From positions 42,284,001 through 42,348,000 of the forward strand of contig NW_026262679.1 in NCBI RefSeq assembly GCF_021869535.1: a DNA stretch of 64,000 nucleotides, in the 5' to 3' direction. Both the position numbers and the translations under genes were made by a program. This DNA comes from Mytilus californianus (Eukaryota). The notes beneath the pieces were generated by a model. That model saw nothing but the letters and a program-made list of their open reading frames with translations, was not told the DNA's origin and did no database searches. Below, one piece after another: positions 1-64,000 of the stretch. Each line of letters begins with the position of its first letter. Position 1 is the stretch's first letter.

Positions 1-202
1 ATTGTAATTCCGCAGTCATGTCCGGACAGAAAGGGGACGTGAAATCCGGTACCTCTTGTAGAGAGAGTTTCACATTAAGAACTTTTGCAACTACTGTTTG
101 AGGGGACCTGTTATAGGGCTGAATTACTGTCCCTATCCAATATACCCACATTTCCAATGGCATTCCAAATTTCCTGCCCTTTATCCAAGTCGACCCTATG
201 TT

Positions 203-686
203 GCAGGCCCTACCTATTATTATTAATTGTTCATTTATTTCAGGACCGACATATTGTTATTAATTGTTCATTTAGTGCAGGACCTACCTATTATTATTAA
301 TTGTTCATTTATTTCAGGACCGACATATTGTTATTAATTGTTCATTTAGTGCTGGCCCTACCTATTATTATTAATTGTTCATTTATTTCAGGACCGACAT
401 ATTGTTATTAATTGTTCATTTCGTGCAGGACCTACCTATTATTATTAATTGTTCATTTATTTCAGGACCTACATATTGTTATTAATTGTTCATTTATTGC
501 AGGACCTACCTATTATCATTAATTGTTCATTTATTGCAGGACCTACATATTGTTATTAATTATTGTTCATTTAGTGCAGGCCCTACCTATAAATATTAAT
601 TGTTCATTTATTGCAGGACCTACATATTGTTATTGATTGTTCATTTATTGCAGGACTTACCTATTTGTATACGTTGTTCATTTATT
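203..686 (+). repeat. 37-bp minisatellite, ~13 copies, alternating A/B variants (74-bp higher-order unit)
   Basis: Units caggacctacctattattattaattgttcatttattt and caggaccgacatattgttattaattgttcatttagtg (both 37 nt) alternate. Followed by a SINE-like tail ending in (AATC)n at ~746-772. ORF 85-300 is incidental. Confidence 0.9.
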
Positions 687-1491
687 CTCGTCCTGTACAT
701 GTAAGGAATATTTGACACTGCATGGACATATAAAAATCAATCAATCAATCAATTTTAAATCAATCATTTTATCAACTCAACCTCTAATTCGTGGACATAC
801 GCCTCTCGTCTCATTTTCTCCATAACACTTATGCCACTGATTTAATGCACACAACAAATGCTTCTAGAATAACCTTTATTAGGTAAAGTTGAAACCATAA
901 ACAACATTCGAAAAATGGTATGATGGAGGAATGACAGTCGTACAGATAATATTGCTTAAATATCTTTAGTTTTTCCACAAAAAAAAAAAGAAATCTATCT
1001 GTAAACAGCTATATTTATACTTTTTTATGTTAGATATGATACTGTGATGTATTGCAAACAATGCAATCGAAAAACATTTCTACAGAATGAGTGTCTAACA
1101 TAAGTATACTATTCCTATATTATTCGTTGTAAGTTAAATATTATCATTTCTAAAGCAAAACAATGCCAAACGGAAAGCAACATTTCTACTGAGCAGAACT
1201 TATATTATGTAAGCAAAAATCACAACTTATCTATCCATTCGTCGAGTCTAAAACAATCATATCTACAGACCACAACTTTCTCATTTATATGACGATGGGT
1301 ATGAATCTATTATCTACAAAGATCATAATTTCGATGTATATTAGCAGAAGAATCCGGTAGTGAAACTAATAGCTATATAGTCTATATTTTACTTATATAT
1401 TTATGGAATCTGATTCATGAAGGTACTGTCTCTACAACAATGTGTATATTTGATGTTTCCGAAACCGTTATTTCTATTGACCAAAACTTAC

Positions 1492-1721
1492 CCATTTCTG
1501 AGATTCTTCTGAAACTATAAGCTCTACATCATACGATGGTAAATCATATTCCTCAGATTCAAAACAAAGTTTCATGTTTATATAGGACTCTCCATTACCA
1601 CCACTAGTAAAATTAAAAGTACACAGATGTGGGCTTGTTTTACCAAACCATGATAAAGTGTAGGTTTTATCTAGGGAAACCGTCCTGGGAATCTCGTCAC
1701 AGTTGTAAGAATTAAACATTA
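1492..1721 (-). CDS. Paralog A exon 2: N-terminal part of CUB-like ectodomain (xMFNSYNCDEIPRTVSLDKTYTLSWFGKTSPHLCTFNFTSGG...KLCFESEEYDLPSY...QKW)
   Basis: Acceptor ttttttttcag (phase 1), donor TGG|GTAAGT (phase 0), 230 nt = 2+76 codons. Same Cys/Trp pattern (NCDE, LSW.G.TSP.LC.F.FT.G, CFES..DLP) and phases as exons at 25031 and 39188. I found no downstream exons in 1-1491, so they probably lie left of the window. Confidence 0.85.
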
Positions 1722-2131
1722 CTGAAAAAAAACGTTATGATTAAATAAAATGAAGGATGTTTAACTTTTCGAGATTTTCAGCTAAAATTTTGTTTTATTA
1801 TATGGTCATTTGTGCGATTCCCAAAAGTTTTGATTTTGGTGTCATTTTTGTCTAAATTTGATTCCATAATTGTGAAAGGTTTGGTTTTTAGAATAGTTGT
1901 ATATTTTCCAATATCTATATATAGTTTCGAACACCACTGACAGTAATTGAATTTTCAAAAACGCACACATATGGAGGATCAAATAAACTCCGGTATTTAG
2001 TAATTGACCACATCTTGTCCTGAGATAAAATTTACTCTCATCAGCAGCCGAATGTGTTAGATTATTTTAACGCATTTTGATTCTCGAATGTGACCTACAG
2101 AATTAGACTTTCCACCGGGTTTGTATTTACA

Positions 2132-2346
2132 AGAGCAACACGACGGTTACCATGTGTGGAGTAGGATCTGCTTATCCTCCGGAGCACCTGATATCAGCCC
2201 CGATTTTTGGCGAAGTTTGCGTTGCTCAGTGTTTTGTTTTGTTTTCTATGTTATGTTTTGTATAATATTGTTTGTTTTTTGCCATGTCATTATCAGTTTG
2301 TTTTCGACTTATGAGTTTGAATATCCTTTTTGGTATCTTTCGCCTT
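2132..2346 (+). repeat. ~220-bp interspersed repeat (cacgacgggtgccacatgtggagcagga...ggtatctttcgcc). Other copies ~5262, 10604(-), 26615, 27281, 30655, 31725, 31918, 51773(-), 53735
   Basis: Shared ccggagcacctgagatcacccc and gtcagtttattttcgacttatgagtttga cores. They explain many hydrophobic spurious ORFs in the track. Confidence 0.85.
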
Positions 2347-2840
2347 TTTTTAATTGTACAATCTTGAGATTAATGGTTTAGTCAGACGATAATATGCCTT
2401 TCGTTACAAAATGGTTTGTTTTGTTGTCTCGGCAATGCAAACATTTAGATAAATTTCATGAATATTGTATTTGTGTTTTTGTTTCATGTACTATGATGTT
2501 AGTGTATGCATGTTTTATGTCTTTGTAATTTTTCTTAAGTACAGTAGCGTCATTGTAATTACATGCAATATGGACGCAGTATCTTAATAGGTATATCATT
2601 TACGAAACACCTGAAGCTTTCCATCCAGGTCACAGTTGGGCGCTAGGGGTTATGGATACCCTTTTCTCTCTCTTTTCCATGTGAAAAATAAGAATAGAGA
2701 TGCTACTGTTTAAAATTTAAAGTAAACTATTTAAGAATATTTGTTGAATAAATACAAAAAAGGAAGAAAAAAGGGGGTCCATACCCCCAATCGCCTTTGG
2801 TCAGGGTTTACTGTTGTCATTCATGTTGTGCCTGATATTC

Positions 2841-3367
2841 ATATGATGAAGACATAATCTTTCAATCAGTTTAATTGAAGTCTGGAGCTGGCATGTCAGT
2901 TAACTGCTAGTAGTCTGTTGATATTTATGTATTATTGTCATTTTGTTTATTTTCTTTGGTTACATCTTCTGACATCAGACTCGGACTTCTCTTGAACTGA
3001 ATTTTAATGTGCGTATTGTTATGCGTTTACTTTTCTACATTGGCTAGAGGTATAGGGGGAGGGTTGAGATCTCATAAACATGTTTAACTCCGCCGCATTT
3101 TTGCGCCTGTCCCAAGTCAGGAGCCTCTAGCCTTTGTTAGTCTTGTATTATTTTTAATTTTAGTTTCTTGTGTACAATTTGGAGTTTAGTATGGCGTTCA
3201 TTATCACTGAACTAGTATATATATTTGTTTAGGGGCCAGCTGAAGGACGCCTCCGGGTGCGGGAATTTCTCGCTGCATTGAAGACCTGTTGGTGACCTTC
3301 TGCTGTTGTCTGTTCTATGGTCGGGTTGTTGTCTCTTTGACACATTCCCCATTTCCATTCTCAATTT
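2841..3367 (+). repeat. ~530-bp interspersed repeat (Mytilus-type, MITE/HINE-like). Inverted copy at 7195-7727
   Basis: ttggctagaggtatagggggagggttgagatctc...gcgcctgtcccaagtcaggagcctct core. The two copies are reverse complements by eye. Confidence 0.85.
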
Positions 3368-3689
3368 GATTTGATCAACATCAAAATTTCTCTAATGGGC
3401 TATTCATTTAAATCGATATAATAAAGAAAATGGATAGTTAACTTTGGGAAGCGAAATAAATGTAAAAAGACCTTGCATTCGTTATTAATGTCATAGAGAG
3501 CTCAAAGATGTTATGTGATTTGTGGTTTTTTTTGTTGTAAAGTATCTAGTTTATTGTATGTGTTTACTTACGATCAACTGTATTTGAAAGTACTGGTCCG
3601 GTAAATACTGAGACAATCGTCGCAGCACAAAAACTGATACATGCATAACTGTTATACATATTTATGGTCTCGAAGTCTACAAAATCATC

Positions 3690-6600
3690 AAAGATTAAAA
3701 AACAAAATCCCAATGCCAGTACCAAACAAAATGTCGTTTACCTCCCTTGAAAGTAAGATTTAGCAATATTTTTGATAGAAATGATTAGCAATAACACAAA
3801 CATGCCAAGCCTTTTAAACAAATATAAATGGAAGAACGATTTAAAAATAGACGAATATCTATCTACATTAGAAAAATGTTGTATGTGTGACATTGTGGAA
3901 AAAATATTGAGGGAAAATCAAATACAATTTGAAAAAAGGACTTACTTTGTATCATTCAATTTCGTTGTCAATTTTATACATGTATACACAATTTTGATTT
4001 TATTCTGTCCATTTAATATTGATTTTGTGTGAGCATTAATATTTACCCTATTTCATAATCATTTGTATATACACGTAGCCATGATCAGAATGACACTGGA
4101 CATTTAACTGGGCTTTCAAATGATATATATATAATTAGTTCAGTATTTCTTTACGACCGCATTTTTCTTAACCTTGTAATAAGACCCCGTTAATATATAT
4201 TTGGAAATCTTACATTTTTACTACCAAATTTTTACATATTTGTGACATCAGTTAATCACACGCACGGGGGAAAAATATATATTTCAAAACACTATCGAAT
4301 TTCATTGTCGTACAATTACTAGAACGATGTAAAAAGGAAAATCTGAAATTTTTATTCATTCTATAAAACTCATTAGTTTTCAATTCTGTGAAATCTTTCG
4401 GTTTTTTACCGAATATACAAAGATTTTTCTTCCGAGTTATAACAATTTTATTTTTATTTTTAATCCCGGGTCAGAATTTAGGGCACTTTAGATTAAGCGC
4501 ATTGAACATGAAAAAGCATTTTTGAAAATTTTGACAACCTGTAAACTCTTTAAAAAAATGAAATTACAATGACTTATTACAAGTTTCTTAAGGAGAACAA
4601 AATCTGTATTTTAAGCTTTTAAGGAAGAAACACAAAGTAACTCAATATGTAGGTCCAGAACCAGCAGTGTCCATATTAATACCACATAACGTGTTCTCAT
4701 ACTGAAATGCATGTAATATTTGCCACTGGAAATTTAAAACAATCAATTAGTATCATCTTTTTATATTCATATCGGGGTCAGATGGCCATTGACGATCGCT
4801 CAATCCTCTCAACTAGTTCAAAGATTTTCTTTAGAAAGCGATATGTTGTTGATAAATGAATTTTTGCTTTTGTGGTGTAAAAGAATCAGGGGTTAAAGGG
4901 TCACTTAGTTTTTTTCATTTACATAAGGAGTCGCCAATTATTTTGTCACCCTGTCAGTCTGATATCACTTTGTTCAGCTTCCAGTCCTTCACTACGTTAT
5001 TTCTACACCTACATGGGTTTGATATATAGGTTAACTCATAGTACTCCGAGAGGACGTTGCCACTAGCATGCCACCAATCTGGTACATGTATTAGAAATAC
5101 TATCTACATGAAGCATTCAAGAGGCATTTAATCCTTTGAGTTACTATCTTAGAAACATCAAATGAAAAAATAAAACAAAAGTCATATTTTAGATAGTCTG
5201 CGGTAAAGGTTCTTTCAAAATATACTGAAAATTCGTGTTTTAACTTAACGTATTTTATAAGAGTGACACGACGGGTGTTGAATGTAGAGCAGGATATGCT
5301 TACCCTTCAGGAAGACCTGAAATCGCCCCCAGTTTTTTTGTTTTTTTTTTTTTGGGGGGGGGGGGGGTCGTGTTACTCAGTCTTTGGTTTTCTATATTTA
5401 TGTTTTGTGTACTGTTGTTTGTCATCTTGTCGTTTCATTTTTTTTTTGTCATGGAATTATCGGTTTGTTTTCGACTTATCTGTTTGAATATTCCTTCGGT
5501 ATTATTTGCCTCTCTTTTATTCATATTAATTCGAAGTTTTCATTTATCTTACATAATTTAAAAAATATTCAAAAAATACTCTTGTCACTTCGCATTGCAA
5601 TTTAGATAATTTTGTTCATTTCACAGCATGAAAGAGTCATATATTATGGAAATATGCATACAGAATTTATGAATAAAGAGTCTGAAAATGAAATTCCCAA
5701 TGGATATCAGATGGAATACCGGCATGAAGTATTTATGAAAACACTTAGTAGGTAATTTCCAATTACTGGATCTCGTACGTATAGTTACTAAATGGCGAGG
5801 TTACAACTCATTGAAACTGTCAGCATCCAACAGATAGAATATAGGAGTAGATTGGAATCGGTTATTAAACTATTTGAGACTTGGACGCATATTTATTAGA
5901 TATCAAGTAAGTATTTGAAAAATCAATTGATGGATACAACTTCTCAAATAGATTTTTATTTTATTTTGATTTGTATCATATGTTTTAGATCGTTAATGTG
6001 TTCCTTAAAAGCTTTCTAAATTCTGTTTCGATTTTCAATAGTATCTATGGAGAGGCCGCTTTATCGAACAAAGAAAGCGCACGATCTGTTCAAAATTGTC
6101 TGCACAGATTTTTATCGGCGAGTTTCCAATTTGTGTCTGCGACTCTACAATGAACTTATTTGAGTAGGTCAGCTGAAGTTTCTACCATGTGTTTTTGTTT
6201 GCATATATAATAACATGAATTAATCCTAGATTAAACTCTAAATTAATATAAAACATAATGTAGCATTTTGGTACGTTTAATCTCGACGTAAGCGTTTAGT
6301 ACGTGTGATTTAAATATACTGTAACTGGGATTAATTTTTATTTCACAGCCACAAAAGCAAAATGGAAGCCACGAATAAAAGATTTTGAAAGGGAACTTGA
6401 TCAAAATGTTGTTTATTTGCGGATACGAGATAACTTAGAAAAAAAATGACAAGTGAATTCAGGAAAAGTTAGAAAAAAAGCTTGTCATACCTTTGTGTTA
6501 ATCATTCTATGAAGGAAAAACAATCGATATCATTGACACGTTATTGAAAAGTAAGCAATGTTTCAATCGTCCCTGGAAAGAATTCCTGGGAAAATAAGAC

Positions 6601-7059
6601 GAGGATTTGTTTATCAATCTTCCGAAGACATTCTCCCTTCTTTAAGAAAAAGACATGATTCGCGCACAACTAAGGAAAAGGAAAAGATTCAACGCAGAGT
6701 TGTTAGACATGATCTCTATCCTCCTTTTAGGGAGGAACAAAGTCGGCCGGGAACACCCGTAGTGGGTACCCGGCTTGAACGATATGCAAGTGGTAAAGGC
6801 CGAAGACCACAGATACCATATGAAACGGCTGATATGTATGCTAATAACGGGATGTACAAGATGCAACAAAAAGGTTCAGCAACAAGTCGACGAGAAGGAT
6901 CTGGAAAACAATTGCTTTCTGCAAAGAGATGTCCTACTCCACTTCCGAACGAAAAACCGCTCACAAAATTATGTTGGAACCATCACAGAGGTCTGTTTTA
7001 CACGAAATACTAAGATCACATCACTTGATTTTTGCTTAAAGTGTCACGTCTATCACTAA
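3690..7059 (+). pseudogene. Decayed multi-exon gene of unknown family on the + strand, inside paralog A intron 1
   Basis: Exon-like segments 5627-5906 (acceptor tttcacag, donor CAA|GTAAGT), 6042-6163 (YLWRGRFIEQRKRT...) and 6349-7059 (long frame with scattered stops, ...MIRAQLRKRKRFNAELLDMISILLLG...). The motif QNVVYL occurs at both ~3727 and ~6402. Several stops and frameshifts. Confidence 0.4.
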
Positions 7060-8194
7060 CTTTAAAGAACTGTTAAATTGCATGATTTCCTCAGCATTAT
7101 TGCTTAAGTTTTCAATCTGAAACAAAACTTGCTTGCATATGCATATTATTTCCCTAATGATCATATAAATAAAAAGTTCTTATTTTTCATAAATAAAATT
7201 GAGAATGGAAATGGGGAATCTGTCAAAGAGACAACAACCCAGCCAAAGAGTAGAAAACAGCCCAAGGCCACCAATAGGTCTTCAACACAGCGAGAAATCC
7301 CTGCACCCGGAGGCGGGCTTCAGCTGGCCCCTAAACACAAATGTGAACTAGTTCAGTGAAAATTGACGTCACACTAAACTCCGAAACATATAAATGAACT
7401 AAAATTAAAAAAACATACAAGGCTAATAAAGGCCAGAGGCTCCTGACTTGGGACAGGCGCAAAAATGCGGCGGAGTTAAACATGTTAAGTAAGATCTCCC
7501 CCCCTCCCCCTACCTCTAGCCAATGTAGAATAAACACAAACACATGTAGCAATACGCACAGTAAAACTAAGTTTAAAAGAAGTCCGAGTCCGATGTCAGA
7601 ATAGGTAACAGCAGAAACTAAGCAAAATGACAATGGTACATAAATTAACAAAGGACTACTAGCAGTTACTGATATGCCAGCTCCAGACATCAATTAAACT
7701 GATTGAAAGAATATGTCTTCATCATATGTCATATATCATATATACATCATATATACTAAACTGTTTACTGTCGTCATAAATTAATGGAATCTCGTTAGAG
7801 GTTGTTTTAAGTTATGTATATACCTTTACGTATTTTTGTAATTTAGAAAATTTGGTGTTGAAAGTGTTTAAAATCTTCTATAGTCTGCGAACAATTAGTC
7901 AACTACTTAACTAGCATCGGGACGATTTAGTGCTTGGTATGTTGTATAAACACCTGTCTAATCGATGCTGATGACCTTATTATCTATGCATGTTGACCCG
8001 TAAACATAATTATACAACATTGTTAATGTTTTGTTGTTGTTTTGTATTTGTCTCATTGAAGTAAAATACAAAGATCTCAAAACATTCATTTGTGATAAAT
8101 CTGATGTAAGGATTATTAAAATATTGTAAAAAAAATAGGGTTGAAGATTTTAAAAAGGGTAAACTTTTAAAGACAGACACCTTTGCCAAAAGAA

Positions 8195-8764
8195 AAAAAA
8201 TGTAAAGGGTTCCGCGGAACCCTGTGTCCTCTTCTGCGATTGATACTGTAAGTGTTAAGAGCGTAATATTGACTGTAAAAAAACAAGTCCATTAATCAGT
8301 AAAATACGGAATTTTTTATTTGTAATCTCATTTTTCTTAATATTTTCCAAATTTTGATCTGTGTGCTGTCTTTTGTTGTCATAAAAAAAAAACTTGTGTC
8401 CAAGTTTCATAAAATTCCTTAAAATTTTACAGAGATATTGATGTCTGAAAAACTTTAAACCTTAGACTGTGTCGTAATGCAAACTGCACAAAAAACCTAA
8501 ATCCATTTATAAGTAAAATATGGAAAAACGAACACAAATATATTTACAAAATTCCTCTGGATACTTTAGTTTTGATCATACAAAAGCTTGTGTCCAAGTT
8601 CGTAAAATTCCATGAAGGTTTGATACAGTTATTGGTGTCTATCTTATTTTACCACAGACTGAATCTAAATGTAAACGGCAAACAAACAAAAATACTAAAT
8701 ACGAGTGAAAGTAAGATCGCTATCTCTCGCTTCCAAGAAAAATTGTCGCAGTCTCGACAAAAAA
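8195..8764 (+). mobile_element. HINE-like element (5' palindrome agggttccgcggaaccct, 3' ...gtcgcagtctcgacaaaaa)
   Basis: Same 3' end type as 12781-13998. Confidence 0.55.
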
Positions 8765-9029
8765 GGACTGGAAGTGAAAAAAATACACTCCACAAACAAA
8801 ATACATAGAAAACTACACAGGAAAGTTTAAGAACTTTACCTTAATACAAAATCAAATTTATAAAAAAATATACCGTAATACATGCTATTTCGTGAACCCT
8901 TAAAATTAAATCCGAATGTGAAAATTTGAAAGAAAATAAGACAGAAACAACATAGGCAAAATAGAAATGAAATTAAACAAAACTAATAGTTAAGCAGCAC
9001 GATCCCCTGTTACAAAAAACCCGGGTGAA

Positions 9030-9128
9030 CCAGTGGATGATCCTGGATGGGGGTTCCGTGGCTTGAAACCCCCCCCCCCCCTTAACCTGGGTTGGAACCC
9101 CCTTTTAAAAATAGCTGGATCCGCCCCT
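9030..9128. mobile_element. Short MITE remnant (cagtgg.gatcc...ggatccgcccctg)
   Basis: Imperfect terminal inverted repeat around a C-run. Confidence 0.45.
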
Positions 9129-9226
9129 GGGTGAACTAAGGTGCTTTAAAACACACAAAAACATTGTCTGCTCCACTTTTGGCACCCGATGATTTTTATC
9201 ATAATATTCATCTTATCTGTTTTCAG

Positions 9227-9597
9227 AATTAGTAGAAGAGGACGATTCGGATGATGACATAATAATAAACGAAATGTTAGATATCCGGAGACAACATGAA
9301 CGTCATTTTACAGCCTCTACCGTTCACATAAATAAAAACAATTTTGACGTTACACTGTCGGACTTAGAAAATGACGCAAGTCATAAGCCTCAAGATCCAA
9401 TTCAGCTGACGCAAAAAGTTTTACAGACACTGAGAAGTGACAATGTTAATAAAAATCAAAGGATTGTACAGTGGTTAATGGACTGTGAAGAAAAGAACAA
9501 ATTCACCGGTTCACAACTCCCGTCTCATTTACCGGATATTATGATAAACGCTCGCCATGCTGCTTCCGCCTCGCCTAGTATGATAAAAAGAATGTAG
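9227..9597 (+). CDS. Intact-looking terminal exon, unknown product (LVEEDDSDDDIIINEMLDIRRQ...QRIVQWLMDCEE...IKRM*)
   Basis: Strong acceptor tcttatctgttttcag (phase 1), then ~122 open codons to TAG. Upstream partner not established. Confidence 0.55.
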
Positions 9598-11803
9598 TAA
9601 ATCTTTTTCAATGGAATAGTTCTTTTGACAATATTGCTTCTGATCTGAAATATTTGATCGTCGTATACTTACATTGAGTAAAATTTATTGTTCATCGTAG
9701 ATCTAATGAAATACAAAAAGAAGTTCTCGTAGTGATGATGATTAAACATTGCTTGCAAGTAAGAACTTTTTAAGATCTTGCTTCCTTTAGATATTGTATT
9801 TCAATACCGTACAGTACTTTAATGTCATTCTAAAAAAAAAGTGTCTATATCAAAACAGTATGCCATAACAAATGATTTGTATTCTCTTTAGGTACCTGTT
9901 GGTCATATATCTCCTGCTTTCATTTTGATGGCTTTTGACTTTCCTGATGAAGGTAAATCCAGAAAATCACTTCGGATACAAGACATTTATTAAGTTTTAT
10001 AATTTTTAATTTAAATTTCCATGCTTTACAACAATATATAAGTATGTTTAATTCAATTTGGATACCTTTCAGTAAATTCTTTTCAAACGAAGTAGGAGAA
10101 CTATTGACTGTCAGGATCAAGATGAATACAATTGGAAAAATATAGACATCAGAAAATATAGTAACAAAGACCAGTACAATTAAATTAAAAAATACATTCT
10201 CACATGGAAACAGCAGACAACACTCTAAATGAACTAAACGTATAATGCTAATTTCAGTACACAAGACATTTGTTTATTATTTAACCATACACTATGCTCA
10301 GGGTCAAAAGTATGGGAAGACCAATATATAAAATGGTGCATCACGTTTTGAGCTATATGTACTGCCATAAACAAAACAAAATTGGAATAGTGAATCCGCT
10401 TAGTTAGTTACAAGTTCATAATAAAACACGTACAACAGCATTTTGTGCGCAACACTTCCGTTTTTTGAAGAACCATCACCTTGTGCGCTTGGGAAGCCAA
10501 AAAAAATGAACATTAATAGCTTGAATATGACATACACAAGTTTTTATTCGAATCAAGACATTATCGTTTCACGGCAACACTAGCCATGAGACAGGTTGTA
10601 ATCTTAAAAAAACAGGCGGGAGATTCCAAGGGTACATTCAAAACTCATAAGTGAAAGAAAAACAGACAACGGCAAGAAAAAAAACCCCGAAAATACCGAT
10701 AAAAACCAAAACACTTCATAGAAAAATTGAAAACTGGGCAACACTAACCCGCAAAAAAACACAAAATGGAAGCACATCCTGCTCCACATTTAGCACACTA
10801 AGTTGACCATAGACTAGTAGCCGGCCGTTATTTGACAAGTTTGACAATAGTTGTATATTCCGAAGGCACATATACTGAACAGTTTACAGAGGGAACCATC
10901 CTAAGTTGACCAACAGTCACAACGAAACAAACACCAATTTCAGAATGCATGATACGTCTTTGTAGGTACTTATATTAAAAAAAACATTTGGGAAGCTACC
11001 TAAATCATTACATAATGGTGCCAGCACCTAAACTTTAAATGTTTCTATGAGCAACATATCCTGAGTTAAGTGACGCTTGATTTTTACATCATTGCATTAT
11101 TAAAAACTAAACATTACTTATAAAAATACGATAGTGCAGCAGAAGCATTGGCTGATAGACGGTAAGTACATGTACATATATCCTAAGAGACTATAGTCCA
11201 CACGCAGTTGTTCCTACTTCGTGATAGATATCGTTAACTTTGATAACGATTTCCGTATGGATGACTTGATGTGTCCGGAATAAACACCAAACAGTAGCTT
11301 TAATGTTCTACTATTAGGATGATGATGTCCGACAAGTGATTGATTCAAAATATTCTTACTAGATCTAATTTAACTTGAAACGAGAGATTATGTACAGTTC
11401 GGTCTGATTCAAAAAAAAGATTGTTATATGATAATAAACAATGTGAGTCCTGTTAAACACTAAACTTTTCATGTTTGTGTAAATGCTGGTCTAAATAATT
11501 TCTGGACTGTAAACCTCCTGGGGAAAACCTCAAGTCACTTCCGCTATCCGATGCTGAAATGATGTGCAATACTGGTAGTTTTCTTTGGTCAGTTGTTTGG
11601 TCTTGACCATCTTCGTGTCTTTTAATAACGATACTGTCTATCCTCCATTAAATTGTAAATTCTACTAATGGCCGAACAAAAAAAAACATCAAAAAACTGG
11701 GGAGCATCAAAACAAAAAGGCCTAAACAAAAGAATTAGATTGTAACTGTGAACTTTTTCCGAAGGAACTTGGAACATTTATAAACTGAAAATTTAATGAA
11801 CAA

Positions 11804-11950
11804 AAAGTAAAATAACAAAAATACCGAACTCCAAGGAAAATTCAAAACCGAAAGTCCCTTATCAAATGGCAAAATCAAAAGCTCAAACACATCAAACGAA
11901 TGGAAAACAACTGCCATATTCCTGACTTGGTATATGCATTTCCTAATGTA
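11804..11950 (+). repeat. Interspersed repeat aaagtaaaataacaaaaataccgaactcc...tcctgacttgg. Other copies 18428-18634 continuing at 20537, 21841, 36890(-), 52019, 63826(-)
   Basis: Direct sequence similarity among copies. The copy at 18.4/20.5 kb is split by the LTR element. Confidence 0.8.
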
Positions 11951-12780
11951 GAACAATAAATGTAAAACAATTATCGATCTAATAGTAATCAGAGTCACTA
12001 AAATCTAGTCCAAATTCGAATTACAACTACTTAGTTATAGATAATCCTATGTTTTCTGAACCTTAAATATCAAACAGTAACCTCAAACGAATTTTAAAAG
12101 TATAAAGACGTCATCATAATGCAGTCTGAGAAAAGTATGAACTTGTGCAATGCTTAAAATAAGTATCGATAGAATGTATAACTATATGTGTAATATACAA
12201 AATGTTTTTGTGCATAAAATACCAAAAAGACATCAACAGAATAGTCAAAGCAGCTTAAGACAACTTTGTTTTAGGAGTTTCAATTCATTTCTATACAATT
12301 ATATCATTTATATCCGTTCTTGGTTCGTGTTGTTCAAACTTTACTTTTTGTGTAGTGTATTGTGAATCGATCGTCTTTCCGTCGTTTTTCTTTTAAGGCT
12401 ATGGTATTTATTTTATTCGATATGGTTTTTGATTTCCCACCCCCCCCCCCCCCCCCCCCCCCCCCCCCTTTGGGATTTTCTTGGGTTTTTTTTATAAACT
12501 GAAAAGTTAGTTGAAATATATCTTCTTCATTCAGATTCTGTCAAAGCATTATTTGACTAATTATTATCATAATAGACCCACCTAAACGTAAAACATTATA
12601 ACAGTATCTGTAAACAAATTTACTAGAATTGTAAGATAACATACATTAAATACAAGAAACAAACAATTAGAGACTACATGTAGATATTGCAATAATTAAT
12701 ACTTTAAGTCCTGATTAAATTTTCTTTTTCTTTATAATTTGATGGTACTAAAAAGGATGTACGAAAAGATATTTCATAGA

Positions 12781-13998
12781 AAACAAAAGTGCACACGCTG
12801 AAATGTCTCGCCTTCTTTACTAAACATTGATATTATGTTGATAATCCTAAATATAAAGCTTTACTACAACTATCACATAAACTTAACATGATCCAAGAAA
12901 ATGAGGTCAATGTCATATTAACCAAACAAGAAAAACATGTACACGTTACAATCATTCAATACACTAAATATATTTGACCTATTGCTCATAGTTTCTTAGA
13001 TACAGACTTAACCAAGAAAACTAAACATGGACCAATGAACCATGAAAATGAGGTCAAGGTCAGATGAACCATGCCAGGCAGACATGTACAGCTTGCAATC
13101 CTTCCATACAACAAATATAGTTGACCTATTGCTTATAGTATTAGAAAAACAGACCAAAACACAAAAAACTTAACACTGAGCAATGAACCGTGAAAATGAG
13201 GTCAAGGTCAAATAAAGCCTGTAAGACTGACATGTACATCATAAAATATTTCCATACACCAAATATAGTTGACCTATTGCATATAGTATTAGAAAAAAAG
13301 ACCAAAACTCAAAAACTTAACTTTGACCACTGAACCATGAATATGAGGTCAAGGTCAGAAGACACCTGCCAGTTAGACATGTACACTATACAATAATTCC
13401 ATACACCAAATATAGTAGACCTATTGCATACAGTATAAGAAAAACAGACCAAAACACAAAAACTTAACAATAACCACTGAACCATGAAAATGAGGTCAAG
13501 GTCAGATGACACCTGCCAGTTGGACATTTACATCTTACAGTCCTTCCATACACCGAATATGCTAGACCTATTGCTTCTAGTATCTGAGATATGGACTTGA
13601 CCACCAAAACTTAACCTTGTTCACTGATCCATGAAAGGAGGTCGAGGTCAAGTGAAAACAGATTGTCTGACGGGCATGAGGACCTTGCAGGGTACGCACA
13701 TACCAAATATAGTTATCCTATTACTCATAATAAGAGAGAAATTAACATTACAAAAAATCTGAACTTTGTTTTCAAGTAGTCACTGAACCATGAAAATGAG
13801 GTCAAGAACAATGGCCATGGACATGTGACAGATGGAAACTTCGTAACATAAGGCATCTATATACAAAGTATGAAGCATCCAGGTCTTCCCCCTTCTAAAA
13901 TATAAAGCTTTTAAGAAGTTAGCTAACGCCGCCGCCGCCGCCGGATCACTATCCCTATGTCGAGCTTTCCGCGACAAAAGTCGCAGACTCGACAAAAA
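12781..13998 (+). mobile_element. Helentron/HINE-like element with ~150-bp internal tandem array (~6-7 copies), (GCC)n and 3' stem-loop
   Basis: aaccatgaaaatgaggtcaaggtca recurs every ~147-160 bp. Hairpin gtcgagc..gcgac-aaaa-gtcgc..ctcgac at 13959-13993, then an A-run. Confidence 0.75.
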
Positions 13999-14238
13999 TC
14001 AAAGCATGCCCTGCATTACTTTTGTGGCGAATAAGAACTTATTTTCCATACACTATTGAAAAAACATAACGGTTATTGTTCAAAAGGGAAATATTTATTT
14101 CACCTGCAGAAGTCCTGTCAATGGATGTGCAAAATTTAATACATATAATTGGATAATAGAAATCGCTAAAAATACCGAATACTACAACAAACTATATCAG
14201 CCACCAACATCCAAGTCCTCTGGAAAAAACATACATAC

Positions 14239-14290
14239 AACCAAAGACAAATGAACAATACGTGGTCTGTCTTACCTGACTTATGTTCAT
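14239..14290 (-). CDS. Candidate exon 1 of paralog A (MNISQVRQTTYCSFVFG)
   Basis: Homologous to 32346-32472. Ends GGT T|GTATGT (phase 1, matching exon 2). Lies ~570 bp downstream of the last exon of B, the same arrangement as at 32.4 kb. Weak as a signal peptide. Confidence 0.45.
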
Positions 14291-14856
14291 ATTGTAGGGA
14301 GAGACAATTAAAACACAGACCAAAATCTTTACAATTTGTAAAATGTTTTTTAAAGCGATTTCAGCAATATAATTGAATTTCTATGTTTTGTGTTGTGTCA
14401 TTACTGTGGTGCAATGTTGTTTTACACTTAACCGACTTTCCGTTTAGCGCCATACTCGTATCCTACTTGTCAACTTGTTTATTCCTTTTATTTAATAGTT
14501 TTCTTCAGATTCAACCAGAAGTGTACTCTTATTGATCGCATTTATATCATCGGCTTGAAGTTATAAGAGATTCGAAAATATATACATGTACATTCCTGTC
14601 TCTCTGGAATAGGATATTTGAGATTCTCCTATGATTGTTGCCTGTTATCTATTTTTTGCATGAAGAAATATTTCTCGTATCACACTGCACGGAGTGTGAT
14701 ACGAAAACGTGATACGAAAATGCTTTAATTTGGATAGCTTATCCAGCATCTTGAGACGTTAATACGACATTACTATTGGATATTCTTTGGGTCATTGGTA
14801 ACTATCAAAGATAATAATTTTGAAGAATGGGTTCATGTAGTACGTATGTGTCGTCA

Positions 14857-14936
14857 TCATTGATTGGTCGGAGGTGCTGATGGAGGTGTATAACGTATAG
14901 CGGTTTCATAACTTGGAGGAGGCGTTAATGAATCTC
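14857..14936 (-). CDS. Paralog B terminal exon (GDSLTPPPSYETAIRYTPPSAPPTNQ*), PPxY motif
   Basis: Acceptor ttttgtctgttgcag (phase 1). 80 nt to TGA. Homologous 80-nt exons at 32965 and 55695. The five B exons sum to 1041 nt = 346 aa + stop. Confidence 0.88.
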
Positions 14937-15320
14937 CTGCAACAGACAAAAAGTAATATTTAATGTAGTGTGAAATTTATGAGTGTCAAATGGGAATGAA
15001 TTAAGGTAGTTTAATATACACATTGATGACTTTTACCTGAAAAAAATGTATAATTTTAATACTAAGACCAACATTTTTTTTATAATTATAGTGCACTATT
15101 ATAAATAGTTAAATGAACACATCATGATTTTTTCTATTTCTTTTCAGATAAAAACCGATACTTCATATGCAAGATGAATCCTGTAACTGCACCCCCTGAC
15201 GTCATCGAAATTCGAATTCTTCGATTACATTTATATGAATGATTTTATATTGAAATGAAGTACGCAAACTTTTAGAAAACAATAACCTTCTAGATTTAAG
15301 CAGGTATGACAGCTGGCAAG

Positions 15321-17129
15321 ACCTTATAGAACTGAAAGTAGACCTGCTGCAAGTTTGCAGTTAAACAGAAAATAGTGTTTGCATATGTTTGCTGCTAGCT
15401 GCAAACTTCACGCAAACATTGCAGCTTTTTGCTGCAAGCTTGCGGCAAGTTTGCGGAAACACCAATGTTTGCAGTAAGATTGCAAGAGAGTTCAGATAAT
15501 AAAGAATGTTTGCCGCAAGATTTCAGAAATCTTTGACCATTCTATATGTTTGCAAGAACATTGCAAGAATTACACAATATTGACGTAGCATGCCTGGTTG
15601 TCACTTCCCGGAAGCTAGCAATTTGAAATTTTGGGCTAGGTCATGTTGATTGTGTTTGAGAAATGCTATATGTAAGAGATCAAGGAGGCATTTTGGTTCA
15701 TTGATATAAGATATTCAATATGTAATTGTGTAAGTACAAATTAGTCATAGAACTGTAAAAAATAATTAAATTCACCATCATACATATATATAATTATAAC
15801 TTAACTTTGTTTGAAATACTCTAGCTATATTTAGTTTGGATTTTGTAACTGATTAAATATAAACTGTTTAATAAGTTTAGATCTATTTCAATTCTGTAAT
15901 GAAATTATTACCTAGCTTGTATATGCTCAATACACATTTGAGATTTATCCATTTATATTTCTTTATATATATTTACATTTGAGCATGCTCCCCATTCAAA
16001 AATGAAATAGTTGTATGTATTTCTTTATATTGTTAAAATAAACTTTTTCACTTTTTTGGTCTTTTGGAAAATGTTGGTTGTGCTGTATTTGGACCCCTCT
16101 AACAAGAAATTTGTTTTGCATGCACACGTATAAAAATTGCGGTTCTTATCCAACGCAATCATAGGTTTGAACGTTGTTTTCAATTTAGACTTGTATATAT
16201 TTTTTCGTTTGGGCTTGTATTATATTTGCCTTCGGGTTTATATGATCCGTTCATCCTATTTTGACTCCTCAAAATTCAAGAGTCTATCCTAAATTGAGGT
16301 AAATTATATGGCCTTCCAAATACCGTTTCGATTCCTAACATTACTGAAGAGACATTAATTGTCGAAATCCGGATATGGTGTACAAATATTTGCACCTCAT
16401 GTTTGCGGTATACCATCTTCCCGCAAGTTTATTGTTTTCTGTTTGGTAATAGATTAATTATATGATCCATTTTGTTACATCTCATGATCCGTTTATTTGG
16501 CAATCGCCAATGGCAGTCAGCAGGGTTTAAGAACATCAATTGTTCGACCTGCTAGTCAAATGTGTTTTGTTAAAATATACTTTTTCACTTTTTTGGTCTT
16601 TTGAAAATGTTGTTTGTGTTGTATTTAGACCCCTCTCTCAAGAAAATTGTTTTGCATGCACACGTATAAAAATTGAGGTTTTTATCCACGCAATCATAGG
16701 GTTGAACGTTGTTTTCAATTTAGACTTTTTTCTTTATATATATATATTCACTAAATCATAGATACGTTAGCAAGTATTCTTTCAAAGGCTGTATATGTAC
16801 AGGATTTTCTTTTTTGAGAATTTTGATGTGTAATTTGAAAGATATAAATTAAATGTGTCTAGGCACATAACATTGGTATATATGTGTAGTTCCTGCAAGT
16901 ATGCTGCAAACACGCAGCAGAAAGAAATAATAAGTGTTAAAAAGTTTGCAGCAAGTTTGCAGCAAATCTAATTTGCATGATTATGTTTGCCGCAAGCTTA
17001 CCACAAGCTTCGTGTGCATGGTAAAATGGTTGCGGCAAATTTGCAGCAAACATTTGCTAAAAACTTGCGGCAATATTTGCCATTAGTTTGCTGCAAACGT
17101 TTGCCACGAGGCTTATTTTTCGGTAAGGG
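15321..17129. mobile_element. Old CMC/EnSpm-like non-autonomous element with subterminal TTGCAGCAAA/TTTGCGGCAA repeats and nested insertions
   Basis: Right end ...TTTTCGGTAAGGG. Repeat clusters at 15340-15570 and 16890-17110. Left TIR degenerate. Internal ~160-bp direct repeat at ~16032 and ~16567. Confidence 0.5.
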
Positions 17130-17936
17130 AGGGCATTAGTGTTTTCCTGGCACTTCTAGTTTTATTTTATTCAATATTTATCATTTTGACATGCTCGCTA
17201 TTATTCTTCCTGGTATCATCGTGGTAGATATTGATGAACCATATAAAAATGGTTATGGTCATAGAGATGTATTTTTTTTTATTAGCTATTGTTATTTTTT
17301 GTTTTATTAATGTTATATATATTTTTGAATTTTTTAAACTTTAATCATAAATTCGTAGAAAAACGACGACGTAAAATGTTATTTCGAAGATAAATACAAT
17401 AATTAAAAACAAACTCCGTTCATAAATTTAGAAGTTGAAATATAATTGAACAAAATGATAATCAAAAAAGGGAAAAACATATAAACGACCTGAAACTATA
17501 GTTGATAAAATCATTGCGGATCCACTGTAATCGAATTTAACTTTTTTAAATTACAATCATCCACGATTTATATACCATAAGTATTTAGGTTTGTACAGAA
17601 AAAATATATTGGATGTTAATAAGACTATAAAGTGATCAAACACATTACGAATACCGTTTGCTATGATCGTATCATAACCATATTGGTCTTCTTATTATGT
17701 TTCGATGATTCAAATTCCTAAAATATCAGCTTCCAAGCTATCATCTCCTCTGTCATTCATCTTTCCACCAAACTATAGCCATTCGGCATTATGAGCTGCA
17801 TATACAAAAGTTTATCCATTGAACGATTATAAATAAAGCTGAATTCGAAAAAAATAATGAGTGTGTGCTTGAATCTGTGGAAAAACCAATAGATGCATAA
17901 TATAATGTAATTTAAAGTTTATATAATAAATGATAC

Positions 17937-18380
17937 CTTGTAATGTATTGTAATCCGGTGGTGGTACGGAAGGCTCCGGCATTAAAGTCGACGTGTGAGT
18001 CTGTTCTGGCTCTTGTGGTATTGGATTCATTCCTGTTGTTTCCAAAGATGGATCTTCATGACTCTCGCCTCTCACACTTAAAATTAAAGTTGTACAGCAA
18101 CCCGCCCATGCAGTACAACACTCCCCACATGGCTTACATATATTTTCACAATCACAGTCACATGAGGGTAAATTTGCTGTACAGTCAAAACATTCACATT
18201 TGAAACAATTACATACAGCCTCGCCAATACAAGCAATACCACCACCAATGCTTTCTACTCCTCTTCTAGGTCCTCGGCCAGACTTGATGCAGAAAAACAT
18301 ACCAAATGCACAAACAATAAAGATTACAACAGAAACAACAGTTATACCTATGTTGCTGCTGGTTGGTGTAATCTTTTTAT
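17937..18380 (-). CDS. Paralog B exon 4: TM helix (IGITVVSVVIFIVCAFGMFFCI), Cys-rich cytoplasmic block, PPPDYNTL
   Basis: Acceptor tttgaatttcag, donor G|GTATCA, 444 nt (phase 1-1), open throughout. Aligns with 34514-34936 (KPCGECCxAWAGCCTTL). Confidence 0.9.
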
Positions 18381-19009
18381 CTGAAATTCAAAGCAGAGAA
18401 ACCAGGTTGATTAACGATTTAAAAAAAAGTAAATAACAAAAAAAAATGTACTGCAAGGGAAATTCAAAACCGAAAGTCCTTTATAAAAATGGCAAATCAA
18501 AAGCTGAAACACATCTCATGCATAGAAAACAACTGTTATATTCTTGACTTGGGTACAGGCACTTCCTTATGTAGAACATTGTGGATTAAACCTGGTTTTA
18601 TAGCTAGCTAAATCTCTCACTTGTATGGCAGTCGTATAACCGAGGGTTTTCCGGCTATAGTAATTCAAAGACGGAATACCAATACTTTAAGCTATATTAG
18701 CAAGGTCCGGACAGTACCAGACCTAAGACCTCAACTGACTTCCGAAAATATCATTCAAAAGCATATATATAAAATATGTATCTATAGAAAAGGATTAGTG
18801 TCCAACGGATTAACTTGTCAACGTCAAAGTGATTTCAATTACGACGAATATATATTTAACAATAGAATTAATTAAATACAAAGAAAGGTAAAAGGTTAGA
18901 TAAACGGATTAACAAACTATCACTTTAGCACTTAAAATATATTGTCTGAATTTGCTTTATTTCTAATTCACATTTTTCCAAATCTTCCAGGTTATATTCG
19001 CCACGGAAG

Positions 19010-19240
19010 CAAGACAAGTCAAAAGTTGGGCTAGTTGGCAGACCTTATTTCATCGGGATTGTACCCTTTTTCATAAGTGGGGCGAGTTGGCAGACCTATA
19101 TTCAACGGGATTTTACCCTTTTTCAAAAGTGGGGCGAGTTGGTAAACAAGAGTGGGGCGATTTTTCAGAAATGGGGCGAGTTGGTGAAAAAGTGGGGCTA
19201 TTTGGTGTGGGGCGATTTGGCAGTGGGGCGACTTGTCATG
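19010..19240 (+). repeat. G-rich element with repeated (A/G)TGGGGCGA(G/T)TTGG motifs and short inverted ends (GACAAGTC...GACTTGTC). Second copy at 22424-22654
   Basis: About 8 motif copies visible. Probably a small DNA-TE derivative nested next to the LTR. Confidence 0.6.
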
Positions 19241-19308
19241 GATTCTCAGCCACTACTCCACCTAAACTCGGTCTCCGAGTTTGCTGAATTGAGACAATTT
19301 CACTTCGG

Positions 19309-20061
19309 TTATCTTCGTGGGTATCCTCCTTGTCGTTGGCGTTGATGCGAATTGTTGGAATAGTTTGTACGCAAACTTTCAATTTGATTCTCGGCGATTG
19401 AAAGTTCACGAAGCAAGTTTTGATGTTCACGTATATTGTCGGAATTTAGTACCTTGAGTTTCTGAATTTCGTCTTTAAGTGTTTTGATAAAATGACAGTC
19501 TTGCATCTCAGCATTTTTCAAATCCATGGTTAAACGGTATCTAGTGTTAGTTAAATTAAGGTTTTCCTCTTTCAAACGCACTATTTCCTTTTCAAAATTT
19601 TCAGTTCTACTTGTATGCTCAGGTAACTCCCGGTCGATCGTTTGGATTAGTCGAACATGTTGTAAACGTTCCAAATTTAATTTGTCAAAACTGTTCCTTA
19701 ACATTACATTGTCCTTAATAACGGTATCCAATTTCGAATTTTCACATTTGAGGACAGCAATTTCTTTCAGTGAGTTTCGATGAGACGCTTTTAGCTTGTT
19801 TAGGTGCTGTTTCGCGGATTCGTCCTGTATGGAGCATGTAAAAGTAGAGATTTCCTTGTCCTCGAGTCCTTGAAACGGAAATTGAGACATTTGTTTCTTC
19901 TCTATAAACTTTCTCACCTGTCGCTGTCTCTTTTTTGGTTTTGGGTTGCTGACAAATGCCTTCACGTGAAAACTACACATGCGGGCAAAATGTCCATGAT
20001 GTCTGCATTTGTAACAATAAGCGTTTACTGCATTACACCGATGGTATGTGAAAACATTCAA
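19309..20061 (-). CDS. Zinc-knuckle (CYKCRHHGHFARMC, CX2CX4HX4C) plus coiled-coil ORF of the LTR element
   Basis: 250 open codons with a CCHC motif. The upstream part (MRRSDTCLEFLCKYCG, from ~20182) is cut off by a ~60-bp piece of a host repeat at ~20070-20133. Confidence 0.75.
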   Translation of the reverse strand: MNVFTYHRCNAVNAYCYKCRHHGHFARMCSFHVKAFVSNPKPKKRQRQVRKFIEKKQMSQFPFQGLEDKEISTFTCSIQDESAKQHLNKLKASHRNSLKEIAVLKCENSKLDTVIKDNVMLRNSFDKLNLERLQHVRLIQTIDRELPEHTSRTENFEKEIVRLKEENLNLTNTRYRLTMDLKNAEMQDCHFIKTLKDEIQKLKVLNSDNIREHQNLLRELSIAENQIESLRTNYSNNSHQRQRQGGYPRR

Positions 20062-21144
20062 TATCTTAATTTGATTAGGGACTTTCCGTTTTGAATTTTC
20101 CTCGGAGTTCAGTATTTTTGTGATTTTACTTTTTACCGCAATATTTGCACAGAAATTCCAAACAGGTATCTGATCTTCTCATCGGAAACGGATGTCCATT
20201 TCTGCAAGGCTAGTAATTCGAAGGTCATTCCATTCTGTTGCTTCTGAAGGTATTCATTTGCTAGTTTGGGGGAACTAGCTCAGGATTGTGCCCGGGTCCT
20301 CAACCAACATATAACCGGGGGTTTTCCGGCTATAGTAATTCAAAGACGGAATACCAATACTTTAAACTTTATTAGCAAGGTCCGGAAAGTACCAGACCTA
20401 AGACCTCAACTGACTTCCGAAAATATCATAAAAGGTTAGATAAACGGATTAACAAATTGTCACTTTAGCACTTAAAATATATTGTCTGAATTTGCTTTAT
20501 TTCTAATTCACATTTGACCAAATCTTCCGGGTTATAGTCGCATTGAATTCCATAATATTGATTATATATAAATGTGTGAGCAAAACAAACAGATATAATT
20601 GGTAAAATCGTCAAAAATTGGGGTACAGCAGTCAACATTGTAATATAATATTAATCACTATAAAAACAAATAACTGTTTTAACAAAGAAACACAAAATGG
20701 CATAAAGACAAAGTACATAAGAAAAAATGAAAGACAATGATTCAAAAATGACCATAGGACAATAACACAAACGCTTTAAGTAGAAAAAGTTGGTTTTTGT
20801 TTGCTCAAAATATTTTCTTGTCTGTAGTTCAAATGTTTTCGAAACTAATTCAATGTTTACTGTACCCTATGTTGTTCTTCTGACCGAGATGAAAAAAAAG
20901 GTTGAATAAAGAATGAATTATAGAAATCAAATTTTCTCTAAAAATTATTATAGATTCTTTCAGCCGTTTCATTTCAGCATAACACAGAAGGTCTTGATAT
21001 CAGATACATTGTTAGACCACTTATCTCAGAATTTATTTCACACAAGGGTCGTTTTTAAAAAAAAAGTATTTAACATTCAGTAGCTCCATGTGTGTACTTT
21101 TAGCTTTTAACATCAGTTTGACTTATTCTTAAAAGAGCACTAAA

Positions 21145-21254
21145 TCACAAACGAGATTTGATGCAGAAAAACATACAAAATGCACAAACAATAAAGATTA
21201 CAACAGAAACAAAAGTTATACCTATGTTGCTGCTGGCTGTTGTAATATTTTCAT
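21145..21254 (-). CDS. Older diverged TM exon copy in B: DENITTASSNIGITFVSVVIFIVCAFCMFFCIKSRL* (TM, no cytoplasmic tail)
   Basis: Intact phase-1 acceptor. Complete TM with several substitutions versus exon 4, then TGA. The flanking intron 21305-21650 is a diverged copy of 20780-21150. Confidence 0.45.
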
Positions 21255-21741
21255 CTGAATTTTAAAGAAGAGAAACCAGGCTGACTAACGATTAAAACGC
21301 TTTTTAGTAGAAAAAGTCGGTTTTTGTTTGCTGAGATTATTTTCTTCTGTAATTCATATGTTTTTTGAACTAATTCAATGTTAACTGTACCCTATGTTGT
21401 TTATCTGACCGAGATAGAAAAGGAGTTGAATAAAGAATGAATGATAGAAATCACATTTTCTCTAAAAAATATTATAGATTTTTTACTTTCAACAGAAGAT
21501 CTTTATATTAGATACATTGTTAGACCAATTATCTCAGAATTTATTTCACACAAGGGTCGTTTTTTTTAATTAACTGAAAACTCATGTGTGTACTTTCAGC
21601 TTTTAACAACAGTTTGACTTAATTTTAAAATATCGCTAAATCACAAACGCCTGAATATAGCCAAATCAGCAACTTAGACAGAATTTTAAATTTGTTTATC
21701 TCAAAACTGTTTTAGATGAACATCCTAAACCAAATCCAAAA

Positions 21742-21794
21742 TTATGCTGAAAGTAAAGTTATATGTCTGCTGCTGGTTGGTGTAATCTTTTTAT
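21742..21794 (-). CDS. Duplicated exon-4 5' stub in B: DKKITPTSSRHITLLSA* (no TM, predicts a secreted ectodomain)
   Basis: Acceptor identical to that of the full exon 4 (offset 3414). Truncated at the junction ~21766 and stops at TAA. Use in splicing not shown. Confidence 0.35.
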
Positions 21795-22709
21795 CTGAAA
21801 TTCAAAGCAGAGAAACCAGGTTGATTAACGATTTAAAAAAAAGTAAATAACAAAAAAAAATGTACTGCAAGGGAAATTCAAAACCGAAAGTCCTTTATAA
21901 AAATGGCAAATCAAAAGCTGAAACACATCTCATGCATAGAAAACAACTGTTATATTCTTGACTTGGGTACAGGCACTTCCTTATGTAGAACATTGTGGAT
22001 TAAACCTGGTTTTATAGCTAGCTAAATCTCTCACTTGTATGGCAGTCGTATAACCGAGGGTTTTCCGGCTATAGTAATTCAAAGACGGAATACCAATACT
22101 TTAAGCTATATTAGCAAGGTCCGGACAGTACCAGACCTAAGACCTCAACTGACTTCCGAAAATATCATTCAAAAGCATATATATAAAATATGTATCTATA
22201 GAAAAGGATTAGTGTCCAACGGATTAACTTGTCAACGTCAAAGTGATTTCAATTACGACGAATATATATTTAACAATAGAATTAATTAAATACAAAGAAA
22301 GGTAAAAGGTTAGATAAACGGATTAACAAACTATCACTTTAGCACTTAAAATATATTGTCTGAATTTGCTTTATTTCTAATTCACATTTTTCCAAATCTT
22401 CCAGGTTATATTCGCCACGGAAGCAAGACAAGTCAAAAGTTGGGCTAGTTGGCAGACCTTATTTCATCGGGATTGTACCCTTTTTCATAAGTGGGGCGAG
22501 TTGGCAGACCTATATTCAACGGGATTTTACCCTTTTTCAAAAGTGGGGCGAGTTGGTAAACAAGAGTGGGGCGATTTTTCAGAAATGGGGCGAGTTGGTG
22601 AAAAAGTGGGGCTATTTGGTGTGGGGCGATTTGGCAGTGGGGCGACTTGTCATGGATTCTCAGCCACTACTCCACCTAAACTCGGTCTCCGAGTTTGCTG
22701 AATTGAGAA
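21766..22709 (+). repeat. Recent duplicate of 18352-19295 (offset 3414)
   Basis: Apparently identical. The ORF track shows identical ORF pairs 18621/22035 and 19087/22501. Confidence 0.92.
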
Positions 22710-22784
22710 ATGCACAAACAATAAAGATTACAACAGAAACAAAAGTTATACCTATGTTGCTGCTGGCTGTTGTAATATTTTCAT
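22660..22784 (-). CDS. Duplicated TM exon variant in B: DENITTASSNIGITFVSVVIFIVCAF+LNSANSETEFRWSSG* (TM plus short tail from LTR-element sequence)
   Basis: Intact acceptor ctcttctttaaaattcag (phase 1). Frame runs through the duplication junction at ~22709 into the LTR element's internal region and stops. Use in splicing not shown. Confidence 0.4.
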
Positions 22785-23296
22785 CTGAATTTTAAAGAAG
22801 AGAAACCAGGCTGACTAACGATTAAAACGCTTTTTAGTAGAAAAAGTCGGTTTTTGTTTGCTGAGATTATTTTCTTCTGTAATTCATATGTTTTTTGAAC
22901 TAATTCAATGTTAACTGTACCCTATGTTGTTTATCTGACCGAGATAGAAAAGGAGTTGAATAAAGAATGAATGATAGAAATCACATTTTCTCTAAAAAAT
23001 ATTATAGATTTTTTACTTTCAACAGAAGATCTTTATATTAGATACATTGTTAGACCAATTATCTCAGAATTTATTTCACACAAGGGTCGTTTTTTTTAAT
23101 TAACTGAAAACTCATGTGTGTACTTTCAGCTTTTAACAACAGTTTGACTTAATTTTAAAATATCGCTAAATCACAAACGCCTGAATATAGCCAAATCAGC
23201 AACTTAGACAGAATTTTAAATTTGTTTATCTCAAAACTGTTTTAGATGAACATCCTAAACCAAATCCAAAATTATGCTGAAAGTAAAGTTATATGT
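22709..23296 (+). repeat. Recent duplicate of 21179-21766 (offset 1530)
   Basis: Apparently identical from aatgcacaaacaataaag to aagtaaagttatatgt. Confidence 0.92.
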
Positions 23297-23660
23297 TTTC
23301 TGTTGGATGCGACTTAAGTCCGTTTTGTTCACGGCGTCCTTCCATTCAAAAGTGTTCAAAGTTCTGTAGAATTTGTAAGATTCATCAAAAAGCCAGCTGC
23401 AAACAGTGTTAAATAATATTTCGATGGATTTTTATGGAAATATATTTATTTATTGAGAAGTATTTAAAGTCTATCAAATTGACTCTTCAATATTCACTTT
23501 CCAGTAGGACTTAAACATTTTGTAGATTTTGATCACGTGAATGAAACAAATACAGGTTACATCAGCTCACCTAATTGAAAGCATTTTTTCTTCTAATTGT
23601 CCTGTTAAATTAAATGTATGTCTTTAGCGCCTTTTTTTGTTATTTGTGAACGAATATTAC

Positions 23661-23808
23661 CTCTAAAACGAAATGCTGTGACTTTGATGACGAGGTAGGT
23701 CTTTGGTAGTGGTTCTATATATCTATTTGGTAACATAATGGTTATGGTTAACATGTACGCCTGCTTTACACAGGTTTTCTCTATAGATATGTCGTCTCTC
23801 GTATAATA
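23661..23808 (-). CDS. Paralog B exon 3, ectodomain part 2 (YYTRDDISIEKTCVKQAYMLTITIMLPNRYIEPLPKTYLVIKVTAFRFR)
   Basis: Acceptor tttttgtccactgcag (phase 0), donor G|GTAATA (phase 1). 148 nt, the same length as C exon 3. Shared IEKTCVKQAY and KTYL.IKVTA. Confidence 0.9.
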
Positions 23809-25030
23809 CTGCAGTGGACAAAAAAAAAATGAATAGAAATAGGTGAAATCATGGCTGTAAATCTCCTTGCAGAGACATCTTCTATTTAATAATTCTTACT
23901 TTTATGATATTTAATATTTCTAAAAAAGACGAAGATAAAAATTTACAAATTACATAGAAAATTAGAGATTGAGCAACCGAATCCCGTTGTAATAAACCAG
24001 CAAATCCCCTAATAATAAACCAGTAAATGCAATTGGTAGCGTAAGTAGAGTAATAATTTCTGCTGTAGTGATACTCATCGTTTTCAACATATTACGTAAT
24101 CCAGTAAATTTCATAATCAGTGCCACCAACAACTTTCATCTTAACTCATCAAGTATGTCCTTATTTGAAAAAGTAAGGTCTCGAATAGCATACCAGCTCA
24201 AAGATTGCAACGTGAAGTTCACGGTATGGCCATGATGAGGAAGAATTTTAATGAGTTAGATATTTATGTTATATTCTTTCCTGTAAGACATTATAGATCA
24301 ACAAATATACAAATAAGAATATGTGGTATAATTGCCAATGAGACAACTATCCACAAGAGACCAAATGACACATAATTTAAAAACTATCGGTCACCGTACG
24401 GTCTTCAACAATAAGTAAAACCAATACCGCACTGTCAGCTATAAAAGGCCTCGAAATGACAAATGTTAAACAATTCAAACGAGAAAACTAAAGTCCACAA
24501 ACATTGGAGAATCAACTTAACCGGAACGCCAATATTCTCCACCTCCTCGGAGTGTGATCAGTACGATCCCTCTCAATTTAGATTGAATCTAAATTTTCAA
24601 TTTTTGCGACGAATGTTAAAACTAGAGTTTAGCTATCGAGATTGTAGAAAAAGTGTAAGTAACGATCGAAAGTTTATTTTTCTTATATGTTTCGGTCTGT
24701 CAAGTGAATTCTTTACCACTAATAATAGCGTAATTATCCGTTAATTGGGGGAGATGGTATAGCCTACATTCGATTTTAATAAGTCCTCACATCCCTCCAA
24801 AGAGGGTGTAAAAGCACAAAACCAATTAATGAGAAAGAATCCTCTTATCACTCTTTAAGTCTAAAGAAAGCTTAACTGATATGAACGTTATCTGATTAGT
24901 ATAAAATTGAAATCTGAGACAGAGGATCGTTTTTTTGCACCCATGTGAATATCGATTTTTTGTTTAAATAAAGACATGTTCACTGTAATCCGTAACCCAA
25001 TGTGTTGTCAATAAAAAAAAATGTACTTAC

Positions 25031-25272
25031 CCATTTTGATTTACTCCCTGTATAATTTTTTACTTGCAGCTCAACATTACCCATTGAATATGGTAAATCA
25101 AATACCAATGACTCAAAACATACTGTATACGATCTATGCTCACTACTCTCTCCACCAGTAAAACTAAAATCACATAGTTTTGGAGAAGTTTGTCCATGCC
25201 ATGATAATTTATAAAATGTGCTCTCCGTTAGTCGTCTGACGTATTCGTCACAATAATGAGACGCAAACTGTA
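25031..25272 (-). CDS. Paralog B exon 2, CUB-like ectodomain part 1 (QFASHYCDEYVRRLTESTFYKLSWHGQTSPKLCDFSFTGG...VCFESLVFDLP...SKW)
   Basis: Acceptor tatttcag, donor TGG|GTAAGT, 242 nt = 2+80 codons, no stops. About 60/78 aa identical to C exon 2, with 14 synonymous codon differences by manual count. Not in the ORF track. Confidence 0.9.
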
Positions 25273-28075
25273 CTGAAATAATTAAGTACTTGATTATTAG
25301 TTTTACTTAAAAAATAAATTTAATTTGAAATAAGACCAACATTGTAGAGCTATATGACCAAAAGGAACATAAAAAAACGATAGAAAGGTCAACTTTGTTG
25401 GACCCGTCGTTTTGTAAAAGGTTCTTAATTTATAAACGGAGAATTTAAGAAAAGTTTGTTAGAAATAATGTCAGAATCCAACCCCGCAAAGCTTTTTGTA
25501 TATTTAGTAACTAACAACCCACCAACAGGCCCTAGTGCTAGTATATGAAAATATTAATTTAATAATTTCGTGCGTCCGAAGCGCTTTTCTGAATTAACAT
25601 TAATCAGGAACGTTCAATCCCAAAAAGTTGAAAGCCAAAATGATGTATAAGACCTAAATACGTGACCAAAAGGATTATAACAAAATATGTTTTACATCAA
25701 GTTTTGCTAGCTATCGGGTCGTAGTATATTTATTCTCGTAAATTTCGAGATACGTATACGTCAACGCGTTTGATACGATTGAATACGCTATCATCACCCA
25801 AAGCAACAAATGAATCAACTCAGATGTAATATTCTATCAGAAATTATGCACGACATGTACTTTGGATACCACTAGACTTTCATTAAATGCGTCATTATAC
25901 CAGTTCACATACAGCAAGAAGTCAGCACTTAATGTATACATGAAATATGGATAAGTTTTTTTTCCATAAATGTTTTGTTAATAGAATTTTGAATTACTTG
26001 AAACATCAAGGTTATTCTACAACCAGACATAGATGACCTCAGTCGGTTTTAGCCAAACTTTTTGGAAATTAAGGCTTGCAATGCTCTTCAACTTCGTGTT
26101 TGATTTTTGGCCTTCAAAACGTTGATTCGAACGTCATAACAATTTATGCCTGGTATGGTTAGTGAGTTTTTTATTTGTTCATTGAACTTGATTTGGCCCA
26201 GTAAGCATGAAACATAAATTAGAGTGACCTTCCTTTTATAGTTTGTTGTGTTAAATCATGGCAATATTTTTTTCCATAAGACTCAATATGGTAATACAGT
26301 TATAAAATTTTCAATATGTTTCTTAAAGATAGATATGTGCTGGCATGATACAGAACATTCGAGTGTTCGATTTTACCTCTTTAAACTAAGAGGATTAAGT
26401 ACCAACAATAAATAAATAATACAATTTGCGATAGACCATCATGTGCTATAATTGTGATTGTGAACAACTGAATTTGGATGACCGTTATGGAATATCTTTA
26501 TTGCAGATGTTTATGGATATGTTCAAATTGTCGAAGGTATTCTCCCGTTCAAATTTTCTTGATTGTGACATATCCCAATATGACTTAACAGGTAATTTAT
26601 ACTAACTAATGGTAACTCTACGGTTGCTGGATGTGGAACAGAATATGTACTCTTCAGGAGCACCTGATATTACCCCTTATTTATTTTGGTGGGGTTCTTA
26701 TTAGTCAGGGTTTTTTTGTACTGTTTTGTAGACTGTTGTCTTTTTCCGTTTTTGGTAAAAGTTTTAGTATCTCCTCGTCTAATGAGTTTTTATTCTCCCT
26801 TTTGCATCTTCCATCTCTTTTTCAAAAATAAGTATATAGATATAAGAAGATGTGGTATGAGTGCCAATGAGACAACTCTCCATCCAAGTCAAAATTTATA
26901 AAAGTAAACCATTATAAGTCAAAGTACGGTCTTCAACACGGAGCCTTGGCTCACACCGAACAGCAAGCCATAAAGAGCCCCAAAAATTACTAGTGTAAAA
27001 CCATTCAAACGGGAAAACCAACGGTCTAATCTATATAAAAAACAAGAAACGAGAAACACTTATGAACCACATCAACAAACGACAACTACAGAACGTTTTA
27101 CATACTAACAATATAATTATAATACCGATTTGCGTGTGCGTGATACTGATTTTGAATGACATTCACCAGGTATGTTCGAGACCACATGTTTTGAAAGTTA
27201 AATTGTAATTAAAGCAGTAAAAAAATGAAACTTTTAAAATATTTTACCAAAAGGTCATAAACAGAACAGCTACTAGAGCGACACTACGGGTGCCACATGT
27301 AGTGAAGGATCTTTTTACCCTCCCGGAGCACCTGAGATCACCCCTGTTTTTGGTGGGGTTCTTGTTGCTCAGTCTTAGTTTTCTATGTTGTGTTTTGTGT
27401 ACTGTTGTTTGTCTGTTGTTCTGTTTTAGTCATGGCGTTGTCAGTTTATTTTCGACTTATGAGCTTGAATGTCCCTCTGTTATCTTTCGCCACTCTTCTA
27501 CAATAAACTTTTCCTTAGGAAGATAGAACATTAGTTTAATTACATTGTGTTTTTAATGAGTTGGAAGTTTACAGATAAATTGTATCATTTTTTTAAAATA
27601 ATGCCGATAATGAATTCCTGCAGCCTTTCTATGTCTTCTGTCTATACGTGAACGGTTTTACCTTTTGAAAGTTAAGCTTATCTTAGCCGGTTTATTCGAT
27701 GAAAAGTATGGTTGGCTGGCTTTGGTCAGCGCCAATGTTTTCATTCAATAACTTGATACATTTTTGTAACCATTCAACCAATGCTTTTCAAATTTTTACA
27801 TGTTGTAATTGATAACAGCAAAGTTGACATAATTTGTCATGACGAATCGAATTTTCACCTTTACCATTCAACATTTATGGCCCGGAATTTCGTTATTACA
27901 ATCAATTGAACAGATGTACAAAATCGTGGTTTTCTGTCATAAGACACCAGCGTTTTAGATGATATAATGTACATCGTTTATTAAACGATTTTATGTAGAC
28001 TCAGTGTTAGCTAACCGACATTAATAATATCATATCTGTGTGAATTTGTAGCCAAGGATAAAGCTTCACAGTAAC

Positions 28076-28281
28076 TACTAAGTTACCAACTTATTATCGC
28101 GCATACTTTTTTTCGCGTTTAGTCGTTTCTATTTGTATTCGCTGCGATTTATTTTCGCGGTGTTCTAATTTCATTGATGTATTGATATAAGAAAAGATAG
28201 AAGTTTAACATATTCGAGACGATTTATATTTGCATTAGTTTTCTACTCCCGAAAGTCGCGAAAATTAGTTGGTTTACAGTA
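28076..28281. mobile_element. Degenerate MITE with ttttcgcg repeats ending ttggtttacagta
   Basis: Right TIR clear, left TIR degenerate. Confidence 0.45.
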
Positions 28282-28739
28282 TGTATGGCTTACTAGCGAA
28301 CTCGATAATATATGAGTAAACTTACAATTAATTGAATAGAATCCATAACAACTGTTCATATGAAGGCCAATCAAGAAAATTAAAACGACATTTTGCTCTG
28401 TGATAAACTGCATTCTGAAAAATGTATGACGAATATTACTACATGTGTTTGAACATCAATGTAATGATGTATACTAATACAGGTGCTTTTTAGCAATTTA
28501 TATAACCACTATACAGTGAATTATAATAGAAGCCGTTTTGGTAACATTATAAACAATCTCGACTCGTTCGGTAACCCAAATTTGTTTAGATCCAACGCAT
28601 TTGGACTTTGATGAATAATTATCTCATTGGCAATGATACCACATCTCCTTATACATGAACATATATTAAAGGCTTTTGATTGAACGTATTTCAAATGAAA
28701 TTGTTTCCTTTGTAAATACTGTTGATTTAATAGAATTAA

Positions 28740-29292
28740 GGTTCATCATAACAAATGGACAAAAATGGCTGTATTTACACTTCAAAAACTAATCTGAGTA
28801 CAGACTAACCTAAATATAAAAGTTAAATGCATTTTGTGTTTCAGAAAGATAAAATCTTTTTTGGATTTTGATGGGCATTTTTTTTTCGTTCCTGCAGAAG
28901 GTGTAAAAATAAACTAAGTTTGGATACAACTTTGAGATGCTCCCTATCAGGTAACAACTATTGTATTGCATTAATTATCCTTGATTGACATGGACAATAG
29001 ACAGACAATGGGTATCTACACAACTATAGGGGAGTTAAAGGTGTAACTGGGTGGACAGTATAAAAGCAATTCAGGTGTTTGTTTATTTTTACACCAACAG
29101 CAGGAACGAAAAATAATGCCCATCAAAATCCAAAAAAGATTTTATCTTTCTGAAACACAAAATACATTTAACTTTTATATATCTAGTGGATGCCAGGCCT
29201 TCAAACTTTTCAAACTGGACAGGCTAGTCTGTATTCAGAGTAGTTTTTGAGGTGTAAATACAGCCATTTTTGTCCATTTGTTATGATGAACC
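28740..29292. mobile_element. Kolobok-type MITE with long inverted arms (~175 bp)
   Basis: TTAA|GGTTCATCATAACAAATGG...CCATTTGTTATGATGAACC|TTAA. RR..YY termini and a TTAA target site. Confidence 0.8.
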
Positions 29293-30894
29293 TTAATAAG
29301 TCATGTCAACTTCCTGTATGGCGTGTTTACTAAATTAAGATAATACCTTTCTTACTCATTCAAGAAGATGAAGTCCTTATATATTGCCAAGAATATTTCT
29401 TCTGTTTTTATCCATTTTGTTGAATCAATAATTTCAGTAAATGTTACACAAATTGAAATATTCCACAGCATTATTAGAGCATAGAAACGGAACTTATTTG
29501 TACATTTATTATGACCTAAAAATAGATATTGATTGGGGTTTAAAAACAGCATTATAATCGATATACATTTAAATGATACACAACTAAAATTCGTGTGGGT
29601 TCTATAAATCTTTGAACATAAACTATTAAAAATCAATTTTTCATATCTAATATCTGAATTCTATCCTATTTTTTGCTTATTGTTATACATCCAACTCGGA
29701 CAATATTTGCCAGAATTTTGTGTAAATTATTTGAAACGTTTCCCTTAGGTCTCCATAGTAAATATGTATTTCACAATCTAATCAAAGGCATATATAGTAC
29801 CCTATTGTATGTCTTTGATCAACCATAAATAGATGGAGGTACAGTTAATGACCACACCATTTACTCAAATGCAAATGACAATCCTTTGACCAAGATGAAC
29901 TCCTTTTACAATGTTTTATATACAAATATGTAGGGTAAAATTATGTTAATACCAATTCATTCTTTCATTTCCTTATATTTCCTAAAAAAGGAATTTATAC
30001 ATTAGACCTAATGGGCAAATTTTTGACTACTTAAAGGAAAATTCTGAAAAAAATGTTAAGAGTTCTTTTACTAAATAGATAAATATATTCAATCTGCAAA
30101 AATAAACAACGAAATTAAATTAAAATTTTTTTAACTTCCATATTTTCCCAATATATAGATTTCTACGTCAACTGAGACAAAAATAATTATCAAAGATTTT
30201 TTTTTAGAAAAATGTTAAACAATCAAAGTAACATTATATACGAACCATCAAACGTCGTCCTTAACGACGTTGTTAATGATAATCTCACTATCCCTGATGA
30301 TCAAAGCTGAAACTGGTCGGATACTGAATGTTAACCTAACATTTTATTGAAATTTAATCGTGTTACTCAAGATATTAAATATCGGTCATTTATATAATCA
30401 TAAATGTAAAAAATAGATGTATATTTCATTTATGTATTGTTTAGAGTATCGTTATTCCTTACGATCTGACCATCTCGTAAAAATGATCCCTTTATCTAGA
30501 TGTTTTTATGATTGTTAACGATTTTGATCAGAATTGGAAAGGCTGTCCTCGCTTTTAATCACTAGACATTAATGATAAAAAAAAAATGACTCCACAATTC
30601 GAACAGAATATTGAAAAATTTGGTATCTGAATGAATATCATAATGAAACTGTTGTGTTTTGTGTATTATTGTTTGTCTGTGTGTCTGCTTGTCTGTTGGT
30701 CTTTTTCTTTTTTAGCCATGGCGTTGTCAGTTTATTTTCGACTTATGAGTTTGAATGTCCCTTTGGTATCTTTCGCCTCTCATTTTTAAAGTACTTTTAT
30801 CATATTATAAATTTTAAAAAAACCTAATCCAAACGGGAACTTTTGTATCAAAATTTGCGTTTATAATTTTACATTTTTAACAGTATGAGTTTTG

Positions 30895-31270
30895 CTCATT
30901 ATTAAAACGAACTCATTTCAGATACCAGGCTTGTACTTTGTTGCGCAAGAGGCGAGTTTCGTCTACATAAGACAAATCATTGGCGCCCGAATCAAAACAA
31001 GTGGAGCGCTAAAAAAATCAAAGTTGAACAGCATTGAAAACTACATCTACCGAAAAATGGTGCCAACTATGGCTAAGACCATCTATGCTTGTTGTAGCAA
31101 AACGCAGTGCTTCAAATACTTTAAATTTATGTAAATGACCATATCATGAAATATCATGTCAAATTTAGTGCTGACTTTTGTGCTGATGATACCCCTGAGG
31201 AATGCAATGTCTACCAACAGTGGCAGCGACTCAGTAGTTGTAAATGGTCATCAATTGAATATACCAGGCT
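30895..31270 (-). mobile_element. Degenerate Helitron-like repeat (gatgagtcttatgtagacgaaac-type end). Fragments at ~16330, 47865, 57815
   Basis: Similarity among fragments. Family assignment is from recall only. Confidence 0.45.
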
Positions 31271-32345
31271 TGTGAAGCCAGCCGCCCCTTAGTGGCTCTC
31301 GAATTAAAACAATTGGAAGGCCAACATAAATAAGAAAATGAAGAGCAATCAAAACCCAAAAAAGTTAAAGTTGAGGCAACATTAATTTACCGATGTTCAA
31401 ATCTCACATTAAACTGGAAAATACAAATCGATGTAGAATACAAAAACCTGAGATTTAAATGAACTAGAAAAGGCTAACGATGAATATCAGTTATTAAAAT
31501 CCTAGCGTTGTGATCTTTTGATGAATGATCGACGAACTGTCATTCATATAACATCTCATTATTTCTATATATTCATCACGCACGATTGAGGCCAAAACGA
31601 TTGAAAGATAAAGAATGTTTTCGAGCATACAACCAAAAAGACATATACAGAACAGTCACAGCAGTCTAACATCAACTTCGACTTCAACCTTAGTTTTATG
31701 CATTTATACATTTTTTATATCCTGTCTTAGGTAGGATTCGTGTTGCTCAAACTTAAGTTTCTGTGAAGTGTTTTTCGTGGATTGTTGATTGTGGTATATC
31801 TTACAGTCGGATTTTTTTGTGTGGCCATGTTGTTGTCTGTTTTTATTCGACCTCGATTTTTATTGCTTCTTGGTATCATATTGCTATGTTTTATAAATTG
31901 AAAATGTTACTAATTGTATCACATGTGGAACATGATCTGCTAATCCTTACGGAGCACCTGAGATCATCCCGGATTTTTAGTGGGGTTCGTGTTGCTCAGT
32001 CTTTAGTTTTCTATGTTGTATTTTTGTTTACTGTTGTTTGTGTTTGGTCGTTTTTCGTTTTTTGCCATGACATTGTCAGTTTATTTTCGACTTGTGAGTT
32101 TGAGTATCCCTTTGTTATCTTTTGCTCCACTTTTAAGAGCGGATTTAACTTTATATTCCCTTTTTATAATGGTATGACAAAGGGATGTACAAAAAGGCAT
32201 TTAAAAAAAATTATAACATGCCCGGTAATAACTTTCAGGGGAAACAGAATAATTCTATGTAAAATTTTGAAACACTTAAATCGCCAGCAATACCACACAG
32301 TACAAATTACCTCATCGATGTTTTTCTCCGACGTTAAAGACATAC

Positions 32346-32472
32346 AACCAAATACAAACAGCAAAAACAATATATGGCCCAAGTAGCCTGACGTATGTAT
32401 GATGTTGTAGGGAGAGACAATTGATACAAAGACCAAATTCATTGTAATTTTGAATATATCATCTAAACTCAT
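32346..32472 (-). CDS. Paralog B candidate exon 1 (MSLDDIFKITMNLVFVSIVSPYNIIHTSGYLGHILFLLFVFG), signal-peptide-like end
   Basis: 127 nt = 42 codons+1. Donor T|GTATGT in phase 1, matching the exon-2 acceptor. Hydrophobic ILFLLFVFG at the end. Donor conserved in the 14.2-kb copy. Start codon uncertain. Confidence 0.55.
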
Positions 32473-32964
32473 ACCACCAAATTGAATATAATTGAAACTT
32501 TTATTTAGTTTTGCTTCAATTTTGCGGTGTTGTTTACAACTGAAAGAAGATACATTTAACGAAATAAATCTATACTTTTGCCAACTTGTTTTATTCTTTG
32601 TTTTAGACAACATCTACTAAAAGTGCGGTTTTTTTCCGGATTAAAACAGAAATGAACTTTTTTAGATCTCATTCATTTCTCTGTTTAGGGTATCAAGAGC
32701 TTCGAACGCATATACACGTACTTCCTTGATATTGTCCCTGGAACCACGACATTTGTGAATAAGCGTTATCTTAATTTTTTGTTTGTTTGAATCGACAAAT
32801 ATTCTTTGAACGTCACCAATTGAACTGATAATTTGTAAGAATAAGTTCATAAAGACGTCATGTCATCATAGTTTTTATATATAGAAGATGCCACAATACA
32901 CAACTATTTTTTTTTTGTCGCTCGCTCTCTCTCTTTCTCGTCATGGGTGATTGTATTATAATAT

Positions 32965-33044
32965 TTAATACTTGATCGGAGGAGCTGAAGGTAGTTTATA
33001 ACCTGTAGCGACTTCATAGGTTGGAGGAGGCGCTAATGGATCTC
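32965..33044 (-). CDS. Paralog C terminal exon (GDPLAPPPTYEVATGYKLPSAPPIKY*)
   Basis: Acceptor ttttgtctgttgcag, 80 nt to TAA, PPxY motif. Confidence 0.88.
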
Positions 33045-34513
33045 CTGCAACAGACAAAAAATGATCACTAATATGTAGTATGAAGTTTAACAAGTATTTG
33101 TATTGTCAAAAGTATTTTAGTTGCCTCATCGGCAATCATACCACATCTACTTGCTTTTTATAAATAAGAGTGTTTAATGACAATGAAATATTGAATGGAT
33201 TGAAGTTAATTGAATATTATACTTTGCTAACTTTTACCCGAGACAGAACGTTTGATTTCGAGATCAAGAGCATTTTTTTCATATTTATTATGCAAAGGTA
33301 CACATGGTTCGATGCGTTGATGAACTCATTTAACTGTTACACTTACCGTGGTGTTTAATTTCTTTAAATATTATATTGGTTGCAACGAAAATGTCGTGAT
33401 TTCTTTTTTTCAAAATAAAATTGATATTTCACATGTGAAAATAATCCTGTTGTTTCACTCCTCTGATGTAATCAATAATGAATTTGATTAGTTATTCTAT
33501 TACTCAGAGTCCAAATCATATTGTTTTATCCACATTCGTCCGTCCGTCATTTCGAAATCAAAACACTATATGAATTTTGTTCGTTTAACCTGGTGATAAT
33601 AAGCTTTTGTTTGGTTAACAAGTGTATAATGGTAGCTACATATGTTTTTATAGATCTACTTTTCATAGATTTACGGTCCGAAGACATAGACAATTTCGTA
33701 AAACCTCTTTGTAACAGCAACAAGGGCTTAAGTGTTTTCCCGGCACAAAAAAAAAATTTTTATTTATTAATTAATTTTTCCATGTTTGCTATTATTCTTC
33801 TAAATATCATCGTTGTAGATTTTGACGAATCACATGAACATGTTCATAACGCATAATGTGGTCACCCTTATTTGGTTGTTTTTTTATAACTTCTATGCCA
33901 GAGATAATTTTTTTCTTCTTCAAAGAATAGTAATAATCTTAAATTATTTTCGAAATATACCGACAACGTGAAATGACATCTTGAATAAATAAGTATAAAA
34001 AACTAGAAGTGTGTAAAAATTATGTGTATCAATTAGAGTTCTGAAAACTATTCAATAAAAGATTATTGAATAAAACAAGTGTTCAAACGACATAAACAAT
34101 TGCTGATAATCTATAGCAGATCCAGTGTTGCATATGACATTCCTTATTCAAAACTTTCCTTGAAGAAGTATCATATTCTCATGTTGTTTTGTAAAGCATT
34201 AAAAATAATAATTTGACATTAAATATTAAGATATGATTCGGTTTTAAAACATTACGAATAATGATTGTCATGATCAAACTATACTATTACATTTATCGTA
34301 GAATTTTCTTTCCTCTATCATACAATTGCCCTTATAAGCTGCATTTTAAAAGTGTATTAATTGACCGCTTGGAAATAATCTAAATAAGCAAAAACAATAG
34401 TTAATAATGAATATATGATTTGAGCTGAAATAATCAAAATAGGTTGTATTTGTGCGAAAGTCAACAGTTGTATAACATAATGTATACTAAGAGTAGTAAA
34501 TGATAATAAATAC

Positions 34514-34936
34514 CTTGTAATGAATGGTAATTCGGTGGCGGTCCGGTAGGTTCAAGTATTAAAGACGACACGCTAATCTGTTCCGGCTCCTGTGGTATTG
34601 AATCCATTTCTGTCGTTTCCGACGAATGATTTTGAGGACTCTCGCCTCTCACTCTTAACACGAGTGTTGTACAACATCCCGCCCATGCAGAGCAGCATTC
34701 TCCGCAGGGCTTGAGTATATCGTCACAGTCACATGATGATAAATTGTCTCTACAGTTGCAATCACCAAAACATTTACATCTCAAACAATATGATAACGCT
34801 TCACCAATACATGAAAGGACGCCACTAGGTCCCGTATCCGACTTAAAACAGCGAAACATACCACATGCACACCCAATAAATATCGCAACAGAAAACACAG
34901 TTAAAATAATGCTGGAGACTGTTACAGCTGGTTCTT
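34514..34936 (-). CDS. Paralog C exon 4: TM (IILTVFSVAIFIGCACGMF), Cys-rich block, PPPNYHSL
   Basis: Acceptor ataattttag, donor G|GTATTT, 423 nt (phase 1-1), open. Homologous to 17937-18380. Confidence 0.9.
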
Positions 34937-34962
34937 CTAAAATTATAAGTATATATATAAAA

Positions 34963-35530
34963 AATAAGATGTGGTATGATTGACAATGAGACAACTCTTC
35001 ACAAGAGACCAAATGACAGAGAAATTAACAACTATAGGTCACCGTACGGCCTTCAACAATGAGCAAAGCCTATACCGCGTAATCAGCTATAAAAGGCCCC
35101 GAAATGACAAATGTAAAATAATTCAAACGAGAAAACTAACGGCCTAATTTATGTACAAAATAATGAACGAAAAACAAATATGTAACACAGCAACAAACGA
35201 CAACCACTGAATTACAGGCTCCTGACTTGGGACAGGCACATACATACAGAATGTGGCGGGGTTAAACATGTTAGCGGGCGCCTAACCCTCCCTTAACCTG
35301 GGACAGTGGTGTAACAGTACAACATAAGAACAAACTATAAAAATCAGTTGAAAAAGGCTTAACTCATCAGATGGATATAAAGAGAAATACATCTAACAAA
35401 AACACAGAGTGGACGTGGCCGGGTACTTGTACATCCCAACAACAAAAAGACACTAAGTACAGATCTGCGAGTACTCGCAATTACTGACAGCTAGTTCAAA
35501 GCCAAACGTAACAAATAAAAAATAAATCAT
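34963..35530 (+). repeat. Interspersed repeat starting aagatgtggtatgattgccaatgagacaactc. Other copies ~24316, 26843, 41235, 45745(-), 51060(-), 56060
   Basis: Shared ggtcaccgtacggccttcaacaatgagcaaagc...aaaaggccccgaaatgac core. Confidence 0.85.
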
Positions 35531-35584
35531 GCATCTAAGACCAATTGTTTGTCAATGTTTTATTTAAATGTAAATACTATTTAA

Positions 35585-35856
35585 GGTGTTACAAAACACC
35601 TTGACTAAAATTTATTTGGCTTGTTTAATTTTCATAAAATTTGGACAAAATATTTACTTTGTCCCTTTGACAAAAATATAAAAAAATCAAAAAAATTGAA
35701 CCATAATTTATCGGAAAAATTTAATTGGATATATAGCTGTTTGTCAATCACTAATTTTGATCATTAAGAAGCTTAATATTTCCTTAACAATAGAACGTGA
35801 TTAAAACATTCACCTGATATTAACAGAGCTATCTCCCTGTAGTGTTATGTACCACC
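35585..35856. mobile_element. Kolobok-type MITE
   Basis: TTAA|GGTGTTAC...GTACCACC|TTAA, 272 bp. Confidence 0.7.
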
Positions 35857-36270
35857 TTAAAACAGAGTTACTTTTATTGAAGCATAATTCGGTGTTGATC
35901 TTTTTAAAACTATTATATTGTTCAATACCATACTTTATAATTAGATCTGTTTTAACGGTGTCCTTTGATGTTCCTCTGATCGAATAATACAGAAGGGTTG
36001 ATAAGAAAATGAATTATGAAATATCAGGGGTTGTTTTTTTATTTCGTTTTGATTATTATATAATTAAATCTCTGATTTAAAAAAATATATCAATTTAACA
36101 AATCCAGTTACTTCAATTGGTATGTGCTTTTTGGGGTATTTTTTTCGTCTGGCATTTCAAATTTAGTAAACCTCGTAATTTCAATAAGGTCATTAAACGA
36201 CCTTTAGTATTTGTATCCCAAGCTGGTTACATGTTATGCGTGCAACTTTTTTATCATTAAAGATTATCAC

Positions 36271-36418
36271 CTTCTAAACGAGAGGCTGTCACTTTAATGA
36301 TGAGATAGGTCTTTTGTGTTGGCTCTGTATATCCATTTGGTAAAATAATGGACATGCTTAACTCGTATGCCTGTTTTACACAGGTTTTCTCTATAAATCT
36401 GTCAGCACTAGTATATGA
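36271..36418 (-). CDS. Paralog C exon 3 (SYTSADRFIEKTCVKQAYELSMSIILPNGYTEPTQKTYLIIKVTASRLE)
   Basis: Acceptor ttcttttattcattgtag (phase 0), donor G|GTGATA (phase 1), 148 nt, open. Confidence 0.88.
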
Positions 36419-37801
36419 CTACAATGAATAAAAGAAGGTTGATAAGAAATAGATGAAAACAAGGCTTTTAAATTCCGCGCCTAGAAACCTTCTGTTGAAT
36501 CTGTCATATTCTATTCTGATTGGAGACTGTTTGATATTCAAGCAGTCAGACGCACTATGAAATGATGACAAAATATTAAAATTATAATACAACTTTTTAC
36601 TTAATTTTGAACATTTTAAAATTTATTTGTACAATCATTATCGGCAGGGCATTGATCTATCAACAAATTGATAAAAGTCTAAACCGTATAACTAATAATA
36701 TATAAAATAAATCTGAGAGGTTCCTTTGTAGCAAAATTGTGTTGATATTTTTTGCAGTTTGTTTTTATTTGTTTTTTTTAGACATTTATTTATATGGTAT
36801 TATATCATTTAATATAAATTGTTAAATAAAGAAAAAATAAACAGTTTTGTACTGCATTCCTGACACGTAGTGTTGTCATTTTAGCGGTATTTTCAACATT
36901 GTCATATAAGCGGTATGTTTGGCTAGCCATAAAACCAGGTTCAACCCACCATTTTTTTCTTAAAATGTCCTGTACCAAGTCAGGAATATGGCAGTTGTCA
37001 TTTACTGTACAGTCCGTTTCTATATATGTTGGTGTTTGCTTTTGTTGTAGATCAGTGTTTCTGTTGTTCCGTTGTTTTCCTCTTATAGTTGATGTGTTTC
37101 CCTCGGATTTAGTTTGTTACCCGGATTTGTGTTTGCTTAATAAAATTATGACTATTGAACAGCGGTATTCTACTGTTGCCTTTATTAATACGGACCATCA
37201 ATGATTATAAATTGACACCATCACGGATTGACGAAAAAGGAGAAAAATACTAAAAATAAAATGCAGGTTGAGCAACGGGGACCCAAATCAAAACCGAACA
37301 ATAAAATTATCAGATTTGGAAGAGTAATGTATCATGTTTCCCAATGGCCTATTCGAGACATAATACTCATAATCAACATTTCTGTCATACAGGATTGGTG
37401 CTTCATAATCTAGTGCGATACCATATTCAGTAGCGTAAACAACCACTTTGTTCTGGTTGGTTTAGGTAACCTCTGACACCAATTTTCGGTAACATTCACC
37501 GAAATATTATAGATGCGTAAAAGGTTCAAAGGAGATAACTTCTACCTACTATATCATGGCATAATTGCTCCTTTGTAAGCATTACCCCTCTATGAAATGG
37601 AAATCATGATAAGAAAACATTATATCGAATATCATATCAGCTCAAAAAGCTATGTACTCTAAATAAAGATGCTGTTTAAATGCTGCCTTATAAAAATGGA
37701 AAGTTTTAAACAAGTAAAATTTATAGTCCCAGTGTTCATGCCATGGTGATAGGCAGAAACAAGCTACACATGGTGTATCCTGGTATAGTGATACATATGC
37801 A

Positions 37802-39132
37802 GGACTCGGGGTGCGATGGGAACGCTGAAGTACAATGGTCCTTTCGCAGAAGTGCGATGGTTTGGCATTACGTTTGAATATTGGAACGTTTTCAGATACA
37901 ACGTTATTTTAGATACAACAGTAATTTGCAGACAGGAGGATAAGATTATGAAGTTTACATGCTAACAAAAGAAATAGAAGGAAAGGGAAAAGAAAGTAAC
38001 GAATGATTCAAGTCCAGAACATTTTTGAGCAGTGCAGGTGGAGGTCACAAAAATATGTAAAACAAAGTCAAGCAGCAAATCGTGGGGAGCAAATCGGCTG
38101 AAAGATGTCATTGAACATTGGTCTGAAGATGGGCTAACCAGTGTTCGGAAGTATGCCGCAAACTTTTTTGTACGACACTAATAAAATATTTTGCCCTTAA
38201 TATTAATTTTTACTTCTTTTCACGTATGCTTCATATGAGTTCGTGTGGACAATTGAATAATAAAATTAAATATTAGCAAATGTTTTTCTTATATCAAGTT
38301 GATATAATATTGTTTTATTCCTAAGATAAATCCTGCTTCGTCAGATAATCAGCACTCTAGCCAAATGTTATTGTGGCTACAGGGTTAATCTTCTACCACA
38401 AGTTAGGCCGTAATAAACACGACTGGTCCCTAAGTGTACTTCCTAATTTCTCCTGCTCAGCGTAGGGGCAGCTTTTAAAGTATTTGGTGAAACAAGTGAC
38501 ATGTCTCGACATAAGTCAAGCATAAATATACTTGGCGTTTTTTTCACTCTTGAAAACTGTTACGACATCAGATAAATGGAATGTTGTGAGTACTTTCTCA
38601 GCTATGACATGACGAGAAAAAGTAACATTTGATTACATGAGATGAATCCTGCGTAGAACTAGTGACCGACATGGTTGAATTTTTTTTTATAGCAATTGAA
38701 CACTTCATATAAAGACGTGTCCTCCCGCTTAAATCCAGTATACTAATTCTGAACCATCCAGTATATGTTTTGGCTCCATACTGCTTCATGCTAAGCGGAG
38801 AATTATATGATTTAAGTTTTGAAGTCTTTGGTTTCACCTGACTAGAAATCAAACCCAACCTTCTAAATGCAATGCTAGCACGCTTACCACTACACAACCA
38901 CATTAAACGTGGTTTTCACTTCAGACCATTGCATTTTAGCTAGTATACACCATCAACGTCAATGTCACAGTAAGACCATCGTACTTCAGCGTAACCACCA
39001 ACGCACTTCAGCGTAGCTATCTACAAGTTAGCGTCACATTGTCATCATCACACTTCAGCGTGTTAAAAAACGCACTTCAGCGCGGACCATCGAACTGCAG
39101 CATGACCATCGCATCGGAGTACCATCGCGGTT
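37802..39132. mobile_element. Old DNA-TE with inverted subterminal motifs (cgctgaagtacaatgg / ccatcgtacttcagcg), SINE nested inside
   Basis: Motif clusters at 37802-37865 and 38960-39132 in opposite orientation. Exact termini not resolved. Confidence 0.5.
38590..38900 (-). mobile_element. Degenerate tRNA-head SINE
   Basis: Plus strand ends gtctttggtttcacctgactagaaatcaaaccc...gctagcacgcttaccactacacaacc, the reverse complement of an A-box/B-box head. Confidence 0.55.
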
Positions 39133-39187
39133 CAGAATCCTTCACATATTTATAACTAATATGGTATCATTCAAAGTATGCACTTAC

Positions 39188-39423
39188 CCATTCACTTCCC
39201 GTTTTATTTTGTACTTGCAGCTCCACATTACCAGAAGAAGACGGCAAATCAAATAGCAATGACTCAAAACAGACTTCATACGATCTATGATTATTGAACT
39301 CTCCTCCAGTAAAACTAAAATCACATAGTTTAGGAGAAGTTTGTCCATTCCATGATAAATTATAAAATTTACTCTCTGTTAGTCGTCTTGCGTCCTCATC
39401 ACAATTATATGACGTAAACTGTA
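39188..39423 (-). CDS. Paralog C exon 2, CUB-like ectodomain part 1 (QFTSYNCDEDARRLTESKFYNLSWNGQTSPKLCDFSFTGG...EW)
   Basis: Acceptor ttatttttag (phase 1), donor TGG|GTAAGT, 236 nt = 2+78 codons. Lies within ORF 39167-39517. Confidence 0.9.
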
Positions 39424-40250
39424 CTAAAAAATAATTAAATATTTGTATATAACTAAAATTTGTAGACTTATAAAGAGAGCGAAAATTAGAATTTTTCTTA
39501 GTTTGAGAATATTTCAAGCCATTAAATTATGTTAAGACCGATTAATATTTCAGGAAATTTCCAGTGTATATACAAAAACAATCTAAACCAACAAAAATAC
39601 CACGAGACAAAAGACATTCATAGTCATAAACCATCAACAAATGATTAAACGTAGAAAGTCCGTTTAAAAGACAAACTGAATTGGAATGCAAATGGAAAAA
39701 TACAATTTTCAAATTAAATCATTTGCCAAACATTTCTATCCTGATAAAATATACATGTAATATTGTTTTCAGACAATGTATATGTGTTCATTGATACTGT
39801 TATTATCTACACTATACACAAAGGAAAATTAATATTTGGATAAAATCAACAACTATGAATTAAAGAGGAATACAAAAAACATCTGCGATCATGCATTCGT
39901 CAAAGACACAAAAAATAATACACTCAAACACTCAAGATATGATTTAATCTAACAATATTGCAAAGATGTTCCTTAAAACAACAGTTTTGTTGAAAAGCTT
40001 TCCTTCTAAAAAAAACCTTAAAACTAATAATTAATATGTATGACTAACATTCTACGAGTTTGCTTAAATTCACGACATAATAAGTATACTTACAATCAAC
40101 TGAATATATTCCATAACAACTGTTGATATGAAGACAAAACAAGAACACGACGGCAAAAGTATGCTCTCTAGTGACCTCCATTCTAAAAAGCATTAACACA
40201 GATTATTTCACGTGTTTTAACCTCAATGTATATAACTACTGGTGTGTAAA

Positions 40251-43097
40251 TATGGAACGCCACAGCTGTCTTATGTGGAACTCTGATATTACTTTATGTT
40301 GTTTTATTATTACTTGATGATATTTTGTCTTTACTTAATATGGTTTTGACATTACGTTATGATTTTTTGATATAACTCAATATGGAATAATCATTACTTA
40401 ATGATATTTCGATATTACACGATATGGTTTCGTATTGACTTGATATAGTTTTGTCATTACTCAATATAGTTTTGTCATTACTCGATGTGGTTTCACCATT
40501 ATTTAATGTGGTTGTGTCATTAGTCAATGTGGTTTTAACATTACTTGATGTGAATGTGACTTGACGTTATGTAGTTGTTTCATTACATGATGTGGTTTTG
40601 TTATTTTGTAATGATGATTTGCCTATTCTTTATATGGTTTTAACATTACGTAATGATGTTTCAAAATTTGACGATTTTACACTACATGATGTGTTTGTTT
40701 CATTATTTGATGTGGTCCTGTCATTCTTTGATGTGGTTATCCCATTACTTGATGAGGTAAAATCACGTGACCAATTCGGAAAAACCTGTTCTATTTTTAG
40801 ATAGATTTCCATGTTGTATGTGCCTTGGATGAGTGTGGCCATCCATCGAATTAGAGTTCAAATTAAAGTTCGGGTTACTGTTTGAGTTAAACTTTGAGTT
40901 AGTCTTCGATTTCGAATTCAAGTCATTATTAGAATTAAAGTTTTAATTAGCATTGAGTTTCGAGTTGGACTTCGAGTTTGAGTCACATTTAAAGGTAGAG
41001 TTCTAGTTACAACATTAAATTTGAGTAACTTTTTGAGGTAGAGTTTGAGTAAGATTCGAATTTAAGTCTCATTAAGATTAATTAAGATTTTGAGTTGAAA
41101 TTCGAGCTATTTTATATGAGTTCGTAATTAAATTTTCTATCGCGGAACAAGGACTTTTACTCGGGCTTCCGAAAAGAGGGCTCCGGGGTATGCGTACAAA
41201 AGATAAACGCAACATAGAAGTTGAAATAAAGTTAGATGTGGTGTGATTGACAATGAGACAACTATCTACCAGAGTTTAAATGCAGTGGATGTAAGAAATC
41301 ATATATAGGCAACCGTACAGCCTTCAACACAGCGTATAGTCATCTACAAAACGCCACCATGCACCATGTGAAAAAATTCAAACGAAAAAACAAACGGTCT
41401 TATTTATAAATAAACAATCTACAAAAAAAAGACATACATTTATACAACGACAACAATTGAACTGCATGCTCCTGACTTGGGGCAGGTACATAAAGAAAGT
41501 GCACGTGGCGGAGTTTAACATGTATGTGAGCGCTAAATCCTAACCTTACATCGGACTGTTACAGTTGTGTAACAGCACAAAACGAGAAAAAAAATGTAAA
41601 CTAGACAAAGTGATGCCCCCGCACTCAACTCATTTAACCGCTTATGTCCCAAATTGACAAAAAAAGTTCGATTATCTCCCAAAAGAGCAAAAGATGATAA
41701 AAATAAAAACCCTGTCCACATGCACACCTTCAATATATGTACAAACAGACAGTAAAGAGAAACTTCCTAGGATTCAAACTGTAGGAGGAGTTAAGCGGAA
41801 TAACTGTATACCCATAATGGGACGGACAGACGGACGGACGGACGGACGGACGGACATGGGTAAAACAATATGCTCCCCCCCCCTCCCAACTTTCAGTTGC
41901 GGTAGCATACAAAACAGTTTCATTTGGCTGGTTCAATAGATCGGTATGACTGGGTAATATAAATCCATCGGGGTGATCTCGGATGCTCCAGAAAGGCACT
42001 CGTCGTGTTATTCGAGAAAGTACAAACCCAGTGATTTGGTTTTATTTGGTAGTTTACATTCAAGGAAAAGATGACGGCATTATGGTTACGACCACTGGAA
42101 CATGTCCGTCGTCACATGTGAAACAGATATTCCAAAAGTTTATTTTTCAATTAGTGCGAGGTAGATCAGGGAATTCAATTGATTACAAATAAAAGATTGA
42201 TATTCGTATAAGTACAAATGACACATGTACATTTAAGCTAAAAAAATTCGGAGAATTCTTATTTTATAGTATTGATGCTTTGTCGCTTAGTCCGAGCCCC
42301 AAAAATACTGCTTCCGTTTGAGAACTTAGGATAAAAACAACAGGACCAAGTGGTTTGGGGATATCTTAATTATGTCCGAAATACTGTAAACGTTTTAATA
42401 CTTTTTTTCTTATTATTGTCTGCCGTTCCCCTTTTTCATACCAAGTAACTCTGAACAACCACTCGAACTTTAATTTGAACTTTAACTCAATGGATAGCGA
42501 TACCCATCCAAAGCACATTAAACAAACGATATATTGAAATCTGTTTAAAAATAGAACATATTTTTTTTCCGAATTGGTCACGTGGTTTTACCTCATCAAG
42601 TTATGGGATAACCACATCAAAGAATGACAGGACCACATCAAATAATGAAACAAACACATCATGTAGTGTAAAATCGTCAAATTTTGAAACATCATTACGT
42701 AATGTTAAAACCATATAAAGAATAGGCAAATCATCATTACAAAATAACAAAACCACATCATGTAATGAAACAACTACATAACGTTAAGTCACATTCACAT
42801 CAAGTAATGTTAAAACCACATTGACTAATGACACAACCACATTAAATAATGGTGAAACCATATCGAGTCGTGACAAAACCATATTGAGTAATGACAAAAC
42901 TATATCAAGTCAATACGAAACCATATCGTGTAATATCGAAATATCATTAAGTAATGACTATTCAATATTGAGTTATATCAAAACATCATTACGTAATGTC
43001 AAAACCATATTAAGTAAAGACAAAATATCATCAAGTAATAATAAAACAACATAAAGTAATATCAGAGTTCCACATAAGACAGCTGTGGCGTTCCATA
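40251..43097. mobile_element. Non-autonomous DNA transposon with ~560-bp TIRs made of ~21-bp tandem repeats, IS3EU-like termini
   Basis: TATGGAACGCCACAG...CTGTGGCGTTCCATA. 6-bp TSD TGTAAA at 40245-50 and 43098-103. Arms 40251-~40809 and ~42536-43097 are near-perfect inverted copies. No transposase inside. Confidence 0.85.
41599..41912 (+). mobile_element. HINE-like element with (GGAC)n microsatellite, nested in the long-TIR element. Similar pieces at ~59880-60420 and ~60620-60990
   Basis: ggacggacagacggacggacgg followed by C-run and cccaactttcagttgcggtagcat hairpin-like end. Confidence 0.55.
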
Positions 43098-46000
43098 TGT
43101 AAAAGTATTTCATTTCTTTTCTTGACTGCGTCGCATGAATTTTAAACCACAAATAAAAATCTATTATAGAATATAATAGATTTATAATTTCAACTTTTTT
43201 AGATGAAGCATAAATGTTTAATTTTTGTTTTCTTTAAAAGGCATCCACGCAAAATAGAGACAGAAAATACTATACTTATAAATAGAAGAAAAATTCCATT
43301 GCAAAAAAGAGAAAAAAGATCAAAAGACAAATAGTTAACAAAACACAACATAGAAAACAAAAAACTGAGCAAAATTATTTATCGTAGCGAGCAAAAATTA
43401 TAACACAAAGTAAACGATACAGCACTAGTTTTTAATCTACAAGTTGTGCAAACAAGTGGGAAATCTAGTGACAAAATATTACCTTCACTGTAAATACTAA
43501 AAACTAGATCTTCTCAATGTTTGTCCCTTTTTAGCAAGGACGCTATCAATTATGGATTCACTGGAAAACGTTCTGGTGAATAGTAAAATTAGAAATAAGT
43601 TGAAATAAAAAAAAACTTCCATTCAATGTTATCATTTCCTTCCTTAAGTAGCAAACGACGAGTACAGCAGGCTATATAATCTTGATGTAAAATTGGTTTA
43701 AAATGTTGCTATGCAAATAAATTTCTGGAGTACTAGCTTCAAATTATTTTTTACTGGCTGTATACCTTTCTGGAACATGCTAATAATTCGTATATGTATA
43801 TACAGCTAGATCAGAGAAAGTCAGGGAAAATATTCCAAAGGAATCGATTGATATGCAGCAAAGATTTGCACTTTTGAAATTAAGTTACTAAGCAAATTCA
43901 AACGGACCTTATCTCGATGTAAACATTGAATGTGAATAGATCGAGAAGAGCGCAAATACATGTACAAAAATCGAGACGACCTTTTCTTTAAATTGTATAA
44001 AAGATAGTAGAAAGATACCTACTTTATATTTATCTTTAATTTCTTAACCTGCACAGACAGACTTTTTTAATTTTCATATTCACGAAAAGACAATATTTCT
44101 CTTTTGAATGTACATGTGACAAGAGCAGACCGGTGTGCTCGATAACTTAGGTGTGAAAAAATAAGTATACTTTGAGAACTGGTAACATGCTAAGGACTTT
44201 GTGGAATTTGTGACCCGAAAGATCTTTAGATTTTGTATTTTCATGATTTTTTCCATTTTTTTTTTTTTATCAATATGCAGCAAAGATTGGCATTTTTTAA
44301 ATTTCATTTTCACAAGCTTCTAATGCAATTATCTCGATAATTACTGAACATAAAACATCGTGTATTTGCATGTATATTTCTAGTAACACAGTTTAACAAA
44401 TAATTTCTTTAAAATGAAAAATTATTATTTGGAAATCACTTTTGGTCAGTATCGTCACCGGCATTGTTTTATTATTGACTTTCTCGACTCTATCATAATA
44501 AGAGTGAATTTTCTTTTGTTTTCGTTCACTGGATATCCCACTGAAACTATATTTAACAAATGCTTTAAGAAATAATTTATCAATGTAGTTGTCATCATTC
44601 AACAAATGGTCATTCTCTGTATTATCAGAGTTTGATTTCAGCAAAAATTTCTACTGGTCATTACAGGTACAAAGTGGATGTCTAATTATTTCCTTACAAC
44701 CTTGACTACAGTTCGGTATAGCTCTGACGTCGGATGGTTTTCATAGGGCGGTCAGACACCAGAGCAATCTTAAGATCTTAAAGATAATATTACTATATTC
44801 TAACTAATTATATGCGTTTAGAACAAGTCACATGTTAAACTATATTTTCAGAGGTAGACTTAAAACAGCCGAAAGAAGAGTGAAATAGCACGGTTATTTT
44901 TTTTAGAATATCTGACACAATCAAAACAACCAATCAAATGAATTGGTGCTCTTCTTCTCGCTTATTGATAATAGTAATATGACAATATACCGTATAAATA
45001 ACCGGAAGAAAAGTGCCGTTATGAACTTTTACAATCAGTTCAAAAAGTGCTTTATATGATTAGCAGAACATTAATGAGTGTCGTTTTAAATTGAATATTT
45101 CTTGTTTTAAATGTTTCTTTATTCTTAAATATAATGTTTCTTTATTTCAAGTACCTAAATAGATTATAGATTTCAATAATTTACAACTTAATCCGATGGC
45201 AATTAAAAGTGCAAAAGATAATACATGTATCTTACACTCAACTACAAAAGAAGCAAGTATCGCTATTTTACTAAGTTTAGCCGGAGGGCAATAATCCGAT
45301 TATTATTGCATATTATTGGACAATAATAGATATATTTTATCAGAACCTTTTGTAATGTTTTAAGATCCTTAACTTTGAATTAATGTATAATTGTTTTGTA
45401 AACTGTTGCTTGGGCAATCTACCCCTAGCTCTCAAGCTGTAAACTTGTCTGTGAATAAATTTGTATATATTGTATAGGTCTTGAGTGTAAGGCATCCACA
45501 GTGTCGATTATAGACCAACAGACTTTAATGTAACCTGTAGGAATTTACGGGGTTATAATTATAAAGGCTATAATTGTATAGTATCGCACGAATTTCCCCA
45601 CATGAATCTACAAAAGATGATAGAATGATAGCAATAGCATAAGCTAATTCCAAGTTTTGTATAATTATGAATATAAATACATATTTTATATAGTATATGT
45701 AAACAGTGTAACATATTTTTTTCGTTCATTATTTTGTACATAAACTAGACCGTTAGTTTCCTCGTTTAAATTGTTTTACATTTGTCATTTCGGGTCCTTT
45801 TATAGCTAACTATTCGGTATGGGATTTGCTCATTGTTGAAGGCCGCATGGTGACCTATAGTTGTTAATTTCTGCGTCATTTGGTCTCTTGTGAAGAGTTG
45901 TCTCATTGGCAATCATACCACACCTTCTTATTTTCATATGACATTGTAATTTTTTACGTAAAACATTATTATTTTCTGTATTCAACACTCTGAGATAATA

Positions 46001-49000
46001 TCACCATACATGTAGATATGTAACTAAGACATTGAATAATAATACAGGCTGTTTGTTACATGTACATTAAAAACAATCCCAACTGAACGGGTTTTTAAAA
46101 GTATTTCTAATATGTTTCCCCATTGTTACTGTTGATTTATAAATACGGATTGACGTTTAACTTTGTGTGATGTACATTGTATATTGTGTTTCCTTGATTT
46201 AGATATTAATTTTCTTACTCATTTAAGAAAGCGAAGTCCTTATATTTTGCACAGAATATTTCCTTTGTTTTAAATCATCCTTAGAATCAATAATTTTAGT
46301 AAATATCAAGCATATTGCACATACTATATAAACTAATTAGGGCATAGTAACGGGTCTTATTTCTACATATATTATGACCTAAATATCGATATTGAATGGG
46401 ATTTAAAAACAGGTTTATTTATAAATATTTATTTAAATTATGTCCAACCTAGTTTATGAGTTCTATAAATGATAGTAAAAGTTTAATGTCAATTTTAACT
46501 TATCATAGAACTTAATATACTGACTTACAAATCGTCAAAAATTGACGAAAAGTACAGAAAAGCACTTGCGCCTTATTCCCCTAGAACGGACGAGTCTAAA
46601 TAGAATTAAACTTATATGACAGATAAACAGTCCTTCGACTGATATATACAAATAACAGTCGAAAATGGAACACGATTTAACGGTTATATTATTTAATATT
46701 TGAAGCTTCAAATAAACACTGTGGGATGTTTGTGTGTGTGAGAGATAATGATACACCTTTTCGTCGTTATTAAGTACGAGAGGTTAGCACGTAAAATCAA
46801 ATATTACGTAATTAGATAAAATTTGAATTTTAAGTATTTGTTTGTTTTGTTATGAAATGAATTATTTGTTGTTGTAATTTTGAAGTTATAGATATTCCGA
46901 TAATAACTTTTAAGATACCAATTTTACTGCAACTGTAAACTCCAAAATTCTATTTTGATTTTTTTTTTCTATATTTCAAAATTCAATTTTCAGTCAGTTT
47001 CAATCATAAATCTTTTTTCAATATGATAAATGTGCTCAATTATGACGTCATAGTTTTTTATGAATAAGAGCTTGCTGGATTTTATTTTTGACAAAATGTT
47101 TACATATTTTGTAATCAAATTTTTATTCTTATTGCTTATGTTACATTTCATGGAATGTTAGGGCCAATACCTACTCCTTTATATTTATAAAATTCAAATT
47201 TCTAAAAATGATTTATTATTCTATAAAAGAGTTTATTAAAACACTATACAGACCTCATTCACAACTGACCAATGAATGTTCTGCACAGAAACTTTTTTTT
47301 TATATTTGGCATTTTTTTATCCGTCAGTAATCAGGAAATATATTCTTAAATACCAGACTATTAAAAATCACGAAGTAAATCTCTTCCAACAATTAATTTT
47401 TTAAATAGCTTGTTTTCCAACTTCCTATCAAATATACCCAAATGCATAAGGTTCTTGAAGTTTATTCATGTAAATGTTCATTTTGGTTTGAATTTCGCAC
47501 TTTGCCTACGCTACATGGCATGCGAATTCAAAATGATGACATTAGTGTCGTCTGTCCAGTCCAAATGATTTGTGAATTTTTATTTTACAAAAAAAGCAAT
47601 GACTGTAAACTTCAATGAATAAAATCGTTTTTAAACATAACAATTGTAACATCTTCAGGATCAAGTAATGTAGATTTGAGATGTTCGTTCAAAATGTGTA
47701 TGAACGATATATTTTGGAAAAATGCATCATCATTTTTTCAAAACAATGTACTACAGTTATTTTAGTCATCCGTCGTTCACTGTCTTCGTCTTAATTCAGC
47801 GAACACTCTGATCTTTCCTAGCTTTATAGTTGCTCGCTGTAATTATATTTCGGAATGCTGAGTCCACAATGGTCATAAAGTTTTTGGCCTTTTAATTTTT
47901 TCATTCGATCGTCACTGATGAGTCTTTCGTATAGTGACCGAGCGTCTGTCTTACATAATTATAAGCCTGGTATCGTTGATGAGTTTCTTATTTGTCAAGA
48001 CCACAATAAGACAAAAGTCAACATAGTAAAAAAATATTGGAACAATATATGGTAATGTTGAGTGTTTTGTAAAGAAATAACTAAAAATAACCATAACATT
48101 ATAGTTTTCATTATTATCGTATAAATGGAAATATAACATTATATTAAGTGTATAGGCATTGCACTAAATACTATCCTGTACAGTTTACAAAGATAAATTC
48201 AAGAAGATGTTGTATAAAATATACTCTGAAATCAGCCATTGATAATAAAGTGTCTTTTTCGATGATATCATTATGCTGCTATGTAGTTTTAGCTCTCTTA
48301 GTTACTTCTAGAATTCTATGAAATTGCACGTCTTATTGTTGTACTGTTTGTACTTTTTTGTACTTTATAGTTATTATATATTGGACTGATTTTACTCTAT
48401 TGATTTTAACTGCACCTACATGTGTTTACAATGTATAATTCAACTGATCGAGATTAAAGAAGGAGAAGATGAAATATTTCAAAAACTTAAAATGTGTTCT
48501 TGTACCTGTCGGCATATCGTTGATGGTAAATCACGTTAAATAAATCCCTTTCTTTCTTAAGACATGAGACGGTTTTGGGCTTGACGTTTTGTATAGGCAT
48601 CTGTCTAATAGAAAAACAAAGGATACTTGTATGGGGTATCCATCCATGACACAAAATCAGTACATGCACAGCAAAAAACACACAAAAAGCAAAGGAACAG
48701 TGCTTTTATTGCTGTTCTTCATCTCAAAGTCACAGTGGGGCCTTCAACAGGGAGCAAGACAACTCTCATCTCACTGCAAGTTTAAGACGGCCCCTAGTAC
48801 CGGATTGAACGGAATTCTTTGCAAATATAATTTGGATAGACTTTGTAAGATGTAACACCACCTAATCGGGTCCGGTCAAAAAAGAACATATTGCAAAGTA
48901 GTACATATAAACTTTTACAGTATGTTGACTTACGATGTCTTGATTGTTCTGTGTCGTTGGTTTGTTGTCTCATCAAAGTATACCTCCCATCACGTTTTAT

Positions 49001-52000
49001 TAAATCCCTGGACTTCTCCCAAAAATAAAAAAAAAAATAGAAAACAGTAAATCCTTGCTAAAGTGAAGTCCGTTAAGCTGTGTGGAATGTATACATACGC
49101 AGTCACTTTCAGTCGAAATCGGAACGTTTAATCCGAAACGCAAATGAAAAATGGGGGCTGGCTTTATTCAGACTGTGTTAAGCAGGAACAATCGATCAAT
49201 CCTGGTCGACCTACCAACTGTATTAATTGTTAGTTTGTTTTCGTCCTCAATATACATGTAACATTTGTCACTGCACGTTAATCAATCAACCAATCTATTC
49301 ATTTATATTTTTTTATTGTGCTTAACACATCCATAACTGCAACATGGAGTTCAAAGTGTGTAATATATACCTCGTGTGAATAAGGATGTGTTTCATCAAC
49401 TTTTCATCAATCTCTTTTCGTTTCGATAGCACTTTGATGTTTCGTCTGTACACTTGTTCATCATTTTTCCTTACATGAAACTTTGGTATCATGAATACTT
49501 TGGGAGGAGCTCGAATATAAACATGCAATTACGAATTATGTTTTGGAGAAGGGTCTGTTCCAATGGAGATGGGTAGTCGACTCCTTTTATAGCTTTTGGT
49601 ATTCAATGATCGCCATGACGATTTTAACCAATTTTTCATAAGCGGGTTATAGCATAAACGATGCCAATTTAAATGCACAAGATGCGTAAACTATCATAGT
49701 AGAGAAACCGCAAACGGTTAAATAAGATCTATCATCATGTTAAATAATCTAAATCAGCAATTAGATCCTAAAAGGAGTTATTGCTATATATTCCAGAACG
49801 ATTTTAGTTATCATAGCCTATGTGATGGTTGCAAAAACTACAGTAGACAGAGATAACTTTTGAAACTCAATCATCAAAGATGACAGGGAAAGTCTGCAAA
49901 TAAGTTAGTATGATCGAAATTGTAAGTCTACTACTCATAAGAGCTATTTTCTTTAATTAACGATTTCTCCAATTTTGCGTTTTTTGACAATTGTCATGTA
50001 AACTGTAATAAATAGAGAGAAACTTTAAGTAGCAAAAGCAGTTAGCAAAACAAGATGTAACATAAGTAAAACGGCGAAAATCGTCAGTTGATCCCACACA
50101 GAAAATCATCGCCCTTAATAAACGGAACGTCTATCCGTTTTCTGTCTTTATGGAAACTTTATAAGATAAAGATAGTGACACTCTAGAAACAGCAAATACC
50201 GGTATAATCACCTAGACAAGATCTGCAAATGAATTCAGGTGACTGCGATCGTAATTTGCAGCGATATAACAGTCATTGCCCCTCAATGACGATTTATTTT
50301 CTTTCGGTTCTACTCTCCTTCCCCTAGTATGATTGGACAGGATGCAATGTGGTCACACTACTTTATAAATGGAGGTTAACTTAAACGACATAGACATGAG
50401 AAAAACTGCAATAATCCGACAACACTATTAACAGATATAAACGGGCTTCGATAACAGAAAATAGTCAAACTGTATATTTCAAATGAATACGTTAACTACT
50501 TGTAAATGAATTTGACACGGACTGTTGTAAAAAACACTTATAAGATTGTTAATTCGTCTATCCAGCGGATTGATTCATTTGTAAGATGGTAGACTACGTT
50601 ATCTAAAAAAACTGGAAAAGACAAATGAGTAAGGAAAAGCTGATGTTTATGTTTAACTGACAGAATGAAATGAAACGTATTGTTGGCCCTCTTGTTAAAC
50701 GATTTGACTATGCCCCCATTTATACTGAACATCAAACACATGTTAATAAATCAGTCCTATTTCACTATTTTACCCTTCCACATTTGTATTTTAAAATATA
50801 CGTTTGAGTTTTGCAAATGGCAACTGATTTTTATTAGCTGCCAGTTCAGAAGAGGAACAGGAAATAGAAACGATTTCAACATCTAAGGTAATTTCATAAT
50901 TAGTAAATAATAAATTGCTTATATTTTTAAAAACAAGGAGATAATAATAATGATTGCCTAACAGAAAATGTTAACCCCGCCACATTTTTCATGTGCCTGT
51001 CCCAAGTCAGAAGCCTGTAGTTCAGTGGTTATCGTTAATTCATGTCTGTCATATGTGTTTTTCTTAAATTGTTTTGTTATGATTTTGGCCGTTATTTTTC
51101 TCGTTTGAACTGTTCCACATTTTTCATGTCGGGACTTTTTTTAGCCGACTATACGGTATGGGTTTTGCTCATTGTTGAAAAATTGCTTTTATCCACCTAT
51201 TTGAGCTTTAATGGATAGTTGTCTCATTAGAAATCATACCAAATCTCCATATGTTTGTATTCATAACAACATCTAAAGGTTACTGTACATCTACAGGTTC
51301 CTTCAACAATAAGCAAAATACATACTGTGCAGTAGTCTATGCTAAAAACCCGGTATGTGAAACTATTCAAACGAGAAAACTTGCAGCTTGATTTATTGTG
51401 CACAAACAAAAATGCTGAAAATTGCTTAAATTCTTGAACAGCGAAAACAACAAATTATTTCAAAGACAATATATTTTTCTAACATATTTGATGAATACAA
51501 GGGACTGGGGAAATCATTTTTGAATGCTTTCATTGCAAGTCATGTTTTTCTAATGTTGACAATATCTTTGCCACACGATCATGAACAGTTTGACTACTTT
51601 AGAATATCTTAGCTTTTTGTCTGTTTCTTGACTGTATCACTCTGTTTGTATATATTATAGGAAAGTCAATTGTATTTGATATGTTGAGCTTCCTCCGGTA
51701 CCATAATGATACTTGATGCCATCTGTTACTTCTGAGTGATTTCTTGCTTTTTACTAGTTGGATTAAAAACAAAGACAGGCGAAAGATACCAAAGGAACAT
51801 TCAAACTCGAAAGCAAACTGACAATGCCATAGCAAACAACGAATAGCAAATTTAACGAAAAACGACGAAAAGACAAACAACAGTACACAAAACACAACAT
51901 AGAAAACTAAAGACTGAGCAACACAAACCCCATCTAAAACCGGGGGTGATCTCAGGTGGTCCGGAAGGGTAAGCAGATCATGCTCTACTTGTGGCACCCG

Positions 52001-52799
52001 TCGTGTTGCTCATGTAAAAAGTAAAATAACAAAAATACCGAACTCCAAGGAAAATTTAAAACGGAAAGTCCTATATCAAATGGCAAAATCAAAAGCTCAA
52101 ACACATCAAACGAATGGAAAACATGGAAAGTACAAGCCCGGTGATAAGTCTAAATCGGCAGGTCACAATCGGGGAAAAGGGGACAGGATTGTGGGGGCTG
52201 AAAGTAGAAATAGATGAAGCCTATTAATGTTAAGGTCGGTAGATCAAATTCATAATGTCAAAAATAGCTGTACATTGTATGACATTTTCAAGATCTTGGT
52301 TCATTGAAGCAATTGCTTAAAGACTGCTTTAAATTATTTTTTTTTTAACTTTTATTAGGCATGTAACTCCAGATCTTGTCGGTTAGCCTGTATCATGGGA
52401 AACCCAATTTGCTTTCTAGATAGATCCATATTTAGTTGTGTTAATGGATGATGACTCGAATATGCCATTATGAATTTATAATGCATTTACTACATGTACA
52501 AGTTATGATTACGATAAAAGTGATTTTTTTCTTTGTACCTTCAAGCATAGAAAATTGAAACACAGAGACAGACAATACATCTAACAAACATTTGTTTTCT
52601 TTCAATAAATGTGCAATATGGGTAGCATCTGTTGGTAGGGCCAATTTTTTACTTGTATTGATTTTGTATGGACATTACGGTTATCATATTTTGTTATAAG
52701 GATATGATCAAACCAGCCCTGATATAACCCAATCTTGTGCAATGCCCAAATTAATTAAATGTACAGAAAAAATAAAAAGAGGCAATTAGGCATGTTTTG

Positions 52800-53084
52800 A
52801 GGGAGCTACCATTTGATTTTTATGGGGGGGGGGGCTAGGATGAAATTTGAAAAAAAGGCAGGACAGGAGTTTTGAGTAAAAAAAAATGGCAGGATGAGCA
52901 ACTTGGTAAAAAAAAAGGCAGGATGACAATTTATGTAAAAAAAGTCGGGATAAACTAATAAAAAAAAAGGCAGGACCGAATAAAGTGAAAAATAAAAAGG
53001 CAGGACAGAGATTACAACTAAAATAAAATGCAGGACAAAATTTTTCATCCTAGCTCTCCCATAAAAATCAAATGGTAGCTCCCT
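52800..53084. mobile_element. MITE with ~27-bp TIRs and internal AAAAAGGCAGGA repeats (Kolobok-like)
   Basis: AGGGAGCTACCATTTGATTTTTATGGG...CCCATAAAAATCAAATGGTAGCTCCCT. Confidence 0.75.
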
Positions 53085-54381
53085 AAATTGTTAATAAAAA
53101 GATCAAGGTTTATTGTAAAATATACAATAGTTCTTTAAAATATTGCACCTGGACAAAGTAACAAATTATTAAAGCTTTAGAGCCAGACAGTAAAGATTAT
53201 ACTGTAAATTTTCATGATGTTGTACTGAACTGAATAATTAGAAAGTGAACCCAGACAAAAAAATTAAAAGAGTTGTCTAAGATTGCACAGTCTCATAAAA
53301 AATCAGAGTTACATCAGCTTATTTCAGTCACCATTCATGCCATTGATGAAGCTCGTAAAAATTCATCCACATTTGGAGCAAGTGAGCTAAATAATTATGC
53401 ACGCTTTTTCAGCTGTTGATATAAGCCTACAGTTTTTACCCACTATAAGTACACAGGTAGACCATAAGACCATGATGACCGATATTTGCTATTCATTTGT
53501 AAAATATCATTATAATTATTGATAAAGTTAATTATTTTGCAAAGTTGATTTAAGCTATCTTATTATTCTGCTGGAAAAGGCCAACTAAACAAATATGAAT
53601 TATTTTAAAGAACAACAGCTGCTTACACATGAAAGGTATTTAAGGATTATATAAAACTGTTTTTTATTATCTCAAATTCGATATCGATCTCTTTTAGCCT
53701 TAATTATGTCAGGTACCACATATGGAGAAATATATGCTTATCCTTCCGGAGAATCAGAGATCACCCACAGATTATGCTAGTATTAGTGTGGCTAAGTCTT
53801 TAGTTTTTTATGTGGTGTTTTTTAGATTGTTATTTGTCTTTTTGTCATTTTTCGTTTTTTTGTTGTTGCCATGGCACCGTCAGTTTCTCTTCGACTTATG
53901 AATTATAAACGTCCCTTTTGATACCTAATTTACAAAAGTGTCCTTACAAACAACGTTATATATTGCTGGGTCTTCCAAGTACTCCAAGAAACCTGTTTTT
54001 CTATAGGAATAAATATCAATTTTATAAGCAATCACACCATGGCAACCGAGTTACTGTAACACTACCTACTCTAGGGGCGGTGTAAATCAGAAATTCCAAA
54101 GATCCGTAGGAATACAAAAAATCTAAGCTACTTTCCTCTTCCCTTTACACAAGTATTCCCTATTTCAAACTTAAAGACAATTTAAAGAATTGGTCCTATT
54201 TTGTTTAATTAAAAATGATCAACATGGATACAAATATCTTGCTTATGGAGGAGATAAATCATACTTTGCAAAATAATTTTTTTCTTATTCAAACAATAAT
54301 TCTCTGAAACTAACATTATCAAGATACATGATTTCGAACAAATTTTTTACGTTTAAAGTACGTTTCTATCCTAAAACAAAA

Positions 54382-54542
54382 GGCATTTCATAGAAACCAA
54401 CTGTACTCCTCTTCTTGCCGACTTGTTCCTTTATTCATATCAGGCTGACTTCACTTAGGAAGAATGAAAAGATGCTAGCATTAACCTTTAACTACACGCT
54501 CCGCTATAAAGATGATGTCCTCTCATTAAATAGTCAAATTTG
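54382..54542 (+). mobile_element. Reverse-transcriptase fragment (Penelope-like)
   Basis: Degenerate translation GI..TNC.PLLADLFLYSY.ADF...FNYT.RY.DDVLSLN contains the RT motifs around YxDD. Confidence 0.75.
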
Positions 54543-55694
54543 CATTAAACAATATAAATAAAATTATATTAATCACTAAACATGATAAAAAATTAAGGAT
54601 GATCTGTATCCAAAGAAAAAGGTATTGTGAATTAAGATTTCGCAAAATATTTTGGTGGTGCTGTCCTACAATTAACCAATATTCAATTTAGCACAATAAC
54701 CATATTCGTATTGCCAACTTGTTTAACCGTTTTACATTTAAGTCTTCTTCATCTCAAACAGAAGTGTACTTTCTCTGCATTTCATTTATATTATTTTTCT
54801 TGAAGATTCAAAAACACTTATATACCTATATGGAGCTATTTTCTTTCAGAATAATGGGTCTTTCTTTTGATAAAAACAACTCAAACGATACCAAGTTCCA
54901 ATGAAATGTGCCTCAAGGCATAACATATTGACCTTTATAGGGTCATTATCTACCGTGATTGAAATAAAACTAGACTGTGAATTAGTTTATTAAAAATATG
55001 TAATTCATTTGAGAGTAATCGTGCGTTATTGCAAATTGGGATTTTATTGTACAATTTTTCATTTTTACTAGCTTTTAAAAGGTTGAAGGCAGATACCAAC
55101 CATCCTTTCCTCCATTTATTTGACTGAAATATTTATAAAAAAAACATCGTAAACGCAGAGTTTAGTTTTCAAAACAAATAATCTGAAGGTTTGTTTATTA
55201 ATCGGGACAATTGAAACATTATTTGGGATACATTCAATAATGTTAAATTTTTCATAATAAATGTTAAAACAAGGCAAATTCTATTACATTTATTTGTAGG
55301 ATTATTAAGAAATAAAAGTATACAATCTTGTTGATTCACATCTTATTGGAAATCGTACTATGACTTATGGATGTCCATTTTTCGTGTTGCATGTACAACA
55401 CACATTAGGATGTCAGTATTGACCATGTGGTCTGTCTTTATTTTAATAAATCCTGACAGCAGTCGGTGTGTTTAACGACAAAAATCCTACTAAAAATATA
55501 CATTATCTATGACATGCATGTACCTTCCTGATTCACTTGAACCCGACCTTTTTTATTAAGCGTTATCTAATTTGTCTCGTTGGATTCGCTAACATTCTTG
55601 TAGGGGCACCAATTGCACTGATAATTAAAACAATAAAAAGTTCACGTACTCTCTCTCACACACGTATATCGTAATTAGTGATTGTGCAATTATT

Positions 55695-55774
55695 CTAATA
55701 CTTGGTCGGAGGTTCTGACGGTAGTTTATAACCTGTAGCGACTTCATAGCTTGGAGGAGGTGTTAAAGGATCTC
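55695..55774 (-). CDS. Paralog D terminal exon (GDPLTPPPSYEVATGYKLPSEPPTKY*)
   Basis: Same acceptor and 80-nt length. The adjacent intron 56390-56680 is homologous to C intron 33490-33850. Confidence 0.8.
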
Positions 55775-57089
55775 CTGCAACAGACAGAAAAATCATCTGA
55801 AATGTAGTGTGGAATTTAACAAGTATGTTTATTGTCAAAAGTATGTTTATATGTCTCATTACCAATTTTATTATCATCGAGTGTTTCATGACATTGAAAT
55901 ACTAATTTGATTTGATGGTAAATGAATCATTATCATAGTTTGACAACTTTTACCTGAGACAAAATGTATAATTTAGACACCAAGACCCTTTTTTGAATTT
56001 TGTTATGCTAAATACTTGTAAGTAGTGCTTTGATGCATTGATGAACTAACTATAAAAATAAGAAGATGTGGTATGATTGCCAATGAGACAACTCTCCACA
56101 AGAGACCAAAGGACACGGAAATTAGCAACTATAGGTCACCGTACGGCCTTCAACAATGAGCAAAGCACATACCGCATAGTCAGCTATAAAAGGCCCCGAA
56201 ATGACAAATGTAAAACAATTCAAACGAGAAAACTAACGGCCTAATTTATTTACAAAATAACCAACCTGTTACATTTACTGCATATATATTTCAAATAGAA
56301 ATATAGCTATGTCTCCTTTTTTTTTTTTACAAATAACAGCATGTGAAACAAATCATGAACTTTAACCCTTCGGACGTCAACAGTACTCGAATTTGATTAG
56401 TTATTCTTTAACTCATTGGCAAGATCATACAGTGTTATCTACATTCGTCATTCCGTCATTTCAAAATCAGAAAATTATACTTTTTTTTTCGTTGTACCTG
56501 CATATATTTAGCTAATTTTCATTTTTTGTTTTGAGAGACCTCCTTTTGAATAATCTCCCTTGTAACAACATGGAAGGGCTTTTATGCTTACTGGGAACAA
56601 CTAATTTTCTTTTCTTTATTTCTATAAATATCATCGTAATAGAAATTGATGAATCTTATATTCATATTTTCCCTAATGTTTAGCCGATTTATCCTGTACC
56701 AGGCCTGCTGATTATTTTTTATCTAATCAACGTGTGGTCCGTTTGGTCGCATTTTTTCTCATAACAAACTAGTTGATTGTGCGCTATTCAACATTTTACT
56801 AATCTATATAAATATATAGGTACCAGTATGTGAAATTTTAATATGTCATTGTTAATGCAAAAGAATAGATTTCAATAATTTAGTAGGGTGTCTTTCAGCC
56901 ATTTGATCTTATTTTATGGTAAATCATGACAAATGCAGAATATCTAATTAGATATACATACATTGGTCAATAATTTCATTAACATCATAATTTCAAGAAA
57001 CTCATTTCATATGATTTTAATATTGTCGTTCAAAGTGACAATTTTGTATATTTTGCAACAAGAATATTTTCCATCATCTAAAAAACAAG

Positions 57090-57236
57090 TACCTGCCTGT
57101 TTAAATTTCTGCTTTTTACTGTATTTTTGTTTGTTAGAATAATAGATGTATGCAATACCCCAATATGACAGCAACCCAAACAACACAAAAGAAAAATACT
57201 AAAAGTCATCTCGGTCGACGTATATAAATGTCCTTC
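57090..57236 (-). pseudogene. Disrupted TM-like exon, possibly the penultimate exon of paralog D
   Basis: Hydrophobic stretches in overlapping frames (FFCVVWVAVILG / GIAYIYY) then basic SNKQKYSKKQKFKQA and a phase-1 donor G|GTACTT. Needs frameshift corrections. Not clearly alignable to B or C exon 4. Confidence 0.35.
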
Positions 57237-58835
57237 AGCAATAGACAATTGTCTAGAAACATTGGTATCCAAAATAAACCCTATACTTCACCAGAACTTG
57301 TAAAACATTAAGACTGTATATAAAGTATTTCATTGTCCACAAATCACAATACATCCCATACTTTCTATGATATTGTGTAATGCTTTATCGCTGTGTTTAA
57401 CTCACCTTTTTTTGTCAGAAGTAAAATATCTAAATGTCTGTCACCAACACCTAGTAAATATGTCACCATACAATAGCAAACTAATAAAGATAAAAATTTC
57501 AACTTTTTATCCTTGAATTATTTTTACCGATTATATATATCTACACCTTTTCATTTTTCAGATCATAACTACACTTAAGGAGTAATAATAGTTGACTATA
57601 TAGTTCAATGCAATTAGTAAGTTCACCAAGCATTACTCGTACAAAATGTAGTCTGGCTTAAACTCCTCTAGAAAGCGATAACACATTGCTTAATTATAGT
57701 CGGCACCTCAGTGTTGACATAAATTATTATTGATATGGTCAAAATTATGAATTAAGTGCTTACAAATCTTTGACATTTGGTCTTTTTTATTTTTTCAGTA
57801 GAGCAGCCCTGATGAGTCTTTTGTAGACAAAACACGCGTCTGGCGTTTAAACTTAAAGCCTGGTATTTAAGATGAGTTTAATTTCAAACCTGTGCCTTGT
57901 TGAGATAGATACAGATATTCTGTTCCACTATTGCTGTTGATATACTATGGTTTCCAACAAAGATTTTGATTATAGCACTCTTGGGAATAGCTGTTATGGA
58001 TATAATATATTATGGATCTTGCACTGAGTTTTTAATATTCTTTTTCAATATTTGTGAACTGAACAGTATGGTTATAATACAGTATATAGCTACTAGCATA
58101 TAAACTGCTAGATCTAAAGTTTCTCAGATCAACTAGAAATAAGGAATCCCCGAGTTCTAATTTTTGTTTCTCATAACAAAATAGTAGATTGTGTGCTATT
58201 CAACATTTTATTAATCTATATGAATATATAGGTACCAGTATGTGAAATTATAATATGTATGTATCATTGTTAATGCAAAAGTATAGATTTCAATAATTTA
58301 GGAAGGGGTCTTTCAGTAGTTTGATCTTATTTTATGGTAAATCACGACAAATGCAGGATATCTAATTACATTATATTGGTGTAAGTATTAAGAAAGCTAA
58401 TATGCATGATGTGTCCACTATATTGTATAAAATCCAGTAAGCATGATAAGTACAGGTAGTTAAAATATATATAAATGAATGTAAACAAAGTAATGCTGTT
58501 AAGCGGTTTATTTTTGCAAAGTTTAATTTCACGTATTATAGGAGCAAACCTTTAAGAGAGATTTATTTTCTTGTTTCTCTTGCTACTTCATATAATCTTC
58601 CTTATAGATCAATTTTACAGATGGGTGAAAATTTTTATTGTTATTGCAACATGAGCAAAATATAAGCCCCTCACTAAAAATTTCTTCGCGGTTTTCAGTG
58701 TTCTGATTAAAATGATAAACATAAATGTATCAGTAAGACTGAAATTAGGTAACAGTGATCTATTGGTTAGTCAAAATCTATGTTTCTTTATTTAAAAGAA
58801 TTTGTAACCTCAGGACCTTTATCATATTTATTAGT

Positions 58836-60322
58836 TTAATCCATGATTATTTTGTCTCTTTTAAGACCAAAGTTCTTCCAATACACAGAAATACCTAAAA
58901 AAAAACTTCAAATAAAGAGTGTCAACAGAACATAATTAATCCCTATCACAACTTTTAATATAGTTGTCAATGACCTCTGGTGAGGTACCATAGGCTGCTC
59001 CTTCCATTGGAGCATGCTCCTTTAGAAAATTATGTATAGTCCCATCTGTTGCTAATAGTTCTGCTAAAGGTAGGTATTCTTCAATCATCTGAACAAAACT
59101 TGTATAATAAAATGTATACTTTTATAACGGGTCTTATTTGTTTTAAATTTTAAATCTTAATGTGCAAATCTACTCATTATAACTGATTCAGAAGTAATCT
59201 TTGTTAAATTTTTACATATGCAATCAGGATTTGGTCGAACATACTGGAATATCTGTGTTATATAAATGGCAACAGATATTTTCCATTTGTCATAATCCCA
59301 TCTTCCTTTGTGACATCATTTTGTCAATTGATATTTTGCTTGTCACGAGCAAAACTGCTGATCCTTCTGTAATTCATTACGGTACTGTTTGAGTTGCTCT
59401 GTGCTTGTTCAAATAATCCTTTTTTGCTAACTCTTTAGGAAGATTTTTTTAAGTAATGAGAGAATATCTGCATATTTTTTCAGAGGTTATACTACATTTC
59501 CCCTGCTAATCCCAATCTTTCCAATATATGAACAGACAAAAAGATCACCATACTGCATAGCAGTTTTTGGTCCTTGACCGTTTGTTCAGTGTTTTAAATT
59601 TGTAAATTAATATTACCAGAATGTTCCCATTAAACAAAGAAAAAATAGTACTGCTGAATTACACAATAACTGCAGAAACTTCACCTTCCAAACAGGAATT
59701 GCACGTATGGTCATGTTAAGTATATCCTCTATTCTTAATCCAAAGTATCGGAAAACAGAAGGAAAGTATCTTAAAGAACTAAAGAAAGCTCATACATTAC
59801 AAGTCATTGCTGTCAAGCTGCTGATCAAATATGAAATCATTCTGTTTAGCAGTTTTTAAGAAAAGTGTGACGAATATATTTTTTTTCAGTCAACATGTTG
59901 AATAAAGAGCTGCGCCATGAGCGCATGAAACGCCCGTAAACCTTTTTGAGTTATTGTCTTCAAACCGGAAAATCCCCCCTTTTTTCTGGATACAGTCTGA
60001 ATACTCCAAAACGGACGGACGTACGGACGAACAACGATATACCATAATATTTTTACGTCTCATAAACGGGTGTATAAAAATCAAAAATATCGGAAAACAG
60101 GAAGTAGATTTTCCACAGGTCCAAAGGCTCACTCACACATTACAACACATACCTGACTGATGAACTGATAAAAAGTCATAATGTTTGGTAGTACTTGAGA
60201 AATGAGTGACACAGCATTTAAATTCGTTCAATATTTAAAGTATCCAATAACAGGCAGCAGGTGTCTGACTGGTCCAAAAAGTGCACACCCATTAGGAATT
60301 ATTATGGTCAAGTGGCTGACAA
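58836..60322 (-). pseudogene. Decayed multi-exon gene, unknown family
   Basis: Phase-compatible exons 59685-59778 (SLRYFPSVFRYFGLRIEDILNMTIRAIPVWK), 58989-59088 (MIEEYLPLAELLATDGTIHNFLKEHAPMEGAAY) and 58836-58894 (GISVYWKNFGLKRDKIIMD*). An upstream exon-like piece ~60152-60322 has a GTATGT donor and one internal stop. Confidence 0.45.
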
Positions 60323-61060
60323 AAATTGTTCTGTTAAGTTGTTCCTAAGAAAATGTGACAAGCATATTTGTTTGACGAATGGAAGAACATTGCAATATAG
60401 CCCCAACTTTTAGAGTGGGGTATAATTGTATAATTCACAACATGTTTGCTGCTTGTTGCAATTATTTTATATGGCGTAAGTTTTAATTCTTAAGTTTTTG
60501 CCTGAAGTAGCTACAAATAAATATAAATTGTAAAGTTCGGACTTTATTTATCATGGAAAGCAAAATAAATACCTTTATCAGAGAAATGAAGGCTTTAGAG
60601 CAAATGCAATGCCATTTCCGATATAATTAATATTTTAAAAGGGCATAACTTTTTTAAAAATATTTGATCGGCACTGATTTTCGAAATTGTCCAAGACAAA
60701 GCTGATATCATCCTATGATATATGTTTCATAAAAATCTCGCATGAAATGTACACATGAGAGCGCTAAAAATGCAATCTTCCATATAGTTATTATTTCCAA
60801 GGATCAAGGAAAATTGTTGATCAGCACTGATTTTCGAACTTGTCCGATACAATTCTGATATAAACCTATGATATAAGTTTTATAAAAATCTGGCAACAAT
60901 TGTACACGTGAGAGCACTAACAAGACAAGACGGACAGACGGACCGGCTGACGGACGACGCCCTGTATTTCTATTTCCCAAGCAACGCATCGTGACAATTA
61001 TGACCAGAAACATTAAAGACATTTCATATCAAAGATTATAAGTTAATGACATCACCTATA

Positions 61061-62406
61061 TGTTATGTACAAGTTATCATTTTGTACAAATTATAGTTTG
61101 TACAAAAACATTGTACAAATTATAATTTGTATTTTAACTTTGTACAATTTGTACAAAATTTGACTAAAATTCACTTATAACTTGTACAATAATTTATAGT
61201 ATAAAAAAAGCATTGATACACACTATCGAAATTTTAATCAATGACCACACAATAAACCTTATTTACAAAATACAAAAATACCCAAAGGAAATGTAATTGA
61301 TACATGCATGCCAGTTAATTCTGATAGTACAATAAAAATTGGCCCCAGTGACAATTCTGATAGTTTAATAGAAATTGGCACCAGTGACAATTCTGATAGT
61401 ATAATAGAAATTGGCACCAGTGACAATTATGATAGTGTAATAGAAATTGGCCCCGGTGACAATTCTGATAGAATAATAAAAATTGGCCCAGTGACAATTC
61501 TGATAGTATACTAGAAATTGATCCCAGTGACAATTAGGATGACACTGACGTTGAAACATCAATCATACGTGCCAGGAAGCGTGCACTGTCTGGCCAACAG
61601 ATCCAAGCTGAATATCTAACCAAGAAAACGAAAGGGAAATTATCAGAACTTGCTGTAGGGGAAAATTTCATTATACCAAATCCTCAGTATGATCGTGCCC
61701 AAACTGATCCTCGAAATAAGGTGCAATTATTGAATCTGGAGAAATTGGGTACCGCATTGGAACAGCTATAGGAAATTTAACATGACATTTGTCGAGAAAT
61801 CAAATTAAAGCTGTTAAAGACACATCTTTATTCGGTTCCTGAGCTTCGACTTTCGCTACGTGAAGCAGTTAAAAAGCTCTCAAAAACTGGTGGTCAGGGG
61901 TTTCTTTCATGTAAATGCAAATGGGGTGCAGCACTTCTAAATGTAAATGTAATAAGCAAAAGATGTTGTGCAATTCCCGATGCCATAATTCACTCACATG
62001 CTCAAACAAATGATACAGAACTATTTTTGTATTTTGTAAATAAGGTTTATTGTGTGATCATTGATTAAAAATTCTATAGTGTGTATCAATGCTTTTTTAT
62101 AACAAAATCCATACCGTTAATTATTGTACAAGTTATAAGTGAATTTTAGTCAAATTTTGTACAAATTGTAATTTTTACAAGCAATTTTTGTACAAATTAC
62201 AATTTGTACAAAGTCAAAATACAATTTGTACAATTATGTTTTAATGAGAGAATATTTATATGTTGTGTACAAGTTATCATTTTGTACAAATTATAATTTG
62301 TACAAAAAAATTGTACAAATTATAATTTGTATTTTGACTTTGTACAAATTGTAATTTGTACAAAAATTGCTTGTACAAATTACAAAATTATAACTTGTAC
62401 ACAACA
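61061..62406 (+). mobile_element. Ginger-like (KRBA2/SCAND3-type integrase) DNA transposon deletion derivative
   Basis: Termini TGTT(A/G)TGTACAAG...CTTGTACACAACA with TATA on both sides. Inverted arms of ~220 bp (61061-61280 vs 62022 onward). Frameshifted C-terminus ...QYDRAQTDPRN...LSLREAVKKLSKTGGQGFLSCKCK...KCKCNKQKMLCNSRCHNSLTCSNK* at ~61540-62013. Confidence 0.8.
61316..61537 (+). repeat. 36-bp tandem repeat (~6 copies) encoding IEIGTSDNSDSI-type 12-mers in the transposase remnant
   Basis: Unit ccagtgacaattctgatagtataatagaaattggca. Runs into the integrase C-terminal frame after a shift. Confidence 0.85.
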
Positions 62407-64000
62407 TATATATAAAAATTGATAAATTGATTGTTGTCTGCCTAGTTTGAAATATTTCATGCATATTCAGGACAATTATTTTTGTAAACTCATCCACAGA
62501 TTTCATATATCTTATATCTTTATAACCGGAGACATTAGTTGTAGTGGTTTCAGCTAAAGATCATAACAATCATATAGTTACCCTAATTTTCTAAATGTGT
62601 GCTGAAAAGGAAGACCTAAGAAAAGAAATATTATGTTTTTTTCATTAAAATTTTAGCTTGTAAAAGGTGTTTAGAATGTATGAATACATAAGCATTGCAT
62701 TATCCTTATCAATTACATTGTAATCTCATAATGGGCTTTTTATTCAAAAAGAAAATAAAACAAGTTGTAGGTAATATTACGAGCAATCCATAAAAAAATC
62801 TGTAGCAGTAAAAAGATTGAGTTAGCTCTCTTTTAATGTGAATCATCTGATATGTTAAAAATAGTAAAGGGAAATTCCAATTATAATAGACAGCCATTTC
62901 CTCACATTTGGGAAGTAAAAGAAAACATTATTTATAACAAAAGTAAAAGGTAATTAGAAAAAATGATTACAAAATCAAAACTTCTTTATAAATATTATAC
63001 ATCAATATAGATTACTGTTCATTAATGTGTATAATATGATTCATGTATAACAAACCTAAAAGTGAAAGTTAAAATACAGATAAACATTAACACTAACATG
63101 ACTAAGAATAATCGATTTAACTTTTATTATTGATCTTTCAGTATAACCATAAACAAGAGCCTCTACTTAACTTCATCTCACATTTTGCATATACAGTTAT
63201 ATAACATTCAATGACAGTAGAATACATTTACTCAAAAGATATTCCATTCTTAATTTATACCTCCAAAGTTCTTTTAGGTTATAATTCTGTAAATTTTTAT
63301 ATAGACAATGCAATTTCCCATAGCAACTCTTTTTACGGCTGAAACTGTGCCACTTTTACTATGAGATTTCGTAAATAAACTGTTGACACAGAGATATGTC
63401 TCGCCTGTCGGCATAAAATTCAAAAAAAGAAAATCTGACGGACAGCAGCTAGCATTGCTTATTAACCAAGTCACTGGACCATGCCCACAAGTCGACAAAC
63501 TGAGATGTACAGACAATAATGTAACTTTATAGAAAATATTGTTGCCAATTGTAAGTAGTTCCTATCAATCTAACTTAAGCAGAAAACTTAACAATGAAAA
63601 TTACTAATTAGTTCAAAGTATGTGGACCATGTCCTAGGGGGCCTCATAATAGTCGTCAAACTGATATGCACTGATAGTAATGCAACTTGATAAAAATATC
63701 ATTGATCTATCACAAGAAGATCCTATCAAACTAACTTAACAATTGTTGACGCCGTCGTCGCCGTTGCCAGTTTACAATCCATATGTCTCGTTTTTTCCAA
63801 CTTTCGTTTAATACACCATTTTCTACATAAGGATATGCCTGTACCAAGTCAGGAATATGTCAGTTGTTTTCCATTCGTTTAATATGTGTGAGCTTTTGAT
63901 TTTGCCATTTGATGATGGACTTTCCTTGGAGTTCGGTATTTTTGTTATTTTACTTTTTTCCCATAGGAACTTTTTTTATTGCTTAAACTGTGCCATTTTT

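What the first reader, a model, noticed from the sequence alone, without database searches (positions are those of the whole stretch)
1492..57236. Tandem array of uncharacterised CUB-like / TM / Cys-rich / PPxY membrane proteins
Seen: at least four head-to-tail minus-strand paralogs with conserved exon phases and lengths (exon 3 is 148 nt in B and C, terminal exon 80 nt in B, C and D). B splices to an open 346-aa frame. B versus C exon 2 has 14 silent codon changes and 18 aa changes, consistent with a constrained coding sequence. Exon 2 of A is much more divergent. Established: PPxY binds WW domains of Nedd4-family HECT ligases, and YxxL is a sorting motif. Single-pass proteins with a juxtamembrane Cys cluster and PY motifs occur in the Shisa-like/WBP1/VOPP1 group. 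Inference: the 4-Cys ectodomain has CUB-like spacing (C..W.G..C.F, VCF..FDL, final IKVTA strand). The array could be a lineage-expanded, ubiquitin-regulated surface receptor family with diversifying ectodomains. I recognise no named gene with this architecture.
Basis: partly seen in the sequence, partly recalled or inferred. Interest (0 to 1): 0.82.

Follow-up and report, generated by a model that had tools for sequence, protein, structure and literature searches.

The report
Mussel-only CUB-like PPxY membrane protein array
The window (Mytilus californianus) holds a tandem cluster of real, spliced genes from a family seen so far only in Mytilus, encoding single-pass membrane proteins with a CUB-like outer domain, a cysteine-packed inner segment and two PPxY motifs; RefSeq already annotates two of them as 'uncharacterized', and their function is only inferred.

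Summary
Genes B and C are complete minus-strand paralogs with five coding exons and conserved phases, giving 333 and 324 aa. Model C equals RefSeq LOC127734614 of Mytilus californianus letter for letter. The last 303 residues of B equal LOC127734613.

RNA contigs and raw reads confirm B's exon 2-3 junction.

A is cut by the window edge; only exons 1 and 2 are visible. D is a 3' fragment: part of intron 4, the 80-nt last exon and its 3' flank. The array is therefore two whole genes, one truncated by the window and one relic.

Two AlphaFold models of the ectodomain have modest confidence (pLDDT 61 and 65). Both superpose best on solved CUB domains: the top 19 hits are all CUB, Z 7.8-9.6. No CUB sequence profile matches.

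The Shisa/WBP1/VOPP1 label fails, because the cysteine cluster is cytoplasmic, not extracellular. B versus C dN/dS is 0.31-0.54 in exons 1-4, so a diversifying ectodomain is not supported.

A profile search of 1.84 billion proteins found relatives only in Mytilus and in unnamed contigs. A second tandem pair lies at another locus.

Recruitment of NEDD4-type ligases through PPxY is inference. This is a new variant of a known kind, of moderate interest.

The parts
29347..29471 (-). Gene B, non-coding 5'UTR exon (e0); its 5' end is not defined
   Evidence: The joint 28414|29347 (GT..AG on the minus strand) is present in contigs of X1, X2 and X3. X1 contig piece 29347-29471. An in-frame stop lies before the ATG.
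28326..28414 (-). Gene B exon 1: ATG at 28413, signal peptide, 88 coding nt, phase 1
   Evidence: The acceptor is used in RNA.
25031..25272 (-). Gene B exon 2 (242 nt): first part of the CUB-like ectodomain
   Evidence: Contig pieces cover 25031-25272 exactly in X1, X2 and X3.
23661..23808 (-). Gene B exon 3 (148 nt): second part of the ectodomain, ending in the IKVTA strand
   Evidence: The joint 23808|25031 is seen in 8 raw RNA reads and in contigs of 3 runs.
17937..18380 (-). Gene B exon 4 (444 nt): TM helix, cytoplasmic Cys cluster (16 Cys by my own count from the printed sequence), first PPxY (PPPDYNTL)
   Evidence: Runs X1-X4 (RNA by the tool's guess) hold 0.51-0.62 of the words of 17800-18500, and the exon makes up 0.63 of that stretch. 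Identical to P0011.
14857..14936 (-). Gene B exon 5 (80 nt including the stop): second PPxY (PPPSYETAI)
40094..40181 (-). Gene C exon 1 (88 nt, signal peptide)
   Evidence: The joined model equals RefSeq protein P0008.
39188..39423 (-). Gene C exon 2 (236 nt)
36271..36418 (-). Gene C exon 3 (148 nt)
34514..34936 (-). Gene C exon 4 (423 nt): TM, Cys cluster, PPPNYHSL
32965..33044 (-). Gene C exon 5 (80 nt): PPPTYEVA
46212..46333 (-). Probable 5'UTR exon of gene C (homologue of B e0)
   Evidence: 29315-29609 resembles 46178-46470 at 75% identity. The M. coruscus model P0009 reads through this stretch. Not tested with RNA.
1492..1721 (-). Gene A exon 2 (230 nt): divergent ectodomain exon. The rest of the gene lies beyond the window start.
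   Evidence: dN/dS against B is 0.39.
3572..3659 (-). Likely gene A exon 1 (88 nt, phase 1, GTAAGT donor, 3' end ...AGTTGATC as in C)
   Evidence: No RNA test.
55695..55774 (-). D: an intact-looking 80-nt terminal exon copy (PPPSYEVA) with its acceptor
   Evidence: 84% aa identity to C exon 5.
55533..56513 (-). D: extent of homology to the 3' part of C (distal intron 4, exon 5, 3' flank), interrupted by a repeat at 56051-56260
   Evidence: No exon 1-4 homologue was found upstream.

Best explanation
This is a tandem cluster of a gene family known so far only from Mytilus.

Shown:
- The genes are transcribed and spliced (B directly). They are conserved in at least four named Mytilus species.
- Exons 1-4 evolve under moderate purifying selection (B vs C dN/dS 0.31-0.54).

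Predicted from sequence:
- Each gene encodes a type I single-pass membrane glycoprotein of about 325-335 aa.
- The parts in order are: a cleavable signal peptide; one ectodomain of about 135 aa with four invariant Cys and N-x-S/T sequons; one TM helix with Cys near its inner end; a cytoplasmic segment of about 60 aa holding 13-16 Cys (conserved core CxPCGxCCxAWAGCCTTLV); and an acidic Ser/Thr-rich tail with two invariant PPxY motifs. The first PPxY is extended to PPxYxx[L/I].

Predicted from modelling:
- The ectodomain adopts a CUB-like beta-sandwich.

Inferred mechanism:
- The CUB-like module binds an extracellular or lumenal partner.
- The juxtamembrane cysteines are S-acylated and hold the tail against the membrane.
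- The PPxY motifs recruit WW domains of NEDD4-family HECT ligases. The protein, and probably a bound partner, is then ubiquitinated and sorted through endosomes, as shown for Comm/PRRG4 and LRAD3 and proposed for LRP10.

My odds: real gene family with this architecture 0.9; CUB-like fold 0.7; PPxY-ligase coupling 0.5; S-acylation of the Cys cluster 0.5.
For: Gene models and RNA:
- Both models are open with canonical splice sites.
- C is identical to RefSeq P0008, and 303 residues of B are identical to P0011.
- Spliced RNA comes from the minus strand: joints 23808|25031 and 28414|29347, with the first mate on +.

Conservation:
- dN/dS is 0.31-0.54 in exons 1-4.
- Orthologues exist in M. trossulus, M. 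coruscus and M. galloprovincialis.
- Divergent paralogs elsewhere keep the same exon plan. Exon 3 is 148 or 151 nt, and both PPxY motifs are kept.

Topology:
- There is a single hydrophobic segment, and basic residues follow it in B (KSGRGPRRG). Sequons lie in the ectodomain.

Fold:
- VIA-align against 48,161 PDB chains: with model 2, ranks 1-19 are all CUB domains. Kremen gives Z 9.6, rmsd 2.6 A over 102 residues.
- Model 1 gives a similar, CUB-dominated list.
- The highest Foldseek TM-scores are for CUB domains of TSG-6, C1s and PCPE-1, at 0.54-0.57.
- In the ESM Atlas shape search, CUB clusters give TM 0.59-0.62.
- In the language-model feature search, the named hits are CUB or CRF-BP_N.

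Mechanism precedents:
- PPxY binding to NEDD4-type WW domains: PMC5578492, PMC11315911.
Against: - No CUB, or any other, Pfam model matches, even at E 1.
- The structure models are only modestly confident (pLDDT 61 and 65), built from shallow alignments. Z values of 8-9.6 are only a little above the tool's stated background of 7-8. No Foldseek E-value reaches 0.001.
- The third Cys lies before the F..FDL strand rather than after it, so the disulfide pattern is not canonical for CUB.
- No experiment or interaction data exist. PPxY is a short motif. The role of the Cys cluster is a guess.
- RNA evidence covers only B exons 0-3 directly.
Confidence: 0.6

Rival explanations
1. The cytoplasmic Cys cluster is a membrane-tethered, metallothionein-like metal-binding module for Zn, Cu or Cd. 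The family would then work mainly in metal sensing or handling, with PPxY-driven turnover as a secondary role.
For: Sixteen Cys (my count) fall in about 65 residues, with many C-x-C and CC units such as CNC, CEC, CDCDC and CGECC. The pattern is conserved across divergent paralogs.
Against: No metallothionein or zinc-finger profile matches in Pfam or PDB. Cys within and next to a TM are typical S-acylation sites. There are no metal-related data.
Confidence: 0.12
2. The family is a diversifying immune-type surface receptor array, whose ectodomains evolve fast to track varied ligands.
For: The genes duplicate in tandem, and exon 2 of A is only 45-49% identical to exon 2 of B and C. A second array exists elsewhere. 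CUB domains occur in many recognition proteins.
Against: The B-C ectodomain is more conserved (71%) than the tail (62%). dN/dS is 0.31 and 0.51 for the ectodomain exons. The orthologous ectodomains are 88-92% identical across species. No site-level test was possible.
Confidence: 0.12
3. The proteins are divergent members of the Shisa-like (STMC6: Shisa/WBP1/VOPP1/CYYR1/TMEM92) superfamily.
For: They are single-pass proteins with PY motifs and many cysteines, as in that group (PMC5578492).
Against: The defining extracellular C*C*CC*CC cluster is absent. The ectodomain has four spaced Cys in an all-beta domain of about 135 aa, and the Cys cluster is on the other side of the membrane. No Pfam model matches.
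Confidence: 0.04
4. The array is decaying or non-functional, made of pseudogenes or annotation artefacts.
For: D is only a 3' fragment. Neither word search returned a protein with A's exon 2, and their length window runs from about 0.55 to 1.75 times the query. Intron 3 of B is full of segmental duplications.
Against: B and C have open frames with intact splice sites. B yields spliced RNA. dN/dS is below 1 in exons 1-4. Orthologues are conserved in four species.
Confidence: 0.03

Closest known systems
LRP10 / LRP3 / LRP12 and LRAD3 (LDL-receptor-related type I proteins with PPxY tails)
   Same: LRP10 has CUB domains outside, one TM, and a proline-rich cytoplasmic tail with PPxY. The two PPxY motifs of LRAD3 activate Itch/NEDD4 (PMC11315911).
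   Different: The mussel proteins have no LDLa repeats (no Pfam hit). They have a single CUB-like domain that no CUB profile recognises, and a cytoplasmic Cys cluster the LRPs lack. There is no detectable sequence homology.
Comm / PRRG4 / Rcr1-type short PY-motif transmembrane adaptors
   Same: These are single-pass proteins whose cytoplasmic L/PPxY motifs bind NEDD4/Rsp5 and redirect partner membrane proteins (PMC5578492). The last-exon motif of B, PSYETAI, resembles the extended PSY[DE]xA[LV] motif of Comm and PRRG4.
   Different: The ectodomains differ (Gla or none, against CUB-like). There is no sequence homology. The motif resemblance is short and is not kept in C (PTYEVAT).
Shisa-like STMC6 group (Shisa, WBP1, VOPP1, CYYR1, TMEM92)
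   Same: Single-pass, Cys-rich proteins with PPxY tails. CYYR1 acts on WWP1 (PMC11399591).
   Different: In that group the Cys cluster is extracellular, N-terminal and follows a C*C*CC*CC pattern. Here it is cytoplasmic, and the ectodomain is a beta-sandwich.
CUB domains of Kremen1, MASP-1/3, C1s, neuropilin, cubilin, TSG-6
   Same: These are the best structural superpositions of the predicted ectodomain: Z 8.0-9.6, rmsd 2.6-3.6 A, 102-114 of 136 residues. The first Cys pair has CUB-like spacing, about 25 residues apart.
   Different: Aligned identity is 6-14%, and no HMM matches. The third Cys sits in a non-canonical place. Ca-binding residues were not examined.

Membership tests
CUB domain (Pfam PF00431 and clan) | Sequence match to the family profile | tested here: not met
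   No CUB hit at E up to 1, either on single exons or on full-length P0008, P0011, P0012 and P0009. There is no PDB sequence hit with the ectodomain profile.
CUB domain (Pfam PF00431 and clan) | Beta-sandwich of about 110 residues that superposes on solved CUB domains | tested here: met
   The top 19 of 48,161 chains are all CUB, Z 7.8-9.6. Model 1 gives a similar, CUB-dominated list. The ESM Atlas shape search gives TM 0.59-0.62 to CUB clusters. Caveat: pLDDT is 61-65.
CUB domain (Pfam PF00431 and clan) | Four Cys forming C1-C2 and C3-C4 disulfides | tested here: inconclusive
   Four Cys are present in every sequence that covers their columns. The first pair is 25 residues apart, which is CUB-like. 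The second pair is 42 apart, with Cys3 upstream of the F..FDL strand. No model coordinates were available to check the pairing.
CUB domain (Pfam PF00431 and clan) | Ca2+-binding acidic triad of the ligand-binding CUB subset | not tested
   This needs a residue-level structural alignment.
Shisa-like / STMC6 (Shisa, WBP1, VOPP1, CYYR1, TMEM92) | Extracellular N-terminal C*C*CC*CC six-Cys pattern just after the signal peptide | tested here: not met
   The ectodomain has four isolated Cys and no CC pairs. The feature is as described in PMC5578492.
Shisa-like / STMC6 (Shisa, WBP1, VOPP1, CYYR1, TMEM92) | Single TM followed by cytoplasmic PY motifs | tested here: met
   There is one hydrophobic segment and two PPxY motifs. 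The first PPxY is kept in 11 of 12 rows covering it; one row has LPPSY and one lacks the Tyr. The second is kept in all full-length members and in L001.
Shisa-like / STMC6 (Shisa, WBP1, VOPP1, CYYR1, TMEM92) | Match to a family profile | tested here: not met
   Pfam scan of the full-length proteins gave no family.
PY-motif transmembrane adaptors of NEDD4-family ligases (functional class: Comm, PRRG4, LRAD3) | Cytoplasmic L/PPxY that binds WW domains and changes trafficking of the protein or a partner | not testable with these tools
   The motif is present and conserved. Binding needs a pull-down or a cell assay.
LRP3/LRP10/LRP12 subfamily | LDL-receptor class A repeats alternating with CUB domains | tested here: not met
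   No Ldl_recept_a hit. The ectodomain is a single domain of about 135 aa.
Metallothionein-like metal-binding domain | Match to an MT profile, or a conserved C-x-C / C-x-x-C cluster arrangement that binds metal | tested here: inconclusive
   There is no profile match. C-x-C density is high and partly conserved. Metal binding cannot be tested here.

The most novel reading that the evidence does not exclude
The family may be a new type of receptor-adaptor. A minimal CUB-like sensor would be wired, through a membrane-apposed cytoplasmic Cys cluster that binds metal or acts as a redox or acylation switch, to PPxY-dependent NEDD4 ubiquitination. Metal load or redox state would then set the surface level of the protein and its bound cargo. 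This would be a mussel-specific invention with no homologue elsewhere.
Probability: 0.1. Interest if true: 0.7.

Novelty: new variant of a known kind. Interest (0 to 1): 0.38.

Why it matters
The finding gives a name and a testable architecture to a set of 'uncharacterized LOC' genes that seem confined to Mytilus. Their parts are a CUB-like ectodomain, a very Cys-dense cytoplasmic juxtamembrane segment and two PPxY motifs.

If the PPxY-ligase coupling holds, the family would add a lineage-specific branch to the small class of transmembrane NEDD4 adaptors. It would also offer a compact model for how a CUB module is coupled to ubiquitin-dependent sorting.

The Cys cluster is the least explained part and the one most likely to hold something new. 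The array itself is ordinary for a bivalve genome rich in local duplications.

Tried and rejected
- Pfam on single exons and on full-length proteins: no family.
- NCBIfam: nothing.
- Word-based protein search with the exon-4 ORF of C, length window 101-320 aa: nothing. This was a length-window effect, not absence.
- ESM Atlas feature search with exon 4 of B: chance-level hits only, 0.80.
- Foldseek against PDB with both models: no E-value at or below 0.001 and mixed jelly-roll hits. VIA-align and the Atlas shape search were more informative.
- PDB sequence search with the ectodomain and whole-family profiles: nothing.
- Rfam over the window: nothing.
- Search for exons 1-4 of D upstream of 55774, and for exon 3 of A below 1492: none found.
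- P0006 (1551 aa, He_PIG/fn3 repeats), the sixth hit of the big search at E 1.6e-4: rejected as unrelated.
- Literature search for the four LOC identifiers: no paper.
- The joined exon models were not sent to any search or fold tool. Exons were searched by reference, and the identical database proteins P0008 and P0011 were used instead.


Full report
**What is in the sequence**

The window is AT-rich (GC 0.29-0.35) and eukaryotic. tBLASTn of the long minus-strand ORFs against the window found three copies of an ectodomain exon, near 1.5, 25 and 39 kb. It found two copies of a TM/Cys-rich exon, near 18 and 34.7 kb. A sensitive self-comparison then showed further conserved blocks. Translation and reading of the splice sites gave two complete five-coding-exon genes on the minus strand.

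| Gene | e1 | e2 | e3 | e4 | e5 |
|---|---|---|---|---|---|
| B | 28413..28326 | 25272..25031 | 23808..23661 | 18380..17937 | 14936..14857 |
| C | 40181..40094 | 39423..39188 | 36418..36271 | 34936..34514 | 33044..32965 |

- Exon lengths are 88/242/148/444/80 nt for B and 88/236/148/423/80 nt for C.
- Every intron is GT-AG, and the phases are 1,0,1,1.
- The joined frames are open, giving 333 aa for B and 324 aa for C.
- The 346-aa figure for B is not reproduced. An in-frame TAA lies in the upstream UTR exon.

**The other two 'paralogs'**

- A is cut by the window edge. Exon 2 (1721..1492, 230 nt) is intact.
- I found a likely exon 1 for A at 3659..3572. It has the same 88-nt length, phase and GTAAGT donor, and a 3' end ...AGTTGATC like that of C. 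No exon 3 is seen before the window starts.
- D is not a gene copy. Homology to C covers only 55533-56513: the distal part of intron 4, an intact-looking 80-nt exon 5 at 55774..55695, and the 3' flank. A repeat interrupts it at 56051-56260.
- No exon 1-4 homologue lies in the 8 kb upstream of D, even when divergent family members are used as queries.
- The array is therefore two whole genes, one gene truncated by the window and one 3' relic.

**RNA evidence**

Runs X1-X4 (organism A; RNA is the tool's guess) hold 0.51-0.62 of the sampled words of 17800-18500. Exon 4 makes up 0.63 of that stretch. A probable DNA run holds 0.94.

I laid one raw RNA run and three contig sets on 23600-29590, and saw the following.
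- The exon 3|exon 2 joint 23808|25031 appears in all four runs: 8 raw reads, all with the first mate on +, so the RNA is minus-strand, plus one contig in each contig set.
- A joint 28414|29347 in three runs reveals a non-coding 5' exon (29347-29471 or longer). It is spliced one base before the ATG.
- One 1307-nt contig carries e0-e1-e2-e3 and 695 further bases. That length fits exon 4 (444) plus exon 5 and about 170 nt of UTR.

**Identity and range**

A profile of exon 4 (B plus C) was searched against 1.84 billion representative proteins. It found six proteins. One is an unrelated Ig/fn3 repeat protein.
- The named hit is an uncharacterized protein of Mytilus trossulus.
- Word searches with that protein and with a family alignment added M. 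californianus LOC127734614 and LOC127734613, M. coruscus and M. galloprovincialis proteins. All are 'uncharacterized' or 'unnamed' and carry no Pfam domain.
- My model of C equals LOC127734614 exactly. The last 303 residues of B equal LOC127734613 isoform X2, which has another first exon. The window is therefore M. californianus, whose reference genome is described in PMC9710001. RefSeq independently reached the same models.
- Many shorter hits are exon-4 ORFs on short unannotated contigs. They fall into at least two further subtypes.
- Two long contigs from ENA assemblies (L001, L002) carry such subtypes with the whole exon plan. L002 has two head-to-tail genes. Their exon 3 is 148 and 151 nt. 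Exon 4 of each keeps a PPPSY motif. An exon-5 copy with a second PPPSY was found in L001, which matches L002 gene 1 at 95-98% DNA identity.
- So the family forms tandem arrays at more than one locus. No hit came from outside Mytilus-like sequence. However, only the cytoplasmic exon was used in the exhaustive search.

**Protein anatomy**

- There is an N-terminal hydrophobic signal ending ...NSCYG.
- The ectodomain is about 135 aa, with four Cys that are invariant in every sequence covering them, including the divergent subtypes and A. It carries sequons such as NLS and NKT/NYT.
- There is one hydrophobic segment of about 23 residues. In B it is followed by basic residues.
- A stretch of about 60-65 residues then holds 13-16 Cys by my count. 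Its best-conserved core is CxPCG[EQ]CCxAWAGCCTTLV.
- An acidic Ser/Thr-rich linker follows.
- PPxY number 1 lies at the end of exon 4, always as PPxYxx[L/I]. PPxY number 2 lies in exon 5.
- With a signal peptide and one TM, the Cys cluster and both PPxY motifs are cytoplasmic.

**Fold of the ectodomain**

- No sequence profile matches.
- AlphaFold2 on a 7-row alignment gave pLDDT 61. A 13-row alignment with divergent exons from L001 and L002 gave pLDDT 65 and pTM 0.64, with all five models at 60-65 and residues 50-135 at 70-86. Both models are all-beta.
- In an exhaustive structural comparison with 48,161 PDB chains, CUB domains dominated the top of the list for model 1. For model 2 ranks 1-19 were all CUB: Kremen, neuropilin-2, MASP-1/3, Gpr126, cubilin, TSG-6, C1s, enteropeptidase and PCPE-1. 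Z was 7.8-9.6, rmsd 2.6-3.6 A, with 102-114 residues aligned.
- Foldseek gave no significant E-value. Its highest TM-scores were for CUB domains.
- The ESM Atlas shape search gave TM 0.59-0.62 to CUB clusters.
- In a language-model feature search, the named hits were CUB or CRF-BP_N.
- The Z values are only slightly above the tool's stated background. The models are also modest, so I put the CUB-like fold at about 0.7.
- The third Cys is not where canonical CUB domains have it.

**Selection**

B versus C dN/dS by exon is shown below.

| Exon | dN/dS |
|---|---|
| e1 | 0.54 |
| e2 | 0.31 |
| e3 | 0.51 |
| e4 | 0.36 |
| e5 | about 1.2 (only 25 codons) |

- The B-C ectodomain is 71% identical and the cytoplasmic part 62%.
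- Orthologous ectodomains are 88-92% identical across species.
- This is moderate purifying selection. It is not evidence for a diversifying ectodomain.

**Mechanism**

- Shown: these are expressed, spliced, conserved genes with the stated architecture.
- Established knowledge: PPxY binds WW domains of NEDD4-family HECT ligases. Single-pass PY proteins such as Comm, PRRG4, Rcr1, CYYR1 and LRAD3 use this to control trafficking or ligase activity (PMC5578492, PMC11399591, PMC11315911).
- Inferred: the mussel proteins are CUB-type binders whose fate, and perhaps that of a partner, is set by ligase recruitment.
- Inferred: the Cys next to the membrane are S-acylated.
- The alternative is that the Cys cluster binds metal. 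I cannot exclude it.

**Comparison with known families**

- The closest architecture is LRP10/LRP3/LRP12, with CUB domains, one TM and a PPxY tail (PMC11315911). The mussel proteins lack LDLa repeats and show no homology to them.
- The Shisa-like group is rejected as a home, because its defining Cys cluster is extracellular.
- The family is best described as an unnamed family, seen so far only in Mytilus, that is a new variant of the PY-motif transmembrane receptor/adaptor kind.

- Joined exon models were built only inside scripts, to check frames and to compare with database proteins. They were not sent to search or fold tools.
I confirmed only that partial exon-4 copies exist there.

Noticed in passing
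window 18280-23309 (intron 3 of gene B): Recent segmental duplications. 18349-19294 matches 21762-22708 at 99.9%, and 21178-21779 matches 22708-23309 at 99.3%. Partial copies of the 5' end of exon 4 (the TM-coding part plus its acceptor) lie at 21154-21297 and 22708-22827, at 91% identity. The scan's own note s1-330667 reads these as alternative TM exons. I did not test that with RNA.
   Followed up: partly
window 19309-20061 (-): A 250-aa ORF inside intron 3 of B. It has a weak CCHC zinc-knuckle match (E 0.034) and a long coiled-coil-like stretch. It may be gag-like or a captured gene.
   Followed up: partly
window 26834-27094, 24305-24491, 34954-35163, 45729-45938, 56051-56260: A 190-260-bp interspersed repeat, found in both orientations. 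Summed depth in RNA contigs and raw reads is very high on both strands, up to about 10^5 word depth. Rfam has no match. It is probably a high-copy SINE/MITE-type element.
   Followed up: partly
window 2840-3372 and 7191-7728: A 540-bp inverted repeat pair at 85% identity. It flanks about 3.8 kb that holds a 151-aa ORF (6558-7013, +) with no family. The layout resembles a DNA transposon with long terminal inverted repeats.
   Followed up: no
window 2126-2381, 5253-5605, 27271-27526, 31763-32386, 51599-52019, 53712-53916: A repeated element with an ORF-like stretch (...LTLPEHLRSPPVF...FSTYEFEYPFGIF) in both orientations, at 68-86% identity between copies.
   Followed up: no
window 201-686; 12888-13806; 40247-40889 with 42446-43101: A 37/74-bp minisatellite (13 copies). 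A 147/295-bp satellite-like array. A pair of inverted arrays at 93% identity just upstream of exon 1 of gene C.
   Followed up: no
window 46212-46333 and 49354-49464: The M. coruscus gene model P0009 (404 aa) reads these stretches as coding N-terminal exons. In M. californianus the first is homologous to the non-coding 5' exon of B. The M. coruscus extension is therefore probably an annotation artefact.
   Followed up: partly
L002 7658-10243 and 17867-20254 (ENA assembly contig); L001 is its near-identical counterpart: A second head-to-tail pair of divergent family members at another locus, next to DDE_Tnp_4 and LINE-type (RVT_1, Exo_endo_phos) ORFs.
   Followed up: partly
P0011 (RefSeq LOC127734613 isoform X2): This isoform replaces the signal-peptide exon with a 4-residue start (MSKK). 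It would give a protein without a signal peptide. I did not locate that exon or test it.
   Followed up: no
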